Positions 1 through 64,000 of a stretch of 64,000 bases of DNA are shown here, one piece after another. The DNA lies in assembly GCA_934754335.1 (NCBI GenBank), contig CAKVHY010000003.1, forward strand, positions 419 through 64,418, in the 5' to 3' direction. The notes below the pieces were generated by a model. That model made no database searches and was not told the DNA's origin. It saw only the letters and a program-made list of their open reading frames with translations. Source of the DNA: an uncultured Clostridia bacterium. Its GTDB lineage: Bacteria > Bacillota > Clostridia > Christensenellales > UBA1242. The position numbers and the translations under genes were made by a program. Position 1 is the stretch's first letter; the number at the start of each line of letters is the position of its first letter.

Positions 1-207
1 AGCCGCTACAAAAAGAAAATGCAGAACCTCCTATACTTGTTACACTATTTGGTATTGTGATGCTCGTTAAGCCGCTACAAGACCGAAATGCAAAATCCCC
101 TATACTTGTTATGCTATCTGGAATTGTTATGCTTTTTAAACTAGAACAACCATAAAATGCAAAATCCCCTATACTTGTTACACTATTAGGAATTACAACG
201 TGTTCAA
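1..207 (-). repeat. 69-bp (23-codon) tandem coding repeats, the LRR units of the BspA-type gene
   Basis: Units start at nt 1, 70 and 139 (agccgctaca..., agccgctaca..., aactagaaca...). They share the core aatgcaaaatcccctatacttgtta, and the period is exactly 69 nt. Confidence 0.7.
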
Positions 208-1042
208 TTTCATGATTACCCTGAAAACCACTATCAGCAATACTCGTTACAGACTTGCCTTCATATGTTGATGGAATTATTACTTCTCCGCTAGCACTGT
301 TTGAAGCCTTAACTGAATAACTATTGCCATCGGAACTGGCTGTGAAAGTTAAAGCATCTAGAGTTGGAGGCAACGAAGATTTTAGAGTTAGAACTGGAGT
401 TAAGGAAGCGGAACTAATATTCGTTGTTAAATTATTTACAACCATAGATATTTCAAATACAGCAGTTTCACCATTATCTATATAATCTGAAAGGCTATAT
501 TTTTCCACTGCACTGCAAGATTTCTGATTATCTACCACCGTCATATTCCCTGAATACGAACTAGAGAAGAAATCTGTTCCATTCCATGTTTCCCCTGAGC
601 CTAGAGTACCATAAGCAATTCTATATGTATAATCCACATTCACAATGCTTTGTGGCTGAGTGGAGAATTTATAATACAACTTAGTTTCTTCATTAGAAGA
701 AGTGTTTTTAATACTAAATCTCATTACAATTGGAGTACAAGACTTCTTGCCAAGGCTTGCGTTATTATACGTATCAAAATTCATAGAGCCAATACTCCAA
801 GTACCTGAAGAATTAGTATCATCAGCAGAGATTACCTGCCTATAACTATTAGTTATATTATCTGACGATTTATTTCCTGAAACTCTTCCATTTATTTCTG
901 CGTCCACACCAATAGCATTCCACTTAACGAAGGACGAAAGAGTGGAACTGCCAGACGTGGCAGAATAAATACCAACTATCATAACCCCAAGGGTTAAGCA
1001 TAGTGCTACAGACATTAAGATTACTTTAATATATTTCTTCAT
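1..1042 (-). CDS. BspA-type leucine-rich-repeat surface protein, N-terminal part only (3' end lies beyond window start)
   Basis: Hand translation. ATG at 1040-1042 preceded by GGGAG. N-terminal signal-like MKKYIKVILMSVALCLTLGVMIVG. From about nt 300 downwards there are 23-aa units IP(N/D)S(V/I)TSIG(D/G)xAFxxCSxLxSITIP typical of BspA/LRR_5 repeats. Absent from the ORF track because no stop lies inside the window. Confidence 0.75.
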   Translation of the reverse strand, partial: MKKYIKVILMSVALCLTLGVMIVGIYSATSGSSTLSSFVKWNAIGVDAEINGRVSGNKSSDNITNSYRQVISADDTNSSGTWSIGSMNFDTYNNASLGKKSCTPIVMRFSIKNTSSNEETKLYYKFSTQPQSIVNVDYTYRIAYGTLGSGETWNGTDFFSSSYSGNMTVVDNQKSCSAVEKYSLSDYIDNGETAVFEISMVVNNLTTNISSASLTPVLTLKSSLPPTLDALTFTASSDGNSYSVKASNSASGEVIIPSTYEGKSVTSIADSGFQGNHEIEHVVIPNSVTSIGDFAFYGCSSLKSITIPDSITSIGDFAFRSCSGLTSITIPNSVTSIGGSAFSFCSG

Positions 1043-1223
1043 CTTGTAACTCCCGATAAGATTAATTATCTAAATTTGCGAACCTGCAAACATCTTTAAA
1101 ATCAAAACTAGGCACAATTATATATATAGTTCTATATATATTATATACATTTTTTCACTTAAAACAAATCTAATTAAACAATTTTATATTATTTTTTACA
1201 ATTATTTTTAAAACTTGCAAACT

Positions 1224-1262
1224 TTAAAAAAACAAAAAACATACTAATTTCTTAGTATGTTT
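1224..1262 (-). terminator. Rho-independent terminator after the Ppx-like gene
   Basis: Stem aaacatactaa (1237-1247) pairs with ttagtatgttt (1252-1262), 4-nt loop, followed on the minus strand by a T-run. Confidence 0.5.
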
Positions 1263-1270
1263 TCTAATTT

Positions 1271-2773
1271 TTACATAAATTCTAGACCTTTACCATAAGC
1301 CTTTTTAAAATCTGTGATGCATTGTTTTGCATGTTTGATTTCCAAAGTGGAGTTACCTTCAGTTACAAGTTTTAGAATAAAACTATCACCCAAGATATCG
1401 CAATCAACATCTTGAACCACGCCAAATCCCGTAATATCCAACGCTTCTGCTATTCTAAGAATAACAGATAATCTTTTGATAGTTTCTAATTCCACATCAC
1501 CATAAACGTCTTTATACTTAACCCATTCAGCCATGCTGAAATTATCCATATCTCTTAGTTTTGAAACAAAGCAAGCCAAAACTATTTCCGAATGAGTAAC
1601 GCCATACAACGTTGTGTTTTCAATAATTGGGAATGATGCCCTAACCCTATCTTTATAAGAAATTCTTCTTCCGCTTTCGCTTAAGTAACTAGCAATTCTT
1701 AAAACTTTAACGAAACTTCTATTTAATTTATGTATTACCTTAAACAATTTAAACAAAGTTAGGCTTAGTTTATAAACTTGCGGAGAATTATCTTTTCTAT
1801 CAAACATTTCGCTTGAAACAAGCAAACTATAGCCAAGAGTATCAGCCAAAGGCTTTTCGTTTGTTAAAGGAAGCGCATAATTGAATAGCATTCCATCAGT
1901 TTGATCTGTTCTACTAACAGCGAATGTTTTAATTGGGCAAGTACTAAGAAAAGCATTTACAATTGTAAGCCCTGCAGGGAAATACATAGATTCCACATTA
2001 GTTAAGCCTTTAATCTTCGTGGCTCTATTGGTTTCCAAATTCTTAACCGCTTCAAAAACCTTTTTGGCTTCTGTTTCGCCCATTGAATAATTATGTTCTA
2101 TTTCAACCGGATATTTAGTGGCACGCCTAGACAAAATGCCTAAGTTTCTAAACAAAGAGCCTGTACCAATCACTTCCCAATCTGTTTCAAACTCAGGGAA
2201 ATCCCATAATTTAGCAGGCATTTGTTCTTTCATAAACTCCTGCATTTTTGCATACTTATCTTCTTCGTTTTCAAACTTATTATACAAATTAATTCTACCA
2301 TAAGGAATAACATGACTTCCCAATATATTTCTTCTATTATACAAAAGGAAACTTGTTTCATAATCGCCAACATTCACGATTAATCCCTTTGGCTTACTGA
2401 ATGAATTCATTACAGCAGTATATAGGCAAGACAATTCTTTATTAGGATCTAGAATTTCAAATTTAAATGTGGAAGCATTTGTTATTTCATTCAAAATTCC
2501 TTCAGAATTCTTTGCTTTAGACAAAACATTATGAGCATAGCAAATAGTTTCAGTAATTTCTTCCTTATCAACCATAGCCTTATAAACTCTTAATGTTTCT
2601 AAAATTTCATTAATGGCATGAGCCTTAATAAAACAATCTGGCTCAAAATTTTTCATTAGGTCTATAGGAGTAACAATCTCATTATAAACCGAATAGTATT
2701 TATTTTTTTCAATTTCCACCTGTTGCATTTTAACAAAGTTTGGATTCAACTCTAATACAGCAATTTTTTCCAA
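1271..2773 (-). CDS. Ppx/GppA-family phosphatase-like protein with degenerate catalytic motifs
   Basis: Size and layout match Ppx/GppA: an N-terminal ASKHA-like half (IAVLELNPNF, VNVGDYETSFLLY, VIGTGSLFRNLG) and a C-terminal helical HD-like half (RIASYLSESG...LRIAEALD). The start was moved from the track TTG at 2839 to the TTG at 2773, which has AAGGAG 8 nt upstream and gives M-EKIAVLELN. Confidence 0.55.
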   Translation of the reverse strand: MEKIAVLELNPNFVKMQQVEIEKNKYYSVYNEIVTPIDLMKNFEPDCFIKAHAINEILETLRVYKAMVDKEEITETICYAHNVLSKAKNSEGILNEITNASTFKFEILDPNKELSCLYTAVMNSFSKPKGLIVNVGDYETSFLLYNRRNILGSHVIPYGRINLYNKFENEEDKYAKMQEFMKEQMPAKLWDFPEFETDWEVIGTGSLFRNLGILSRRATKYPVEIEHNYSMGETEAKKVFEAVKNLETNRATKIKGLTNVESMYFPAGLTIVNAFLSTCPIKTFAVSRTDQTDGMLFNYALPLTNEKPLADTLGYSLLVSSEMFDRKDNSPQVYKLSLTLFKLFKVIHKLNRSFVKVLRIASYLSESGRRISYKDRVRASFPIIENTTLYGVTHSEIVLACFVSKLRDMDNFSMAEWVKYKDVYGDVELETIKRLSVILRIAEALDITGFGVVQDVDCDILGDSFILKLVTEGNSTLEIKHAKQCITDFKKAYGKGLEFM

Positions 2774-2914
2774 TGTTGATTCTCCTTTAAAATAAAAATA
2801 TATTGCAACATAGAAGATATTTAGCCTTTTTTTAGGCAAATTTCTTCCGATACTGAATTATAACATAAAAAAATAAATTTGTGAACATTAAAACAAGAAG
2901 TTTTTTAAATTTTT

Positions 2915-2952
2915 ATAAAAAAAATAAGAAGAAATTTAAAATCTCTTCTTAT
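2915..2952 (-). terminator. Rho-independent terminator after ferredoxin
   Basis: Stem ataagaaga (2924-2932) pairs with tcttcttat (2944-2952); on the minus strand a T8 run follows. Confidence 0.5.
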
Positions 2953-2959
2953 AGTTTTA

Positions 2960-3130
2960 TTATTCTTCATCAATTGCTTCAACTGGGCAAGAACTTTTAC
3001 AAGCACCACAATTAATACAAATCTCTTTATTAATTACAGCCTTTCCATCGTCCCCAAAACTAATTGCTCCCACTGGGCAAACAGCCACGCAAGTTCCGCA
3101 ACCTATGCACTTCTCTTTATCAACTTTCAT
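2960..3130 (-). CDS. 2x[4Fe-4S] ferredoxin (56 aa)
   Basis: Hand translation: MKVDKEKCIGCGTCVAVCPVGAISFGDDGKAVINKEICINCGACKSSCPVEAIDEE. Two CxxCxxCxxxCP motifs. GGAGAAG RBS 7 nt upstream. Below the size cutoff of the ORF track. Confidence 0.85.
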   Translation of the reverse strand: MKVDKEKCIGCGTCVAVCPVGAISFGDDGKAVINKEICINCGACKSSCPVEAIDEE

Positions 3131-3193
3131 CTTCTTCTCCTTAAAATTAAAGTTTTATAATTATATAATATCTTAGTTAAAACTCAAAATGTT

Positions 3194-4996
3194 TTATTCC
3201 AAAATCGCTTTAATTCTTCTAACCCCTGCACTACTACTTTCTTCCTTAACAATCTTAAACTTGCCAAGTTCGCTTGTGTTATTAGCATGAGGTCCGCCAC
3301 AGATTTCTTTTGAAAGGTTGCCAATTGTGTAAACTTTAACCTTTTCACCATACTTACTATCAAATACGCCTAAAGCACCGCTCTCCTTTGCTTCTTCCAC
3401 AGTCATCTCTTCGCACGTTACAGGAATTGCTTGCTTAATTGCATCGTTTACAAAATCTTCAACCAACTTCTTTTCTTCAGCAGTTAAAGGTTTGCCATAA
3501 CTAAAGTCGAATCTAATTCTTTCAGGAGTGATATTACTTCCCTTTTGGAAAACTGTATCGCCTAAATACTTTCTTAATCCCGCCTGCATCAAATGGCATG
3601 CTGTATGCGAAATAACAGTTTTATGGCTATGGTCGATAAGTCCGCCCTTAAATGAAACATCAGTTTTGGCTTTGCTTATTTCTTGGTGTCTTTCAAAGGC
3701 CTTTTTAAAGCCTTCTTCATCAACCATATATCCTTCTTCTTTTGCCATTTCTTGAGTTAGTTCTAGCGGGAAGCCGAATGTATCAAACAATCTAAATGCC
3801 TTATCTCCACTAATTGTTTTAACAGTTGGTACAAATTGTTTTAGATTTGAAACAAGTTTATTAAATTCTTTTGTGCCTTGTTCCAAAGTTTTACTAAACT
3901 TTTCTTCTTCTAAATCAAGTTGACCAAATATATATTCTTCCTTTTCAACAAGCCTTGGATATGCTTCAGCGTAAATCTCTTCAATAAAGATTTTTGAAAC
4001 CTTAGACAAATCGCCCTTTTCCAATCCTAAACTATTTGCATATCTAATAGCCCTTCTCAAAAGTCTTCTTAAAATATATCCCGCTCCAACATTACTTGGA
4101 ACTATGCCATTTTCATCACCAATTAGCATTGTGGCAGTTCTGATATGATCTGCAACAACTCTCATTGCCTTTGTGCTTTCCTTATCTTCCCCATAAGTTT
4201 TGCCAGACTTTTCTTCCAAGAATTTCATAACAGAAGTAAAAATATCTGTTTTATAGCAATCATTCAAACCATTTAAGAATGCCAAGTTTCTTTCCAAGCC
4301 AAAGCCCGTATCCACATTCTTATTTTTCAACTCGCCATATTTTCCATCGCCAAGTTGAACATATTGCATATAAACGTCGTTTCCAACTTCAACATATCTT
4401 CCGCAACCGCAATCTGGACCGCAATGTTCTCCACAAGGGTTATCATTTTTTGGATAAAACCACTCGTTATCTGGGCCACATGGAGTACCTTCCATTCCAG
4501 TTAGTTCCCACCAATTATCTTTTTTAGGCATATAATAAATATTTTCTTCCTTTATGCCTAGGTTCTTCAAAAGACTTGCAGTTTCTTCATCTCTAGGAGC
4601 GTTTTCATCACCAGCAAAAACTGTGGCACAAATTTTTTCTGCTTCAAAACCAAATTCTTTTGTTAGAAGTTCGAAAGTCCAAGCGGTTTTTTCTTTTTTG
4701 AAATAATCGCCCAAACTCCAGTTTCCCATCATTTCGAAGAATGAGAAATGGGACTCATCGCCAATTTCATCGATATCAATTGTTCGAACGCAACCTTGAA
4801 TATTACAAAGCCTTGTTCCCTTTGGATGCTTTTCGCCAAGAAGATAAGGCATTAATGGTTGCATTCCTGCAACGTTGAATAAAACTCCAGTTTTTCCATC
4901 ACCAATTAGTGAAACAGGCCCGATATCAACATGTCCTTTATTCTTATAAAAATTTAACCATTTATCTCTTAATTCTTTATATGTTATCTTATTCAT
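3194..4996 (-). CDS. alaS: Alanine--tRNA ligase, short form (600 aa) lacking the C-Ala domain
   Basis: AlaRS class II core (FNVAGMQP, FFEMMGNWSLGDYFKKE, VGNDVYMQY) and editing domain (HTACHLMQ ... CGGPHANNTSELGKFKIVKEESSSAGVRRIKAILE). The protein ends right after the editing domain. Start placed at MNKITYKEL (ATG 4994-4996), not the track start at 5038, which overlaps the upstream gene. Confidence 0.85.
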   Translation of the reverse strand: MNKITYKELRDKWLNFYKNKGHVDIGPVSLIGDGKTGVLFNVAGMQPLMPYLLGEKHPKGTRLCNIQGCVRTIDIDEIGDESHFSFFEMMGNWSLGDYFKKEKTAWTFELLTKEFGFEAEKICATVFAGDENAPRDEETASLLKNLGIKEENIYYMPKKDNWWELTGMEGTPCGPDNEWFYPKNDNPCGEHCGPDCGCGRYVEVGNDVYMQYVQLGDGKYGELKNKNVDTGFGLERNLAFLNGLNDCYKTDIFTSVMKFLEEKSGKTYGEDKESTKAMRVVADHIRTATMLIGDENGIVPSNVGAGYILRRLLRRAIRYANSLGLEKGDLSKVSKIFIEEIYAEAYPRLVEKEEYIFGQLDLEEEKFSKTLEQGTKEFNKLVSNLKQFVPTVKTISGDKAFRLFDTFGFPLELTQEMAKEEGYMVDEEGFKKAFERHQEISKAKTDVSFKGGLIDHSHKTVISHTACHLMQAGLRKYLGDTVFQKGSNITPERIRFDFSYGKPLTAEEKKLVEDFVNDAIKQAIPVTCEEMTVEEAKESGALGVFDSKYGEKVKVYTIGNLSKEICGGPHANNTSELGKFKIVKEESSSAGVRRIKAILE

Positions 4997-5007
4997 TTTT
5001 TGTCCCT

Positions 5008-5328
5008 TTACTTTAATGCTGCTATAAAGTTTGTCCAAGTGTCTGGAAAGAATTGGAAAATAATTATAATAGCAATCACAATATAAAATATAATTCTTAC
5101 AACTAAGTTTCTTTTAACCGAAAATTCTAAGCCAACCACGGTTAGAAGTGCGATTGGAGCATAGATTTGCGCTATTCTTAAATAATACAAAACGTCCGCA
5201 GGAATGAAATTAAAATTTGCATTTATTATCAAAACTGCATACAAAATCGCCGTGAAGTACGCCAAAATCTCCCCAAGAGTATCTAAAAACTTTTCCATTG
5301 AATAATTCTTATCTTCTGACATTTTCAT
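5008..5328 (-). CDS. Small integral membrane protein, function unknown
   Basis: 106-aa ORF with three hydrophobic helices, co-oriented and tightly packed between dnaB and alaS. Confidence 0.5.
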   Translation of the reverse strand: MKMSEDKNYSMEKFLDTLGEILAYFTAILYAVLIINANFNFIPADVLYYLRIAQIYAPIALLTVVGLEFSVKRNLVVRIIFYIVIAIIIIFQFFPDTWTNFIAALK

Positions 5329-5345
5329 TCTCCTTTTATCATCAA

Positions 5346-6818
5346 TTAGAATATATCATCTATTCCGCCATCAACAATCTCTTCTTTTTCATCATCTGGT
5401 GGTGGTGGAACATCGCTATCTTTTGGTGGAATATATGGCTCAGTTGCTTCCAAACTTTGAGCGTTTGCATCTTTTTCAAGATTAACGAATGTGGTACTTG
5501 AACCAAGCCAACGCATATAAACAGTTCCAGTTGGACCATTTCTGTGTTTAGCAATTATAAGTTCACAAACACCTTCTTCAGCCCCGCCCTTTTGTTTAAC
5601 ATCTTCATAGTTCTCTGGTTTATAAATAAACATTACAATATCAGCATCTTGTTCGATTGCACCTGATTCACGCAAGTCGGATAGCATTGGCCTATGATTT
5701 GTTCTTCCTTCAGTACCACGGGAAAGTTGGGATAGAAGCAATATTGGAACTTCCAATTCTCTTGCCGCCATTTTCAATGCTCTTGTGATTTCACTGATTT
5801 CTTGCTGTCTATTAACATCTTTTTTACCTGAACCTTGCATCAACTGCAAGTAGTCAATCATAACAAGGTCTAGGCCATGTTCTCTTTTTAACCTTCTACA
5901 TTTACCTATAAGTTCGGCTGGACTCTTAGAAAATCCTTCATCAATAAAGATGCTTGCTTCATTCAATTTTTCTTTCGCTGCCAAAATTGCTTGCCAATCT
6001 TTATTATTAAGTTCGGCATGAGTGGCTTTTTGCATATCAACGAAACCAACAGAACAGATCGCTCTTTGCATAACCTGTTCACCGCTCATTTCCAAAGAGA
6101 ACACTGCCACCTTTGCATTATGGTGAATCGCTGCATGAGTTACGAAGTTCATGCCCAAACTCGTTTTACCACAACCCGGACGGGCTGCCAACAAAATCAA
6201 GTCTGGTGCTTGCAAACCATTAATCATTTTATCAAGTTGATAAAGCCCAGTTGGAATGCCACGAAGTTGACCTTTATTTTTCTCAATCTCTTCAAACTTT
6301 GCAATAACTTTATTTAATGCTCCGCCAACGTGAACAAGTCCGCCTCTATCTTCTTTTTCAGCAATCCTAAAAATATTTTCTTCCGCAAACGAAATCGCTT
6401 CTTCTTTATCTTTAACGTCTTCAAAAGAATGCTCTATAATATCTTGAGAAGCAGAGATAAGTTTTCTAAGAATGCTATCTTTCTTTACAAGTTCCATATA
6501 ATGGTTATAATTCTTAGCACTTGGAACAATATTTGCAAGCGTGGTGATATATTCGTGACCACCAACAGAATCCATCATATTAACTCTTTCTAGTTGGTCA
6601 CAAATTGTGATAAAATCCACGGGCATATTTGAATCAAAAACTCTTTTCATGTTTTCAAATATGATTCTATGCGCTTCAATATAAAAATCATCAGCCTTCA
6701 TATCGCTCATAATTGAGAAACTTGCATCTTGATCGATTAAAACACAACCCAACACGCATTGTTCGCTTTCCAAACTATGAGGCAATATCCTTGCTTCAAT
6801 AGGCTTACCTTTCTTCAT
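5346..6818 (-). CDS. dnaB: Replicative DNA helicase DnaB with an extra acidic/Pro-rich C-terminal tail
   Basis: N-terminal LPHSLESEQCVLG, Walker A ARPGCGKTS, Walker B LVMIDYLQLM, SQLSR and RESGAIEQDAD motifs. Confidence 0.95.
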   Translation of the reverse strand: MKKGKPIEARILPHSLESEQCVLGCVLIDQDASFSIMSDMKADDFYIEAHRIIFENMKRVFDSNMPVDFITICDQLERVNMMDSVGGHEYITTLANIVPSAKNYNHYMELVKKDSILRKLISASQDIIEHSFEDVKDKEEAISFAEENIFRIAEKEDRGGLVHVGGALNKVIAKFEEIEKNKGQLRGIPTGLYQLDKMINGLQAPDLILLAARPGCGKTSLGMNFVTHAAIHHNAKVAVFSLEMSGEQVMQRAICSVGFVDMQKATHAELNNKDWQAILAAKEKLNEASIFIDEGFSKSPAELIGKCRRLKREHGLDLVMIDYLQLMQGSGKKDVNRQQEISEITRALKMAARELEVPILLLSQLSRGTEGRTNHRPMLSDLRESGAIEQDADIVMFIYKPENYEDVKQKGGAEEGVCELIIAKHRNGPTGTVYMRWLGSSTTFVNLEKDANAQSLEATEPYIPPKDSDVPPPPDDEKEEIVDGGIDDIF

Positions 6819-6820
6819 GC

Positions 6821-7162
6821 TTACCCCTTATTTCTTTTGTTCTTATCAAATTTAATAACTTTTCCATTTTCATTACTAGCAGTATTTGAAGAATTTTTAA
6901 CCTTACTTAGCAATTTTTCGTCTTCCTCTTTTGCCTTTCGTTTTTCTTCCTTCTTCTCTTCAATCTTGCCTACTATTAAGTCTAACACAATTATAACACC
7001 CAATGCAAGTACTACATCAATAAAAATTACCCAACCGGTTGATAAATCTTTCAATAAAAAGTTTACACCCACCAATATTGGCAAGCAAATTAAAAACATA
7101 ATCCCGTACTTTTTAAAGCCACTTTTTATATTTCTTTTATCAAAAATATACCTATCTTGCAT
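6821..7162 (-). CDS. Membrane protein with Lys/Glu-rich tail, function unknown
   Basis: 113-aa ORF with two TM helices, then KIEEKKEEKRKAKEEDEK; 3-nt gaps to both neighbours. Confidence 0.5.
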   Translation of the reverse strand: MQDRYIFDKRNIKSGFKKYGIMFLICLPILVGVNFLLKDLSTGWVIFIDVVLALGVIIVLDLIVGKIEEKKEEKRKAKEEDEKLLSKVKNSSNTASNENGKVIKFDKNKRNKG

Positions 7163-7165
7163 GAT

Positions 7166-8038
7166 TTAATCCTTTTTATCTTCGTTTTTATCTTCAAAAT
7201 CTCCAGACCCCACGATTATCTTCTCTTCCGTTTCGTCTTTTGGCTTCTTCTTCATTGTTAACGCAATAACTAGCAACGTTACAGCAGTGGCAACGCCAAC
7301 ACCAAGTGCCACATAGTACCAACCACTACTTCTTGCTCTCAACCTATAAATCTCTAGGGAATAATCCAAATCTTTATCTGTTAAATTCCAAATATATTGC
7401 GTGATGCCATCTTTCGTGATTTCTTTATCTGCGTTTGAATACACATTTTGCAAGTTTGTTAGAAAACTTTCAGTTATATTTAATCCTTCTAGCGTAAAAT
7501 TTTCTTCCGTTGACTCGTTGCCTGTTGCAAGTTTATAATATTTATTATAGAAACTTCCTGAAGATGATTGGCTAAAATATTTTATTGCCCACAAAATTGA
7601 TTCATCTTCACAAGGCTGATATTTATACAAAAACGCCCCGTTCTCTTCTGCCCAAATCTTATTTTTATTTACAATAAATGTTCCAAAAGGACCTATATCG
7701 TCATTCCCATATACATTTTTAACGCCCTCATAGGATAAGAACTCCGTAGTTAAAACATAAGTATATTCCCTAGGATTTTCCATTCCAACACCGCAAACCC
7801 CAGCCACGCTTCTAACCGCCAAAATATAATCTGCCATATCTGACCTGATTTGAGTGTCTAAATCAGACAATATAGAACTTGGAATTTCGTTTTTATCTAA
7901 CGCTATGGTTAAAACATCGGAAATCTTTTCAGTCTCCGAATCATAAATCCTAGTAAAACTTATATTTGCACAGCCAAAAAATGTGAAACATATCAAAATT
8001 AACGTTATTAACTTAATTACTATCTTATTTTTTTGCAC
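7166..8038 (-). CDS. Lipoprotein with additional C-terminal TM helix, function unknown
   Basis: Signal plus lipobox LILICFTFFGC. C-terminal TM WYYVALGVGVATAVTLLVIALT followed by a charged tail. Confidence 0.6.
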   Translation of the reverse strand: MQKNKIVIKLITLILICFTFFGCANISFTRIYDSETEKISDVLTIALDKNEIPSSILSDLDTQIRSDMADYILAVRSVAGVCGVGMENPREYTYVLTTEFLSYEGVKNVYGNDDIGPFGTFIVNKNKIWAEENGAFLYKYQPCEDESILWAIKYFSQSSSGSFYNKYYKLATGNESTEENFTLEGLNITESFLTNLQNVYSNADKEITKDGITQYIWNLTDKDLDYSLEIYRLRARSSGWYYVALGVGVATAVTLLVIALTMKKKPKDETEEKIIVGSGDFEDKNEDKKD

Positions 8039-8167
8039 AATCGCCTCATTATAAATACAATTTAATTATATAATAATAAATTAAATATTTCAAACAAAAA
8101 TGTTAAAAGAAAAGAAATTTAAATATTAAATTTTATTTTTAACAAATTTTCGCTTAATTTAGTTTTT

Positions 8168-8917
8168 TTGTTTTACTTAATGCTAAAATTAATTTATAAT
8201 ACTAGTATGATAGATCAAGGCGAAAGTAAAATGAGTTGGCTTGGTAGCAAATATTTGCTATCTAACCCTAAAAAAGAAAAAAATGATTTGTTGAATTGTT
8301 ATATTTTAAGGAGTTATTCCAAAACTTTCATGGGAAAAGAAATCCAAGAAAAAGTTTATTATGATACTCCCGAACTTTTTTTCCACAAAAATGGAATTCA
8401 TATCGGAACATCTGCTTATAAGGGTCAGAAAGAATATTCTTTAATTGTTAGATACGATAGCGAAAAAGAACGCATTTCTTATCTTTCATATATGCCTGAT
8501 ACGTTTGAAATGAAGATTGATAGTTCGTCACCTATAAAAAATCACCTAGCGTTCATTGCTAGAGCAATTTCAAATATGATAACTAACGGACTAGAAGTGG
8601 ATATCTTAGAAACATTACAAGGTATAAAGCCTGTTATGGTGGTTAAGAAAAAAAGAGAATGTTATAGAATAAATGGAATGAATGCGCTTCGAATGTTCTT
8701 CTATTTCGATGAATGCGAGTACACCACTCCCCTTGCAAAAGGCAAAGAGAAAATGAATCTGCTTGAAATTGTTTGCGAAAACGACCAAAAGGAATTTAAA
8801 GACTTATTTGAAAAAACAACAAAGGATTTGATAATTGAAAATCCAACGATTATTGAAACTTCTCATAGCGATTTATTAATTGGCTTAGATTCTTTAGTTT
8901 ATTTTAATAAGATTTAA
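8168..8917 (+). CDS. CYTH-like (triphosphate tunnel) domain protein; start uncertain (alternative ATGs at 8231 and 8330)
   Basis: EIQEKVYYDTPELFFHKNGIHIGT resembles the CYTH ExExK...YFDTPD...L..G..LRIR opening, and later LLEIVCEND resembles the closing acidic strand. This is motif-level similarity only. Confidence 0.4.
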   Translation: MFYLMLKLIYNTSMIDQGESKMSWLGSKYLLSNPKKEKNDLLNCYILRSYSKTFMGKEIQEKVYYDTPELFFHKNGIHIGTSAYKGQKEYSLIVRYDSEKERISYLSYMPDTFEMKIDSSSPIKNHLAFIARAISNMITNGLEVDILETLQGIKPVMVVKKKRECYRINGMNALRMFFYFDECEYTTPLAKGKEKMNLLEIVCENDQKEFKDLFEKTTKDLIIENPTIIETSHSDLLIGLDSLVYFNKI

Positions 8918-8945
8918 AAAAGTTCCTAAAATTAGGAACTTTTTT
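8916..8945. terminator. Bidirectional terminator between convergent genes
   Basis: aaaaaagttcct (8916-8927) pairs with aggaactttttt (8934-8945), 6-nt loop, A/T runs on both sides. Confidence 0.55.
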
Positions 8946-8946
8946 A

Positions 8947-9591
8947 TTATCTTTCATAATGATACGTGAAGATATCTTCTTCTTGTTCTTTAAAATATAA
9001 ATGCTTCATTATCTTTTTATCGGCACTTGCCAAAGTTTGTTCAACATCAATTGGTTTATATAGATCATTTGAAGATTTTATAAACGAATATCCGTTTTTG
9101 AAATAAAAGTCTGCCGCTGCATTTCGATTTATTTCTTCACTAGGATAGAACAATCCTCTAATCATTGGTTGTTTATCATGCTCTTTATAATCAACATATT
9201 TGTTTTCATCACAATATTTTGCAAAGAAATAATCTTGCAATTGAAGAAGAGTGGTTCCAACACCTTTTCTTTGTTGTTCATACATTGTATGAATTAAACC
9301 CAAATACGAATAAGGAACTCCAACAAAATCTTCCTCATCGATTTCTTTCAAAGGCAAATCGCCAGAACGAATATTTTTGCATGCCATATCAAATTCATTA
9401 TAAGAATAATGTGGCTTAAAATATGAACTTAAATAACCTGCGTATATAAATGGGCGCAATCTAGAATTCTTCATTTTAACATACGCTGTTATTTCTAAAT
9501 GAGCAAGCGAATGTTGCTTATCTTGATATGATTGCACAATATATGCCTTTAGTTCTTCGCCCTTATCTGTGAACATAGTTCTATCTCTCAT
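8947..9591 (-). CDS. GNAT-family N-acetyltransferase, paralogue 1 of 3
   Basis: Motif A QRKGVGTTLLQLQDYFFAKY; C-terminal FYFKNGYSF; alignable over full length with the two upstream ORFs. Confidence 0.65.
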   Translation of the reverse strand: MRDRTMFTDKGEELKAYIVQSYQDKQHSLAHLEITAYVKMKNSRLRPFIYAGYLSSYFKPHYSYNEFDMACKNIRSGDLPLKEIDEEDFVGVPYSYLGLIHTMYEQQRKGVGTTLLQLQDYFFAKYCDENKYVDYKEHDKQPMIRGLFYPSEEINRNAAADFYFKNGYSFIKSSNDLYKPIDVEQTLASADKKIMKHLYFKEQEEDIFTYHYER

Positions 9592-9600
9592 ATTTTCCCC

Positions 9601-10221
9601 CTATTTTTCAAAATCTCTATATTCTTTAATTTTCAACTCTTCAAATTTTTCATACTTTGGATCTGCCAAAATCTCTTTTGCCGTGAATTCTCTCAACAAA
9701 TCCCAATGTCCCTCCACAAATTCAAAATTATTCTTTCTATAAAACATTTCAGTGGACTTTCTATCACTTTCAAGCATTGGCACAAACCAGCCTCTAACTG
9801 CAGATTTTGCATTTTCATCACAAACCTTACTTGCATATTTTGCAAGCAAATAATCCTGCAATTGTAGCATTGTCGAACCAATTCCCTTTTGTCTTGCACT
9901 TTCAGCAACGTTAATCATTCCCAAATACGAATATGGAATGTTTTCATAGTTGCTTTCATTAATCTTTTTAAGTTCAAGATCCCTAGAATAATCGTTTTTA
10001 TTCAGTGAATGTACTTCTTCTTTAGAGTAATTAGACATTCTAGGATAAAATATGGCAGTTAGATTTCCCACCAAATCTGTATAATGATAAAACACCTTGT
10101 TTTTATTTTTTATATATGCAGAAACAAGTACTTCTTGCAATAAATATTGCTTATCTTTATATATTTTAACAACATCTAATTTAATTTCTTCATCTTTATC
10201 AGCCAAAAAAATCTGCTTCAT
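9601..10221 (-). CDS. GNAT-family N-acetyltransferase, paralogue 2 of 3
   Basis: Motif A RQKGIGSTMLQLQDYLLAKY; FYRKNNFEFV. Confidence 0.65.
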   Translation of the reverse strand: MKQIFLADKDEEIKLDVVKIYKDKQYLLQEVLVSAYIKNKNKVFYHYTDLVGNLTAIFYPRMSNYSKEEVHSLNKNDYSRDLELKKINESNYENIPYSYLGMINVAESARQKGIGSTMLQLQDYLLAKYASKVCDENAKSAVRGWFVPMLESDRKSTEMFYRKNNFEFVEGHWDLLREFTAKEILADPKYEKFEELKIKEYRDFEK

Positions 10222-10849
10222 TATTATACCCTTGTCCTCGATATTCTATATAATCTTTTACGGGAAAACTATCATATATTTCACAATTTGAATTTTCAAT
10301 TATTTTTTTAGGTTCAATTTCTTTAAATAAATCGATTTTGGCATTCTTTACAAATTCAAAACCATTATTTCTATAAAATTTCTCAGTTGAATATCTTTGT
10401 CCTTGCGCAAATGGTAAAAAATAGCCCCTGATCACACCTTTTTTTGCAGTAGTTTCTTCTAATGAGTACTTTGCAAATAAATGCTCCATCATATCAATCA
10501 TTGCAGACCCAACACCTTTTCTTCTTTCGTTATATAGCACTTCCACCATAGATAAATATGAATAAGCATGATTTTCATAATCTTTTTCATTTATTTTCTT
10601 TAAATCAAAATCATAAGAAAAATCATTTTTCCTAGTAATTTCGGAAAAATCTACATTATCAAGGGGTCTAGGATAAAAATGTGCATCTAAATTCCCAGCA
10701 AATCTATAAGGAAAAACAATATTTGTTTTATCTTTAATAAACGCAAGAATTGTTATCTCCTGATTACTATGGGAAGGGTTTGTATAAGTTCTTTCAATAT
10801 TAAATTTAACTTCTTCACCTGTTCTTGTGAAAATTGTTGGCTCGTCCAT
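10199..10849 (-). CDS. GNAT-family N-acetyltransferase, paralogue 3 of 3
   Basis: Motif A RRKGVGSAMIDMMEHLFAKY; FYRNNGFEFV; AAGGAG RBS before the ATG at 10849. Confidence 0.65.
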   Translation of the reverse strand: MDEPTIFTRTGEEVKFNIERTYTNPSHSNQEITILAFIKDKTNIVFPYRFAGNLDAHFYPRPLDNVDFSEITRKNDFSYDFDLKKINEKDYENHAYSYLSMVEVLYNERRKGVGSAMIDMMEHLFAKYSLEETTAKKGVIRGYFLPFAQGQRYSTEKFYRNNGFEFVKNAKIDLFKEIEPKKIIENSNCEIYDSFPVKDYIEYRGQGYNNEADFFG

Positions 10850-10940
10850 AAATCTCCTTACCTGGGATTTTTAGTTTATCACAAAGCAAATCTTTTTTCA
10901 ATACCTTTGAAAAAGAAAAAAGACTTCAATAAAAGTCCTT

Positions 10941-11309
10941 TTAAAATGCATTTTCTATATACGAAATCTCATCTTGTACAATATCTATAACATCAAATCT
11001 AACAGCCGAATCCATTCTAGATTTCATTTTTAGATACGCAAGTGCCACCTGTCTTATCTTATTTTGTTTATAAAAATTAACCCTTTCTCGAGGCAATCCA
11101 AACATTTTACTACTAGAATATTTAACTTCTATAAAAACTATTGTTTTCTTATCAAGAGCAATGATATCAATTTCGCCAATCTTATTTTTATGATTTGTTT
11201 CTAAAATCTTAAATTTTAACGTGTTCTTAACATAATCCACAGCCTGCGATTCAGCAATACTTCCTGAAACAGTATTAAAACTTTTATTTTTCAGCATTGT
11301 TTTCTCCAA
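10941..11309 (-). CDS. yraN: YraN-family (UPF0102) endonuclease-like protein
   Basis: GEIDIIALDKKTIVFIEVKYSSS...FGLPRERV...K..KIRQVALAYL, and the conserved position after rnhB. Confidence 0.8.
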   Translation of the reverse strand: MEKTMLKNKSFNTVSGSIAESQAVDYVKNTLKFKILETNHKNKIGEIDIIALDKKTIVFIEVKYSSSKMFGLPRERVNFYKQNKIRQVALAYLKMKSRMDSAVRFDVIDIVQDEISYIENAF

Positions 11310-11898
11310 CGAAATGTTTTATAAAACTATTTCTATGTATAGCACATTTACCATATTTTTTTAACGCTTCAATATGTTCTTTTGTGCCATAACCTTTATG
11401 CTTTTTAAAATTATATTCCGGATACATTCCATCTAGTTGAACCATTAATCTATCTCTCGCCACTTTCGCAAGTATTGATGCACAAGCAATGTTATAACTT
11501 TTAGCATCACCTTTAATTATGCCAATTGTTTTAACATTTTCATTCAGCTGAACTGCATCAATTAGCACCAAGTCTGGTACAGGATTCAAGGCTTCAATAC
11601 ATTTTTTCATTCCAAGTTTTGTGGCATTTAAGATATTAATCTCATCAATAATATCAACGTCAACAAACTCAATATGATAAGAAATAGCCTTTTCAAGAAT
11701 TTGGTCAAAAAGTTTTTCTCTTTTCTTTTCTGTCAATTTCTTGGAATCATTTACGCCTTCAATTATTTCATTTTCTTGCAATGGCATTATAACCGAAGCC
11801 ACGCTCACAGGTCCAGCCAATGGTCCCCTGCCAGCCTCATCAACACCTGCAATGATTTTAACTTCATCATTTAAAAATTCTTTATCAAAATTTACCAT
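11284..11898 (-). CDS. rnhB: Ribonuclease HII
   Basis: GVDEAGRGPLAGPV, DSKKLT, ASILAKV motifs. Confidence 0.92.
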   Translation of the reverse strand: MVNFDKEFLNDEVKIIAGVDEAGRGPLAGPVSVASVIMPLQENEIIEGVNDSKKLTEKKREKLFDQILEKAISYHIEFVDVDIIDEINILNATKLGMKKCIEALNPVPDLVLIDAVQLNENVKTIGIIKGDAKSYNIACASILAKVARDRLMVQLDGMYPEYNFKKHKGYGTKEHIEALKKYGKCAIHRNSFIKHFVGENNAEK

Positions 11899-11918
11899 TT
11901 TTCTTCCTTTAAAGTAAA

Positions 11919-12800
11919 CTAATTCTTTCTATCTTTAATTTTAAGTTTTGAAATTTCCGAAACTTTTTCTAGTGTAATTTTCCCAAGTTTGCCTTGCTTG
12001 AAATCATTAATAACTGCATAAGCACCCCTATCATAATCAAGTTCAGCCTTTTTAAGCAAAAATCCCCTAGCAGTACAAATTTTTTCTAAAATTTCAACTG
12101 GCTCATCTTCATCTAGAATTTCAATATTATATCTGTTTTCAAGTATTGATTTATCTAGTGCCACAATTTCTTTAATAAAATCTAAACTAAGTTCTGCAAT
12201 ATCTAAAACATCTTCACTGATTGAACCAATATAGGCCAAATGGTGTGCAACTAATTCATTATCAAACGCAGGCCATAGCGTACCCGGAGTATCTAAAATC
12301 TCTATTTGATTGCCAAGCCTTACCCATTGAGTGGTTCTTGTAACGCCCGGCATATTAGCAGTTTTAGTCTTTCCACTACCGCATAAGTTATTAACTAAAG
12401 TGCTTTTACCGGAATTTGGAACACCAATAACCATGGCTCTTGTAATTAAAGTTATGTTCTTATTCTGAAACTTTTTAACAGTTCCTGACGTTACTTTTTT
12501 AATTGCATTCTCAAGTTTTGATGATGCACCACTTGCTGTGCTATTTAATGTTAAACAAACATTCTTGCCAGAGTTTAGATAATTACACCATTCTTGAATT
12601 TTCTTTTCATCACCCAAATCAGATTTATTTAGAACATAAATTATAGGTTTATCACCAATAAGCATAGAGAACTTAGGATTTAGGCATGCAAAAGGTGCTC
12701 TGGAATCCAAAACATAAACAATTGCATCAACAATTTTTATATCTTTTTCCATAGTTTTCAATGCTTTATTCATGTGACCTGGATACCATTGAATTACCAT
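11919..12800 (-). CDS. rbgA: Ribosome biogenesis GTPase A (YlqF/RbgA)
   Basis: IQWYPGHMNKA, circularly permuted GTPase motifs (NKSDL ... GVPNSGKST ... DTPG). Confidence 0.9.
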   Translation of the reverse strand: MVIQWYPGHMNKALKTMEKDIKIVDAIVYVLDSRAPFACLNPKFSMLIGDKPIIYVLNKSDLGDEKKIQEWCNYLNSGKNVCLTLNSTASGASSKLENAIKKVTSGTVKKFQNKNITLITRAMVIGVPNSGKSTLVNNLCGSGKTKTANMPGVTRTTQWVRLGNQIEILDTPGTLWPAFDNELVAHHLAYIGSISEDVLDIAELSLDFIKEIVALDKSILENRYNIEILDEDEPVEILEKICTARGFLLKKAELDYDRGAYAVINDFKQGKLGKITLEKVSEISKLKIKDRKN

Positions 12801-12801
12801 C

Positions 12802-13482
12802 TTATTCTCCTTTTTTATCTAACAAATCTGGTCTAAACCTCTTTGTTTGCTCTATTTTTTGAGCATCTCGCCACTTCCTAATTTCTGCATGATTACCAGA
12901 CAACAAAACATCAGGAACTTTCAAGCCCTTAAACTCTTGCGGTCTTGTGTACTGCGGATACTCCAAGTAATTATCTGAAAAACTTTCTTCGCTTGTACTA
13001 TTTGAATTATGCAAAACTTTTGGAATATACCTACAAACTGCATCAACCAACGCCATGGCAGGTATTTCTCCACCAGTTAAAACAAAATCGCCAAGGCTTA
13101 TTTGTTCATCAACACATAGTTCTATAACTCTTTCGTCAATACCCTCATAATGACCACAAACTAAAATCAAATGTTCGTAATTTTCTGCTAATGACTTAAC
13201 TTTTTTCTGCGTTAACGTTTTCCCCTTTGGACTTAAATAAACCACCCAAGAATTATCTTTTTTAACGCTATTAATACAATCATACAAAGGCTCTGGCATC
13301 ATAAGCATTCCATCGCCACCACCAAAAATATAATCGTCCACTTTGCCATGCTTATCTTTGGAAAAATCACGAATATTAATAATATTAATTTCAACTAAGT
13401 TTTTCTCCACCGCTTTGCCAATCAAACTTGTTTTTAATGGCATAAACATTTCTGGGAATAACGTTAAAATATCTATCTTCAT
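12802..13482 (-). CDS. trmD: tRNA (guanine37-N1)-methyltransferase
   Basis: MKIDILTLFPEMF ... CGHYEGIDERV ... SLGDFVLTGGE ... LLSGNHAEIRKWR. Confidence 0.95.
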   Translation of the reverse strand: MKIDILTLFPEMFMPLKTSLIGKAVEKNLVEINIINIRDFSKDKHGKVDDYIFGGGDGMLMMPEPLYDCINSVKKDNSWVVYLSPKGKTLTQKKVKSLAENYEHLILVCGHYEGIDERVIELCVDEQISLGDFVLTGGEIPAMALVDAVCRYIPKVLHNSNSTSEESFSDNYLEYPQYTRPQEFKGLKVPDVLLSGNHAEIRKWRDAQKIEQTKRFRPDLLDKKGE

Positions 13483-13991
13483 TATTCTTGCTCGCTTTCT
13501 ACTATCTCATTAAACTTTTCTTTATTTAATACTAATTTTTTTTCGGTTAAATTGAAGTTTTTAACTAATCCCTTAACAAAAGGAATTAGAGTTTCTTTAT
13601 TATCTTTTTTAACAACAAATATATCGGCAGAACCATAAGTTAGAATATTTTCAATCTTGCCAATTTCGTCTTTATCAACGAACACGTTTGAGCCAATCAA
13701 ATCTCTTATATAAAATTCATCTTTATCAAGCGTTTTTCTTTCAGAAATCTCAGCATAAATGGTCTTATTCCTTAAATTTTCAACCACATCAATATTATCT
13801 ATGCCTTTAACTTTAAAAATCTCGAAACCATCACGATGGGTTATTTTTTCAATCTCATATTTGTTATTTTCTATTACAACTTCTTTCAACTCGCTCAACA
13901 TAGAAAAATTAGAGTAATTTAATCTTACTCTAAAATGTCCTTTTAAGCCTTGTGGTTTAGTAATAACTCCAACTTCACAAAGTTTATTCAT
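13482..13991 (-). CDS. rimM: 16S rRNA processing protein RimM
   Basis: GVITKPQGLKGHFRV, the PRC-barrel C-terminal half, and synteny. Confidence 0.88.
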   Translation of the reverse strand: MNKLCEVGVITKPQGLKGHFRVRLNYSNFSMLSELKEVVIENNKYEIEKITHRDGFEIFKVKGIDNIDVVENLRNKTIYAEISERKTLDKDEFYIRDLIGSNVFVDKDEIGKIENILTYGSADIFVVKKDNKETLIPFVKGLVKNFNLTEKKLVLNKEKFNEIVESEQE

Positions 13992-14239
13992 TAATTATTT
14001 CCTTTTTCATTAATCTTCACAATATATCTTTTATTTAATCTATTGGAAGCAGACTTAACGATAGTTCTGATCGCTGTTGCAACCTTGCCATTTTTACCAA
14101 TAACTTTGCCCATATCCTTTTCAGCAACATTTATTTTCAAAACAACAACTTTTTCACTTTCATTAGTTGATTCAATTACAACCTTATCTTTTTCTTCAAC
14201 TAAATTTTCAACGATATATTTAACTAATTCTTCAACCAT
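13991..14239 (-). CDS. KH-domain RNA-binding protein (YlqC/UPF0109)
   Basis: VIGKNGKVATAIRTIV (GxxG KH motif); position between rpsP and rimM. Confidence 0.85.
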   Translation of the reverse strand: MVEELVKYIVENLVEEKDKVVIESTNESEKVVVLKINVAEKDMGKVIGKNGKVATAIRTIVKSASNRLNKRYIVKINEKGNN

Positions 14240-14249
14240 TTTTTAACCC

Positions 14250-14543
14250 TTATTTATTTTCTTTTTTCTTAACATCAGTTTTTGGGGCTCTTTTCATTGG
14301 TTTGCAGATACCAGCATTAACAAGTAATGTTCTAGCGGTTTCTGTTGGTTGAGCACCTTGTTGAAGCCAAACTTTAACTCTTTCTTCGTTTAATTTAACT
14401 TCTGCAGGTTGTTTTAATGGATTGAATGTACCTAAATTTTCAATATATTCTCCATCTCTTGCTTTTCTTGAATCAGCAACAACAACTCTATAGAAAGGTG
14501 ATTTTTTATCTCCTAATCTTGTAAGTCTAATTTTAACTGCCAT
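14250..14543 (-). CDS. rpsP: 30S ribosomal protein S16
   Basis: [26 protein letters not shown]. Confidence 0.95.
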
Positions 14544-14605
14544 CTCTTTTCTCCTTTATAAATTCTAATATATAAAACTCATTTAATGATCAATTAAATA
14601 GTGTT

Positions 14606-15940
14606 TTATCTACCTCTAAGCATATTTGAAAGCGCAGACATTCCGCCAATGCCCTTTCCGCCTTTAAGTTTTTTCATAAGTTCTTTTGATTGATTAAATT
14701 GCTTAAGTAATGTATTTACATCTTGAATTGACGTACCACTTCCCATCGCAATTCTCTTCTTCTGGCTTCCTTTAATTCCATCTGGATTAAGCCTTTCGGC
14801 TTTTGTCATGCTAAGAATGATTGCTTTATTTTTCTCTAATTGTTTTTCGTCTGCATCACTAACATTTAGTTTATTTGCACCCGGAATCATCTTTAGAATA
14901 TCCATCATTCCGCCCATCTTTTTCATTTGTTCAAACTGCATTAGATAATCATCTAACGTGAATGAATTTTCTCTGAACTTTTTCTCTAATTTCTTAGCCT
15001 GTTCTTCATCAAAATTTTCTTGGGCCTTCTCAATCAATGTTAAAACATCGCCCATATTCAATATTCTGCTAGCCATTCTATCTGGATGGAAAACTTCAAT
15101 ATCATCCATCTTTTCGCCAACACCACAGAATTTTATAGGTTTTCCTGTAACAGCCTTAATGCTTAACGCTGCCCCGCCCCTTGTATCACCATCAAGTTTT
15201 GTTAAAATAACTCCAGTGATATCTAATTCATCATTAAATGTTGTTGCCACAGTTACAGCATCTTGACCAGTCATCGCATCAACCGTTAAAAGAATCTCTG
15301 TTGGATTTGTTATCTTTTTAATTTGCTTTAACTCGTCCATCAATTCTTCATTGATATGAAGCCTACCTGCTGTATCTATTATAACAGTGTCATAACCTTT
15401 TTTCAATGCGTAATTAACTGCGTTCTGAGCAATTTTTTCAGGTTTTGTTTTACCTTCTTCAAAAACTTCCACCCCAACGCTTGAGCCCACCAATTTTAAT
15501 TGGTTAATGGCTGCCGGTCTATAAATATCACAAGCCACTAGCATTGGTTTCTTGCCTTCTTTTTTCAACATCTTAGCAAGTTTTCCGCACATAGTTGTTT
15601 TACCAGCACCCTGCAAACCGCACATCAAAATTACTGTTGGCAATTTGCTAGACACTTCTAACTTTGCATTCTTATTGCCCATTAAGTTTGTTAATTCTTC
15701 ATGAACTATTTTAACAACTTGCTGACCAGGTGTTAAACTTTTTAAAACCTTTTCACCAATTGCTTTTTCAGAAACATTTTTAACGAAATCTTTAACAACT
15801 AAGAAATTGACATCTGCTTCAAGCAATGCCACTCTAATTTCACGCATTGCTTCTTTAATTTCAAGTTCTGTAAGTTTTCCTCTTTTGGTTAGTTTATCAA
15901 ATATATGAGACAACCTTAAACTTAAATTTCCAAATGCCAC
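14606..15940 (-). CDS. ffh: Signal recognition particle protein Ffh
   Basis: NG domain (GLQGAGKTT, DTAGR, TKLDGD) and Met-rich M domain; GTG start with a GGAGA RBS. Confidence 0.95.
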   Translation of the reverse strand: MAFGNLSLRLSHIFDKLTKRGKLTELEIKEAMREIRVALLEADVNFLVVKDFVKNVSEKAIGEKVLKSLTPGQQVVKIVHEELTNLMGNKNAKLEVSSKLPTVILMCGLQGAGKTTMCGKLAKMLKKEGKKPMLVACDIYRPAAINQLKLVGSSVGVEVFEEGKTKPEKIAQNAVNYALKKGYDTVIIDTAGRLHINEELMDELKQIKKITNPTEILLTVDAMTGQDAVTVATTFNDELDITGVILTKLDGDTRGGAALSIKAVTGKPIKFCGVGEKMDDIEVFHPDRMASRILNMGDVLTLIEKAQENFDEEQAKKLEKKFRENSFTLDDYLMQFEQMKKMGGMMDILKMIPGANKLNVSDADEKQLEKNKAIILSMTKAERLNPDGIKGSQKKRIAMGSGTSIQDVNTLLKQFNQSKELMKKLKGGKGIGGMSALSNMLRGR

Positions 15941-15953
15941 AATTTATCTCCTT

Positions 15954-16274
15954 TTAGTCGCCCTTAAACAAATCTACAATCTTTTCAACTACTGGTTTTG
16001 AAGGATCATCATCTGGTAGAGCATCTCTTATTTCTTCAATTTGAGTTAATCTTTCATACAAATGAAGTTTGCTTTCAAATTTATATAATTTTACTCTGCC
16101 TTTTCTAACAGCATCATCAACCGCTTGCTTAGAAATCCCATAGATTTTGCCAATTTCTGTTAGGCCTAAATCATTAAAAAGGAAATCTTTCAAAAGTTTT
16201 GCTTGGCTATCTGCCAATAATCCACCATAAATGTCAAACAATTTTGTAACTTTGATACTTTCTTCTAATTTCAT
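15954..16274 (-). CDS. ylxM: YlxM/UPF0122 putative DNA-binding protein
   Basis: HTH LTEIGKIYGISKQAVDDAVRKG; conserved position upstream of ffh. Confidence 0.85.
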   Translation of the reverse strand: MKLEESIKVTKLFDIYGGLLADSQAKLLKDFLFNDLGLTEIGKIYGISKQAVDDAVRKGRVKLYKFESKLHLYERLTQIEEIRDALPDDDPSKPVVEKIVDLFKGD

Positions 16275-16311
16275 ATTTAAACTCCATCAAGTCTCTTGAC
16301 TTTACATAATC

Positions 16312-16340
16312 ATTATATAACATAAAATTGACTATGTCAA
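16312..16340 (-). promoter_or_regulatory. Consensus sigma-70/sigma-A promoter for ylxM-ffh
   Basis: Minus strand reads TTGACA (16335-16340), a 17-nt spacer, then TATAAT (16312-16317); a GGAG RBS precedes the ylxM ATG. Confidence 0.6.
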
Positions 16341-16382
16341 GCCTTATTGTGTGATTTTTATAAAAAATTTTTAGGTTTTTTT

Positions 16383-16416
16383 ACAAAAAAGAAAAAAGAG
16401 ACCATATCGGTCTCTT
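16383..16416 (-). terminator. Rho-independent terminator after ftsY
   Basis: AAGAGACC-GATAT-GGTCTCTT hairpin followed by TTTTTCTTTTTT on the minus strand; overlaps the ftsY stop. Confidence 0.6.
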
Positions 16417-17302
16417 ATATAATACCTTCAACAAATTCTTTAGCGTTAAATCTTTGCAAATCGTCAATCCCTTCGCCAATTCCTATATATTTAATAGGAA
16501 TTTGATAATCTTTAACGATTGAGAATACCACGCCACCTTTCGCAGTTCCATCAAGTTTTGTAAGAATAATTCCATCAAGTCCGACAATTTCGTTAAACAT
16601 TTCAACCTGAGATAGTGCATTTTGACCAGTGGTTGCATCTAAGACTAAATAGTTTTCATGTTTACCCTGCCATTCCCTTTCAACTATTTTATTAATCTTT
16701 TTTAGTTCTTCCATAAGATTAACTTTATTATGAAGTCTACCAGCAGTATCAACCAAAACAACATCGTCTTTCTTTGCAATGGCAGATTTTATACCATCGA
16801 AAACCACCGCTCCCGGGTCTGCACCTTCATTATATCTAACAATTCTACATTTTGCTCTTTTGCTCCATTCTTCCAATTGGTCAGAAGCAGCGGCACGGAA
16901 CGTATCACCAGCAACCATCAAAACGCTTTTCTTCTCATTTTTAAATAAGTTTGCAAGTTTTCCTATTGCAGTTGTTTTTCCAACTCCATTAACCCCAACA
17001 ATAGTTATAAGTTTTGGAAACTCTTCCTCTTCCTGCTCCACAGTTAAGGTTTCAGCCATAACTTGCCTTAGAAGTTTTTTAAATTCTTCTTCAGTTTTAA
17101 TTTTTTGCTTTTTAGCCTGTTTCTTTAAACCTGAAATAATTTCTTCCGTTGCAGAAACGCTAATATCTGAAGAAATTAAAACATATTCAAGTTCTTCATA
17201 AAACTCATCATTTAACTCACCAACAAAAATTTGAGATAGTTTTGCAGCAATTTTATCTTTTGTTTTCTTTAAGCCATTAAATATTTTTGAAAAAAAGCCC
17301 AT
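16415..17302 (-). CDS. ftsY: SRP receptor FtsY (short, NG domain only)
   Basis: GVNGVGKTT, DTAGR, TKLDGTAKGG. Confidence 0.93.
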   Translation of the reverse strand: MGFFSKIFNGLKKTKDKIAAKLSQIFVGELNDEFYEELEYVLISSDISVSATEEIISGLKKQAKKQKIKTEEEFKKLLRQVMAETLTVEQEEEEFPKLITIVGVNGVGKTTAIGKLANLFKNEKKSVLMVAGDTFRAAASDQLEEWSKRAKCRIVRYNEGADPGAVVFDGIKSAIAKKDDVVLVDTAGRLHNKVNLMEELKKINKIVEREWQGKHENYLVLDATTGQNALSQVEMFNEIVGLDGIILTKLDGTAKGGVVFSIVKDYQIPIKYIGIGEGIDDLQRFNAKEFVEGII

Positions 17303-20300
17303 TATTTTACCTCCGCCATTTTAACAGCATCACTCAACTTAACAGATACAACCTTACTAACACCCTTTTCTTCCATTGTTATACCAAACAAACAATCGGA
17401 ATTTTCCATAGTTGGCTTTTTATGTGTTATACAAATAAATTGTGTTTCGTGAGAATACCTTCTTAAATATTGAACAAATCTAAATACGTTTGCTTCATCA
17501 AGTGGTGCTTCAATTTCATCGAGCAAGCAGAATGGCATTGGTTTTAATCTTAAGATTGCAAATAAGATTGCAATGGCCACTAACGCTTTTTCTCCACCTG
17601 ATAGCAACTGAGTATTCTTCAACTTTTTCTCTGGTGGTTCTGCATAAATTTCCACACCCGCTTCCAAAACATTATCTGAATCCACAAGTTCTAGTTTTGC
17701 ATTTCCGCCACCAAATAATTCTTTAAAGATTGAACCGAAATTTGTATTTATCTTATTAAATTCATTAACAAACTGGGTTGTCATCTCTTCGGATAAGTCT
17801 TTAATAATTTTCTTTATATCTTCTTCAGCCTTAATTAAATCTTGAGCCTGCTCATAAATGCCACCATGACGCTCCTGCAACAACTTATAATCTTCAATCG
17901 CATTTACGTTTACATTGCCAAGTGCTGAGATTTCTTTCTTTGTTTTAGCAATATCTTGCAACCCTAGTTTTAAATCAAACTCGGGCTTCTTATAATCCAT
18001 GGCAGTGGCATACGTAAGTTCATATTCACTCCAAACTCTTTCTTGCATTGCTTCAATATCTGTATCAACTTTCGTTAGATTCAAATCTTGAGCATATTTC
18101 TTATCTTGAAGCCTAGAAACTTCGCCAGTTAACGCCAATCTCTCTTCATCAAGATTTTTCAACGCCACTTGAAGTTCGCCCTTACTTCTTTCCAACTTTG
18201 CCAACTTCTCTTTAGTTTCACTCAATTCATTTGAGTTTTTAACAACACTTTCTTCGTTATCAATCTCAGTTACTTTATTCTGATGTTCCTTTAGAAGTTC
18301 TGTATTGTTATTATGAGTTTTAACCAAATCTTCAAGTTCTTGAGCATTTAAAGAACTTTCATATTCTAATCTTTCAATCTCACTTAAAATATTCTGCATT
18401 TCATTTGAGATTGATGCTATATTAACTTTTAATTCAGTGATTTCATTAGACAAACTTTCTTTCTTTTCTTTCAAATCACCAAAGTTATCTATATCTATGA
18501 GTTCTGCACTAACTTCGCCCTTTTCTTCACCATTTAAAACAGCCAATTCTTTATTGATACTATCTAGAATTTGAGTTGCTTTGGCTATTTCACTTTCAAG
18601 TTTGCTAAGGGACGCAAAATTATCGTTTTTACTATCAACAATACTAACGTAAATCTCATTTTCTTTAGCACAAGCAAGTTCATACTCACGCAAATTTCCT
18701 GTTTCTTGTTTTAACTCTTTGCTGATTGCCTCATATTCGCTAAGCCCGAATTTTAATGCTTCATCTTTCTTAACTCTTTCCCTTGTTGCTTCTTCAATCT
18801 CTTTAATGATGGCACCAATATCACTATCTTTAGAAAGCAAACTTGTTCCAAAGGATTTTTTACTACCACCTGTCATTGAACCAGTTGGAGCAATAATATC
18901 TCCATCTAACGTTACTATTCTAAATGAATAATTAGTTTTATTTGCAAGATTTACTGCTTCATTTATATCTGAAACAACAACAGTTGTACCAAGCAAACTT
19001 GAAATTACTGGTTCTAGATGCGAATTATATTTTATTAATGTTTTTGCCACACCAAAGCAACCTGTTGAATTTAAAACCCTTTGATAAACTGGGTCTAGAT
19101 TTCTAGGTTTTACTTTATTAATTGGCAAACATGTAATTCTACCATATTGGTTTTCTTTCAAGTACTTAATTAAATATTTTGCATCTTCTTCATTTTCAGT
19201 AACAATATTCTGAACTGCATTTCCAAGAGCCATTTCGATAGCGGTTTGATACTTTTCAGGAACTGAGATTAAGTTTGCAATAACGCCCACTATACGCTTT
19301 TTCAACTCGTTCATTCTCTCAGCATCTTTCAAAAGTCTTTTAACGCTACCATTAAAGCCTTCAAACTCTTTCTGCATATCTTCCAAAAGTTTTTTCTTTT
19401 GATGCAAACTTACAATTGATGTATTTAAACTATTAATATCTAACTCAAGTTTTTTATTCTCAGCCAACTTTTCATTTTGTTTAACAATTAAAACATCAAT
19501 CTTTTTACTACTAATTTCTTTGTTAGAATTTTCTAATTTTAAAATTCTAGAGCATTCTTTTTCAGCAGTTTCAAGTTCGTTGATTTTTGCAACCACAGCA
19601 ATCTTATCTTCAAAGTTTCTTTTGATATTTTCTTCATAAGATGTTTTCTCAGCATTCAATGCAGAAATCTTCGCTTTTGTATCTCCCAACTTGTTTAAGG
19701 ATTCAAAAATACGTTTTTGCTGAGTTTTTGCCTCATCTTCTCCGAATGCCAATTCTTTTGTTACGTTTTCATATTGCTCTTCCAAATCTGAAAGTTTGCT
19801 TCTATTTCTATTTAATTCTTCGCCAAATTTCTCTTTTCTAATTCTAGAATTTTTAAGCCTTTCAGTCATTTGCTCAGCCAACTGAGTTTTCTTTTGAATC
19901 TCTTCATTCAACCTTGATTCATCACCTGTTAGGCTTCTAATCTTTTCTTTTAAAAGCGAACTTAAACCAGCACTCTTTTCCAAACCAACTGTTAATTCCA
20001 AAATTTGCGAGTTTAAATCCTTAATATTTTGGTCTAAGTGGTTAAGTTTATCAAAGGACGAATTATATTCATCAATAACCTTTTCCAACTTATCTTGCTT
20101 AATATTTAAGTCTTCTAAAATCTCATCAATTCTTGCCTGAATAACAGCCTTATTATCGTTTGCAGAATCATATTGATAAATATAAGCATTTACTTCCAAA
20201 AGTTTTAATTTCTCTTTTAACTCCAAATATATTTTTGCAGTTTCAGATTGCTTTTGCAAAGGTTTTAATTGCCTATCAATTTCATTTAAAACATTTGTAA

Positions 20301-20871
20301 TATTATCTAAATTCTGTTGAGTTCTTTCCAAATTTCTTTCGGCTTCATCTTTCTTTGCCTTAAAGCCAGCAATTCCTGATGCCTCTTCAAAAATAACCCT
20401 TCTTTCTAACGGCTTACTATTAACGATTTTATCAACCATACCTTGAGAAATAATAGAATAACCGCTTTTACCAACACCACTATTATAAAGCATTTCAGTT
20501 ATATCTTTAAGCCTACAAGGATTACCATTAACCAAATACTCACTAACGCCCGAACGATAAAGTTTTCTAGTGATAGTGATTTCTTCTAGCGGAGTATTAA
20601 AAATTTTGTTATTGTTATCAAACACTAAAGAGACTTCGCAAAAACTAGAGCCTTTGCGCTTTTCAGTACCTTTAAAGATAACATCTTGCATTGTTGTTCC
20701 TCTAAGGTTTTTAGAACTTTGTTCACCCAAAACCCATTTAACAGCATCTGCAACATTACTTTTACCGCAACCATTTGGTCCAACGATTGCATTTATACCT
20801 TCTTCAAATTTAATTTTAGTTGGGTCTGCAAATGATTTAAACCCCGAAATCTCTATCTGCTTGAAATTCAA
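17302..20871 (-). CDS. smc: Chromosome segregation protein SMC
   Basis: N-terminal FKSFA...GPNGCGKSN, long coiled coils, hinge, C-terminal LSGGEKAL...LDEIEAPLD. Start moved to the TTG at 20869-20871 (GGAGG 5 nt upstream, giving M-NFKQIEISGFKSF) instead of the track GTG at 20892. Confidence 0.93.
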   Translation of the reverse strand: MNFKQIEISGFKSFADPTKIKFEEGINAIVGPNGCGKSNVADAVKWVLGEQSSKNLRGTTMQDVIFKGTEKRKGSSFCEVSLVFDNNNKIFNTPLEEITITRKLYRSGVSEYLVNGNPCRLKDITEMLYNSGVGKSGYSIISQGMVDKIVNSKPLERRVIFEEASGIAGFKAKKDEAERNLERTQQNLDNITNVLNEIDRQLKPLQKQSETAKIYLELKEKLKLLEVNAYIYQYDSANDNKAVIQARIDEILEDLNIKQDKLEKVIDEYNSSFDKLNHLDQNIKDLNSQILELTVGLEKSAGLSSLLKEKIRSLTGDESRLNEEIQKKTQLAEQMTERLKNSRIRKEKFGEELNRNRSKLSDLEEQYENVTKELAFGEDEAKTQQKRIFESLNKLGDTKAKISALNAEKTSYEENIKRNFEDKIAVVAKINELETAEKECSRILKLENSNKEISSKKIDVLIVKQNEKLAENKKLELDINSLNTSIVSLHQKKKLLEDMQKEFEGFNGSVKRLLKDAERMNELKKRIVGVIANLISVPEKYQTAIEMALGNAVQNIVTENEEDAKYLIKYLKENQYGRITCLPINKVKPRNLDPVYQRVLNSTGCFGVAKTLIKYNSHLEPVISSLLGTTVVVSDINEAVNLANKTNYSFRIVTLDGDIIAPTGSMTGGSKKSFGTSLLSKDSDIGAIIKEIEEATRERVKKDEALKFGLSEYEAISKELKQETGNLREYELACAKENEIYVSIVDSKNDNFASLSKLESEIAKATQILDSINKELAVLNGEEKGEVSAELIDIDNFGDLKEKKESLSNEITELKVNIASISNEMQNILSEIERLEYESSLNAQELEDLVKTHNNNTELLKEHQNKVTEIDNEESVVKNSNELSETKEKLAKLERSKGELQVALKNLDEERLALTGEVSRLQDKKYAQDLNLTKVDTDIEAMQERVWSEYELTYATAMDYKKPEFDLKLGLQDIAKTKKEISALGNVNVNAIEDYKLLQERHGGIYEQAQDLIKAEEDIKKIIKDLSEEMTTQFVNEFNKINTNFGSIFKELFGGGNAKLELVDSDNVLEAGVEIYAEPPEKKLKNTQLLSGGEKALVAIAILFAILRLKPMPFCLLDEIEAPLDEANVFRFVQYLRRYSHETQFICITHKKPTMENSDCLFGITMEEKGVSKVVSVKLSDAVKMAEVK

Positions 20872-20974
20872 AATAGCCTCCGTTTCGAACACTAAAAAAA
20901 GTATTCATAAAGCAATTTAACACTCTTATTAAGTATAACAAATTACTTTATAAATACCAAACAAAAATAACATT

Positions 20975-21652
20975 TTATTTTTTTGACATTTCAATATAAA
21001 TATTTTTAGCACACGATTGCTCTGCCTGCTTTATAGACTTCGCTCTACTAACATTTTTTAAAACATCGTTTATAAACAACTTCACTTCAAATTCGCCATC
21101 AACTTGCCTACTTTTATATTCAATCTTCAAGTTTTTGGACTGACATAGTTCTTGCAATGGGGATTTATAATCCATAATAACATTTTCAAACAAAGCCACA
21201 TTCTCTTTATTCTTAACCAATGTTGTAAGAACAAAATCATAAGCAGTTTGCAAGTTGCTATCCAAATAAATTGCTCCAAGCAAACTTTCATATATATCAC
21301 AAAGAATGCTTTGCTTAATCTCATTTCTCAAACTCTTGCCAATTTTAATAAATTTGTTTATTTCCATAGATTGAACCAAATCTGCCAATGTTTTTTCTTG
21401 AACAAGTTTTGCTCGAATTTGTGTTAAACTTCCTTCTCTTTCGTTTGGGAAATTCTTATAGATATAGTCACTAACTATATATTCAAGCAAACTATCGCCT
21501 AAGAACTCCAACCTTTCATAACTTTGAGTTTTATTTTCGTTTGCGAAAGAAGAATGAGTTAGAGCAGTACTTAACAAATCCTTATCTTTAAAAGAATAGC
21601 CAATAATTTTTTCTAGATTATTCACCTTCAACCTCGCCTGCATACTTTTCAA
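20975..21652 (-). CDS. rnc: Ribonuclease III
   Basis: ERLEFLGDSLLEY signature plus a C-terminal dsRBD. Confidence 0.92.
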   Translation of the reverse strand: MKSMQARLKVNNLEKIIGYSFKDKDLLSTALTHSSFANENKTQSYERLEFLGDSLLEYIVSDYIYKNFPNEREGSLTQIRAKLVQEKTLADLVQSMEINKFIKIGKSLRNEIKQSILCDIYESLLGAIYLDSNLQTAYDFVLTTLVKNKENVALFENVIMDYKSPLQELCQSKNLKIEYKSRQVDGEFEVKLFINDVLKNVSRAKSIKQAEQSCAKNIYIEMSKK

Positions 21653-22646
21653 TATCTTCAGCGATTAAATCCACAAGTTTTGCGTTATACATTTCAACCA
21701 CCTGATTAATGCTTGCAGAGATGCTTTCAGCCTTACTACTACCATGAGATTTAACTATAATCTTTTTGCAACCTAGCAACACTGCTCCACCTTGGTGGCT
21801 ATAATCTAACTTATTTTTCAAGCCTTTGAAAGCGTTTCTCATAAGCAAAGCACCAAGTTTTCTCCAAACGCCATTTTCTATCTCTTGCTTCATCATTTTT
21901 AACAACGATACCATTGCACCTTCAGAACTTTTTAATAAAACATTGCCAGCAAAACCATCAGTTACAACCAAATCGTAATCACCAGACAAAAGTTCTCTTG
22001 CTTCCATATTGCCAACAAAGTTTATTCCTTCTAATTTGCTAAGCATTTCAAAAGTTTCTTTGCTAAGTTCATTGCCTTTATGCTCTTCAACACCAACATT
22101 TAAAAGCGCAACTCTTGGATTCTCCACGCCATAAATAGATTTTAGATATGCCGAGCCCATTAATGCGAAATGAACTAAATTGATAGGTTTTGCGTCCATA
22201 TTAGCACCACAATCCACTATTGCCACAGGAGTACCCTTAATTGTTGGAAGAATTGGACAAAGAGCAGGTCTTGAAACGCCTTTTAATCTTCCAAGTTTTA
22301 GGAAAGCACCCGTTAGAACAGCACCGGTTGAACCAGCACCAACAAATCCTGCTATTTCTTCGTTTGTTCTAAGTTCATCAAAAGCCTTAACAAGCGAACT
22401 ATCTTTTTTAGTTCTGATAGCAACTGTTGGCGATTCGTTATTTTCAATCACTTCTTTTGCATCAATTATTTCAATTCTATCTAAAAAAGAGCATTTTTCT
22501 TCTTTTAAAATCTCTTCAATTTTTTCTTTATCGCCCGTAAAAACAATAAACAATTCTTTATTTTTATTCAAGGCATCAATTCCGCCTTTAATTATCTCAA
22601 CTGGAGCATTGTCTCCACCAAAAGCATCAACTACAACTTTAATCAT
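21618..22646 (-). CDS. plsX: Phosphate acyltransferase PlsX
   Basis: MIKVVVDAFGGDNAP ... VDCGAN ... VVTDGFAGNVLLK. Confidence 0.93.
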   Translation of the reverse strand: MIKVVVDAFGGDNAPVEIIKGGIDALNKNKELFIVFTGDKEKIEEILKEEKCSFLDRIEIIDAKEVIENNESPTVAIRTKKDSSLVKAFDELRTNEEIAGFVGAGSTGAVLTGAFLKLGRLKGVSRPALCPILPTIKGTPVAIVDCGANMDAKPINLVHFALMGSAYLKSIYGVENPRVALLNVGVEEHKGNELSKETFEMLSKLEGINFVGNMEARELLSGDYDLVVTDGFAGNVLLKSSEGAMVSLLKMMKQEIENGVWRKLGALLMRNAFKGLKNKLDYSHQGGAVLLGCKKIIVKSHGSSKAESISASINQVVEMYNAKLVDLIAEDIEKYAGEVEGE

Positions 22647-22666
22647 ATTTTTCTCCTAATAAATTA

Positions 22667-22695
22667 ACTTTACAATAATTAAGAGAAAAAGTCAA
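22667..22695 (-). promoter_or_regulatory. Candidate promoter for plsX
   Basis: Minus strand TTGACT (22690-22695), 17 nt, TAAAGT (22667-22672). Confidence 0.35.
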
Positions 22696-22711
22696 ATATA
22701 TAAAAGTAAAA

Positions 22712-22738
22712 AAAGTCAACCAATAAATGATTGACTTT
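22712..22738 (-). terminator. Hairpin terminator downstream of the giant gene and SPFH relic
   Basis: aaagtcaa (22712-22719) pairs with ttgacttt (22731-22738), 11-nt loop, T-rich on both sides. Confidence 0.4.
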
Positions 22739-22746
22739 CTTTTTTA

Positions 22747-23046
22747 TTAATTTTTATCTTTTTTTGAACTTTTATTAACATTCAAAGTTTCTGCCATAGT
22801 GGTTGCTAATGTTGTAACATTTTGCAAATCACTTGGAACGATTATTTTTGTGCTTTGACCATCTGCTAAATACTTCAATGCTTCAAATCCTTGTAAAGTT
22901 AGATAAGCAGCATCAGGTTTTGCTTGCATAATCTTCTTGATTGCTTCTGCAGTACCTTCCGCCTCCACCTGAGCCTCCTGAAGAACTTCCACCTGTTTAT
23001 CCGCCAGTGCTACCACCGGTGCTTCCACCGGTAGTGCCTGAACAGC
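22747..23046 (-). pseudogene. SPFH/band-7 (stomatin/QmcA-like) gene relic, C-terminal roughly 95 codons only
   Basis: ADKQVEVLQEAQVEAEGTAEAIKKIMQAKPDAAYLTLQGFEALKYLADGQSTKIIVPSDLQ matches the C-terminal helix and tail of SPFH proteins (AEGEAEAI...YL.L..LEAL...A.G..TKII.PS.L). The frame opens only at 23046, 2 nt after the giant ORF's TGA stop codon (23051-23053). There is no TM segment, no SPFH core, no ATG and no RBS. Confidence 0.55.
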
Positions 23047-23050
23047 CTAT

Positions 23051-26000
23051 TCACCCATTAGTTTGTTCTTTCCCAGGAATGACTGTACCTGAAGTTTTTG
23101 CTAATGACCAACCGAAGTCACAACTTGTTATTTTACTAATTACAGAATCATCTAACACTTTTCCAGACGAAGTATATGCTCTTACGTTATAACTTAATTC
23201 GTCATGAGTTACAGTTCCTTCTTTTAGTGTTCTTGAAGTTATCAAACCTAGAAGATTACTATGCATATTTAAACTGTTAATTTTTAATTGCTCTTCTTCT
23301 TTCTCAAAATTTATCTTAAATGTTACAGTTTCTCCATTTTTAATAATTTTTCTTGCAGAAGATTGAGTTAAACCAACATTTGAGAACATACTATTGATGT
23401 TATAATCCACCACAACATTCTGATTTGCATTTATTGCAGTTTGCCTTGCATATTCTTTACGCTTATCATCCTTGTCTGCATCCTTAATTACAAGTTCGCC
23501 ATAAATAGGCGTACCATCAATAATTGTTATAGATTGACCTGCAGATGGATTAGGAACTGATTGAACAATCTTTTCAGGTTCTGCATTATATGTTGCAGTA
23601 ATCTCTGAAGATTCATAAATATAACTTATAAATTCATAAGTGTAACTTAATCCGTTAGATAACGATACTTCTAATTCACATAGCACTACTGGAATCAATT
23701 TAACATATCCTGTTACATTCAAAGTACCGACCTTTATATTTTCAGAAACTTGTGTACCTCTATATGTGATATATCCTGCTCCATTACTATAATCGGTTTT
23801 ATAAATATCTTGTTCACTTTCAACTATTCTTTCTGACGTTATCGGTCTTCCTTCCTCATCATATCCAATCGTATCTACAACCGTATGCCAAACTTTTTCC
23901 TTATGACTAAAGATTTGATTATAAGTTATTTCACGACTCGTTTCAACCCAAGAACTAGCCGTCTGATATGAGATTTGTGCTTCCACGCTTTGAGTTCCTT
24001 GAATTCCAAGTTGAATTTCTTGATAATTTGAGGATTTTTTAATGCTTTTTCCATCACCTGGCATATATGTAAATTTATAAGTTGCCGTAACATCTGGGCT
24101 ATTGAAATCAGTTTGACCTTTCGATGAAAGGATTACTTGACCTGTGGAATCAATCAATTCAACAGTTCTTTCCAAATGACTAATTCTATTTGGCTTTTCA
24201 CCGCTAAATATCATTTGATCATGATCATACGTACCGCAATCTTCATCATAGTAACCTAACTTTAAATTATTACCTATAATCTTACCAATATAGTTAAATG
24301 CATTTAATGTGTTATGGAAATCTTGACCAGTTACCACAGTTCTTGATTTTCCCGCCTCAAATCCTGGAGAAAGCACTCCCAACATATCAAAAGTTCCTGA
24401 ATCTCCAACTTTTTTTGGCAAATATGCAGTAGTATAATATGTACAATATTCGCCTTGGCTTTTGCCATTACATACCCATGCATCTTTTCCGTCCCTAGTG
24501 CCTAACGACAACTGTTTTCCATAATTTGTACATTTTGAATTATTACAGAAATAGTTATGAATTATTTCAGTTACCTTATATCTTCCTTCATAATATCCGT
24601 CGTTGTAATCAGTATATAATGATGAAGAACTTTCAACACTACTTGAGATTTGCATTGTGATTTGCTTTACAATAATCTTATGATTATCTGTTAAGTTTGC
24701 ACCAACCGCTGAATAACCAGCAAGTCCTCCAACATACATAGATCCCATTATAGCACTAACAACTTTTTCTTTTGAACCAACAAATTCAGTTATTCCTTCA
24801 ACACGTAATTCTGTACTTTCACTCTTCTCACCAGCATCTGTATCAACATAACCAAACAAACCACCAACATAAGAGCCACCAGATATTGAACTACGTGCTG
24901 GAACTGTAACCCGACAATTTCCGAGTTTTGCTGAAGAAGATGCTAATGTATCTTTATGGAAGTTTCCGCAAATTCCACCAACATAATCTCCTTGTGCTGA
25001 AATTGAACCAGTGTTCGAACCGCTAATCTTTACTTGTTGAGTATTATCACTTGTACAATGTATTAATTCACCAGCGATTCCACCAACGTAACTTCCAGAC
25101 GCTGTGATTGTTGCGCTATTTTCACCGCTAACCGTAGGAGATGAACATTGTTCTCTTAAGATATTCCCGTCTCCATCATAAACATATCTAACATCGCCTT
25201 TTCCAAGTACTCCGCCAACATAGTTTACGCCTGAAATAGTTATATCATTATTAGCATCTTCACCGGCTGTTTGCCCTGAAATTTTACAGCCACCTATTGC
25301 ATAACCACAGATTCCGCCAACATAACTTCCTGATGCTGTTATGCCATCATATGTGTTATTTCCATTAATTCTTAGGCTTCTTGCTGAAGCAGTAATACTA
25401 CCGCCATTAGAGTAACCACATATTCCACCAACGTAATTTGTTCCGCTTACTCTAACGCCTCTATAACTACCAACCGCACAAAGACCATTTGAATAACCAA
25501 CAAATCCGCCGGTATAATCGCCCGAACCAACAACTGAAATATTTAATCCGTTTTCATCTTTATTGGTTTTTAATTTTAAGTATCTAACATATAAGATTTT
25601 AGATTCTCCTGACACACCGCCAGTTTTAGTTCCGCCATTGACGATAATATTCTCAATATTTCCATTTATAGCGGTAATACCATCATTATATCCGAATGCA
25701 CCACCAACATTGCTATTTCCATTTATAGAAGCAACACCATTTTCAATATTAACTCCGCCACCTATATAACCTGCAGTTGCAGAATCTACAGTTTTAGCAG
25801 ATCCGTTTGCCCCATCTATTAATGGATAGTGATAATTATAACTATCATTTTCTGAGTCAAATTCTGGAGATCTATTATTTTGACCTAACGTTAGACCATC
25901 TGCTGAACCAACATAATTAGTATTGAATCCACCTTCCAATTTTCCAGCAATACCACCAACATAAGCGTTACCAGATATTGAATAAGTTGAATCAGTAAAC

Positions 26001-29000
26001 AATACTTGAATTCTTTCAACATTAATATGACCTGTAACCAATCCGGCGATACCACCAACATAACTACCCGTGGAGTTATCTCCTAAGACTGTTACATTAG
26101 CAACAACAATACTTGTATGTGCTTCAATATCATCACCGCCACCAGGACGACTTTTATTTTTCAAGATACCGCCATTTAAGTAACCAACTACACCTCCAAC
26201 ATAACTTGAACCAGTTATTTTTTGGCTTTCATTACCTTTAACAAGGATTTTACCCATGATATCGCCATTTGCTCTACCAACGATACCACCAACATAACTT
26301 AAACCAGATATTTGAACCGAACTTGTATCCATTGAACCTGTACTATAAATATCTGCATATGCAACATAACCAAACATTCCACCAACGCCATTTCCACTAG
26401 CAAAAATAGTTGAATTAGTTATCTTAGAAGCATTAATACTAATAGTCTCATATGTTTTATCTGGCTCTTTAACGCCATATTTTACCAATTCAGCACCAAC
26501 TCCGCCACCAACGAATCCGCCATTAGCATTAAGATTTAAGTTTTGAATCTTGAAAGATTTCGTTGAAACACTAGTCTTTCTTGTTACACCTGCACCGCCA
26601 CCAGCAAATGCATACGTTTGATTAACAGAACCATTTCCTGATGGAGTTATATCTTCATACAACTGCCATGTTAAAGTTTCTCCAACTTTTTCTGAATATC
26701 TTGAGAAATATGCATAAATTTCATCTTCGCTTAACGCCTTACCTGTGGCAGTAACCGTGGCATTATTTAATTCAACTGAAGAAACATCAGCATAACCAGC
26801 CACACCACCAACAGCGTAAACGCCATTAACCGTTACATTATTTAATGTAATACTACCAACATATGGTCCATAACCAACAGCGCCACCAACCATTGCATTA
26901 CCTTTAACGGTTATTTTTGCATTATTGGTTATGAAATCAACTCTATTTTTACCTACTACCGAGCCTAATTGACCTTTACCAATCAAGCCACCAACCTTAT
27001 TTTGATTTGCTGTTACATTAATTGTGCCAGCAATCCAAACTTGATAATCTGCTTCGCTTGTTAGTGTACCTTCTTCTAGTCCACCAATAATTCCGCCAAC
27101 ATAAACACTTTCGGCTTCTTCAAATTCCTTAATGTAATTTAAATAAGCAGGATCGGAAGATGTTAAAGGTTCTATTGTTTTCTTACCCGCATTATCTATA
27201 ACTTCTTTAGTTTTATCAGGAAGAACTGCGATATATGTTGAGTTAACAACTATATTACTAAATGCTTCAGCACCTGTAACTAATGAGCCAGCACAACCAA
27301 TCAAACCACCAACATATTTACCATTAGATGTGATATTAACTCCGCTATCTGAAATAATAACAGCAACTTTATTAACTTCACGTCCCGCATAACCAATAGC
27401 ACCACCAACGTTATTGCCCTTAGTTGTACCATTATCAGAACGAGTTGAATTAGTTATTACAATATTTCCAACGTCAATATTATTATCTGTATTTAACTTA
27501 TCTACTACATTATTGCTAAGACTTGCATTTTCATTAGTACTATCTGTTTTACCTATTGCGCCACCAACGTTATCCCCATTTGCAGTGATTGTAATATTTA
27601 ATGCAAGGATTCTACGTTTTGCTCTATAATACTTAGTTCCATCAACTTTTGTGGAAGGAATCAAATTCGAAAGTTTTTCATCGTCATCATAATTTGGGGT
27701 TAATTTTCCGTTCGCATCTTTTTCATACGATAAAATCGTTTGATTTACATGGGCTGAAAGGATTTGAGTTTCAATAATGCGACCATTTTCAACTTTATTT
27801 AAACTATAGCCTTCAAATGCACCAACAACACCGCCGATGTTATCTCCAAGAGAAGAACTTATTGTTAGATTTCTAACAGTGATAGTTCCGCCTGAACCTC
27901 CAGCATAAGTATATTTTGACCCTTTATAATTGTATGCGCCTGCTGAGTTACTTTCTGTTGTGTAATGTCCTAAATCCAGATTAGATTTACCGAATGCACC
28001 ACCAACATAATTTCCTTGAGCAGTAATACTAACCGCATCTGCTTGGTTTTCTCCGCCAACTAAGATTGTGGCATAAATTCCAACTTTATTTCTTGCGAAC
28101 TGATCTTTACTTGAAAAATCATTTACATAATTATTCGCTGTAATTAAACCTGCAACACCACCAACGTAACCATCATCAGTATCTCCAGTTTCTTTAGCGA
28201 GTCTTCCGCCTGTTAAAGTTAATGCTTTAACGTTAACTGAACCCAAAAGTCCGCCACGGATATAACCAGCCACACCACCAACATATCTACCAGTGGTTGA
28301 AATTGTTACGGTTTGAACTATGATAGTTGCATTAACTTGGCAATTTCCATTTGCACTTGAATAATTATTTGTTCCCTTTTCCTCAGCCTTATTAGTTCTC
28401 CATTCGCTATTATCTCCAACACTACCGCTCACACCACCAACATAATCCATTTGTGATGATACTTGTGTTTCATTGATAATAATCACACCGCTTAGAGAAC
28501 CGCTAAAGCCTGCAAGTCCACCAACAAATGAACCTTGAGCAGAAACAATAGTTTTATCTATCAATGGGTCTTGGCTAGCAATTAATCCATTTATTCCAAC
28601 TGCAGAAATTTCTCTATATAAAGAACCTTTTGCTTGTTCTTCGCCAACCAAATAGAAATTAACGAAGCCAGCAATACCATATCCGCCACCAACAAATGCA
28701 CCATCAAGCAATGTATGATTTGAATAATGAACACCTGCGTTGAATGAACTTGTAATAGTATTATTCAATGCTGAAGCAACACCTAATGTAACTTCACTTG
28801 AATAACCAGTTAACTGACCGGCAATACCGCCTAGGAATACACCATTTGTTGTGGCATTTACGTCTTTGGCTTCAGTTGAATTAATCCAACCAACTGTTCC
28901 TGCAACGCCACCAACAAATGCATAATTTTGTCTGTAATTCCTTAAGTCTTTTGCAATCTTAGTTTTTAGATTTTCAATAGTTTCTTCAATTTCTTTAATG

Positions 29001-32000
29001 ATATCTAAAACTTCGTCCTTATTAATGATTGCATTAGTTTTGATTTCAACAAATTTTTCTTCATAACTACTAACTTGTTTGCTTAATGTTCCCAATTCAG
29101 CCAACTCATCTTTTAGATCACTAATTTCTTCAATTTGAGCCAACAATTGGTCGCACTCTGCTTGCTTTGTGTTCATTGTATTTGTTAGAGAATCAATTTC
29201 ATTTTGACCATAAAGAGCAATTAGATCTATAATTTGTTTTTCAAGCCCTTCATATTGAGTAATGAATCTTTGCTTAGATAAACCATTAATTATATTTTCA
29301 CCATCTTTTTTAGGAGAACTGATTAAACTATTATACTTTGCTTTCAAACCATTCATTCTTTCTGCAAAATTAGTTTTATTTGTTCCACTTAATTTTGATT
29401 CAAATGAATTTAAACTTCCGCTAGCAAAATAAGTATTATACAACGTTGAAGTTGTGATGCCATCGGCTGACCAATATTTTGCATAAAGGTTTTCACCGTC
29501 TTTGGCCTTATATAGATAATTATTGTTAGCATCTTTATATTTATGAACTTCAGCCACAAGATTAGTAATTTCAACTGAAATAGTTTCTACTTCTTCTTGT
29601 AAGGCTGTATATTTCTCTTGATCAGCATCAGTTAACTTGCTCTTTAATTCCACTTTCTTTGCGGAGATATACTTATTAACTGCACTAATTACTTTATTAG
29701 ATTGCTCAATCACATAAGGAAGTGCTTTATCTCCAGTTACGAATTGATTAAATAATATTGCGTCGTTTGCGATATCTTTTAATTTTTCATAATACATTTT
29801 CTCAGTTTTGCCATCTTTTTCTGTGAAATAAGCCTCTTTTTCCGCTATTAATGAAATTAAGACATTTAATTGATTATTTACAGTGTTTTTAAAACCTGAC
29901 AAATCTGAATAATCAATCTCATTAATACCAGCGAATGATTCTTGAGCAATTTTATCTTCACTATTTAAATAAGGTCTAATTAAAGAATTTAAATTATCGC
30001 AATTTTCTTCTGTTTCTTTAATTTGTTGAAGCAATGTTTCAAATGCTTTTCTAAGCCTACTATCTAGGCTATCGCCAACGTTCTCAATTTGAGAAGACAC
30101 ATCAACTTTTGTAATATATGATTGATTAATGCGTCCTGCTTCACCAGCAATTCCGCCCACATATCTTCCTTTTGCTGAAACATTTATTTCTTCTGCGTTT
30201 GCATTATCAATATCTTCAATATATCCTGCAACGCCACCAATATAGCATGCTTTACCTGTGGTTGAAACAGTAATTTTAGAAGCATTAATTGTTTTGATTA
30301 CATAACCATATCCAACAACACCGCCAATATAACCATAATTATCTTGATCTGCTATAGAAGAAACCTTTAATTCGCTAACATTAATTTCGCTTACGCTCGC
30401 ACCATAACCGGCAACACCACCAACGTAGTTTCCGCCCGTTATTCTATCTTCTTTAGTTGTGCCAGCAGTTACTGTTACGTTTTTCATATCAAGAATTAAT
30501 GAATAAACACCATTATAATCACTCTTGATTGATGCATCAGAACGACCTGCCACACCACCAACATAGTTTCCTAATCCTTTGATTGTTATCGAACCAGAAC
30601 CACTACTTGAAGGAGCAACTTTAAATTTATAGATTGTACCATATGCATAACCTGCCACACCACCAACAAAATTTGCGTTACCAGTGATAGAAATTGAACC
30701 ATTACCTGCAATTACATAAGGCATTGTAATATAGCCAGTTGAATAACCAACAACACCGCCAACGTAATTTGCTTGAGTTTTTTCATTTTGATAACCAACG
30801 TTTGAATCAAGCAAGCAAACTGATTTTAATGAGCCATATGAAAGACCTATCAATCCACCAATGCAACTACCATTACCAGTAATTTCTGAATTTGCAACAA
30901 ATGTGTGAGAAATTAGATAAGTTTCATCATTACCAATCACACCCGATTCCACATAACCAATCATACCACCAGTTTGAACACCTAGGTTTGTTATTGTACA
31001 TTCAATCACACAAGCAGATTCAATACTTGCAGATGAAGCACCTGCCAATCCACCAATACTTTGAGAACTAGTATCAACGCCTGTGATATTTGATTTATAA
31101 ACTGCAACGCCACCGGCGATTCTTCCATTATTACAACCAACCGCACCGCCGATATAACTAATACCAAAAATTGTGATACCGGTTTCATTTGCAGAACCAA
31201 CCATAACTGCACCAACTCCGTGTCCGCCAATTGTGCCAACGTTCATACCTGCAATAGCACCCGCATTACTTACGTATTTATTATTAAACGCACCGATGCT
31301 TGAATTTGTAACCTTAACATTTCCAATAGTTCCTATGTTATATGCTGAAATTATACCAACACCATTCTTTCCGGATAGAATGCTACAGCCATCAGCAAAT
31401 ACCCATTTTATTGTTTTATTATTTTGACCAACAACAATTGCAACATCTTTATCGCCTTCTAATTGTTCATCAGTTAAACTTAATGATTTGAATGTTAAAC
31501 CAGCAATTACACCGCTATTCTTTTCAAACATTGGGCCATTTAGTTTAAATCCAGTTAATGTAATTCTAAATCCAATGAATTCATCTTTAATATCTTTAAA
31601 GCCAATTGCATCTTCATTAACGCCACCTAGATTATATACTTTTGCTTGAGTACTATCATTTAAGATATATACAGGCAAATCAATACCTTCTTTTCTTAAT
31701 CGTAAATCTTGATATCCATAAATATCTGAAGTTAACAAATATCTATTGAAATCTTTTTCACTCTTAATAATATAAGAAGTTGATTCTGTTTGGAATAAAT
31801 TATATGTGCTACCATCAAGAACGCTCTTAGGCTTTGCAGGGAATTTATTTTCAATATCACCATCTTGAGTCTGACCATTATGATAATTTATTGAACCTTC
31901 TTCAGCATTTACATAGATTTCATTTGTATCATTTTCAACCTCATATGTAAGTTTTGCTTCAATACCTGTGGAGATTACAACACCTTGTCTGATATTATAT

Positions 32001-35000
32001 AGATAATAGTTTGTATCTCTATATGATTTATCCCAAATGTTATTACCAGCATCGTCAATGCTATTGAAATATGAAATATTTTTGTCTAACAAATCATCAG
32101 TTTGACTATTATTATAGTTATTTGAACCAATGCTTGATGTTCTATAAGTTTTAACTTCATTAATAGTTTCAACCTGAGCACCAAGAACTTCTTGAGTTAC
32201 AATTTCATAAGTTATCTCAACGCCAACCAAATCAACTTTATAATCAATAAATTCGTTTGCATGGAAACTTTGTGAAATTCCGCTATAAGTTCTTGTTTTA
32301 TTTATATAAGCAAGTCCAACCGCAACCAAGGAATCCTTTTTCTCACCAGTTGGGATTTTATTTTCTTCTTCGGCGTCTTTAATGTTTATTTCATAATTTT
32401 TAACAACGCCACCAGTTTCATGATATTTTGCAACCCAATCAGTGTTTACAGTGGAATAACAATCTTTAATTATTCCTGAATTTTCATAAACAAATCCACT
32501 AATAACCAAATCTTGTTTTACAATATCTTTTTGAGTCGTCTCATCTTTTTCTCTTTCAACATTACCTGTAATTTTACCAGTATATGTTACAACCGCACCG
32601 CATCTATAAATATCTGCATTATTTGTTTTCAAGAAACTTGAAACGATTGTTGGATTCTCAACATCATTTGAACCTTTTATATCTCCTGTAACTTCACCGA
32701 ACGTTACACAGTTAAATACTCTTCCGTTGTTCGTTCCGATGAAGTTATGTTCTTTAACATCATTTGAAACCCTAACCGCAAAGCCTGAGATTATACCAGT
32801 GCTTGCTAGGTTTGTAATATTTACAGTTAATACTGGATAATCCTTTCCTCTATTTGCAGAATCTAACGGAGTGTTATTGTTTTTATTAATAGAATTTTTA
32901 TTTCTTCCAACTAACACGCCTTTAAACTCATCAATATCAGAAATTGTAATATCAGTAGTTAAGATATAATAACCAGTATTATTTGCAATTGCATTCTCTG
33001 TTATTTCTTGTGGATTTAACTTAGTTCCTTTTTCAAAACTAAGTTTCCCTAACTCAAATGGAAGTAACATAGTTTTTAAACATGTTGAACGACCCAAAAC
33101 AACTTTTGGTTCTGAATTTGCATCACTAATTTGAGCATCTTCAAATCCTTCACTATTTCCCAGTTTAGTTCCAACAAGTTCAATGAAATCTGCATAGCCA
33201 ATTGCAGTTGTACCATTTTTAGACTTATCTAAATCGGTGTATGAACTATAATCATATGCCTTAGATAATATTTCAGTACTACTAGCAACGTCCTGATATT
33301 TAGCATAGAATTCTAGTACGAAATAAACTTCGCTTGTGTTATCAGTATTGCAAATTGAAGCAATTGTATTTAGATTTGCATTATATGTTTTCTCAACGTT
33401 AACAGGTTCATTTATGCAATAGAATCTTGCAACAGAATAACCTTTCTTAAGTTCAATAGTTGTTAAACTTGCAGAACCAATAATTCCGCCAACATTATTG
33501 AAGAAATTATCTCTTGAATAATAGTAAACATCACCATACTCAATAAAGTTTTCAATCTTAACAACTTTAGCAAAACCTATAAATCCGCCAAGGTTCATCT
33601 CCACAGTATCACTTTGAACTGCTTTTACATCGCCTGCATTATAAACATTTTTGTAAGTTCCGTTATCTGAATAACCAACAAGTCCGCCAAGGTTTATAAT
33701 TCCAACTGAAGAACATGATTCTGAAAGTAATGTAACATTTGTTACACTAACTTCACCAAGGTTAAACATATTTGTAAGTACATTTCCGCTTGCTTTGTTA
33801 TAACCTATCAAACCACCAATATATGCATTATCTTTAGCGTTAACTAAAATACTTGCTTGAATACTTGAATAGTTACCATAATCATTCTTGGATTCTTTAT
33901 TTCCAGAAATAGAAGAATTATCTTGAACGAAACCAACAAGTCCGCCAATGTAATTATAGAAATAATGAGCATTTACTAAAATTTCTGAAACATTTAATGT
34001 ACCCGCTTTTGAATTTACAATATTTGTATTTAAAATGCTTCCCGCAATGCCACCAACATAAATTGAATATGTTGATTTCTTAAGCGTTTCTTCAACACCA
34101 TCTCTTTGAAGATTAATATTCATTCCAGAATTGTTATAAACATTTGTGATTGTGGAATACGCAGAAGATGCCACAACACCACCTATGTAGATATCAAAGT
34201 AAACACCGTATCTTCTCATGTTACTTAAATAATTTGAATTTAAGTCATAATCGGAATTTACATTAATATTTTTAAATTCAATACTACTAATAGAGTTTGA
34301 CGCAGATTTTGCAACAAAACCAGCAAAATTTAAGTCAATCTTATTATTGGTGGTTCTACCATAATTCACAAGTGCATTCAACTTCAATTTATCATCAGAT
34401 TGAATTGAGATATTATATAAACTTGAACTTTGTGCTAGTCCGATAAATCCACCAATTGTGGAAGCAACGCCAGTTCTAATGCTAAGTTCTTGAATACCAT
34501 CATCAACTGTTAATTTAACAATTCCATTATCTTTGCCAACAATATTACTTGCTGTAACTTCACCGAAGATTAAACCGAAGTTATTAACATTATTAAATCC
34601 TTCTTCAATTTCGTTATAAGCCAATTCAAATTTTAAATTGCCATTATTTGATTTAATTGTGAATGTACAATCTTCAATTGTAGATAAATTAACTCTTGTT
34701 GCAATCAAACCAAAATTGCCATTTTCAGAGCCATAAATTTTACCCACATTTCGGCTATTATCAATTTCAATTACGAAATCAATATTACTAATTACCGCAC
34801 CATTAATTTCATTTAACAATGCATAAACGCTATAGTATTCGTCATCAACAACTTGACCAGTCTTTAGAATAACTGTTGGTCTATTTCCATCTTCATCAAC
34901 CATACCAGTTAATACGCCCCTAAATACCGTATTAAATCTAGCAAAGTTTGAACGATTTGAAATCTCTGTTAAGTCAATTACATACTTTCCGCCCTCGTCA

Positions 35001-38000
35001 GTACTTAAAGTATTCATAGTATAGAATCTTGAATTATCTGGTTTAGATAATGCTTCAATTAATTCTTGACTATTTTTGATAGTGGCAAAGTTTGAATAGC
35101 CAGCAAGTTTATATTTAGATAAATATTCATCACTAGATTTCATCCAAACATAATTTTCTCTAGCCTGAGGATTTTCTGGATTAACCAATGAGGCATTAAT
35201 CTTATAACTAATCTTTCTTTGACCATTTTCAATAATATATGAGCCATCAGCATTATATTCATAAACTGTATAAACATTCGTAAATAAGTTTACAGAACTC
35301 ATTTTATCAATTGTTTCATTTGTTGAGCCTGATGGAAGAGTGTCCACATTCTCATAATAGCCTGTAATATTTTGAAGATATAATTGGATTGCAGTTTGCA
35401 TTCCATCTTTTTGGATTATGCTTGAATATTTATAATCTCCAAACACTTCGCCAATTGATTTGCTATTATCTTTTTCAACTTTCACAACTCCATTTGAGAA
35501 TAACTCAGCATTTGCCAAATTGAATGTTGTTACTCTTGAAGTGGTTGGCAACGCTTGATTAATTACGCCATAGTTCATGCTTAGATTTTCATCATCAGCA
35601 CTCCCGCTTGTGGTTAACGTTGCATAAGTTGTTGAAACAACGCCATCAAAGTAATCTCCAAGTTCCCCTTCAACCAAATCATTAACCTTATCTTGCTTGA
35701 TAAATCTATTTTCATCAACCACAGAATTCTCACTATGATTTGTGAATGCACCGGTTGTTGCATTTGTGATGATATTATTATCAACCATAACTGTACCAAC
35801 AAGTGAACCAACATATGTGAATGAGTTTGCATTATTGTTATAACTTAAATTTTTTACACTTGCATCTATATTATAGTAAGTGTATTCATTTTCCTTACCT
35901 GCAACTTGTTGTCTGCCGATTTTTGAATAAGACGTGATTTGTTGGTTTCCAATCTCCGCCATTCTTAACGTAAATTTATAATCAACATTTGCTTCTGTGA
36001 ACAAATGAGAAACGTTATTTTCTAATGCGGTTCTAACTTTTCCGCCCCATTTATTCAATGCAATAACGTGTTCCATATATAAGGCATAATTCAAATCAAA
36101 TTCCTTATTTTGATTTATTGCACCAGCCAAGTAATAGCCCACTGTACCACCGATTACTTCGTTTGCAAATACAGAAGATGTTATATATGAATAACCAATC
36201 AACGTAAAGTTTTCAGCATAACCAATGATACCACCAGCAACCAATGCGTAATCGCTAGTAACTGGAACTTTAACCATTGAATCATAAATTGTACCACCAT
36301 TATTATAACCTGCAACACCACCAATAGAGATAATCTTTCCTTGATAGTTTTCTCCATCAACTGTAAATAATCCGCTAGTTTCTTGCGCTTCATTTACTTT
36401 TCCAAGATTATTCCAATTATTGATTTCCGCATCATAAGTATTTTGCGTTTCATCTTCGAATAGAAGTTGTGCTTTTTCAACTACGCCCCTATTTTCTGCA
36501 ACGATACCACCACCATAATTCTTTGCTTTAATACCAATCTTACTTTCATCAGTATTTGCATAAAGAACCACGTTTGAAACTTTTGAATTACTTCCAAGAT
36601 AACCAAATAATCCACCAGCATTTTCGGCAAATATATCAAATTTCCCGCTTACGGAAATATTTTGAATTGTTGCTTCTGTTTCTTTATAAACCGCCTCATC
36701 AAAATTCTCTGTAACTAAGTTTTTGATTCTCTCACTCTCGTTTACGTTAGTATTACTATCAAGATAAACAATACCTGCAACGGAACCAGCATATGAAAGT
36801 GAACCAATTCTATTACTAATATATGAGTTTAATGAAACTGTATCGCCCTTATTTTCAATATCAACTAAAGTATAGGACGAAATAACAGTGTGATCCATTT
36901 GAGTGGTTGCAAATTTCTTATATATTCCATAAGGATTTGTATACGCACTTGTATAAATTAGATTTTCATAACTTGAACGAACTTTCAAATCAGTAATCTC
37001 AATATCGAATAAGTTAGTTCTATCTGCATTTTCTCCAGTTGTGTCATCTAAGATTAATCCGGAAACACCACCAACCAAGTTCTTTCCTTTAACCACTGCT
37101 GTCTCATCATTTGAAGATGAGATATTAACATTAATAATTGTACTATTATAAATACTACCTGCTAATACGCCTGCTTTATCTGGAGTGGTTTGAACTCCCA
37201 AGTAAGCAACTAAATCAAAATTAACATTCTTAATAACTGCACCTGCATAAGCATCATTTATGCCTAAGCCATCTCTATTATCTTTATTTAAACCAATTTG
37301 GTTAAACAAACCGAAATTATGAGAATTTACTTTTGCTTCAGTGTCGTTTTTAAATGTTAAATTTAAGTTGTTTATATCTAAGCCATTACCTTCGTAATTA
37401 CCTAAGAATATAACTTCTCTTAAAAGCACGCCATTCTTTGGAGTATTCCAAATATTTGTTTCATTAGTTACTGCAAACTCCAAGTCATTGATTTGTCTAA
37501 TATAATTTACCGTACTAACCGCATCTGTTTCAGTTTCGTCAGCAGTTTTACCAAAGACTCTAACAACTTTTTGATTATTATCTATATAGGCTCTAGAATT
37601 TTCAATTATGAAGTTAACAAACTGCTCGGAAGTGCTTACAAGCAATGGATTAACTCTTGTGCCATATTGATAATCGTTCGCATACTCATAATTATATGTG
37701 TACTGAGCACGTTCAACTAATGTTAATTCACTAAAATCCAACTCTGTATTTGTATTTTCATCATAGATAACTTCACCAGTTTTCTCATTAATCATACCAG
37801 TTAAAATTCTATGTGAATATGTGTTAATAATGCTTGTGCTAACAAGTTTTGGACCATTTTTAGTCATAAACCAAACGGAATCCTCATTATTATCTAAGAA
37901 TATAAATCCAACGAAGAAATTTGCCTGATCAAATTCAGAAATCATTTGACCATTTTCGCCATTGATATTTTTAATGCCTGAAATTCCCACAGCCTGCTCA

Positions 38001-41000
38001 TATGGAAGTTCGCTTTCTCCCTCAGCCACAAGATAATATGAATTATCTATAGTCCCTGTACCTGAAGAAGTTTCATCTAGCCATTTATTAAATGCACCAT
38101 GAGCAAGTGAGCCACTATTACCTGCTTTAATTGCAGTGTTGTAACTTGTGGAATAAGCATATTTAATTGAGCCGGAGTTCTCATAAACAAATCCGCTAGA
38201 ATTTGAAGAATGAGTTTTTAATGCAACCGAACTATATGCATTCTCGATTGTTCCTGAGTTCTCATAAACAAATCCACTAACATTATTTTCGCTTGAGATT
38301 GCGAAATCTTGACTTGTTCTATAAGTATTCTCAACAAATTCATAACCCTCAACAAATGAATTTAAAATCTTACCTGCATTTACAACAACGAATGCTCCCG
38401 TTTCATTATTTTCAACGCCTTTATATTTATTCTCAATTCCAACTGCTTTTGCAAAAGTTGAAGAAATGATATTGTTATTAACCACAGCCACTCCTGCAAA
38501 TCTGCCAGAGCCTGCCAATTTAAATGGATTTAATGTTATATCTTCAGTTTCGCCTTTACCATCTTCAATTACTTTATCATCAGCGGTTTCGTTTTTCCAA
38601 CTTATGAAATTGTTATCTATCTCGTTGTTATCTATTGAAATAATATTATTTATGCCCACAAACGAATTTGTGATAGAACCATTATTTATGGCTGTAATTC
38701 CACCAAAAGATAATGTTGTGTTCACGCCATCAATGATACCACTAGTTAGAATATGTAGATTTGAATCGTTAATATCTTCTAAACTAACCACTTTAACATT
38801 TGTAATGCTACCATTATTAATACCAGCCAAAACACCAAAGTTCACATTTTTATTAAATGCTAAATCCAATTTATGGCTAGAAATTGTATTGTTATATGCG
38901 TTTAAATTTTCTGCGATATCTGAACTCGTTACAAAATTATTCAAATATCTATAAACAAGGTTTGTATCGTCTTGAGTATATTTTCTAATATCATCATCGC
39001 TTGTGAATAGCGGACTAATATCAATTGTCATATTTTTAACAATTGGAGTTCCCGTTGCACCAGTGGAAGCATCTGTATATTCAGAAACAATTTCTGTAAA
39101 TAATCCAACGTTTACTTCTGTGCTCAATCCCCTGAAATCTTTCAAGTCAAAACTTTCAATTGTTATCTTATAACCATTACCATCTAATGATGCCATATTG
39201 CCAACTCTTGGAATATAATTTGATAGAGTTATATCATTCATCATTATATAATGTTGACCTTCAACCATACTCTCAAAATCTTTTTGATCATAGATTGGGT
39301 TTGGATGATCATAAGTTGTGTTCTCTTTAACAATTAAATCAAATTCATATTCGATTGTGTAAAGATTGTATCTATAGTTTTCTTCAATACCATCTTCTGT
39401 TTTGTAAGACTTTTCATTATCTTTAATTCTAACTCTATATAAGTCGTTTTCCTTTACAAATCTTTCATCTTCTATATCATCACTAAATGCTCTAATTTCA
39501 CCAAAGCAATCATAGAAATAATCAAATTTAACTAGAATTGTACCAACATTACCAACACTTGTGGCTTTCAATGAATAATAATGGAAATTATATTTTGTAC
39601 CATTTATCACTTTGGTTTTAGTTTCTTGCTTAAAGATAAATCCATTATAGTTACCATCTTTAACAAGTTTTGTTTCAGTAATCTCACCATTACTATCTGT
39701 AACTTTATAATAGAAATTAGCCTTTGAACCAGTTACAAATGTATTTGTTCCATCTTCATCAATATAAATTCCACTAATAGCAAATTGTGCTTTTTCTTTA
39801 TTAGAAAAATCCATCATAGAATATCTTTTTGAAACATCAACAAATTCGCCATAAAGATTTACAAAATCTGCACCGGTATCTGTAGTTTTTTCAAATTCAT
39901 ATAATTGATAGTTATTTATATCATATATTCTATTTTTATATAATAATGTTGTGCAAACTCTATTTTCATAAGAATCATCATTACCCAATATTGCTTTAAT
40001 TTCTTCTAAGTTATAGAATCTTTCAAAAGGAACGTAAATTCTAAAATATGCATATTTTGCAGTATTCCCTGCTTCATAAACAGTAAGATTTAAATAATTT
40101 TTAGCGTTATATTTCCAATAGATTTCATTTTCACCCTTAAATACTCCGCCATTTTCAATCATATATTTAAGACTATAATATCTTTGCTCATTTGCATAAT
40201 AATATTGAACATAATCAAGATAAGAATCGCCTAAAACTGATTTGGCATTAAATGAAATTCCATCAATTTCAAATTGAATATTAAGTTTCTCAAAATCCTC
40301 AATTTTTAACTCTTTCTCATTCTCACCAGTTATAACTAGTTTACTAATTAAATAATATCCCTTGTTTAGCAAGTAATATTGCCCACCAGCAACCATTTCT
40401 TTTAAGTTGATATAAGAATTAGATACGCTATCATATAGATAAACATTATCGCCAACATTGGACAAATCAAAACTTGGATGATTATTCTCATCAAATCTAT
40501 TTTCGATCAAATCTCTATTGTAATAACCAGTTATATTTTTATAAGCATCAACCTTTTTACTATTTTCAATTTCAGCATTTAAGTCAACATAGTTATTATT
40601 AAAGATTACATATGAGCCTTTGCCCTTTTCTGTTTCTTCTTTAAATCCATAGATTTGTCTGAAGATATTTGTACTATCTGAAGAATCTTCTGATGGATTA
40701 ATCAACATCTGCAATCCATTTGAAGTACCATTCAAAACTTCAAAATTATTTGAATCTCCATTGCTTGTTGAACCTGCTAGGGTTACATCTTTAATTTCCA
40801 AAGGCACAACTTGAACAGAAACTTCAGCACTTGTTGGATTAATAACACCATATTTAGAAACTGTTGCCACAATCTTAATCATGGAAGCATTATCGTATAA
40901 ATCATTACTCATTAAGTTGTTATGTTCAAAGAATGTTGTTAAGCAAACTAAATAATATGACTTACCTTCTTCAAACATTCCTGTAAAACCATTGGCTTCA

Positions 41001-44000
41001 GGATCAACGCTCTTTCCTTCATTTTGAATGAACGAATTTAACCCACTTTCATCAACAATAAATAGATAAGGCATATAAGCGTTATTTGCATAAGAAACTG
41101 AAACTTCTACTATGCTATCAAAGTTTTTCGCAGACCAATAAATTTGCTTATAATCACCTGGCTGAATTTCAGTTTTATCATAGAACAACGCACTATTATT
41201 GATATAAACTTCAATTTCAGGCAAAGGTTTTACAATCAATGATTTGGTTAATGTTGAACCAACCTGAGTGCCCTTACTATTATAGGCCTTAATTACTAAA
41301 TTAATTTCTCTTTCGGATTGTTCTAATTTATAACTTTCATCTAAGCCAAATTTTAGGAAGAAAATATCATCAAATATAATCTTATTATCAATATTTTCAT
41401 ATTCGCTTGATGTTTTTTCTAATGTAACAACGCCATTCTCGTCAATTGAAGTTAGGATAGGATAATATCCAATGGTGTGATACAAGCCTTCATTTTGATC
41501 TTCTTGCAATCTTGCTCTAACTTGAGTAATATTCAAATACCTATATAAATCTTTTGAATTTGAATCTAATTCAACAGTAAGATAACTGCAATTACTAAAT
41601 TTCTCAGAAACTTGGATTTTCAATAATCCTGTGTAACCCGGAGACAAGGTTGTTCCCGGATTCTCTGCAAATCCCCCTGCTTCTTCTCTCTCACTTTGGG
41701 AATAGAAAGTGGCAGTAATTTTTTCAGGATCTGATGCTGAAATTACAAAATCATAAGTATCTGTGGCAAATTTATTACTACCAGCCAAGAACTCAACTTT
41801 ATATTTTAATTCGTCAAGATTGAAACTTGTTGCATTTTCTTTATATCTATCTTTGTTAAATCTAAATGTAACATCATAATTGATTATATATTCAGAACTA
41901 CCTGCAATCATCGTTACAAATGCAGTGCTTTGCTCCAAAATAACCAACGAACTATTTTCAATGTTTTTAAATCTTTCAGTAAATGGCTCGTTTTCCAATT
42001 TAACGTCACCAGATTTAACCAAGTTATATTTCTTATTGGTTGTATCGTAATAATAGAAGTTAATTAAAATATCTTCGTTAATAACTGCCAAATAATCTAT
42101 ATTTTCTGAACCATCAGCATTGTATAATTTAACTCCTGCTCCGCTAGTTTTATCCACTAATGCAACATTACCTGTTCTAACCTTAATATTTACTTCATCA
42201 CTACCACTTGGTTGAATTTGAGCATCTTCATTTTCAATAACTATTTGTTTCGCTTTAGCAACAATGTTATAAGCATATTCTTTTCCTAAGTTAGTTAGAG
42301 CCTTAACTTTTTCACCTTCTGCAAGTTCCGTTCTAACATTTACTTTAGTTTCATCGTTCTTAACATAAATTGATTCAAAATCAACAATGCCTTGAACCGT
42401 TTCCAAATTCAAAACTGGAGTTATTTTCAAATAAACTACGCCTATTTTTGTTCCTTTAAAGATTAATGAAGATAAATCATTAATATTACTTATATATATT
42501 AAAGAACCAATATCTGCAATTGTTAAAACTTCACCTGCTTGATTTACTTGAATTTGACCATTTACATTTTCGTCATTTAGATCTTTAGCATCTAAAATTT
42601 CAATGATTGCACCAATATTTTTGTTTGTGTTATAAGCAATCTCACCAGCAACGCCAGCATTGAAAATGTTTACCGCTTCCAACAAATAATTAGAATCTTC
42701 ATCAATATAAATTGTTTCAAAATTTTCAACGCCTTTAGTTAAAGGCTTAACTTCTTCTTTTTTTACATTGATATTATATAATTTAACCTCGCTGAAGCCA
42801 TCTACAACAGCAAAATGCACGGTTGTACTGATTTCAGGATTTAATGTGTGATAGAAAGTTAAATCTACAACACCTGTTCCAACAGTTTCAATTAAATTAC
42901 CTTTAATCTTCAATACTCTTTGGTCAATATCTGAAGATTTAACAGAAATCTCCCCATTTAGAAGCAATTCAACAAAGTTTGTTTTGATTGAAGAACTTGC
43001 ACCACCAAGGTTGATACTAATCAATCTTGAATAATTGTAATTTGTGGCATTACTAAATATTCCATCAACACCAATCAAATATTTGTTATTAACAACATTT
43101 GTAATTCCTTCGTTATTATGGTTATAGAAAAGTACAACATTCTTTTCTGCTGACGAATTATTACTATCAGATAATTCTATATACGCTCTATTATTAAAAC
43201 TTAAGTTATATAAAGAAGCATATAAATTTTCTGGCAAGTAATCATACATAGGAACTAATTTATCATTTATTCTTCTTAGAATGATAGGTTGACCATCATT
43301 TACTTTTTCATTTATAAACCAATCGCCCTTATTGATTGAACCATCAGTTGTATCAAAGCCAGTAAAATCAAAATTATCAACTTTATTAATCGTACTACCA
43401 GCGTTTCCGCCACCATTACTTAAAATCAAGTATTTATTTCCATTCAGATAAGCATAGAATTTTGAAACATTTGCTTTTGTAACGAAGTTTGAAATTTGCT
43501 CTTCATTTTTATTAACTTCATCTAGTCCGTCACATAATCCATATACGCTTGCAGAAATATCTGCTTTTACATAAGAATTATTGATTGAATATGTATTATT
43601 TAATTTTTTTGTTGAAGAAGAACCATCTTCGTTATATACAATAATACTTGGATTCTTCGTCCAAACACCAACCATGCCCGAAACCTTTGGATTATTCACA
43701 TTTGTATAAACACTTGCGTCAAAGTAAGTTTTATCTAAACTAACTGACACTTCTGCACAGCCAACAAGACCTCCAATAGAAACTTCGTCATCTGCCCAAC
43801 CATCATACTTTTTGCCATAGATATTGCCAAAGAAATTTGTACCATCAACATTGCTAGTGTTAAATCCCCTTACATATGTTTCTTGAATGGTTATTTTGGC
43901 CAAATCTTCATTAATCGCACATGCATAACCAATAAGGCCACCAACATTTTGATTTGCAATAATTGAAGATGAATTAACACCTAAGGAATCCATTTCAGAA

Positions 44001-47000
44001 ACCAAGTAAACCTTAGAAGCAGTTAATGTAAGTACACCTTCAACCGCACCGATTACACCGCCAACATTCTTCTTCGCTCTTAAAGTTGGATAAGACGTTA
44101 AGCCAGACAATGTTGCTGAACCGCGTAGGAAACCTACAACTCCCCCAACATTTGCATAGTTAAATTCACCGTTTTCATCAACTACCACGATGCTTGCACT
44201 TGATGTTAAGTCGTAAAGCGATTTGGAAACTCCTGACCTATAGTAAGCATAACCAAGCACACCACCAACATTTATGAATTTGGAAATCGTACCTTTTTGT
44301 TCATTTGCCTGAACTACGATTGCAATGTCACTATTAACATATGAGTCTGTAACATTTGAAGTTTGCTGATATTTACCACCAATATTTGCGTTTACAATTG
44401 TATTTCCATTATTAATATCTGTTGATACAGCCTTACCAACCATACCACCAATATTTATTTGCTTGTAATTTTGGTTGTTATCATTACCAACAAAGTTGTC
44501 CGCCCAATTATTAGCATTTATATTTAAAATACCTTCACTTTTACAATTTAAAATACTTGTAACAGTATAACCTGCAATCCCGCCAATATTCAATGTGCTA
44601 AATTTAACTTTGCTAGCCAAAACAGAATTATCATTTTCTTCAGCCAACTGAGTTACAATCTTCGGCAAATCAGCATTAATATTCATATTAACAGCCAAGT
44701 TTTTAACAATTGCATTTGTGCCTGCAATAAATGGCAACACCGCAATATTTAATTCATTCGTATAAATTAAGTTTGAAATTTGATCATTTTTAATGGCATC
44801 TGCAATATCTTTTTGAGTTATATTCCAAACCACATTTAATGTGCTAAATTTAGAATATGAAACGCCATTATAAACATAATCCAACTTACCATTTAATGAG
44901 AATGTGTCTAAGTCTTCACCATTATTTGTAGCAAACACACCACTAATATCTTTCCAACTCAAGGCGTTATTGTTAGAAAGTGTTAAATCGTTTGTTAAAA
45001 CATAATAGTAGTTATTTTTAGATTTTAAATCTGCATACATCTGTTTTAGATCTGATATTTTTGAAATTTCAAATGCTGTTTCTTCAGATTTACCATCAGC
45101 CACTTTTACTCTTAAAACAACCTTAGTTGAAGCATCAACTGTGTTGCCAATTTGATACATACTATTTTCTGTTTGAATTGTTAAGTATGCAACACCGGCA
45201 GACTTAGGAACAATTTTGATATTATTTGAGTTTATACTACCATCAGCATTAACGCCTTCAACCTCAAATACTTCATTATTAAAATTACTTAGAATTAATC
45301 TGTCTTTAAATACAACAACAGATTCTGTTCTAAGTTCAAGATCAAATGAACTTGCAACATTATTTCTTTTCTCAATATAAACGCCTGTTTCATCAACGTT
45401 TTCTAAGATAATATTCTTAATCTTGTTTGCTCTTTCAATTTTTATATCAACATTTTCAGCACCAACAAGCAAACCAAATTGTTCCAAAGAAACTCTAAAC
45501 TTAATATTTAAAGCATCAGAATAAATCCAATTCTCTAATATTTCTTCAACATCTGAAGCACTTAATTTGCTCAATTTATTAATTTCAATCCATTTATTGG
45601 CAATCATTTTTATTCCGCCAGCACTTGCATCACTGCCATCATAACCAATCAAAGAATAGAAATCAACCAAATTTATAGTTAGAGTTTGCTCATCAAATGT
45701 TGCAATATCACCCAATTTAATTCTCAACACTTCATTATTTGAGAATTTAATTTCTCTAACCACAACATTTTCAAATGAATCAACGCCATATTTACTTTCA
45801 AACAAGTAACCGAATTCAACACCGGCTTTAGTTTCAGTTTTTAGCCCGCCCATGTCTTCAATTGTTGGTTCAACGCTATATTTCAATTGATAACTTGAAT
45901 ACTCGCCTGCTTTATTCATTCCAACTGAGTTATAATCATACAACACAGGTTCAGTTTGACTATTAATTGTAAACTTGCTTAAAGGTTTAAAGCACCAAAC
46001 TTTAATACTTTGAGAGTATTTTACCAATTCATATTTACTTTTTTCTTCATTCCACCTATAACCAGAATAATTAAATGTAATAATTGCTGGTTCTGAAGCA
46101 TTAGTAACCGCACCAGTTGTTACAATCTCTCCATTTTCCCAAGACAAATATTCTGAACCCCTAATTGAAACTGAACAATTAGCAGTTATATCTAATTTTC
46201 TTGAAACTCTATCACCATTCGCATCAATCGTTAGGATATAGTTATACAATTTTAAGCCAATTTTTGTTGGATTTTTAGAGCCCTTATCATTAACCCTTAC
46301 AACCAAATTAGAAATTGTGGAATAAGTTATCTCGCTCCAAATTTCGTTTTCATTTTCGCCATTTCTTTTATTTGGACTATATAAAATTTGTGAATTTAAT
46401 CTACTATCGTTATAAATATCTCCATTTCTAAATACTGAATTATTATCATTCAATTCCATTACAAATGGATATTTTACACCATTATTTTCACCAAAGAAAA
46501 TAGGAATAAACAAGTTACAAATTGATTGAATGCTTACAGTTTTGTAACCTGAAGATGCACTATTAAGTGCATAAATTTTGATTGAAGTTTTTCCAACATT
46601 TGCGTTTGAATTTGGAACAACATACAACTTCGAGCCTTCCGCACTTAATGAAAGAAGTTCTCTATCATATTCAGCATTCTTAATATCAAAATAATCAGCA
46701 ACATTTACATTTTCTTCAGACAAATCAATTAACAAGCAATCGCCTTTATTAGGATATGTAATATCTAAATCTAACTTTGCAATAGCCAAACCCTTTAAAT
46801 CTTCTTGACTCAAAGACTTAATTAGGTTAAGTTTAATAGTTTTACTTAACGAAGTTTCTATTTGTTTGAATGTACCATTTTCTTCTCTTTCACCTGTTGA
46901 AATTCTAAATTCAAAAGAGATTTTAACTGAATATTCATCTAATAAAGCATCAATTTCTTCATTGTTTAAATTATGCTTTATATAGAATAAACTTCCACTT

Positions 47001-48553
47001 TTTCCACCATCAACGCTATTTCCATTAACATCAATAAATCTTATAGGAGAAGTTGAAATATCTGTTTTCTCCCCATTTTTTAACAATGCTAGAGAATATC
47101 TTCCAGAATATGAAGGTTCCGCAACAACTTTAATTTTTGTACCTTGAATGCCATAGTAATCTTTAAAAATACTAACGCTTTCTAAAGTTGAATCATCATT
47201 AACAAATATTTCTCTTGGCATATTTGAAACCGAGACTCTAACCTTAATCTCTTTTGTAAACTGACCAACATAATCTTTATAATCTATCATGAAGGTAATA
47301 AGTGCAGAATCAGAAGTATTTGCAATATCAGAAGAAAGTTTGTAACTAGCACAATTAACTAAGTTGGCCAAATCTCCACCCATATTTCCGAAATTACTAC
47401 TATCGTAGTTCGCAACTTCTGCAACCACATACTTTGATGGAGCAGATACAACTTGTCCGGATCCAGTTTTTCTTACAATTTTATTATCAGCATCTTTGAT
47501 AGAAACAATATAATTTTCATCATCACGTCCACCAAGTTGACCAATTTTAAATGTTAAAATTCTGTTAATCAAATAATTATAATTTTGTTTTTCTTCTTCA
47601 GTCAAACCTTCTTGCAAAATGTTAAGGTTTGCCATTCCAATTTCATACTCACCTTTTCCATTCTTAGAAACAGCAAATACACCATTTCCCTCTGCGTTAT
47701 TTGAATAAACAACTATGTTGCTATCGGAAATAACGTCCACAACTTCAATCGTTTTCGTTGCAACAATCGGTTCAATACCTTCCTTGCCAACCGTATCAAG
47801 AGCAGTTACTTTGATTGGAACGCAAGTTTTTCCAAAAGATGTTATTCTATTTAAATTAAATAAAATATCATCTTTTGCAACACCACTTTTAACTCTCAAA
47901 ACACTATTTACGATTTCAAAGTTATCAGTTAACCATTTAAGTCTACCAGCATTGCTTGGATCACTTAAACTATTAGCACCAACTTGGAAATCTTTATCAA
48001 ATTCAACAAGAACATTTTTTCTACTTATATCGTTTGGAACGAAAGTTAAAACATTATCACCAGTCGGTGAAAAATCAAGTCCGTTTCCATTTACGTCAAG
48101 AGCCATATTTTTAACAGATAAAGAAGTAATACCCTTTTCGATATTTACTTTAATAGTCTTCTTTATTCCGCCTTCTTTTGTTAAAACAGTTATGATAGAT
48201 TCACCATCTAACCTAGGAGTAATCTTAACATAGTTTTTGTTATCTTTAAACTCTTTGGTGATGGAGATTTTTTCATCAGTTTGGATATCAATCTCCTTAC
48301 TAACCTCATCTTTACCAATAACAGTTATAACTACCGTTTTCTCCTCAGCGTTTGTAATTAAAACACCATCTTCAATTCTAGAAGAAATGGACAAAGAGAT
48401 AGCATCGTTATCCGACAATACCGAGCCATCAACTTCAACATTTATCTTCATGCCATCGTAAGGATTTCCACAAGCAAACAAAAATCCTAATGAACAAATA
48501 AATGTCATTACAATCACTAGCAATCTTTTTCTCATAACTTTCATTCCATCCAT
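23051..48553 (-). CDS. Giant (8,500 aa) surface lipoprotein with Ig-like regions and GLUG-motif beta-helix repeat modules
   Basis: Uninterrupted 25,503-nt ORF. N-terminal lipoprotein signal with lipobox LFAC. Well over 60 (by eye) G-G-[VIL]-[AVI]-G repeats (YVGGVAGY, NVGGLIGY, SIGGLVGC and others). True start may be any of Met1, Met4 or Met7. Confidence 0.9.
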   Translation of the reverse strand: MDGMKVMRKRLLVIVMTFICSLGFLFACGNPYDGMKINVEVDGSVLSDNDAISLSISSRIEDGVLITNAEEKTVVITVIGKDEVSKEIDIQTDEKISITKEFKDNKNYVKITPRLDGESIITVLTKEGGIKKTIKVNIEKGITSLSVKNMALDVNGNGLDFSPTGDNVLTFVPNDISRKNVLVEFDKDFQVGANSLSDPSNAGRLKWLTDNFEIVNSVLRVKSGVAKDDILFNLNRITSFGKTCVPIKVTALDTVGKEGIEPIVATKTIEVVDVISDSNIVVYSNNAEGNGVFAVSKNGKGEYEIGMANLNILQEGLTEEEKQNYNYLINRILTFKIGQLGGRDDENYIVSIKDADNKIVRKTGSGQVVSAPSKYVVAEVANYDSSNFGNMGGDLANLVNCASYKLSSDIANTSDSALITFMIDYKDYVGQFTKEIKVRVSVSNMPREIFVNDDSTLESVSIFKDYYGIQGTKIKVVAEPSYSGRYSLALLKNGEKTDISTSPIRFIDVNGNSVDGGKSGSLFYIKHNLNNEEIDALLDEYSVKISFEFRISTGEREENGTFKQIETSLSKTIKLNLIKSLSQEDLKGLAIAKLDLDITYPNKGDCLLIDLSEENVNVADYFDIKNAEYDRELLSLSAEGSKLYVVPNSNANVGKTSIKIYALNSASSGYKTVSIQSICNLFIPIFFGENNGVKYPFVMELNDNNSVFRNGDIYNDSRLNSQILYSPNKRNGENENEIWSEITYSTISNLVVRVNDKGSKNPTKIGLKLYNYILTIDANGDRVSRKLDITANCSVSIRGSEYLSWENGEIVTTGAVTNASEPAIITFNYSGYRWNEEKSKYELVKYSQSIKVWCFKPLSKFTINSQTEPVLYDYNSVGMNKAGEYSSYQLKYSVEPTIEDMGGLKTETKAGVEFGYLFESKYGVDSFENVVVREIKFSNNEVLRIKLGDIATFDEQTLTINLVDFYSLIGYDGSDASAGGIKMIANKWIEINKLSKLSASDVEEILENWIYSDALNIKFRVSLEQFGLLVGAENVDIKIERANKIKNIILENVDETGVYIEKRNNVASSFDLELRTESVVVFKDRLILSNFNNEVFEVEGVNADGSINSNNIKIVPKSAGVAYLTIQTENSMYQIGNTVDASTKVVLRVKVADGKSEETAFEISKISDLKQMYADLKSKNNYYYVLTNDLTLSNNNALSWKDISGVFATNNGEDLDTFSLNGKLDYVYNGVSYSKFSTLNVVWNITQKDIADAIKNDQISNLIYTNELNIAVLPFIAGTNAIVKNLAVNMNINADLPKIVTQLAEENDNSVLASKVKFSTLNIGGIAGYTVTSILNCKSEGILNINANNWADNFVGNDNNQNYKQINIGGMVGKAVSTDINNGNTIVNANIGGKYQQTSNVTDSYVNSDIAIVVQANEQKGTISKFINVGGVLGYAYYRSGVSKSLYDLTSSASIVVVDENGEFNYANVGGVVGFLRGSATLSGLTSYPTLRAKKNVGGVIGAVEGVLTLTASKVYLVSEMDSLGVNSSSIIANQNVGGLIGYACAINEDLAKITIQETYVRGFNTSNVDGTNFFGNIYGKKYDGWADDEVSIGGLVGCAEVSVSLDKTYFDASVYTNVNNPKVSGMVGVWTKNPSIIVYNEDGSSSTKKLNNTYSINNSYVKADISASVYGLCDGLDEVNKNEEQISNFVTKANVSKFYAYLNGNKYLILSNGGGNAGSTINKVDNFDFTGFDTTDGSINKGDWFINEKVNDGQPIILRRINDKLVPMYDYLPENLYASLYNLSFNNRAYIELSDSNNSSAEKNVVLFYNHNNEGITNVVNNKYLIGVDGIFSNATNYNYSRLISINLGGASSSIKTNFVELLLNGEISVKSSDIDQRVLKIKGNLIETVGTGVVDLTFYHTLNPEISTTVHFAVVDGFSEVKLYNINVKKEEVKPLTKGVENFETIYIDEDSNYLLEAVNIFNAGVAGEIAYNTNKNIGAIIEILDAKDLNDENVNGQIQVNQAGEVLTIADIGSLIYISNINDLSSLIFKGTKIGVVYLKITPVLNLETVQGIVDFESIYVKNDETKVNVRTELAEGEKVKALTNLGKEYAYNIVAKAKQIVIENEDAQIQPSGSDEVNIKVRTGNVALVDKTSGAGVKLYNADGSENIDYLAVINEDILINFYYYDTTNKKYNLVKSGDVKLENEPFTERFKNIENSSLVILEQSTAFVTMIAGSSEYIINYDVTFRFNKDRYKENATSFNLDELKYKVEFLAGSNKFATDTYDFVISASDPEKITATFYSQSEREEAGGFAENPGTTLSPGYTGLLKIQVSEKFSNCSYLTVELDSNSKDLYRYLNITQVRARLQEDQNEGLYHTIGYYPILTSIDENGVVTLEKTSSEYENIDNKIIFDDIFFLKFGLDESYKLEQSEREINLVIKAYNSKGTQVGSTLTKSLIVKPLPEIEVYINNSALFYDKTEIQPGDYKQIYWSAKNFDSIVEVSVSYANNAYMPYLFIVDESGLNSFIQNEGKSVDPEANGFTGMFEEGKSYYLVCLTTFFEHNNLMSNDLYDNASMIKIVATVSKYGVINPTSAEVSVQVVPLEIKDVTLAGSTSNGDSNNFEVLNGTSNGLQMLINPSEDSSDSTNIFRQIYGFKEETEKGKGSYVIFNNNYVDLNAEIENSKKVDAYKNITGYYNRDLIENRFDENNHPSFDLSNVGDNVYLYDSVSNSYINLKEMVAGGQYYLLNKGYYLISKLVITGENEKELKIEDFEKLNIQFEIDGISFNAKSVLGDSYLDYVQYYYANEQRYYSLKYMIENGGVFKGENEIYWKYNAKNYLNLTVYEAGNTAKYAYFRIYVPFERFYNLEEIKAILGNDDSYENRVCTTLLYKNRIYDINNYQLYEFEKTTDTGADFVNLYGEFVDVSKRYSMMDFSNKEKAQFAISGIYIDEDGTNTFVTGSKANFYYKVTDSNGEITETKLVKDGNYNGFIFKQETKTKVINGTKYNFHYYSLKATSVGNVGTILVKFDYFYDCFGEIRAFSDDIEDERFVKENDLYRVRIKDNEKSYKTEDGIEENYRYNLYTIEYEFDLIVKENTTYDHPNPIYDQKDFESMVEGQHYIMMNDITLSNYIPRVGNMASLDGNGYKITIESFDLKDFRGLSTEVNVGLFTEIVSEYTDASTGATGTPIVKNMTIDISPLFTSDDDIRKYTQDDTNLVYRYLNNFVTSSDIAENLNAYNNTISSHKLDLAFNKNVNFGVLAGINNGSITNVKVVSLEDINDSNLHILTSGIIDGVNTTLSFGGITAINNGSITNSFVGINNIISIDNNEIDNNFISWKNETADDKVIEDGKGETEDITLNPFKLAGSGRFAGVAVVNNNIISSTFAKAVGIENKYKGVENNETGAFVVVNAGKILNSFVEGYEFVENTYRTSQDFAISSENNVSGFVYENSGTIENAYSSVALKTHSSNSSGFVYENSGSIKYAYSTSYNTAIKAGNSGSLAHGAFNKWLDETSSGTGTIDNSYYLVAEGESELPYEQAVGISGIKNINGENGQMISEFDQANFFVGFIFLDNNEDSVWFMTKNGPKLVSTSIINTYSHRILTGMINEKTGEVIYDENTNTELDFSELTLVERAQYTYNYEYANDYQYGTRVNPLLVSTSEQFVNFIIENSRAYIDNNQKVVRVFGKTADETETDAVSTVNYIRQINDLEFAVTNETNIWNTPKNGVLLREVIFLGNYEGNGLDINNLNLTFKNDTEAKVNSHNFGLFNQIGLNKDNRDGLGINDAYAGAVIKNVNFDLVAYLGVQTTPDKAGVLAGSIYNSTIINVNISSSNDETAVVKGKNLVGGVSGLILDDTTGENADRTNLFDIEITDLKVRSSYENLIYTSAYTNPYGIYKKFATTQMDHTVISSYTLVDIENKGDTVSLNSYISNRIGSLSYAGSVAGIVYLDSNTNVNESERIKNLVTENFDEAVYKETEATIQNISVSGKFDIFAENAGGLFGYLGSNSKVSNVVLYANTDESKIGIKAKNYGGGIVAENRGVVEKAQLLFEDETQNTYDAEINNWNNLGKVNEAQETSGLFTVDGENYQGKIISIGGVAGYNNGGTIYDSMVKVPVTSDYALVAGGIIGYAENFTLIGYSYITSSVFANEVIGGTVGYYLAGAINQNKEFDLNYALYMEHVIALNKWGGKVRTALENNVSHLFTEANVDYKFTLRMAEIGNQQITSYSKIGRQQVAGKENEYTYYNIDASVKNLSYNNNANSFTYVGSLVGTVMVDNNIITNATTGAFTNHSENSVVDENRFIKQDKVNDLVEGELGDYFDGVVSTTYATLTTSGSADDENLSMNYGVINQALPTTSRVTTFNLANAELFSNGVVKVEKDNSKSIGEVFGDYKYSSIIQKDGMQTAIQLYLQNITGYYENVDTLPSGSTNETIDKMSSVNLFTNVYTVYEYNADGSYIIENGQRKISYKINASLVNPENPQARENYVWMKSSDEYLSKYKLAGYSNFATIKNSQELIEALSKPDNSRFYTMNTLSTDEGGKYVIDLTEISNRSNFARFNTVFRGVLTGMVDEDGNRPTVILKTGQVVDDEYYSVYALLNEINGAVISNIDFVIEIDNSRNVGKIYGSENGNFGLIATRVNLSTIEDCTFTIKSNNGNLKFELAYNEIEEGFNNVNNFGLIFGEVTASNIVGKDNGIVKLTVDDGIQELSIRTGVASTIGGFIGLAQSSSLYNISIQSDDKLKLNALVNYGRTTNNKIDLNFAGFVAKSASNSISSIEFKNINVNSDYDLNSNYLSNMRRYGVYFDIYIGGVVASSAYSTITNVYNNSGMNINLQRDGVEETLKKSTYSIYVGGIAGSILNTNIVNSKAGTLNVSEILVNAHYFYNYIGGLVGFVQDNSSISGNKESKNDYGNYSSIQASILVNAKDNAYIGGLIGYNKASGNVLTNMFNLGEVSVTNVTLLSESCSSVGIINLGGLVGYSDNGTYKNVYNAGDVKAVQSDTVEMNLGGFIGFAKVVKIENFIEYGDVYYYSRDNFFNNVGGIIGSASLTTIELKKGYSVARFYCINEPVNVEKTYNANLNTIASICNTDNTSEVYFVLEFYAKYQDVASSTEILSKAYDYSSYTDLDKSKNGTTAIGYADFIELVGTKLGNSEGFEDAQISDANSEPKVVLGRSTCLKTMLLPFELGKLSFEKGTKLNPQEITENAIANNTGYYILTTDITISDIDEFKGVLVGRNKNSINKNNNTPLDSANRGKDYPVLTVNITNLASTGIISGFAVRVSNDVKEHNFIGTNNGRVFNCVTFGEVTGDIKGSNDVENPTIVSSFLKTNNADIYRCGAVVTYTGKITGNVEREKDETTQKDIVKQDLVISGFVYENSGIIKDCYSTVNTDWVAKYHETGGVVKNYEINIKDAEEENKIPTGEKKDSLVAVGLAYINKTRTYSGISQSFHANEFIDYKVDLVGVEITYEIVTQEVLGAQVETINEVKTYRTSSIGSNNYNNSQTDDLLDKNISYFNSIDDAGNNIWDKSYRDTNYYLYNIRQGVVISTGIEAKLTYEVENDTNEIYVNAEEGSINYHNGQTQDGDIENKFPAKPKSVLDGSTYNLFQTESTSYIIKSEKDFNRYLLTSDIYGYQDLRLRKEGIDLPVYILNDSTQAKVYNLGGVNEDAIGFKDIKDEFIGFRITLTGFKLNGPMFEKNSGVIAGLTFKSLSLTDEQLEGDKDVAIVVGQNNKTIKWVFADGCSILSGKNGVGIISAYNIGTIGNVKVTNSSIGAFNNKYVSNAGAIAGMNVGTIGGHGVGAVMVGSANETGITIFGISYIGGAVGCNNGRIAGGVAVYKSNITGVDTSSQSIGGLAGASSASIESACVIECTITNLGVQTGGMIGYVESGVIGNDETYLISHTFVANSEITGNGSCIGGLIGLSYGSLKSVCLLDSNVGYQNEKTQANYVGGVVGYSTGYITMPYVIAGNGSISITGNANFVGGVAGYAYGTIYKFKVAPSSSGSGSITIKGLGNYVGGVAGRSDASIKSDYNGVYSLILDMKNVTVTAGTTKEDRITGGNYVGGVAGYGASVSEINVSELKVSSIADQDNYGYIGGVVGYGYVIKTINASKITVSTTGKACYIGGVAGYIEDIDNANAEEINVSAKGRYVGGIAGEAGRINQSYITKVDVSSQIENVGDSLDSRLRKAFETLLQQIKETEENCDNLNSLIRPYLNSEDKIAQESFAGINEIDYSDLSGFKNTVNNQLNVLISLIAEKEAYFTEKDGKTEKMYYEKLKDIANDAILFNQFVTGDKALPYVIEQSNKVISAVNKYISAKKVELKSKLTDADQEKYTALQEEVETISVEITNLVAEVHKYKDANNNYLYKAKDGENLYAKYWSADGITTSTLYNTYFASGSLNSFESKLSGTNKTNFAERMNGLKAKYNSLISSPKKDGENIINGLSKQRFITQYEGLEKQIIDLIALYGQNEIDSLTNTMNTKQAECDQLLAQIEEISDLKDELAELGTLSKQVSSYEEKFVEIKTNAIINKDEVLDIIKEIEETIENLKTKIAKDLRNYRQNYAFVGGVAGTVGWINSTEAKDVNATTNGVFLGGIAGQLTGYSSEVTLGVASALNNTITSSFNAGVHYSNHTLLDGAFVGGGYGIAGFVNFYLVGEEQAKGSLYREISAVGINGLIASQDPLIDKTIVSAQGSFVGGLAGFSGSLSGVIIINETQVSSQMDYVGGVSGSVGDNSEWRTNKAEEKGTNNYSSANGNCQVNATIIVQTVTISTTGRYVGGVAGYIRGGLLGSVNVKALTLTGGRLAKETGDTDDGYVGGVAGLITANNYVNDFSSKDQFARNKVGIYATILVGGENQADAVSITAQGNYVGGAFGKSNLDLGHYTTESNSAGAYNYKGSKYTYAGGSGGTITVRNLTISSSLGDNIGGVVGAFEGYSLNKVENGRIIETQILSAHVNQTILSYEKDANGKLTPNYDDDEKLSNLIPSTKVDGTKYYRAKRRILALNITITANGDNVGGAIGKTDSTNENASLSNNVVDKLNTDNNIDVGNIVITNSTRSDNGTTKGNNVGGAIGYAGREVNKVAVIISDSGVNITSNGKYVGGLIGCAGSLVTGAEAFSNIVVNSTYIAVLPDKTKEVIDNAGKKTIEPLTSSDPAYLNYIKEFEEAESVYVGGIIGGLEEGTLTSEADYQVWIAGTINVTANQNKVGGLIGKGQLGSVVGKNRVDFITNNAKITVKGNAMVGGAVGYGPYVGSITLNNVTVNGVYAVGGVAGYADVSSVELNNATVTATGKALSEDEIYAYFSRYSEKVGETLTWQLYEDITPSGNGSVNQTYAFAGGGAGVTRKTSVSTKSFKIQNLNLNANGGFVGGGVGAELVKYGVKEPDKTYETISINASKITNSTIFASGNGVGGMFGYVAYADIYSTGSMDTSSVQISGLSYVGGIVGRANGDIMGKILVKGNESQKITGSSYVGGVVGYLNGGILKNKSRPGGGDDIEAHTSIVVANVTVLGDNSTGSYVGGIAGLVTGHINVERIQVLFTDSTYSISGNAYVGGIAGKLEGGFNTNYVGSADGLTLGQNNRSPEFDSENDSYNYHYPLIDGANGSAKTVDSATAGYIGGGVNIENGVASINGNSNVGGAFGYNDGITAINGNIENIIVNGGTKTGGVSGESKILYVRYLKLKTNKDENGLNISVVGSGDYTGGFVGYSNGLCAVGSYRGVRVSGTNYVGGICGYSNGGSITASARSLRINGNNTYDGITASGSYVGGICGYAIGGCKISGQTAGEDANNDITISGVNYVGGVLGKGDVRYVYDGDGNILREQCSSPTVSGENSATITASGSYVGGIAGELIHCTSDNTQQVKISGSNTGSISAQGDYVGGICGNFHKDTLASSSAKLGNCRVTVPARSSISGGSYVGGLFGYVDTDAGEKSESTELRVEGITEFVGSKEKVVSAIMGSMYVGGLAGYSAVGANLTDNHKIIVKQITMQISSSVESSSSLYTDYNDGYYEGRYKVTEIIHNYFCNNSKCTNYGKQLSLGTRDGKDAWVCNGKSQGEYCTYYTTAYLPKKVGDSGTFDMLGVLSPGFEAGKSRTVVTGQDFHNTLNAFNYIGKIIGNNLKLGYYDEDCGTYDHDQMIFSGEKPNRISHLERTVELIDSTGQVILSSKGQTDFNSPDVTATYKFTYMPGDGKSIKKSSNYQEIQLGIQGTQSVEAQISYQTASSWVETSREITYNQIFSHKEKVWHTVVDTIGYDEEGRPITSERIVESEQDIYKTDYSNGAGYITYRGTQVSENIKVGTLNVTGYVKLIPVVLCELEVSLSNGLSYTYEFISYIYESSEITATYNAEPEKIVQSVPNPSAGQSITIIDGTPIYGELVIKDADKDDKRKEYARQTAINANQNVVVDYNINSMFSNVGLTQSSARKIIKNGETVTFKINFEKEEEQLKINSLNMHSNLLGLITSRTLKEGTVTHDELSYNVRAYTSSGKVLDDSVISKITSCDFGWSLAKTSGTVIPGKEQTNG
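23054..24700 (-). other. Unique non-repetitive C-terminal domain of the giant protein (about 550 aa) with a 4-Cys cluster
   Basis: After the last YVGGLAGY the sequence becomes non-repetitive. FCNNSKCTNYGKQLSLGTRDGKDAWVCNGKSQGEYC (near nt 24440-24560), then a beta-rich region to the end. No LPXTG or other anchor. Confidence 0.5.
24700..28950 (-). repeat. Giant protein module 6, part B: about 1,400 aa of dense GLUG beta-helix repeats
   Basis: VGGVAGT, LGGIAGQ, VGGLAGF, VGGVSGS, VGGVAGY, VGGVAGL, VGGAFGK, IGGVVGA, VGGAIGK/Y, VGGLIGC/K, VGGIIGG, VGGAVGY, VGGMFGY, VGGIVGR, VGGIAGL/K, VGGICGY x2, VGGVLGK, VGGIAGE, VGGICGN, VGGLFGY, VGGLAGY. Confidence 0.6.
28950..30105 (-). other. Alpha-helical/coiled-coil-like insert of about 385 aa splitting the dense GLUG array
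   Basis: A Gly-poor stretch rich in E/K/L/I/Q/N, from SQIENVGDSLDSRLRKAFETLLQQIKETEEN to IKEIEETIENLKTKIAKDLRNYRQNYA. It has no GGxxG motif and is flanked on both sides by YVGGIAGE and FVGGVAGT. Confidence 0.6.
30105..31800 (-). repeat. Giant protein module 6, part A: dense GLUG beta-helix repeats
   Basis: Head YIIKSEKDFNRYLL...YILNDSTQ, then a GGxxG motif every 20-30 aa (IGGAVGC, IGGLAGA, TGGMIGY, IGGLIGL, VGGVVGY, VGGVAGY x3, IGGVVGY, IGGVAGY, VGGIAGE). Confidence 0.6.
31800..39310 (-). repeat. Giant protein GLUG modules 2-5
   Basis: Module heads lie near 39150-39310, 37380-37680, 34850-35100 and 32800-33060, each followed by looser GLUG-type repeats (FGGITAINNGSI, VGGVSGL, AGGLFGY, IGGVAGYNNGG, VGGIAGSI, IGGLVGF, LGGLVGY and others). 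Confidence 0.55.
39320..43290 (-). other. Giant protein region II: about 1,300-aa GLUG-free spacer (Tyr/Asn-rich, beta-rich)
   Basis: No GGxxG motifs between DGQPIILRRINDKLVPMYDYL and HPNPIYDQKDFESMV. Some Ig-like strand signatures (VVDLTFYHTLNPEISTTVHFAVV). Boundaries approximate. Confidence 0.45.
43290..45080 (-). repeat. Giant protein GLUG module 1 (about aa 1160-1750)
   Basis: Opens with the module head AFEISKISDLKQMYADLKSKNNYYYVLTNDLTLS. Then IGGIAGY, IGGMVGK, VGGVLGY, VGGVVGF, VGGVIGA, VGGLIGY, IGGLVGC. Boundaries approximate. Confidence 0.6.
45090..48469 (-). other. Giant protein region I: about 1,130 aa, GLUG-free, Ig-like/beta-sandwich-type
   Basis: Repeated Big_2-like terminal-strand signatures (ITPRLDGESIITVLTKEGGIKKTIKVNI; KIVPKSAGVAYLTIQTE...VVLRVKV) and no GGxxG repeats. 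Boundaries approximate. Confidence 0.5.
48470..48553 (-). other. Type II (lipoprotein) signal peptide of the giant protein
   Basis: MDGMKVMRKRLLVIVMTFICSLGFLFAC: positive n-region, hydrophobic core, lipobox L-F-A-C with Cys28 (codon at 48470-48472). Confidence 0.75.
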
Positions 48554-48639
48554 AAACTTATTATTTGTAATTTTATTTTTATAATAACTTTTTCAAATAT
48601 AATTTTTAAGATTTATTATAATTAATAATTACTAGTAAT

Positions 48640-48668
48640 AGTATAACTATTTTGTCGAAACATGTCAA
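48640..48668 (-). promoter_or_regulatory. Candidate sigma-A promoter of the giant gene
   Basis: Minus strand TTGACA (48663-48668), 17 nt, TATACT (48640-48645), about 85 nt upstream of the first ATG. Confidence 0.45.
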
Positions 48669-48891
48669 AGAAAATCAAGTATTTATTAAAACTTTTTTAA
48701 TATTTTTATATTTAATATTTACGCCTTTATAAAGCCCTTTTTATAATGTTTGGATAATACTTTGCAAAATAAAAAATTAAAATAATAATTAGGCTAAAAA
48801 ATTTTATTAATTTTTATAAAAATTTTTTCAAAAAATCTTTTAAAATCCTATGAAATATGCTAAAATGTTTTAGTTTTAAAAGGATAAAAAT

Positions 48892-49632
48892 ATGCAAAAA
48901 ATTTTAAGTTTAATGCGTCACGCAATAGATAAATACTCAATGATCAAAGAAAATGATAGAATAGCAGTTGGAATTTCAGGCGGAAAAGATAGTCTTCTTC
49001 TCGCCAAAGCACTTAAGCAATATTCTAAGTTTTCTCCAATAAAATTCTCAGTAGTCGGCATTACAATTGATATGTTTAACGATAATAATTTTAAAGAAAT
49101 TGAAGAATTTTGCAAAGAGAATGAAATTGAATATCATATAGTCCCTTCAAATATTTATGAAACGGTTTTCGATATTAGAAAAGAAAAAAATCCTTGCTCA
49201 CTTTGTAGCAAATTAAGAAGAGGAATGCTTATCTCCACCGCAAAATCTCTAGGTTGCAACAAACTTGCATTAGGTCATACAAAAGATGATGTAATTCACA
49301 CTTTTTTCTTAAGCATGATTTATGAGGGCAGGTTAAATAGTTTCTCTCCTGTATCTTATTTAGACCGAACTGACATGTATGTAATTAGACCATTTATACT
49401 TTTAGATGAAAAGTTAATACTAAAGAAGGTTTCAACATTACCTGTTAAAAAGAGCAAATGCCCTATGGACAAAACTTCAAAACGTGAATATGTTAAAACC
49501 CTAATCAATAACCTTGAACAGGAGATTCCAATTTCAAAAGATAGAATTTTTAGAGCAATCATCACGCCCGAAAGTTATAACTTGTTTGACAAATTTGAAA
49601 AACAAATAAAAGACGATTTTAATAAAAATTAA
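48892..49632 (+). CDS. ttcA: PP-loop ATPase, TtcA-type tRNA 2-thiocytidine synthetase family
   Basis: PP-loop GISGGKDS, CSLCSKLRRG and LALGHTKDD motifs; AAGGA RBS. Confidence 0.7.
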   Translation: MQKILSLMRHAIDKYSMIKENDRIAVGISGGKDSLLLAKALKQYSKFSPIKFSVVGITIDMFNDNNFKEIEEFCKENEIEYHIVPSNIYETVFDIRKEKNPCSLCSKLRRGMLISTAKSLGCNKLALGHTKDDVIHTFFLSMIYEGRLNSFSPVSYLDRTDMYVIRPFILLDEKLILKKVSTLPVKKSKCPMDKTSKREYVKTLINNLEQEIPISKDRIFRAIITPESYNLFDKFEKQIKDDFNKN

Positions 49633-49636
49633 AAAA

Positions 49637-49690
49637 CACCTGCAAAGAGAAACCAATAAAGGTTCTCTTAAACACAGGTGCTTTTATTTT
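49637..49690 (+). terminator. Compound hairpin terminator after ttcA (overlaps the 3' end of spoIIID)
   Basis: Outer stem cacctg (49637-49642) with caggtg (49675-49680). Inner stem agaga(a)acc with ggttctct. Followed by cttttatttt. Confidence 0.45.
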
Positions 49691-49919
49691 CCAAATATGC
49701 AAGCCTTGTGGCTTCCCCACCACGAATATGCTTTTCATTAAAGTTTTTAATCAAAATTTTCTGTACCTTTTTATATAAGCGTTTATTTATATAAGGCAAC
49801 TTATTTGAAACATCATTATGAACTGTACTCTTACTAACATTATAAAATTTAGCAGTTTTTCTTATAGTTGATTTGGTTTTAATAATATATTTTGCAAAAA
49901 TTTCCGCCCTTTGAAACAT
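49668..49919 (-). CDS. spoIIID: Stage III sporulation transcription regulator SpoIIID
   Basis: IRKTAKFYNVSKSTVHNDV HTH and NEKHIRGGEAT, typical of SpoIIID. Start set to the ATG at 49917-49919 (GGAGG 5 nt upstream) instead of the track TTG at 49931. Confidence 0.85.
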   Translation of the reverse strand: MFQRAEIFAKYIIKTKSTIRKTAKFYNVSKSTVHNDVSNKLPYINKRLYKKVQKILIKNFNEKHIRGGEATRLAYLENKSTCV

Positions 49920-50003
49920 AAACACCTCCAAGCGTTTTTAAGATATTTATGTCGAAAAATGCGGAAATAGAACAAAAAATACGACTTAACGCCGTATCTC
50001 CGA

Positions 50004-50243
50004 TTACTTATTATCTTTTTTATTTTTGCCAACAATATTAATAATATCATCAACAGTTTTGATTTTAACTGCTTCTTCGTCCGAAACAGTTACACCAAAT
50101 TCATCCTCCAAAGTCATTAATAATTCAACAACATCAAGCGAATCAGCGCCCAAATCATCAACGATTCTACTTTCCTTTTTGATTAACTCTGGTTTTAAAT
50201 TTAATTGGATAGATAATAGTTCTCTTATTTTTTCAAAATCCAT
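50004..50243 (-). CDS. acpP: Acyl carrier protein
   Basis: DLGADSLDVVELLMTLEDEFG (phosphopantetheine Ser in DSL). Start set to the ATG at 50241-50243 with GGAGG 5 nt upstream. Confidence 0.88.
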   Translation of the reverse strand: MDFEKIRELLSIQLNLKPELIKKESRIVDDLGADSLDVVELLMTLEDEFGVTVSDEEAVKIKTVDDIINIVGKNKKDNK

Positions 50244-50331
50244 GACTGCCTCCACGAATCTATCATTCGTTGAATTTATTATAATGAATATAATTTTTTT
50301 TGTAAAGCAAATTTCATTAATTTTTAAAAAT

Positions 50332-50922
50332 TTATTTTGCAGATAAACTTAAATATGCATTAGGGTCGATTTTCTTACCATTTTCATCTAAAGTTACAAA
50401 ATGAAGATAAGAACCAATTCCACATTCTCTATATGCAGATTCTGATGCAACACCAATTATGTCACCCTTAGAAACAGCGTCACCAATTTTCACTTTAACA
50501 TCATCACCTAAAGAACCATAACTGGTTTTTAAACCATTAGCATGTTGAATCACAACAACATTACCTTCCAAATAATTGCTATAAACGTCAGCAACAACTC
50601 CATCTAAAACAGCATACACATTCATGTTTGAAGAAGCCAAGAAATCGATAGCCTTATGTGCTTCATATTGTTTCAAAGTTGAATTGTAAATAAGTTCGCT
50701 ACCATTATAGTCTTTATAGATTGATGCATCAAGCATAGGTAAGCAGAAAGTTATTTGAGAACTAACTTGTTCCTGTTTACCTCCACCCGATTTATTTGGT
50801 TTCATTACAGCACTCAAGATTATAACTAATGTTAAAAGCGCTAACCCCGATAATATTGCAATTAAGTAACCATACCTACTAAAAAAATCTTTAATCTTTT
50901 GTTTTGTTGAATAATTTTGCAT
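50332..50922 (-). CDS. Membrane-anchored M23/LytM-domain peptidase, SpoIIQ-like
   Basis: N-terminal TM YLIAILSGLALLTLVIILSAVM. LytM motifs HKAIDF (HxxxD) and GDIIG...SYLHF. Lies near spoIIID, as clostridial spoIIQ does. Confidence 0.7.
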   Translation of the reverse strand: MQNYSTKQKIKDFFSRYGYLIAILSGLALLTLVIILSAVMKPNKSGGGKQEQVSSQITFCLPMLDASIYKDYNGSELIYNSTLKQYEAHKAIDFLASSNMNVYAVLDGVVADVYSNYLEGNVVVIQHANGLKTSYGSLGDDVKVKIGDAVSKGDIIGVASESAYRECGIGSYLHFVTLDENGKKIDPNAYLSLSAK

Positions 50923-50992
50923 TTTAAACTCCTCCCTTTAAGTTTTCAAAATCATTTCCAATTAAAAACTTTTTAAACATAAATTTTTAAAA

Positions 50993-51451
50993 TTAATAAG
51001 ATGACATAATACAAGGATATCCTAAAACTATCTGACAATCAGAAACAGCCACTTGAATATTAAATCTCTCACCACCACTTTTTAGAATTTTCGTTAAACT
51101 ACTATCATATATATAATATAAAGTTAATCCTTCCACGTTTTCAGTCATCACAACTTTAGATCTCGTCAAAAATTCGTCTAAGTTAAAATCACTTTTACTA
51201 TAATAATAATTTTCACTAACTCTATCTTCTTTTTCAATTAAATTTAATTCATTAAAACTACTCATAGTTATCATGTTCAAATTTCCACACTTAACCATAT
51301 TTAAATCTTCGTAATTTTTATATGTAAAAACAATAAGTTTAAAGTCAGCACAATCATTAAACTTAAACAATCTATCGGCAAAAGAAACTCCCCCAACGCC
51401 AGCAAATATTATTAATAAAATTAAAAATAAAATTAAAAAATTCTTTTTCAT
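50993..51451 (-). CDS. Secreted or membrane-anchored protein, function unknown
   Basis: Start set to MKKNFLILFLILLIIFAGVGGVSFA (ATG 51449-51451). The longer track ORF adds an implausible N-terminal extension. Confidence 0.5.
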   Translation of the reverse strand: MKKNFLILFLILLIIFAGVGGVSFADRLFKFNDCADFKLIVFTYKNYEDLNMVKCGNLNMITMSSFNELNLIEKEDRVSENYYYSKSDFNLDEFLTRSKVVMTENVEGLTLYYIYDSSLTKILKSGGERFNIQVAVSDCQIVLGYPCIMSSY

Positions 51452-51598
51452 TTTTAATTTATTGCCATTTTTAATAAAAAAATACGTGTTATTATTTTTC
51501 CATATTTTTGTCATCATTTCACGCATTATTGTCATAATCTTAATAACTAATGTCATAAAAATATTATAAAATGTCAATTTATAGGAGTATAAACAATC

Positions 51599-51886
51599 AT
51601 GGAAAAAACTATTATTTTAAATAAAAACGAGCAAGTTAGTCATTCAAGTAATATAACTTTAAGCAATAGAAAAACATTAAACTTAAGCGGAGTCGATGAA
51701 GTAATTAGTAGTAATGAAAGCAGTATTTATTTAAAAGTTTCTGGTACTAAACTTCAAATTTTAGGCTCTAATATTACTATCACAAAATTAGATACAGACA
51801 ACCATATTTTAGAAGCCACAGGCTTATTTGACTCGTTTAAATTTATGCAACCAAATGAAAGATTTTTTAAAAGGATTTTTAAATGA
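51599..51886 (+). CDS. yabP: Sporulation protein YabP
   Basis: NRKTLNLSGVDEVISSNESSIYLKVSGTKLQILGSNITITKLDTDNHILEATG fits the YabP family pattern; followed by yabQ and divIC as in Bacillus. Confidence 0.75.
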   Translation: MEKTIILNKNEQVSHSSNITLSNRKTLNLSGVDEVISSNESSIYLKVSGTKLQILGSNITITKLDTDNHILEATGLFDSFKFMQPNERFFKRIFK

Positions 51887-52251
51887 CATTGATTGAATAT
51901 TCTCAATTTTCTCAATTCATATTTTTCTTTTTGGCAGGAATTATTGCAAGTTTAATTCTAATAACCTGTCATCAAATCATCTCAAATATTTTTAGGAATA
52001 GAATAGTTTATATCATTCTTGATATTGCCATAATTCTTCTATTCACCTGCTATTATATTTATCTGGTTAACGTTGTAACATTTGGGGAAATTAGATTTTA
52101 TACCATAATTGCTTTCCTTTTAGGAATAGCATTAGAACTTGTAAGTTTTAGAAAATTGTTTGGAGTTTTATTAAAAAAGGTTTATACTATATTTAGAAAT
52201 CTTGGAAACAAATTAAAAGATAAAAAATTTATAAAATTTATTTCTAAATAG
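51883..52251 (+). CDS. yabQ: Spore cortex biosynthesis protein YabQ-like membrane protein
   Basis: 122 aa, 3-4 TM helices, ATGA overlap with yabP, conserved position. Confidence 0.6.
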   Translation: MTLIEYSQFSQFIFFFLAGIIASLILITCHQIISNIFRNRIVYIILDIAIILLFTCYYIYLVNVVTFGEIRFYTIIAFLLGIALELVSFRKLFGVLLKKVYTIFRNLGNKLKDKKFIKFISK

Positions 52252-52261
52252 GAGTAAAACT

Positions 52262-52534
52262 TTGAGCAACAAAAAAACGACAAAAATTATTGTTATAATA
52301 TCAATTTGTTTGGCTGTTTTATTAACGGTTATTTTAACCTGTCAGTTTGTTAAAATAAACAATTTAAAAGCCACTCAAAATAAGTTGGAAACCACCTATT
52401 CAGAACTTCAAAATAAGATATCTGAAAAAGCAAATCAAAATGAATTACTTTCAAATGATTCTGCTCTTGATGATTATGCCCATGGTGCATTGAACTATGG
52501 CAAAGATAGTGAATTATGGTTCTCAGGAAAATAA
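52262..52534 (+). CDS. divIC: Septum formation initiator (FtsB/DivIC family)
   Basis: N-terminal TM, coiled coil (LKATQNKLETTYSELQNKISE), C-terminal DDYAHGALNYGKDSELWF; TTG start. Confidence 0.7.
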   Translation: MSNKKTTKIIVIISICLAVLLTVILTCQFVKINNLKATQNKLETTYSELQNKISEKANQNELLSNDSALDDYAHGALNYGKDSELWFSGK

Positions 52535-52610
52535 AAAATAGGCAAAGTTAAAGTTTGAACATTTAAGAAAAATTTTTTAAATTTCACTTTAAAACTCGCC
52601 TATTTTTTGT
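52535..52610 (+). terminator. Long imperfect hairpin plus T-run after divIC
   Basis: aaaaaataggc (52535-52545) pairs with gcctatttttt (52598-52608). An inner partial pairing agttaaagt with actttaaaact is present. The large loop makes this tentative. Confidence 0.3.
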
Positions 52611-52612
52611 TG

Positions 52613-52644
52613 ATAAAAAAAATTGATATAGATTAATCTATACC
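52613..52644 (-). terminator. Rho-independent terminator of the 79-aa gene
   Basis: Minus-strand GGUAUAGA-UUAA-UCUAUAUC hairpin followed by AAUUUUUUUU. Contains the 16-bp perfect palindrome tatagattaatctata (52627-52642). Confidence 0.55.
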
Positions 52645-52672
52645 AACTTCCCCCCCCCTTTTATATTGCCTT

Positions 52673-52912
52673 TTAAAATCTATTCATTCCGTATCTATCA
52701 TCATATTTTGAATAAGATGATTCGTATTCATCATAATCATTAACTCTTATTGATGTTTGAGATGTTTGAACTGTTTCAGGTTCTTCACCCCTGCTCAAAA
52801 GATCCATTTTTGCATTTGCTTTTTCTGCTTCTTCTGCTTCCTGAACATCATGTTTTGCACCAGACTTAATCCATTTTAAAAGACTTGAGAATGCTTTCTT
52901 ATCTTCTCCCAT
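52673..52912 (-). CDS. Small acidic hypothetical protein (79 aa)
   Basis: ORF with an AAAGGGGGA RBS and its own promoter; no recognisable motif. Confidence 0.5.
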   Translation of the reverse strand: MGEDKKAFSSLLKWIKSGAKHDVQEAEEAEKANAKMDLLSRGEEPETVQTSQTSIRVNDYDEYESSYSKYDDRYGMNRF

Positions 52913-52942
52913 TGCTATCTATCCCCCTTTTTAGATTATGGT

Positions 52943-52970
52943 AGTATATCAAAAAAAATTTATTTGTCAA
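52943..52970 (-). promoter_or_regulatory. Candidate promoter of the 79-aa gene
   Basis: Minus strand TTGACA (52965-52970), 16 nt, TATACT (52943-52948). Confidence 0.45.
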
Positions 52971-53260
52971 GAGTTTTTAAAAAACTTTTTCAAAAAATTT
53001 TTCCAACACTAAGAAATAGCAAAAATTAGCCTATCTTTTTTTTCAAATAACATCAAAAAACTTCAATTTTCCCCATCAAAATTGTGCACAATTTGTGCAA
53101 ATCTCAAAACCCACATTTATTTTAAATTTATAATGATATAAAATTGAACCTTCATTGTTAAGTCAGCAAATATCATTGCGATAGCAATTTCGTTGAACCA
53201 CAAGGTTCAATTTCATTGCAAAAAAAGAAAAGCCTTTTGAGCCTTTCTCTTTTATTTACT

Positions 53261-53337
<77 letters not shown>

Positions 53338-53355
53338 ATATCAATTAACATATCT

Positions 53356-53384
53356 ATGTTACACCTTTTATTTTAATTTGTCAA
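53356..53384 (-). promoter_or_regulatory. Candidate promoter of tRNA-fMet
   Basis: Minus strand TTGACA (53379-53384), 17 nt, TAACAT (53356-53361), about 18 nt before the mature 5' end. Confidence 0.45.
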
Positions 53385-53509
53385 TAGTTTTTAACAATTA
53401 TTCAAAACATTCAGCAAGATATGTTAATTTTTACTTAATTTTAGTTCCACCTAGAAAATTAAACAATAATATATTATATAGATTTCAATTCAAATTTATG
53501 ACCTTAAAA

Positions 53510-53683
53510 TTAATTCATTTTAAAATTTTCTTGATTTCTTTCTATATCAGTTTCAGTTTCGGCTGAAACACCTTCTTGTTTTAATCTCATTCTATAATCA
53601 TTAACTTGAACATTAATTGCATAGAACAAAACACCAAAAATTAACAAGCCGATTATAAAATATATAAATCTTTTCGCACTCAT
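53510..53683 (-). CDS. Small single-TM membrane protein, 57 aa (not in ORF track)
   Basis: Hand translation: MSAKRFIYFIIGLLIFGVLFYAINVQVNDYRMRLKQEGVSAETETDIERNQENFKMN. GGAGGA RBS 7 nt upstream and a perfect consensus promoter. Confidence 0.55.
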   Translation of the reverse strand: MSAKRFIYFIIGLLIFGVLFYAINVQVNDYRMRLKQEGVSAETETDIERNQENFKMN

Positions 53684-53710
53684 TTCCTTATCCTCCTATC
53701 AAGTTTTTTT

Positions 53711-53739
53711 ATTATATCAAATATATTTAATTTTGTCAA
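53711..53739 (-). promoter_or_regulatory. Perfect consensus sigma-A promoter of the 57-aa ORF
   Basis: Minus strand TTGACA (53734-53739), 17 nt, TATAAT (53711-53716). Confidence 0.6.
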
Positions 53740-53810
53740 TACCCCTGAAATCCACATTTTATAAACAAAATTAATTTTATTTTGTTTTTATTAAGTTTTC
53801 CACAAATAAT

Positions 53811-53839
53811 TTGACTTTGAATGCCAATAATCATACAAT
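53811..53839 (+). promoter_or_regulatory. Candidate promoter of pepF
   Basis: TTGACT (53811-53816), 17 nt, TACAAT (53834-53839); AAAGGAG RBS before the ATG at 53866. Confidence 0.5.
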
Positions 53840-53865
53840 AATAGTATATGAAAAAGGAGTGTTAA

Positions 53866-55641
53866 ATGGTTGCAAGAAACGAAATAGATAACAAGTATAA
53901 ATGGGATTTATCACCTATATTTCAAAACGATGATGAAGTATATAAGGCCCTTGATAATGTAAAACCCACACTAAATGTTTTAAAAACTTACAAAGGAAAA
54001 CTGGGAAATGCAAAAGACTTTTTGGAATTTTTAAAACTAGAAAACAAAATAGGATTAGAGTTTGAGAAAATTGGAGTTTACGCATTTCTAAAGCACTCCG
54101 AAAATTTGGAAGATACAAGATATGTTGAAATGAACAATGTTATTGAGGCAGTTGCTCACAAATTTGATGTTGAAACATCATTTGTTGAACCTGAACTTTC
54201 AAAACTGGACGAAAAGATACTAATTTCATACCTAAATAATCCCGATTTTAAAGATTATCACCTATCAATTAAAGAAATAATTAGAAATAAACCGCATATT
54301 TTAAGCGAACAAGAAGAAACTTTGGTTTCAAATGTTGGCAAGTTTGCAGGTGAATTTTCGGAAATCTTTGATATGTTTGATTGTGTTGATATAAAATTTA
54401 AAGACGCAGTAAATTCCAAAGGCGAAAATTTACCTTTAACCAGTGCTAATTTCTCATTACTCTTAGAAAATAAAGATAGAGATTTGAGAAAAAGCACATT
54501 TAAAAATTACTATCAATCTTTTATAAATATGAGCAATACTATCGCCACAAATTATATTGCCAATGTTAAAAAAGATGTAGTGTTTACAAAGATTTATAAG
54601 CATAATTCAACCCTAGAGCAAAGCCTATTTGGCGGAAATATTGATAAAGCCATCTACGAAAACCTAATAAAGAATGTTGAATTGAATACCAACCTTTTGC
54701 ATAGATATTACGAACTAAAGAAAAAGATTTTAAATCTAAAAGATTTTGAATATTATGACACCTACGTTTCAATTTCCGATTATGAAAAGTCCTATACCTT
54801 TGAAAAAAGTGTTGAAACTATTAAAAAGGCCTTGGCTCCTATGACTGAATCTTATGTTTCGTTGGTTGATAAAGCGTTAAAAGAGCATTGGATTGATGTT
54901 TTCCCTACCCTTGGAAAAGAAACAGGTGCATATTCAATCGGTTTATATGGCGTTCACCCTTACGTTTTATTAAACGATGTTGGCAATCTAAATAGTGTTT
55001 TCACACTTATTCACGAATTGGGTCATGCTTTCCATTCATACTATTCGGATTCCTCTCAACCTTACGAGTTATCTAACTACCCTATTTTCTTAGCAGAAAT
55101 TGCAAGCACAACAAATGAAGTATTTTTAATTAAATATTTATACAAAAATGCAACATCTAAAAATGAAAAAATTTACTATCTAGATAAATATTTATCTATG
55201 TTTAAAAGTACAATTTTTAGGCAAACAATGTTTAGCGAATTTGAAGACTATGCACATAACCTTGTTGAAAATGATGAAGCAATTTCAAAGGAAAAATTAA
55301 ATAAATTCTATGGTGAATTAAATAAAAGATATCACGGAAAGGCTATTAATCATTGTGGAGAAATTGAGTATGAATGGTTAAGAATTCCACATTTCTATAA
55401 CAGTTATTATGTATATAAATATGCCACTGGTTTGGTTTCTGCAATAAATATTGCAAATGGAATTTTAAATAACAAACCTAATGCATTAGAAAATTATTTA
55501 ACTTTCTTAAAATCTGGCGGTAGCGACTACCCTACAAACATTTTAAAAAATAGCGGAGTTGACTTAACTACCTCAACCCCATTTGACATCGCATTCAAAG
55601 AGATGGAATGGGCATTAAACGAATTAGAAAAATTAATATAA
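53866..55641 (+). CDS. pepF: Oligoendopeptidase F (M3B family)
   Basis: HELGHAFH zinc motif, N-terminal YKWDLSPIF, length 591 aa. Confidence 0.88.
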   Translation: MVARNEIDNKYKWDLSPIFQNDDEVYKALDNVKPTLNVLKTYKGKLGNAKDFLEFLKLENKIGLEFEKIGVYAFLKHSENLEDTRYVEMNNVIEAVAHKFDVETSFVEPELSKLDEKILISYLNNPDFKDYHLSIKEIIRNKPHILSEQEETLVSNVGKFAGEFSEIFDMFDCVDIKFKDAVNSKGENLPLTSANFSLLLENKDRDLRKSTFKNYYQSFINMSNTIATNYIANVKKDVVFTKIYKHNSTLEQSLFGGNIDKAIYENLIKNVELNTNLLHRYYELKKKILNLKDFEYYDTYVSISDYEKSYTFEKSVETIKKALAPMTESYVSLVDKALKEHWIDVFPTLGKETGAYSIGLYGVHPYVLLNDVGNLNSVFTLIHELGHAFHSYYSDSSQPYELSNYPIFLAEIASTTNEVFLIKYLYKNATSKNEKIYYLDKYLSMFKSTIFRQTMFSEFEDYAHNLVENDEAISKEKLNKFYGELNKRYHGKAINHCGEIEYEWLRIPHFYNSYYVYKYATGLVSAINIANGILNNKPNALENYLTFLKSGGSDYPTNILKNSGVDLTTSTPFDIAFKEMEWALNELEKLI

Positions 55642-55656
55642 TTGGAGATTCTAAAG

Positions 55657-56328
55657 ATGAATAAGATTATAACAATTGAAGGAACTGATTGTTCTGGCAA
55701 ACAAACTCAAAGTGATTTGCTTTTAAAAAGATTAACTGAAGATGGTTTCAAATTATATAAAACTTCCTTTCCCCAGTATGATACTCCAACAGGAAGAATT
55801 ATCGGAGAATGCGTGTTGGGAAAAGGCAGAGAACATTCCTACTTCCCTGAAGATGTAACCACAGTTAATCCAAAAGTTGTTGGTCTATATTTTGTTGCCG
55901 ATAGGCTTTACAATATTGATAAGATCAAGAATGCATTAGTAAACTCACATGTTATCTTAGATAGATATGTTGATAGCAATTTGGCACACCAAGGCGGAAA
56001 GTTTAAAGAAAAAGAAAAAAGAGAAGAAACTTACTCATTTTTTGAGACATTGGAATACAACCTTTTAAAACTTCCAAAGCCAGACATTAAAGTTCTATTG
56101 TACTTGCCACATGAATATAGTTATATTTTAAGAAAAAATAGAGCCGAAGCACTAGACGAAGCAGAAAGAAATGAAGAACATTTAAAATCTTCTGAAATGG
56201 CATACTTAGAAGTTGCTAAACGCCATGATTACAAAATTATTAACTGTGTTAAAGATGGCAAAATTCGAACCATTGAAGATATTAATGATGAACTTTACAA
56301 CTATGTTAAGTCTGAATTAGAAAACTAA
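55657..56328 (+). CDS. tmk: Thymidylate kinase
   Basis: P-loop ITIEGTDCSGKQTQ, DRY motif (ILDRYVDSNLAHQG). Start set to the ATG at 55657 (GGAG 9 nt upstream), not the track TTG at 55642. Confidence 0.8.
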   Translation: MNKIITIEGTDCSGKQTQSDLLLKRLTEDGFKLYKTSFPQYDTPTGRIIGECVLGKGREHSYFPEDVTTVNPKVVGLYFVADRLYNIDKIKNALVNSHVILDRYVDSNLAHQGGKFKEKEKREETYSFFETLEYNLLKLPKPDIKVLLYLPHEYSYILRKNRAEALDEAERNEEHLKSSEMAYLEVAKRHDYKIINCVKDGKIRTIEDINDELYNYVKSELEN

Positions 56329-56333
56329 ATAAC

Positions 56334-56368
56334 AAAAACACTACTTCATTTTAAAGTAGTGTTTTTTT
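56334..56368. terminator. Bidirectional terminator between tmk and the 817-aa gene
   Basis: aaaaacactactt (56334-56346) pairs with aagtagtgttttt (56354-56366), 7-nt loop. Confidence 0.6.
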
Positions 56369-56369
56369 C

Positions 56370-58823
56370 TTACAACATAACTGTAACTCTATAGAATCCG
56401 CCATCTTTAATTGTTTTAAATAAGCAAGTTTTAAGTTCTGTTTCAATACTATAAAATAACGAAATATAACCATCATTATTACCTTGAACAGAATTATCGT
56501 TCTGTTCAAAACTCTTTTGTATTTCCAACTTTCCACCGGCCTTTTCTAGAACAACATTTATTATAACAAGTTCCATATCAGATAATCCAAATTTCGTTTT
56601 AAACGTTTCTTTATCTGAAATTTTTGTACCTTCTGGATGAACTTCCAAATCCCATTGATTCTTTGAGTAGATAAAGTAACTTTGATTAGTTCCTTCTTCC
56701 TCTTCACCGCTCACATAGAACACAAGCGAGCCAAGTTCATTTTCCATTTTCTTTGCAAAATTATCGCTATCATCTAAACTAGAAGCATCTTCCACTTTTT
56801 CCAACTTATCTGTATCTAGAATAAACGTTAACTCATCATAATTCTTTGCATATCTTACAACACTTTTTAATTCTTCAATCGTTTCAGGTTTGAAATTAAA
56901 TTTTCCATCATCATTATTATTTACAGATTGATCAATGCTTGTATAGAATGAACCTTTTTGAGATTTACTATTATAGAAATGTAAATCATTAAAACTTGTG
57001 GCTGTTTTAGAATTTATTTCAGTATCTAAAATACCATAATCATTTTTAAGATCAATTCCAATATTAATAGACCTATTTAGAAGCCATGACTTACTTGCAC
57101 CTGTTAAGAAGAACGATGCAAGGTTAGATTTATCTGAGTTATTTATTTTCAATGTTGAGCCATTACAATTCGAACCCCTAAATAATTTAGGTTGCAAATT
57201 TCTATCGGTGTCACCATTTTTTATCCACCACCAAAATCCACCATAGTTGATTGTTTGGTCGGTGGCACTTAAATCACCTTCAAAGCCCGCAGTTTTAATT
57301 TCAAACCTTTCTCTAATAATATTTTTGAATAACGCCGGAACATTTTTAGGTAAAACTTTTTGCACTCCACCTTCCGTTCCGCTAACACCAGCATCGGATT
57401 TAAACTCGTCTTCACCATCAAGTTTTAAGAAGTTATTTGCATTGAAGAACATTAATCCAATGTTTGCCGAGTTTCTATTATTTATCTCACCACTTGCCTG
57501 ATAGTTTAATTGAATGAACATATCACTAAGTGAAATATTTGATTGTAATAATCCACCATAAGCACTTCCCACAAATCCTGCCACATATAGATTTGAAACG
57601 GTTTTTATATTCATTTTAACTTTTGAAATATTTCTTAAAATGTATGAATCTCTAGATGTTCCAACAAGTCCACCAATTGACAAAGTGTCAATTCCTTCAG
57701 CGTAAATTTCTCCCTTGGTTTCGTTATAAAATAGCGAACCTTTGCTTACACCACACAAGCCACCAATTGCTAATTTCCCGCTATAAATCTGCCCCGAGCC
57801 AGTATTATGCGTTCTAAAATTTATATCTGCTATGCAATTCTTAATTTCTGCCTTTATATCGGCATTTCCAGATAGTGCACCAATGAATGAAGTTGTGTTA
57901 TTACTAGAACTATAATCAAAATCAAGTTTCGCATTACAATCTTCAACAAATCCGCTTGTTTCACCAATAATTCCGCCTAGCGTTATGCTGGCAATTCCTT
58001 CACTATCCACAATAATTTCCGCATCACTAGTTTTAATACTGGAATTATAATTTAAAACTGGAGCAATGCCACCGGCGATAACTTTACATGATGATTCACC
58101 CGCCAATTCTTTCTCGTTAAAACTAATTCCGCCAAGTATTGAACAATTTGAAATACTTGTGTTTATAGTGCTTCCCTGACTAATCAATGTTAGAAATCCG
58201 ATTTGCATCACATCACTTCTAATATCAAAAACACTAATTTCATACTTACCTTTTAATCTAATGTTATCAAACTCTTCAACGTCTTGACAAAGTGCAAAAT
58301 TACGCATGTTTCCCTTTTGATCATTGTCTATTTCACCCATCAAAACGCTTAAATCATATATTCCTTTAGCATTTTTAAATAATACATGATTTAGATTACT
58401 TGTAAAACTTCCGGAGTTATCCACCTGATTAGATATTTTAAAATTTGAAATCAATTTACCATTTCCAAATAAATAACCGCCCTTTAAATCAAAAGCACCT
58501 TCAAATTCTTTTTCATCTCTAAAATCTAAATCACTCATCAACACATAATTTCTAGGTGCAGAGCCTTCTTCTAAATCATATTTGCCAATCTCTTTAAACT
58601 CATCAATATTATTGATTGCCACTGCATCTTTAACTGCCACGTGCTTAACTTCCAAACTATCTTTAAACGGTGCTTCCCAATAATCCACTGCGCCATTGCC
58701 GTTTGTATCGTAAAGCCTTAAATATCTTTCTTCTTCAGTCTCTTCTGGTTCTTCATTACAACCCACCAAAAATAACGTAAAGAATGCTAAAAAGCAAAGT
58801 AAAATTTTTGTAATTTTTTTCAT
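56370..58823 (-). CDS. GLUG-repeat surface lipoprotein (817 aa), single-module paralogue of the giant protein
   Basis: Lipobox LFLVGC (Cys22). EF-hand-like loop DTNGNGAVDYWE. Module head AINNIDEFKEIGKYDL...NYVLMSDLDF. GLUG-type repeats (IAGGIAP, LGGIIGE, IGGLCGV, IGGLVGT, VAGFVGS). Non-repeat C-terminal half. Confidence 0.8.
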   Translation of the reverse strand: MKKITKILLCFLAFFTLFLVGCNEEPEETEEERYLRLYDTNGNGAVDYWEAPFKDSLEVKHVAVKDAVAINNIDEFKEIGKYDLEEGSAPRNYVLMSDLDFRDEKEFEGAFDLKGGYLFGNGKLISNFKISNQVDNSGSFTSNLNHVLFKNAKGIYDLSVLMGEIDNDQKGNMRNFALCQDVEEFDNIRLKGKYEISVFDIRSDVMQIGFLTLISQGSTINTSISNCSILGGISFNEKELAGESSCKVIAGGIAPVLNYNSSIKTSDAEIIVDSEGIASITLGGIIGETSGFVEDCNAKLDFDYSSSNNTTSFIGALSGNADIKAEIKNCIADINFRTHNTGSGQIYSGKLAIGGLCGVSKGSLFYNETKGEIYAEGIDTLSIGGLVGTSRDSYILRNISKVKMNIKTVSNLYVAGFVGSAYGGLLQSNISLSDMFIQLNYQASGEINNRNSANIGLMFFNANNFLKLDGEDEFKSDAGVSGTEGGVQKVLPKNVPALFKNIIRERFEIKTAGFEGDLSATDQTINYGGFWWWIKNGDTDRNLQPKLFRGSNCNGSTLKINNSDKSNLASFFLTGASKSWLLNRSINIGIDLKNDYGILDTEINSKTATSFNDLHFYNSKSQKGSFYTSIDQSVNNNDDGKFNFKPETIEELKSVVRYAKNYDELTFILDTDKLEKVEDASSLDDSDNFAKKMENELGSLVFYVSGEEEEGTNQSYFIYSKNQWDLEVHPEGTKISDKETFKTKFGLSDMELVIINVVLEKAGGKLEIQKSFEQNDNSVQGNNDGYISLFYSIETELKTCLFKTIKDGGFYRVTVML

Positions 58824-58861
58824 TTTTCATTCCTTGTTTTTATTTTATTATCTCACTTAAA

Positions 58862-58890
58862 ATTTTAGCAAATACAAAATTAATTGTCAA
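58862..58890 (-). promoter_or_regulatory. Candidate promoter of the 817-aa lipoprotein gene
   Basis: Minus strand TTGACA (58885-58890), 17 nt, TAAAAT (58862-58867). Confidence 0.5.
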
Positions 58891-58994
58891 ACTAATAATA
58901 AATACATATTTATTATTTGTAAAATACTATATTTTATTGAATTCACTTTGTTTATCTTCAAACTTCGTGCTATTATTAATTGGAAGGAAAAGAT

Positions 58995-59459
58995 ATGAGA
59001 ATTGTTGTACAAAAAGTTCACAAATGTAAATTATATGTTGAAGAAAAATTAAAAAGCGAAATTGGAAATGGTTTGCTAGTTTTTGTTGGAGTGGACAAAA
59101 CCGACGATATTGCCTGCACGGAGTACTTGGCAAGGAAAGTGGCTCAAATGCGTTTGTTTAAAGACGAAAACGATAAACTAAACAAATCCGTTTTAGACCT
59201 TAATGGCGATGTTATGGTGGTTAGCAATTTCACGCTTATGGCAGAAATCGCCAGCGGAACAAGACCTAGTTTTTCTAATGGCGCAGATTTTGAAAAAGCA
59301 AATGAGTTATATCTAAATTTAGCAAACGAATTTAGCAAGAACGGCATTAAAAACGTTCAAACTGGTCAATTTCGAAGCCACATGCATTTAGAAACCTCGC
59401 TTGATGGACCATTCACAATTGTAATGGAAAGGAAGAGTAAAAATGAGCAAACTAGATAA
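58995..59459 (+). CDS. dtd: D-aminoacyl-tRNA deacylase
   Basis: MRIVVQKV ... GLLVFVGV ... VSNFTL ... RPSF ... GPFTIV. Start set to the ATG at 58995. Confidence 0.88.
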   Translation: MRIVVQKVHKCKLYVEEKLKSEIGNGLLVFVGVDKTDDIACTEYLARKVAQMRLFKDENDKLNKSVLDLNGDVMVVSNFTLMAEIASGTRPSFSNGADFEKANELYLNLANEFSKNGIKNVQTGQFRSHMHLETSLDGPFTIVMERKSKNEQTR

Positions 59460-59808
59460 TTATTTCAATGCCCTATCTAGATTAAAAGTTGCACAAGAAG
59501 ATGTGAAACTTATTAATTTAGTGGCAAGCGCTATAGAAAATTATGAGAGATATTATTCCATAAATATTTTAAGCAACATTTTAGTAACATATAAATTTGA
59601 GATCGATAAAATCAGCAAACTTATTGGAAATGACGAAATAACCGTTGAGAAGAAAGAACCAATTGAAAGATATAACGATGAAGAAATTTCCGATGAGCAA
59701 GTTTTACACGACCTACACTATGTTCGCGATTGCCTTATACTAATTTCTGCAGTAAATTATGGCATGGCTGAAAGTTTGAAAGATGCACTGCAATATATTA
59801 ATAGTTGA
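59443..59808 (+). CDS. Hypothetical helical protein (121 aa)
   Basis: ORF overlapping the dtd stop by 17 nt; no recognisable motif. Confidence 0.45.
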   Translation: MSKLDNYFNALSRLKVAQEDVKLINLVASAIENYERYYSINILSNILVTYKFEIDKISKLIGNDEITVEKKEPIERYNDEEISDEQVLHDLHYVRDCLILISAVNYGMAESLKDALQYINS

Positions 59809-59896
59809 TTACTTTAAAAAATCAATATTATTCAAGTTGATTTTACATCAAGTTTATGCTAATATATTTATATAATCATTAAAGGAGAAAATCAAA

Positions 59897-60379
59897 ATGT
59901 CTGAAATGAATGGAAAATTTGCCAATGAAGCAATGTATAAAAAATGGAAAAAAAGACTTATTATAATCGGCTCAATCTTGCTTGCTTTAGGCGTTATTAT
60001 CATGATAGTTTGTATAATTGCATTTGCTAGCAGTTTAAAAGATTTTGAAGATCCAAATAGTTTCCCAACTAAAACAATGTTTGCTCCTTTCGGCATAGTT
60101 GCAGGCTTCGGATTTATTGGTGTTGGTATAATGCTTCTTATCACTGCCCATAAAAGAGAAATTGCCTCATTCCATGTTGCCACTGTTGCCCCTGTAACCA
60201 AAGATGTTTCTGAATACGCTGCCGATGAAATCGCTCCAAGCATCTCTAAAGGAGTTTCTAAGATTGCAAAAGATTTGAAAGAAACTAAAGAAGAAACAAA
60301 ATATTGTTCAGAGTGCGGTGAAGCATGTAAGAAATCTGCAAAATTTTGTTCTAAATGTGGAAGCAAATTTGAAGACTAA
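59897..60379 (+). CDS. Membrane protein with C-terminal zinc-ribbon
   Basis: AAAGGAG RBS, two TM helices, C-terminal CSECGEACKKSAKFCSKCG (CxxC-x10-CxxC). Confidence 0.65.
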   Translation: MSEMNGKFANEAMYKKWKKRLIIIGSILLALGVIIMIVCIIAFASSLKDFEDPNSFPTKTMFAPFGIVAGFGFIGVGIMLLITAHKREIASFHVATVAPVTKDVSEYAADEIAPSISKGVSKIAKDLKETKEETKYCSECGEACKKSAKFCSKCGSKFED

Positions 60380-60381
60380 TA

Positions 60382-60414
60382 AAAAAGTAACTTTGAAAGA
60401 AGTTACTTTTTTTA
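60382..60414. terminator. Bidirectional terminator
   Basis: aaaaagtaactt (60382-60393) pairs with aagttacttttt (60400-60411), 6-nt loop. Confidence 0.6.
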
Positions 60415-60449
60415 TCTAATTTAACGTTAGATATTATGGCTTAAAATCT

Positions 60450-61904
60450 TTATGACTTCATTATATATTTCTTAATCAACGGAATTATAACCGCAAAGAA
60501 CACTAGAGCAAATAACGCCACGAATAATATCAACACAATATCCGGAACCAACAAACTTTGGCTAGTTTTAATTAAAATGCTCTCCATTTCACTTTCCACC
60601 GATTTCCCATCTTTGGATTTCATAACGCTCTTAAAAGAAACAGAATATTGCCCACCTTTTGTCAATTTCAAAGTGTCGCCTTTAATCCATTCTTCTTCAT
60701 TGCTAATCCTATAATAAATCTCCGCACCTTCATCAACCGTATAGAATTTTATTATATCTTTGGCACCAATCGTGCTAGAATTATCAAAATCTTTTTCTTC
60801 ATCACCAACCTTTAATTTACATGTTGGTTTTGTTGGAGCAATCGTGAATTCAAAAGGCTCAAACATTGAATATTCAACACTATCTTTATTGTAAACATTT
60901 TCCAAAGTTGTAGGATTTATTGAATAGTAAGCACTAAAAGTCCCAACACCCAACAATTCTGACAAATTAACGCCTTCACTTGCATTGAGATCGCTTAAAA
61001 CCACTGGTGCAATATCTGATTCTTTTATGCCCAAAACTAACCTCAAATTTTCAATACCAGTTTTGTAATAATAAGCCGATTGGCTTGTTGTGAACGAATT
61101 ACTATGATATGAGTTATTCTGAAAACCCAATAGCAAATTAATGTTACTGGATGTAAAATCAGGCTTCTCTAAACAATTTGCCATCACATTTATATTCAAT
61201 TTATTCTGCAATGAATTATCACTTGGAAACTTAATATCTGACCACTCTGAGAGGTCGTTACAACTTAAGTTTACATTTAACTCATTCTCTTCTGTTGGAC
61301 TTAACATAGATAAATCCACTTCACTCAACGCGTTATTATTCAAATTTAAAGTTTGTAGATTCGGCATGCTAAGTAATGTAACAGATTCAAGATTATTATT
61401 TGAAATACTAAGAGTTTTTAAGTTTGGCGAAACCCTAAATAAAGGATTTTCTCCGCTAATTGTTGTGATAGATATAATATTATTAAAATCCAATTTTAGT
61501 TCAACCAAACTCTCATTAAAATATAGCCAACTAAATGATGTTAATGACGTAATATTCTGGTGACTTAAATCCAGCGTTGTTATCTCTAAATCAGAGAACA
61601 AATGCGTGGATAACGATGTTACATAATTAATTGAATTTGGCTCATAACCCATTTTCTTGTTATAAATTTCAATTAACGCCCTGTATAAATTTTCATCCAT
61701 GCCAGATTTTTCAAGAGAGATTAATTCTCCACCATCATTAACGGTTTTAGATATTGTCGAACTTATATTCTCACTTTTAACCGGTTCTTCAAATTCTCCT
61801 TCTGCCACAATAGATTTTACAGAAAAGAAACTGATTGTAAATATTGCCACAACCATAAGCGTTAATAAATATATAACTTTAAAATTTTTCTTTCTTTTTT
61901 CCAT
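60450..61904 (-). CDS. Internalin-like leucine-rich-repeat surface protein with C-terminal TM anchor
   Basis: N-terminal signal/TM. 22-aa LRRs (LKTLSISNNNLESVTLLSMPNLQTLNLNNNALSEVDLS). C-terminal TM LVPDIVLILFVALFALVFFAVIIPLI. Confidence 0.75.
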   Translation of the reverse strand: MEKRKKNFKVIYLLTLMVVAIFTISFFSVKSIVAEGEFEEPVKSENISSTISKTVNDGGELISLEKSGMDENLYRALIEIYNKKMGYEPNSINYVTSLSTHLFSDLEITTLDLSHQNITSLTSFSWLYFNESLVELKLDFNNIISITTISGENPLFRVSPNLKTLSISNNNLESVTLLSMPNLQTLNLNNNALSEVDLSMLSPTEENELNVNLSCNDLSEWSDIKFPSDNSLQNKLNINVMANCLEKPDFTSSNINLLLGFQNNSYHSNSFTTSQSAYYYKTGIENLRLVLGIKESDIAPVVLSDLNASEGVNLSELLGVGTFSAYYSINPTTLENVYNKDSVEYSMFEPFEFTIAPTKPTCKLKVGDEEKDFDNSSTIGAKDIIKFYTVDEGAEIYYRISNEEEWIKGDTLKLTKGGQYSVSFKSVMKSKDGKSVESEMESILIKTSQSLLVPDIVLILFVALFALVFFAVIIPLIKKYIMKS

Positions 61905-62088
61905 TTACTATACCTTATATTAGTATGATACAAAAATTACAAAAATTTGTAAAGTAAAATAATGTGTTGTAAAATTTTTAACATTCAAATTTCTAATGGG
62001 CTTATTTTCACTAAAACATGATAACATAAGCGGGAAACACGTAAAAAGCCCTAGATTTATAAAAATTTAATTAAATTAGGCAAATCTG

Positions 62089-62117
62089 TTGACTTATTAA
62101 AAGTATTTTGTTAAAAT
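62089..62117 (+). promoter_or_regulatory. Candidate promoter of tRNA-Ser
   Basis: TTGACT (62089-62094), 17 nt, TAAAAT (62112-62117). Confidence 0.5.
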
Positions 62118-62141
62118 ATATTCGTTTTCAATAGAAAACAC

Positions 62142-62232
62142 GGAGAGTTACTCAAGAGGCTCAAGAGGGCACCCTGCTAAGGTGTTAGTGCGGGCAACTG
62201 CAGCCCGGGTTCGAATCCCGGACTCTCCGCCA
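62142..62232 (+). tRNA. tRNA-Ser (anticodon GCT), type II with long variable arm
   Basis: Acceptor GGAGAGT/ACTCTCC, anticodon loop CTGCTAA, variable arm TAGTGCGGGCAACTGCAGC, T-arm CCGGG-TTCGAAT-CCCGG, encoded CCA. Confidence 0.9.
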
Positions 62233-62235
62233 GTA

Positions 62236-62268
62236 AAAAACGGCTACATTAAGCCGTTTTTTTATTTT
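62236..62268 (+). terminator. Rho-independent terminator after tRNA-Ser
   Basis: aaaaacggct (62236-62245) pairs with agccgttttt (62252-61), 6-nt loop, then a T-run. Confidence 0.65.
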
Positions 62269-62344
62269 TCAACAATCTTTATAAAAACATAAAAATCATA
62301 TTTTAAACAACTAAAATATTCTTTTTATATGAATATTTTATATC

Positions 62345-63802
62345 TTAATTTACAACTTCTTCAATTTGTTTATTATTCTTTTTCTCGCTAATTTTATCTT
62401 TTACTTTATAAATCAACTGAATTAAAAGGAATAAAAGTATACAAATTGCAAGGAATGCCATAAATACTAAAATTTGAAGAACCGGATAGAACACCGCACT
62501 ACCAATGCTGAATTTTATATTAAACAAGGTTAAAATCCAATCACCTAATAAACCTGCAGCCTTTTCCCCATTAAACATAAACATGTAGTTTGCATACCAG
62601 AAATTATTTTCTGTTGCAACTGCAATACTATTAAAGATAGTTCCCAAAACCCAGGCACAAGCAAAATATATCACAAACCCCAGCAAGCAATCCTTTAAAG
62701 ATTTTCTATCAAGCCTTGGGAAAATTCCAAACGAAAGTGCCAATACTGGAACAACCAATACGTTTGTATGTTCAAATATAAAGTGCATATTATACAAGAA
62801 GAATAAGCCTTTTCCTTCAAAATCTGGGCTAACTATTGCTATTATTACGCCAACAACATTAATAATTACAGTAAAATTAAATAATTTTCTATTTCTAGTC
62901 ATTAGCGAAATCAAAATGAAGAATGCACCCAAATTGCATAGTTGGAAAGGCAATCTTTCTATGTTTATACTTATCGCAGAGAACATTTGAAGATATTGCA
63001 TAATAAGTGAAAGCGAAAGAACAAAAAGTAGAACCATTTTTGTGTTTTCATCTTGTTTTCTAAACAAGAAATAAAGCACTATTATTTCCAATACTACTAT
63101 TAGAATCCAAGCAAAATGTAATAATGTAAAGGATTCCAAGATCAATGATGAATAGCCAAATAAATGTTGTGGAACATAAATTGGCATTGCAGATAAAAGT
63201 ACGAACGGTAGCGATATAAAAAAATACATATATTCTTTGCTATTTTTAAAATCAAACACATGTTTTTCGTTGATCGCCAACACCACAGGAATTAACAATT
63301 GCAAACAAATAACAAGTCCAAAACAAATTGACCTAAATATTGGATTTATAAGAAAACTTTTAAACCCTTCAGAAATAACTGGTACTGAGTTTAATCCCCT
63401 GCCTGCAGTTGATGTGAAATCTGCTAAATATTCAGAATAATAACAAATTTGTGCAATAGTAATTGCGACTCCGAAATATATTGCAATATTCCTAATTGTT
63501 CTATTTTTATAAAAAACCGCAATTGGCAAAGTAATGAAATTTACTATCGCAAACCATCTAATTATTTTATAGCCATTAGATAAAGTCTCATTTACCAACT
63601 CTTCTTCCGAATAACTTAATTTAAACGCATCAGGCAACAATATCGCAACCAGCATCAATGAAGCATAAACAATTACAGAAACTTTTAAGATCTTGGTTGT
63701 AACATCTTTAAATTTTTCATTGTTTTTAAACACACAATAATTAAGAACGCAATAAAGTGTAATAAGTAATGCTAAAACAATCGATACAATTAAATAGAAC
63801 AT
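62345..63802 (-). CDS. Polytopic integral membrane protein (485 aa, 12 or more TM helices), function unknown
   Basis: Continuous hydrophobic helices over the whole length; no recognised signature. Confidence 0.6.
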   Translation of the reverse strand: MFYLIVSIVLALLITLYCVLNYCVFKNNEKFKDVTTKILKVSVIVYASLMLVAILLPDAFKLSYSEEELVNETLSNGYKIIRWFAIVNFITLPIAVFYKNRTIRNIAIYFGVAITIAQICYYSEYLADFTSTAGRGLNSVPVISEGFKSFLINPIFRSICFGLVICLQLLIPVVLAINEKHVFDFKNSKEYMYFFISLPFVLLSAMPIYVPQHLFGYSSLILESFTLLHFAWILIVVLEIIVLYFLFRKQDENTKMVLLFVLSLSLIMQYLQMFSAISINIERLPFQLCNLGAFFILISLMTRNRKLFNFTVIINVVGVIIAIVSPDFEGKGLFFLYNMHFIFEHTNVLVVPVLALSFGIFPRLDRKSLKDCLLGFVIYFACAWVLGTIFNSIAVATENNFWYANYMFMFNGEKAAGLLGDWILTLFNIKFSIGSAVFYPVLQILVFMAFLAICILLFLLIQLIYKVKDKISEKKNNKQIEEVVN

Positions 63803-63987
63803 ACCTCTTCTTCCTTCTTATTTATAATATTTTTATCAATCCTAATTGGGGGATTGTATAAATCAATAACTTTATAATTTTTAAAGCACAACGCCACAAG
63901 ATAAAATATTAGAGCAAATATTGGCAACAATGGTATCAGATAAACAAACGGGACTGGAATCAATTTATATAAAGGCTCTAGAATCAT
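63790..63987 (-). CDS. Small membrane protein (65 aa) overlapping the start of the 485-aa gene by 13 nt
   Basis: ATG start, two hydrophobic segments, overlap suggests translational coupling. Confidence 0.4.
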   Translation of the reverse strand: MILEPLYKLIPVPFVYLIPLLPIFALIFYLVALCFKNYKVIDLYNPPIRIDKNIINKKEEEVCSI

Positions 63988-64000
63988 AATTCCGCCCGGC

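What the first reader, a model, noticed from the sequence alone, without database searches (positions are those of the whole stretch)
23051..48553. One uninterrupted 25.5-kb ORF: an 8,500-aa lipid-anchored GLUG/beta-helix giant protein
In DNA this AT-rich, random ORFs are short, yet this frame runs 25,503 nt without a stop and fills 40 percent of the window. The N-terminus (MRKRLLVIVMTFICSLGFLFAC) is a lipoprotein signal with a lipobox. The body carries well over 60 (by eye) G-G-[VIL]-[AVI]-G-x hairpin motifs, as in the Pfam GLUG motif of large surface proteins, interleaved with Ig-like stretches. I found no HExxH, no LPXTG, no nucleotide-binding or other catalytic motif, and no transposase or phage gene nearby. 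The gene sits among core housekeeping genes with similar composition, so it looks like a resident gene. Giant adhesins are known, but a lipobox-anchored multi-module GLUG protein of this size has no assigned function that I know of.
Basis: partly seen in the sequence, partly recalled or inferred. Interest (0 to 1): 0.85.

Follow-up and report, generated by a model that had tools for sequence, protein, structure and literature searches.

The report
Giant GLUG beta-helix surface lipoprotein gene
A real, intact 25.5-kb gene in an uncultured human-gut Clostridia bacterium encodes an 8,500-residue lipid-anchored surface protein; about 40% of it is several beta-helix modules related to the binding domain of streptococcal IgA1 proteases, the rest matches nothing, and it is an unusually large, fast-evolving member of a known class of giant gut-bacterial surface proteins rather than a new kind of system.

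Summary
The ORF is real: window 23051-48553, minus strand, 8,500 codons without a stop. It has a near-consensus promoter, a lipoprotein signal and a downstream terminator. It contains no long DNA repeats. Two assemblers produced it in one run, and both ends recur in a Hadza gut sample at 99.9% identity.

Pfam barely detects GLUG (one tile, 21.4 bits against a 20.5 cut-off). However, the C-terminal repeat region is homologous (E to 3e-35) to 700-2,000-aa Clostridia surface proteins annotated with GLUG. A profile of that family hits about six modules in the giant. The same profile matches the solved N-terminal beta-helix of streptococcal IgA1 proteases (E 3e-16).

About 60% of the protein has no detectable relative. 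This includes the N-terminal 1,150 aa, aa 1700-3080 and the C-terminal 535 aa. The only orthologue found is a contig-truncated fragment in the closest MAG, at the same locus: 30% identical, against 68% for PlsX.

Most likely it is a long, lipid-anchored, rapidly evolving adhesion fibre. No catalytic, toxin or sortase signal was found.

Giant surface proteins of gut Clostridia are already described, so this is a new member of a known kind. Interest is moderate to low.

The parts
48640..48668 (-). Sigma-70-type promoter TTGACA-17 nt-TATACT, about 90 nt upstream of the first ATG
   Evidence: 11 of 12 consensus matches, the best site in the intergenic region. Sequence read. This is a consensus match only; no transcription data.
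23051..48553 (-). The giant ORF: 8,500 codons plus stop. The true start may be Met7 (MRKRLL...), preceded by GGATGGA 9 nt upstream.
   Evidence: Called as an 8,500-aa product in two assemblies.
48470..48553 (-). Signal peptide with lipobox (…GFLFA|C); Cys28 counted from the first ATG
   Evidence: G+LPP pattern match and the only Kyte-Doolittle >1.6 segment near the N-terminus. The homologue consensus also begins MKK…C.
45104..48469 (-). aa 29-1150: beta/turn-rich N-terminal region with no detectable relatives
   Evidence: No Pfam or NCBIfam hit. No hit among 8,000 scored candidates from 5.8 billion proteins. No relative in GTDB species genomes. No PDB hit. Only a weak profile match of aa 835-1160 to the pre-head part of the GLUG family.
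43454..45103 (-). aa 1151-1700: beta-helix module 1. Head is EISKISDLKQMY…YYYVLTNDLTLS, followed by VGG-x-G coils.
   Evidence: Profile hits with i-E 1.6e-11 and 1.4e-16; head hit. AF2 model shows a strand-helix-strand cap and a solenoid with pLDDT up to 91. Foldseek top hits are IgA1 proteases, E 0.024, prob 0.97.
39314..43453 (-). aa 1701-3080: second large orphan region
   Evidence: No homologues for aa 1651-2850. No Pfam hit. No internal repeats.
32294..39313 (-). aa 3081-5420: four further diverged beta-helix modules, with heads near aa 3083, 3715, 4490-4560 (by eye) and 5189, and spacers between them
   Evidence: Head HMM hits: 2.1e-07 at aa 3083, 1.1e-03 at 3715, 1.1e-03 at 5189. Family profile hits at 2648-3155, 3893-4272 and 4385-5029. 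The Pfam Glug hit lies in tile aa 4751-5700.
30104..31786 (-). aa 5590-6150: beta-helix module 6, with regular YVGG[VI]AG coils
   Evidence: Profile hits 5.9e-08 and 1.3e-19. Internal self-similarity appears only from here onward.
28934..30103 (-). aa 6151-6540: alpha-helical (coiled-coil-like) insertion inside the beta-helix region
   Evidence: Helix-former content is 0.45 against about 0.3 elsewhere. Only sub-threshold hits to helical-bundle families such as PhoU_div and Syntaxin. Structure not modelled.
24659..28933 (-). aa 6541-7965: long GLUG beta-solenoid of about 30 coils
   Evidence: Homologous to GLUG-annotated Clostridia proteins, E down to 3e-35. AF2 with a 56-sequence alignment gives repeating short strands with pLDDT up to 94 over aa 7301-7970. 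Colinear with the L003 orthologue.
23054..24658 (-). aa 7966-8500: orphan C-terminal domain, inferred to be the distal tip
   Evidence: Exhaustive HMMER against 1.84 billion representatives found only an identical 1,417-aa fragment (P0001) and a 118-aa fragment. Conserved colinearly to the last residue in the single orthologue L003. AF2 pLDDT about 30, with no alignment depth.
22708..22742 (-). Terminator-like hairpin plus T-run, downstream of the giant and of a small ORF remnant, before the plsX promoter region
   Evidence: 1 found against 0.2 expected.

Best explanation
The gene encodes a cell-surface fibre of an uncultured, spore-forming gut Clostridia bacterium (Christensenellales-like).

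Proposed mechanism, step by step:
- It is transcribed on its own from a vegetative-type promoter.
- It is exported through Sec.
- It is lipidated at the lipobox cysteine and held on the outer face of the membrane by its N-terminus.
- The body is a chain of about six to seven rigid right-handed beta-helix (GLUG-type) rods. These are joined by non-repetitive beta-rich spacers and one ~390-aa helical segment.
- The lineage-specific ~535-aa C-terminal domain sits at the far end.

The beta-helix modules are homologous to the N-terminal beta-helix of streptococcal M26 IgA1 proteases, which there acts as a protein-binding and gating domain. The most likely role is therefore binding of host, dietary or microbial surface ligands, that is adhesion or recognition, under diversifying pressure. 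An enzymatic role is less likely.

Shown: an intact ORF, reproducible assembly, the lipoprotein pattern, homology of about 35-40% of the protein to the GLUG/IgA1P-NTD beta-helix family, lack of relatives for the rest, and a fast-diverging syntenic orthologue.

Inferred: export, lipidation, extended fibre geometry, tip function and adhesion.
For: ORF and signals.

Assembly is not an artefact:
- No tandem or long direct DNA repeats and almost no internal protein repeats.
- The MEGAHIT contig and the Logan contig (38,133 nt, spanning the whole gene) are identical over the 31.9 kb compared (window 15179-32646 and 38892-53311), and both record an 8,500-aa product.
- An independent Hadza sample carries both gene ends with the same neighbours at 99.9% identity.

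Family:
- 66 homologues at E 3e-35 to 3e-4, many annotated PF07581 or PF09479.
- Their consensus is a lipoprotein signal, then a head YxLxxDIDLSGxxWxPIxxFxGxLxGNGxxIxNL, then NxGxIxGxxYVGGIxG coils.
- A profile built without the query hits six regions of the giant. Heads were mapped.
- The profile matches the solved IgA1 protease NTD at E 3e-16, which is a beta-helix that contacts the IgA1 Fab (PMC7695701).
- AF2 solenoid segments reach pLDDT 80-94. Foldseek's top hits are IgA1 proteases and other parallel beta-helices.

Rapid evolution and restricted distribution: the only orthologue (L003, same position upstream of plsX) is 30% identical, against 68% for PlsX.

No catalytic or toxin signal.

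Precedent: bacterial proteins above 5,000 aa are mostly NRPS/PKS or surface/attachment proteins (PMC11573180). Giant gut Clostridia surface proteins have been described.
Against: There is no direct evidence of expression, export, lipidation or binding.

About 60% of the protein has no homologue and no confident structure, so hidden enzymatic or other domains cannot be excluded.

Foldseek matches are all above E 0.001, and mean model pLDDT is only 52-56.

The Pfam GLUG hit is marginal.

One low-coverage (about 3x) Hadza contig carries a TTA>TAA nonsense change at codon 7020. If real, some strains have a truncated gene.

All seven differences from the Hadza contigs within the gene are non-synonymous. 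This could reflect sequencing errors or relaxed or diversifying selection.

The lgt and lspA genes were not seen; they lie outside the window or were not searched for.
Confidence: 0.6

Rival explanations
1. It is a surface-tethered multi-enzyme, for example a glycan lyase or hydrolase, or a protease scaffold. The parallel beta-helices or the orphan regions would carry active sites, as in pectate lyases, pectin methylesterases, polygalacturonases and phage tailspike depolymerases.
For: After the IgA1 proteases, lower-ranked Foldseek hits are pectin methylesterases, a polygalacturonase, isopullulanase, fucoidan lyase and tailspikes. The right-handed beta-helix fold is often catalytic (established knowledge). 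About 5,000 aa are uncharacterised.
Against: Those matches have E > 1. No Pfam or NCBIfam glycosidase, lyase or peptidase family was found at E <= 10 in any tile. There is no HExxH. The significant sequence relationship is to the non-catalytic NTD of IgA1 proteases.
Confidence: 0.15
2. It is a structural envelope component, an S-layer-like coat, a spacer or a spore-surface appendage, rather than a ligand-specific adhesin.
For: It has a membrane anchor, great length and rigid rod modules. The organism carries sporulation genes next to the locus: spoIIID, yabP, yabQ. The gene sits in a core-gene neighbourhood.
Against: The promoter looks like a vegetative sigma-A type. The gene is absent from nearly all relatives at this locus (78 of 80 PlsX loci carry no GLUG-family ORF), and the orthologue is only 30% identical. 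A core structural component would not be expected to behave this way. No SLH or cell-wall-binding repeats were found.
Confidence: 0.12
3. It is a contact-dependent polymorphic toxin or effector-delivery protein whose orphan C-terminal domain is the toxic cargo.
For: It is a very long beta-helical stalk with a unique C-terminal ~535 aa. Some family members carry TIR_2 domains.
Against: The C-terminal domain is colinearly conserved with the orthologue to the last residue, at about the same level as the stalk. There is no conserved-stalk/variable-tip break. No toxin family hit was found; Ntox24 scored E 0.064 in the N-terminal tile, which is noise. The downstream ORF is a 73-99-aa remnant with no family and is not conserved in relatives, so no immunity-gene pattern is evident. 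An N-terminal lipid anchor is atypical for delivered toxins.
Confidence: 0.05
4. It is a non-functional or artefactual ORF: a chimeric assembly or a decaying gene.
For: There is a nonsense SNP at codon 7020 in one ~3x-coverage Hadza contig, and all seven differences in the gene are non-synonymous. There are no expression data.
Against: The ORF is 8,500 stop-free codons in 32% GC DNA. Two assemblers gave identical sequence over the 31.9 kb compared and the same 8,500-aa product, and an independent sample has both junctions. There are no repeats that could cause collapse. Codon usage is native. A promoter, signal peptide and terminator are in place. A syntenic orthologue has an open frame.
Confidence: 0.03

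Closest known systems
Single-module GLUG (PF07581) surface proteins and lipoproteins of gut Clostridia, 700-2,000 aa, mostly unnamed 'hypothetical' or 'InlB B-repeat-containing' proteins
   Same: They share the head motif and the NxGxIxGxxYVGGIxG beta-helix coils, at 25-34% identity and E down to 3e-35. Many have an N-terminal signal ending in Cys.
   Different: Of the 66 homologues, 58 have one head, 2 have two and 1 has four, and their lengths are 679-2,041 aa. The giant has about six heads, is 8,500 aa long, contains about 5,000 aa of sequence without relatives, has a helical insertion, and lacks their Flg_new, Lectin_C and TIR_2 domains.
N-terminal beta-helix domain of Gram-positive M26 IgA1 metalloproteases (S. 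pneumoniae 6XJA/6XJB, Gemella haemolysans 7UVK/7UVL)
   Same: The family profile matches this domain at E 3e-16 to 4e-10. It is also the top Foldseek hit for module 1. In IgA1P it is a right-handed beta-helix that contacts the substrate Fab and gates the active site (PMC7695701).
   Different: The giant has no HExxH, no M26 middle or C-terminal catalytic domains, no G5 domain and no LPxTG anchor. It has many beta-helix modules instead of one, and is lipid-anchored rather than sortase-anchored.
Giant (10,000-30,000 aa) surface proteins of mammalian-gut Clostridia described by West-Roberts et al. 2023 (bioRxiv 10.1101/2023.11.21.568195)
   Same: Same habitat and bacterial class. Both are extracellular multi-domain giants proposed to bind host or prey surfaces.
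   Different: Those are described as built from RCC1, Listeria-Bacteroides repeat, YG-repeat, dockerin and LRR domains. None of these is detected here by Pfam. This protein is smaller and largely non-repetitive.
Classical giant repeat adhesins (Ebh, SiiE, LapA/Bap-type, MpIBP)
   Same: Multi-thousand-residue extended cell-surface proteins with an anchor at one end and a presumed ligand-binding end (established knowledge).
   Different: Those consist of many near-identical tandem Ig-like or helical repeats and use LPxTG, T1SS or other anchors. Here there are no tandem DNA repeats, almost no internal BLAST-level similarity before aa 5700, and a lipobox anchor.
Multi-head GLUG-family giant ORF in a related MAG (L006, CALVLZ010000012.1, downstream of rnc)
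   Same: More than 3,047 aa, at least four family-profile hits including heads, no Pfam hit, low GC, and in the same plsX-rnc neighbourhood of a relative whose PlsX is 67% identical.
   Different: It is not orthologous: no tblastn hit at 1e-5 and a different position (after rnc rather than before plsX). Its N-terminus looks like a membrane or signal anchor without an obvious lipobox. The ORF runs off the fetched locus.

Membership tests
GLUG motif family (Pfam PF07581) | Match to the Pfam Glug HMM at or above the gathering score | tested here: inconclusive
   Only the tile aa 4751-5700 passes, and barely (21.4 bits against 20.5, five stretches, E 3.2e-4). The 4,500-aa halves gave nothing at E <= 0.01, and the other tiles gave no Glug hit even at E <= 10.
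GLUG motif family (Pfam PF07581) | Significant sequence homology to proteins that carry the domain | tested here: met
   There were 66 hits at E 3e-35 to 3e-4, and the majority have precomputed PF07581. A profile of these hits built without the query matches six regions of the giant, with i-E down to 1e-30.
Right-handed parallel beta-helix (IgA1-protease NTD type) | Sequence-profile or structural match to a solved beta-helix of this type | tested here: met
   The family profile (which includes the giant's aa 7301-8500) matches 6xjb, 7jgj and 6xja at E 3e-16 over the NTD beta-helix (the domain is described in PMC7695701). AF2 models show solenoid strand triplets with pLDDT up to 94. Foldseek support is weak: best E 0.024, prob 0.97, TM at most 0.24. 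Handedness was not measured directly.
Bacterial lipoprotein (Lgt/LspA substrate) | Positively charged n-region, hydrophobic h-region and a lipobox [LVI][ASTVIF][GAS]C within the first ~35 residues | tested here: met
   MRKR / LLVIVMTFICSLGF / LFA|C matches the G+LPP pattern.
Bacterial lipoprotein (Lgt/LspA substrate) | The organism encodes lgt and lspA, and the protein is actually acylated | not testable with these tools
   These genes are not in the 64-kb window. A second lipobox protein in the window (56370-58823) suggests the pathway is used. Acylation needs an experiment.
Tandem-repeat giant adhesins (Bap, Ebh, SiiE, LapA-like) | Long arrays of near-identical tandem domain repeats | tested here: not met
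   TRF found no array inside the gene. Direct repeats are only 30-59-nt degenerate motif matches. Self-BLAST shows no similarity in aa 1-5700 except a few motif-level hits.
Sortase-anchored surface proteins | C-terminal LPxTG, then a hydrophobic segment and a charged tail | tested here: not met
   There is no LP.TG anywhere and no C-terminal hydrophobic segment.
M26 IgA1 metalloprotease | HExxH zinc site with the M26 catalytic middle and C-terminal domains | tested here: not met
   There is no HExxH and no Peptidase_M26 Pfam hit. The PDB profile match covers only the NTD.
Polymorphic toxin / contact-dependent inhibition systems | Variable C-terminal toxin domain demarcated from a conserved stalk, with an adjacent immunity gene | tested here: not met
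   The C-terminus is colinear with the orthologue to the last residue. There is no toxin family hit. The downstream small ORF has no family and is not conserved.
Omnitrophota-type giant proteins (West-Roberts et al. 2023) | Numerous transmembrane regions and a divergent SecA DEAD helicase domain | tested here: not met
   There is a single hydrophobic segment, the signal peptide, and no SecA or DEAD Pfam hit. The features are as stated in the paper's abstract.

The most novel reading that the evidence does not exclude
The ~5,000 aa without any detectable relative (aa 29-1150, 1700-3080, the inter-module spacers and the 535-aa C-terminal tip) may contain new folds or a new activity. In that case the protein would not be just an adhesin. 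It could be a previously undescribed type of modular, lipid-anchored beta-helix machine specific to a small clade of gut Christensenellales-like bacteria, for example for attachment to a particular partner cell or host structure. It would have evolved by ancient concatenation of about six whole GLUG surface-protein units.
Probability: 0.12. Interest if true: 0.65.

Novelty: new member of a known kind. Interest (0 to 1): 0.35.

Why it matters
This is a cleanly assembled, complete example of a giant surface protein from an uncultured human-gut Clostridia lineage. Such genes usually break assemblies; the only orthologue found is truncated by a contig end.

It shows that the poorly characterised GLUG beta-helix unit is homologous to the substrate-binding domain of IgA1 proteases. 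It also shows that this unit can be concatenated many times into a fibre, and that such fibres evolve far faster than the core genome.

If its ligand were identified, it could explain how this lineage attaches within the gut. As it stands, it adds a member to a known class rather than opening a new question.

Tried and rejected
- Searches with aa 1-1200 and 1651-2850 found nothing. Only the 8,000 most word-sharing candidates are scored, so these negatives are weak.
- The exact-sequence cluster look-up of the 8,500-aa protein found it absent from the collection, so orthologue lengths could not be obtained that way.
- The GTDB scan with the N-terminal 2,000 aa found no relative.
- The metagenome scan with the giant+L003 alignment used GLUG-like patterns. 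It returned only the L003 contig again (as L084) plus an unrelated GLUG locus.
- PDB sequence searches with the raw halves found nothing. Only the family profile worked.
- The first MAFFT alignment for module 1 (A3) misplaced the head and was discarded in favour of A4.
- AF2 gave no usable model for the C-terminal 530 aa because there was no alignment depth.
- The Foldseek search of model 1 gave nothing significant, and the BFVD search gave nothing at E <= 0.001.
- The Cys-rich stretch CNNSKC…CNGKSQGEYC (aa 8003-8037) was considered as a zinc ribbon. It was dropped because it is not conserved in the orthologue.
- From memory, the 99-aa ORF after the stop looked like an SPFH C-terminal remnant. 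No Pfam, NCBIfam or PDB support was found, so that idea is not upheld.
- dN/dS could not be estimated: the strain comparison has only seven differences, at about 3x coverage, and the orthologue is saturated at 30% identity.
Full report
**Observation**

The window contains one ATG-initiated ORF at 23051..48553 on the minus strand, 8,500 codons plus stop. At about 32% GC a random frame meets a stop about every 13 codons, so the open frame cannot be chance.

A near-consensus sigma-70-type promoter (TTGACA-17-TATACT, 48668-48640) lies about 90 nt upstream. A terminator-like hairpin follows at 22742-22708. The upstream gene, a PP-loop ATPase, is divergent, so the giant appears to be its own transcription unit.

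The N-terminus reads MDGMKVMRKRLLVIVMTFICSLGFLFAC|GN. It matches the Gram-positive lipoprotein pattern and is the only hydrophobic segment of membrane-spanning length. There is no HExxH and no LPxTG.

The strict motif GG[VIL][AVI]G occurs 37 times, against 0.4 expected. A relaxed form occurs 61 times. All occurrences fall in five clusters between aa 1320 and 7945.

**Is the assembly trustworthy?**

There are no tandem repeats in the gene. The only direct repeats are 30-59-nt degenerate copies of the motif-coding sequence. At protein level there is almost no BLAST-detectable self-similarity before aa 5700. Repeat collapse is therefore not a concern.

The source contig (ENA ERZ27286941, 145 kb) and a Logan assembly contig of run ERR7746748 (38,133 nt, spanning the whole gene) are identical over the 31.9 kb compared. 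Both give an 8,500-aa product.

An independent Hadza gut sample (ERZ4561837) yields two short contigs at about 3x coverage. One carries the 3' end with plsX and rnc (L083). The other carries the 5' end with the PP-loop gene (L088). Both are 99.9% identical to the window.

In those contigs all seven differences inside the gene are non-synonymous. One converts Leu7020 (TTA) to TAA. At 3x coverage this cannot be told apart from sequencing error, so I treat it as inconclusive.

Codon usage and GC match the neighbours.

**Context and organism**

Downstream on the same strand lie plsX, rnc, smc, ftsY, ylxM, ffh, rpsP, rimM and trmD. Upstream lie spoIIID, acpP, an M23 peptidase, yabP, yabQ, divIC, pepF and tmk. 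No mobile-element or phage genes are present.

The best PlsX relatives are at most 68% identical. All are uncultured gut or rumen MAGs, named Clostridia or 'Christensenella sp.'. The host is thus an undescribed, probably spore-forming, Christensenellales-like lineage. The taxonomy is inferred from record titles only.

**What the protein is made of**

Pfam and NCBIfam find nothing on 4,500-aa halves. On 950-aa tiles only Glug PF07581 passes, marginally, in aa 4751-5700.

Homology searching is more informative. The C-terminal 1,200 aa retrieve 66 proteins of 679-2,041 aa, at 25-34% identity and E down to 3e-35. Most carry precomputed GLUG and/or Listeria-Bacteroides-repeat domains, and some carry Lectin_C or TIR_2. 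Their consensus architecture is a signal ending in Cys, a variable beta-rich part, a 'head' (YxLxxDIDLSGxxWxPIxxFxGxLxGNGxxIxNL) and NxGxIxGxxYVGGIxG coils.

A profile of these proteins built without the query hits the giant at aa 835-1584, 2648-3155, 3893-4272, 5447-6147, 6530-7107 and 7314-7963. A head-only profile, together with inspection by eye, places heads near aa 1161, 3083, 3715, 4490-4560, 5189 and 5600.

The same family profile matches the solved N-terminal beta-helix of S. pneumoniae and Gemella IgA1 metalloproteases (E 3e-16 to 4e-10). In those enzymes this domain is a right-handed beta-helix that contacts the IgA1 Fab and gates the active site (PMC7695701).

AF2 models built with 56-sequence alignments show solenoid-like strand triplets, with pLDDT up to 94 over aa 7301-7970 and up to 91 in module 1. 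For module 1, Foldseek ranks IgA1 proteases first (E 0.024, prob 0.97) and then other parallel beta-helices. Nothing reaches E 0.001.

A ~390-aa helix-rich island (aa 6151-6540) interrupts the beta-helix region.

**What has no relatives**

- aa 1-1200 and aa 1651-2850 gave no hits.
- The N-terminal 2,000 aa have no relative in 185,579 species genomes.
- The C-terminal 560 aa were scored exhaustively against 1.84 billion representatives. They matched only an identical fragment and a 118-aa fragment.
- The halves match nothing in the PDB by sequence.

About 60% of the protein is therefore orphan.

**Relatives of the gene**

Of 80 PlsX loci from related MAGs, only the closest (L003, identical to L084, a 'fermentation metagenome' contig) carries an orthologue. 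It sits directly upstream of plsX and runs off the contig end. It is colinear with aa 7231-8500 to the last residue at 30% identity, whereas PlsX is 68% identical.

Another relative (L006) has a non-orthologous ORF of more than 3,047 aa downstream of rnc. It has no Pfam hit but belongs to the multi-head GLUG family by profile. Multi-module GLUG giants therefore recur in this clade, are patchily distributed and diverge fast.

**Mechanism (inference)**

1. Sec export.
2. Lgt/LspA lipidation at the lipobox Cys.
3. An N-terminally tethered fibre made of rigid beta-helix rods, spacers and a helical segment.
4. A lineage-specific distal domain.

I favour ligand binding or adhesion under diversifying selection (confidence 0.6). 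Three observations support this:
- homology to a protein-binding beta-helix;
- absence of any catalytic or toxin signal;
- fast divergence.

The rivals are a surface enzyme (0.15), a structural or spore coat component (0.12), a polymorphic toxin (0.05) and an artefact or pseudogene (0.03).

**Novelty**

Bacterial proteins above 5,000 aa are mainly NRPS/PKS or surface/attachment proteins (PMC11573180). Giant 10-30 kaa surface proteins of gut Clostridia have already been reported (bioRxiv 10.1101/2023.11.21.568195). GLUG proteins with lipoprotein-type signals are common among the homologues: 18 of 66 fit the pattern.

What is unusual here is the degree of concatenation (about six heads, against one in 58 of 66 homologues), the non-repetitive sequence and the large orphan fraction.

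I classify it as a new member of a known kind, with interest 0.35.

Noticed in passing
window 22747-23046 (minus strand): Immediately after the giant's stop codon there is an unusually GC-rich stretch (…GGCACTACCGGTGGAAGCACCGGTGGTAGCACTGGCGG…) and a stop-free ~99-aa frame; gene callers take its last 73 aa from a GTG. It has no Pfam, NCBIfam or PDB match and no counterpart in 80 related plsX loci. It may be a remnant of a gene displaced when the giant gene arose or expanded.
   Followed up: partly
L083 position 1046 = window 27495: In a Hadza gut contig at about 3x coverage, codon 7020 of the giant is TAA instead of TTA, so the gene is called in two pieces there. All seven differences between the Hadza contigs and the window inside the gene are non-synonymous, and three cluster within 19 nt. 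This could be sequencing error or a truncated or diversifying allele.
   Followed up: partly
L006 11849-20989 (CALVLZ010000012.1): A related MAG (PlsX 67% identical, GC 28%) has an open frame of more than 3,047 aa just downstream of rnc. It has no Pfam hit but matches the GLUG-family profile with several heads. It is a second, non-orthologous multi-module giant in the same neighbourhood.
   Followed up: partly
window 56370-58823 (minus strand): An 817-aa predicted lipoprotein (MKKITKILLCFLAFFTLFLVGC|NEE…) with no Pfam or NCBIfam family. It is another orphan surface protein of this organism.
   Followed up: partly
window 60450-61904 (minus strand): A 484-aa protein with leucine-rich repeats (LRR_4, LRR_8), possibly another surface or interaction protein.
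   Followed up: no
window 49668-52534: A cluster of sporulation and division genes (spoIIID, an M23 peptidase, yabP, yabQ, divIC-like) next to acpP. This indicates that the uncultured host is probably an endospore former.
   Followed up: partly
proteins P0004, P0012, P0034, P0065: Several GLUG-family homologues of 1,300-1,750 aa carry a TIR_2 domain (PF13676), and others carry C-type lectin domains (PF00059). TIR domains on apparently exported beta-helix proteins are odd and were not examined.
   Followed up: no
L085 2786-14302 (JACCDQ010194238.1): An unrelated metagenome contig carries two adjacent GLUG-family open frames (2,341 and 1,497 aa) separated only by a stop. This may be one gene of more than 3,800 aa with an interruption.
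   Followed up: no
window 7166-8038 and 8947-9591 (minus strand), 50993-51577 (minus strand): ORFs of 290, 214 and 194 aa without any Pfam family, sitting among housekeeping genes.
   Followed up: no
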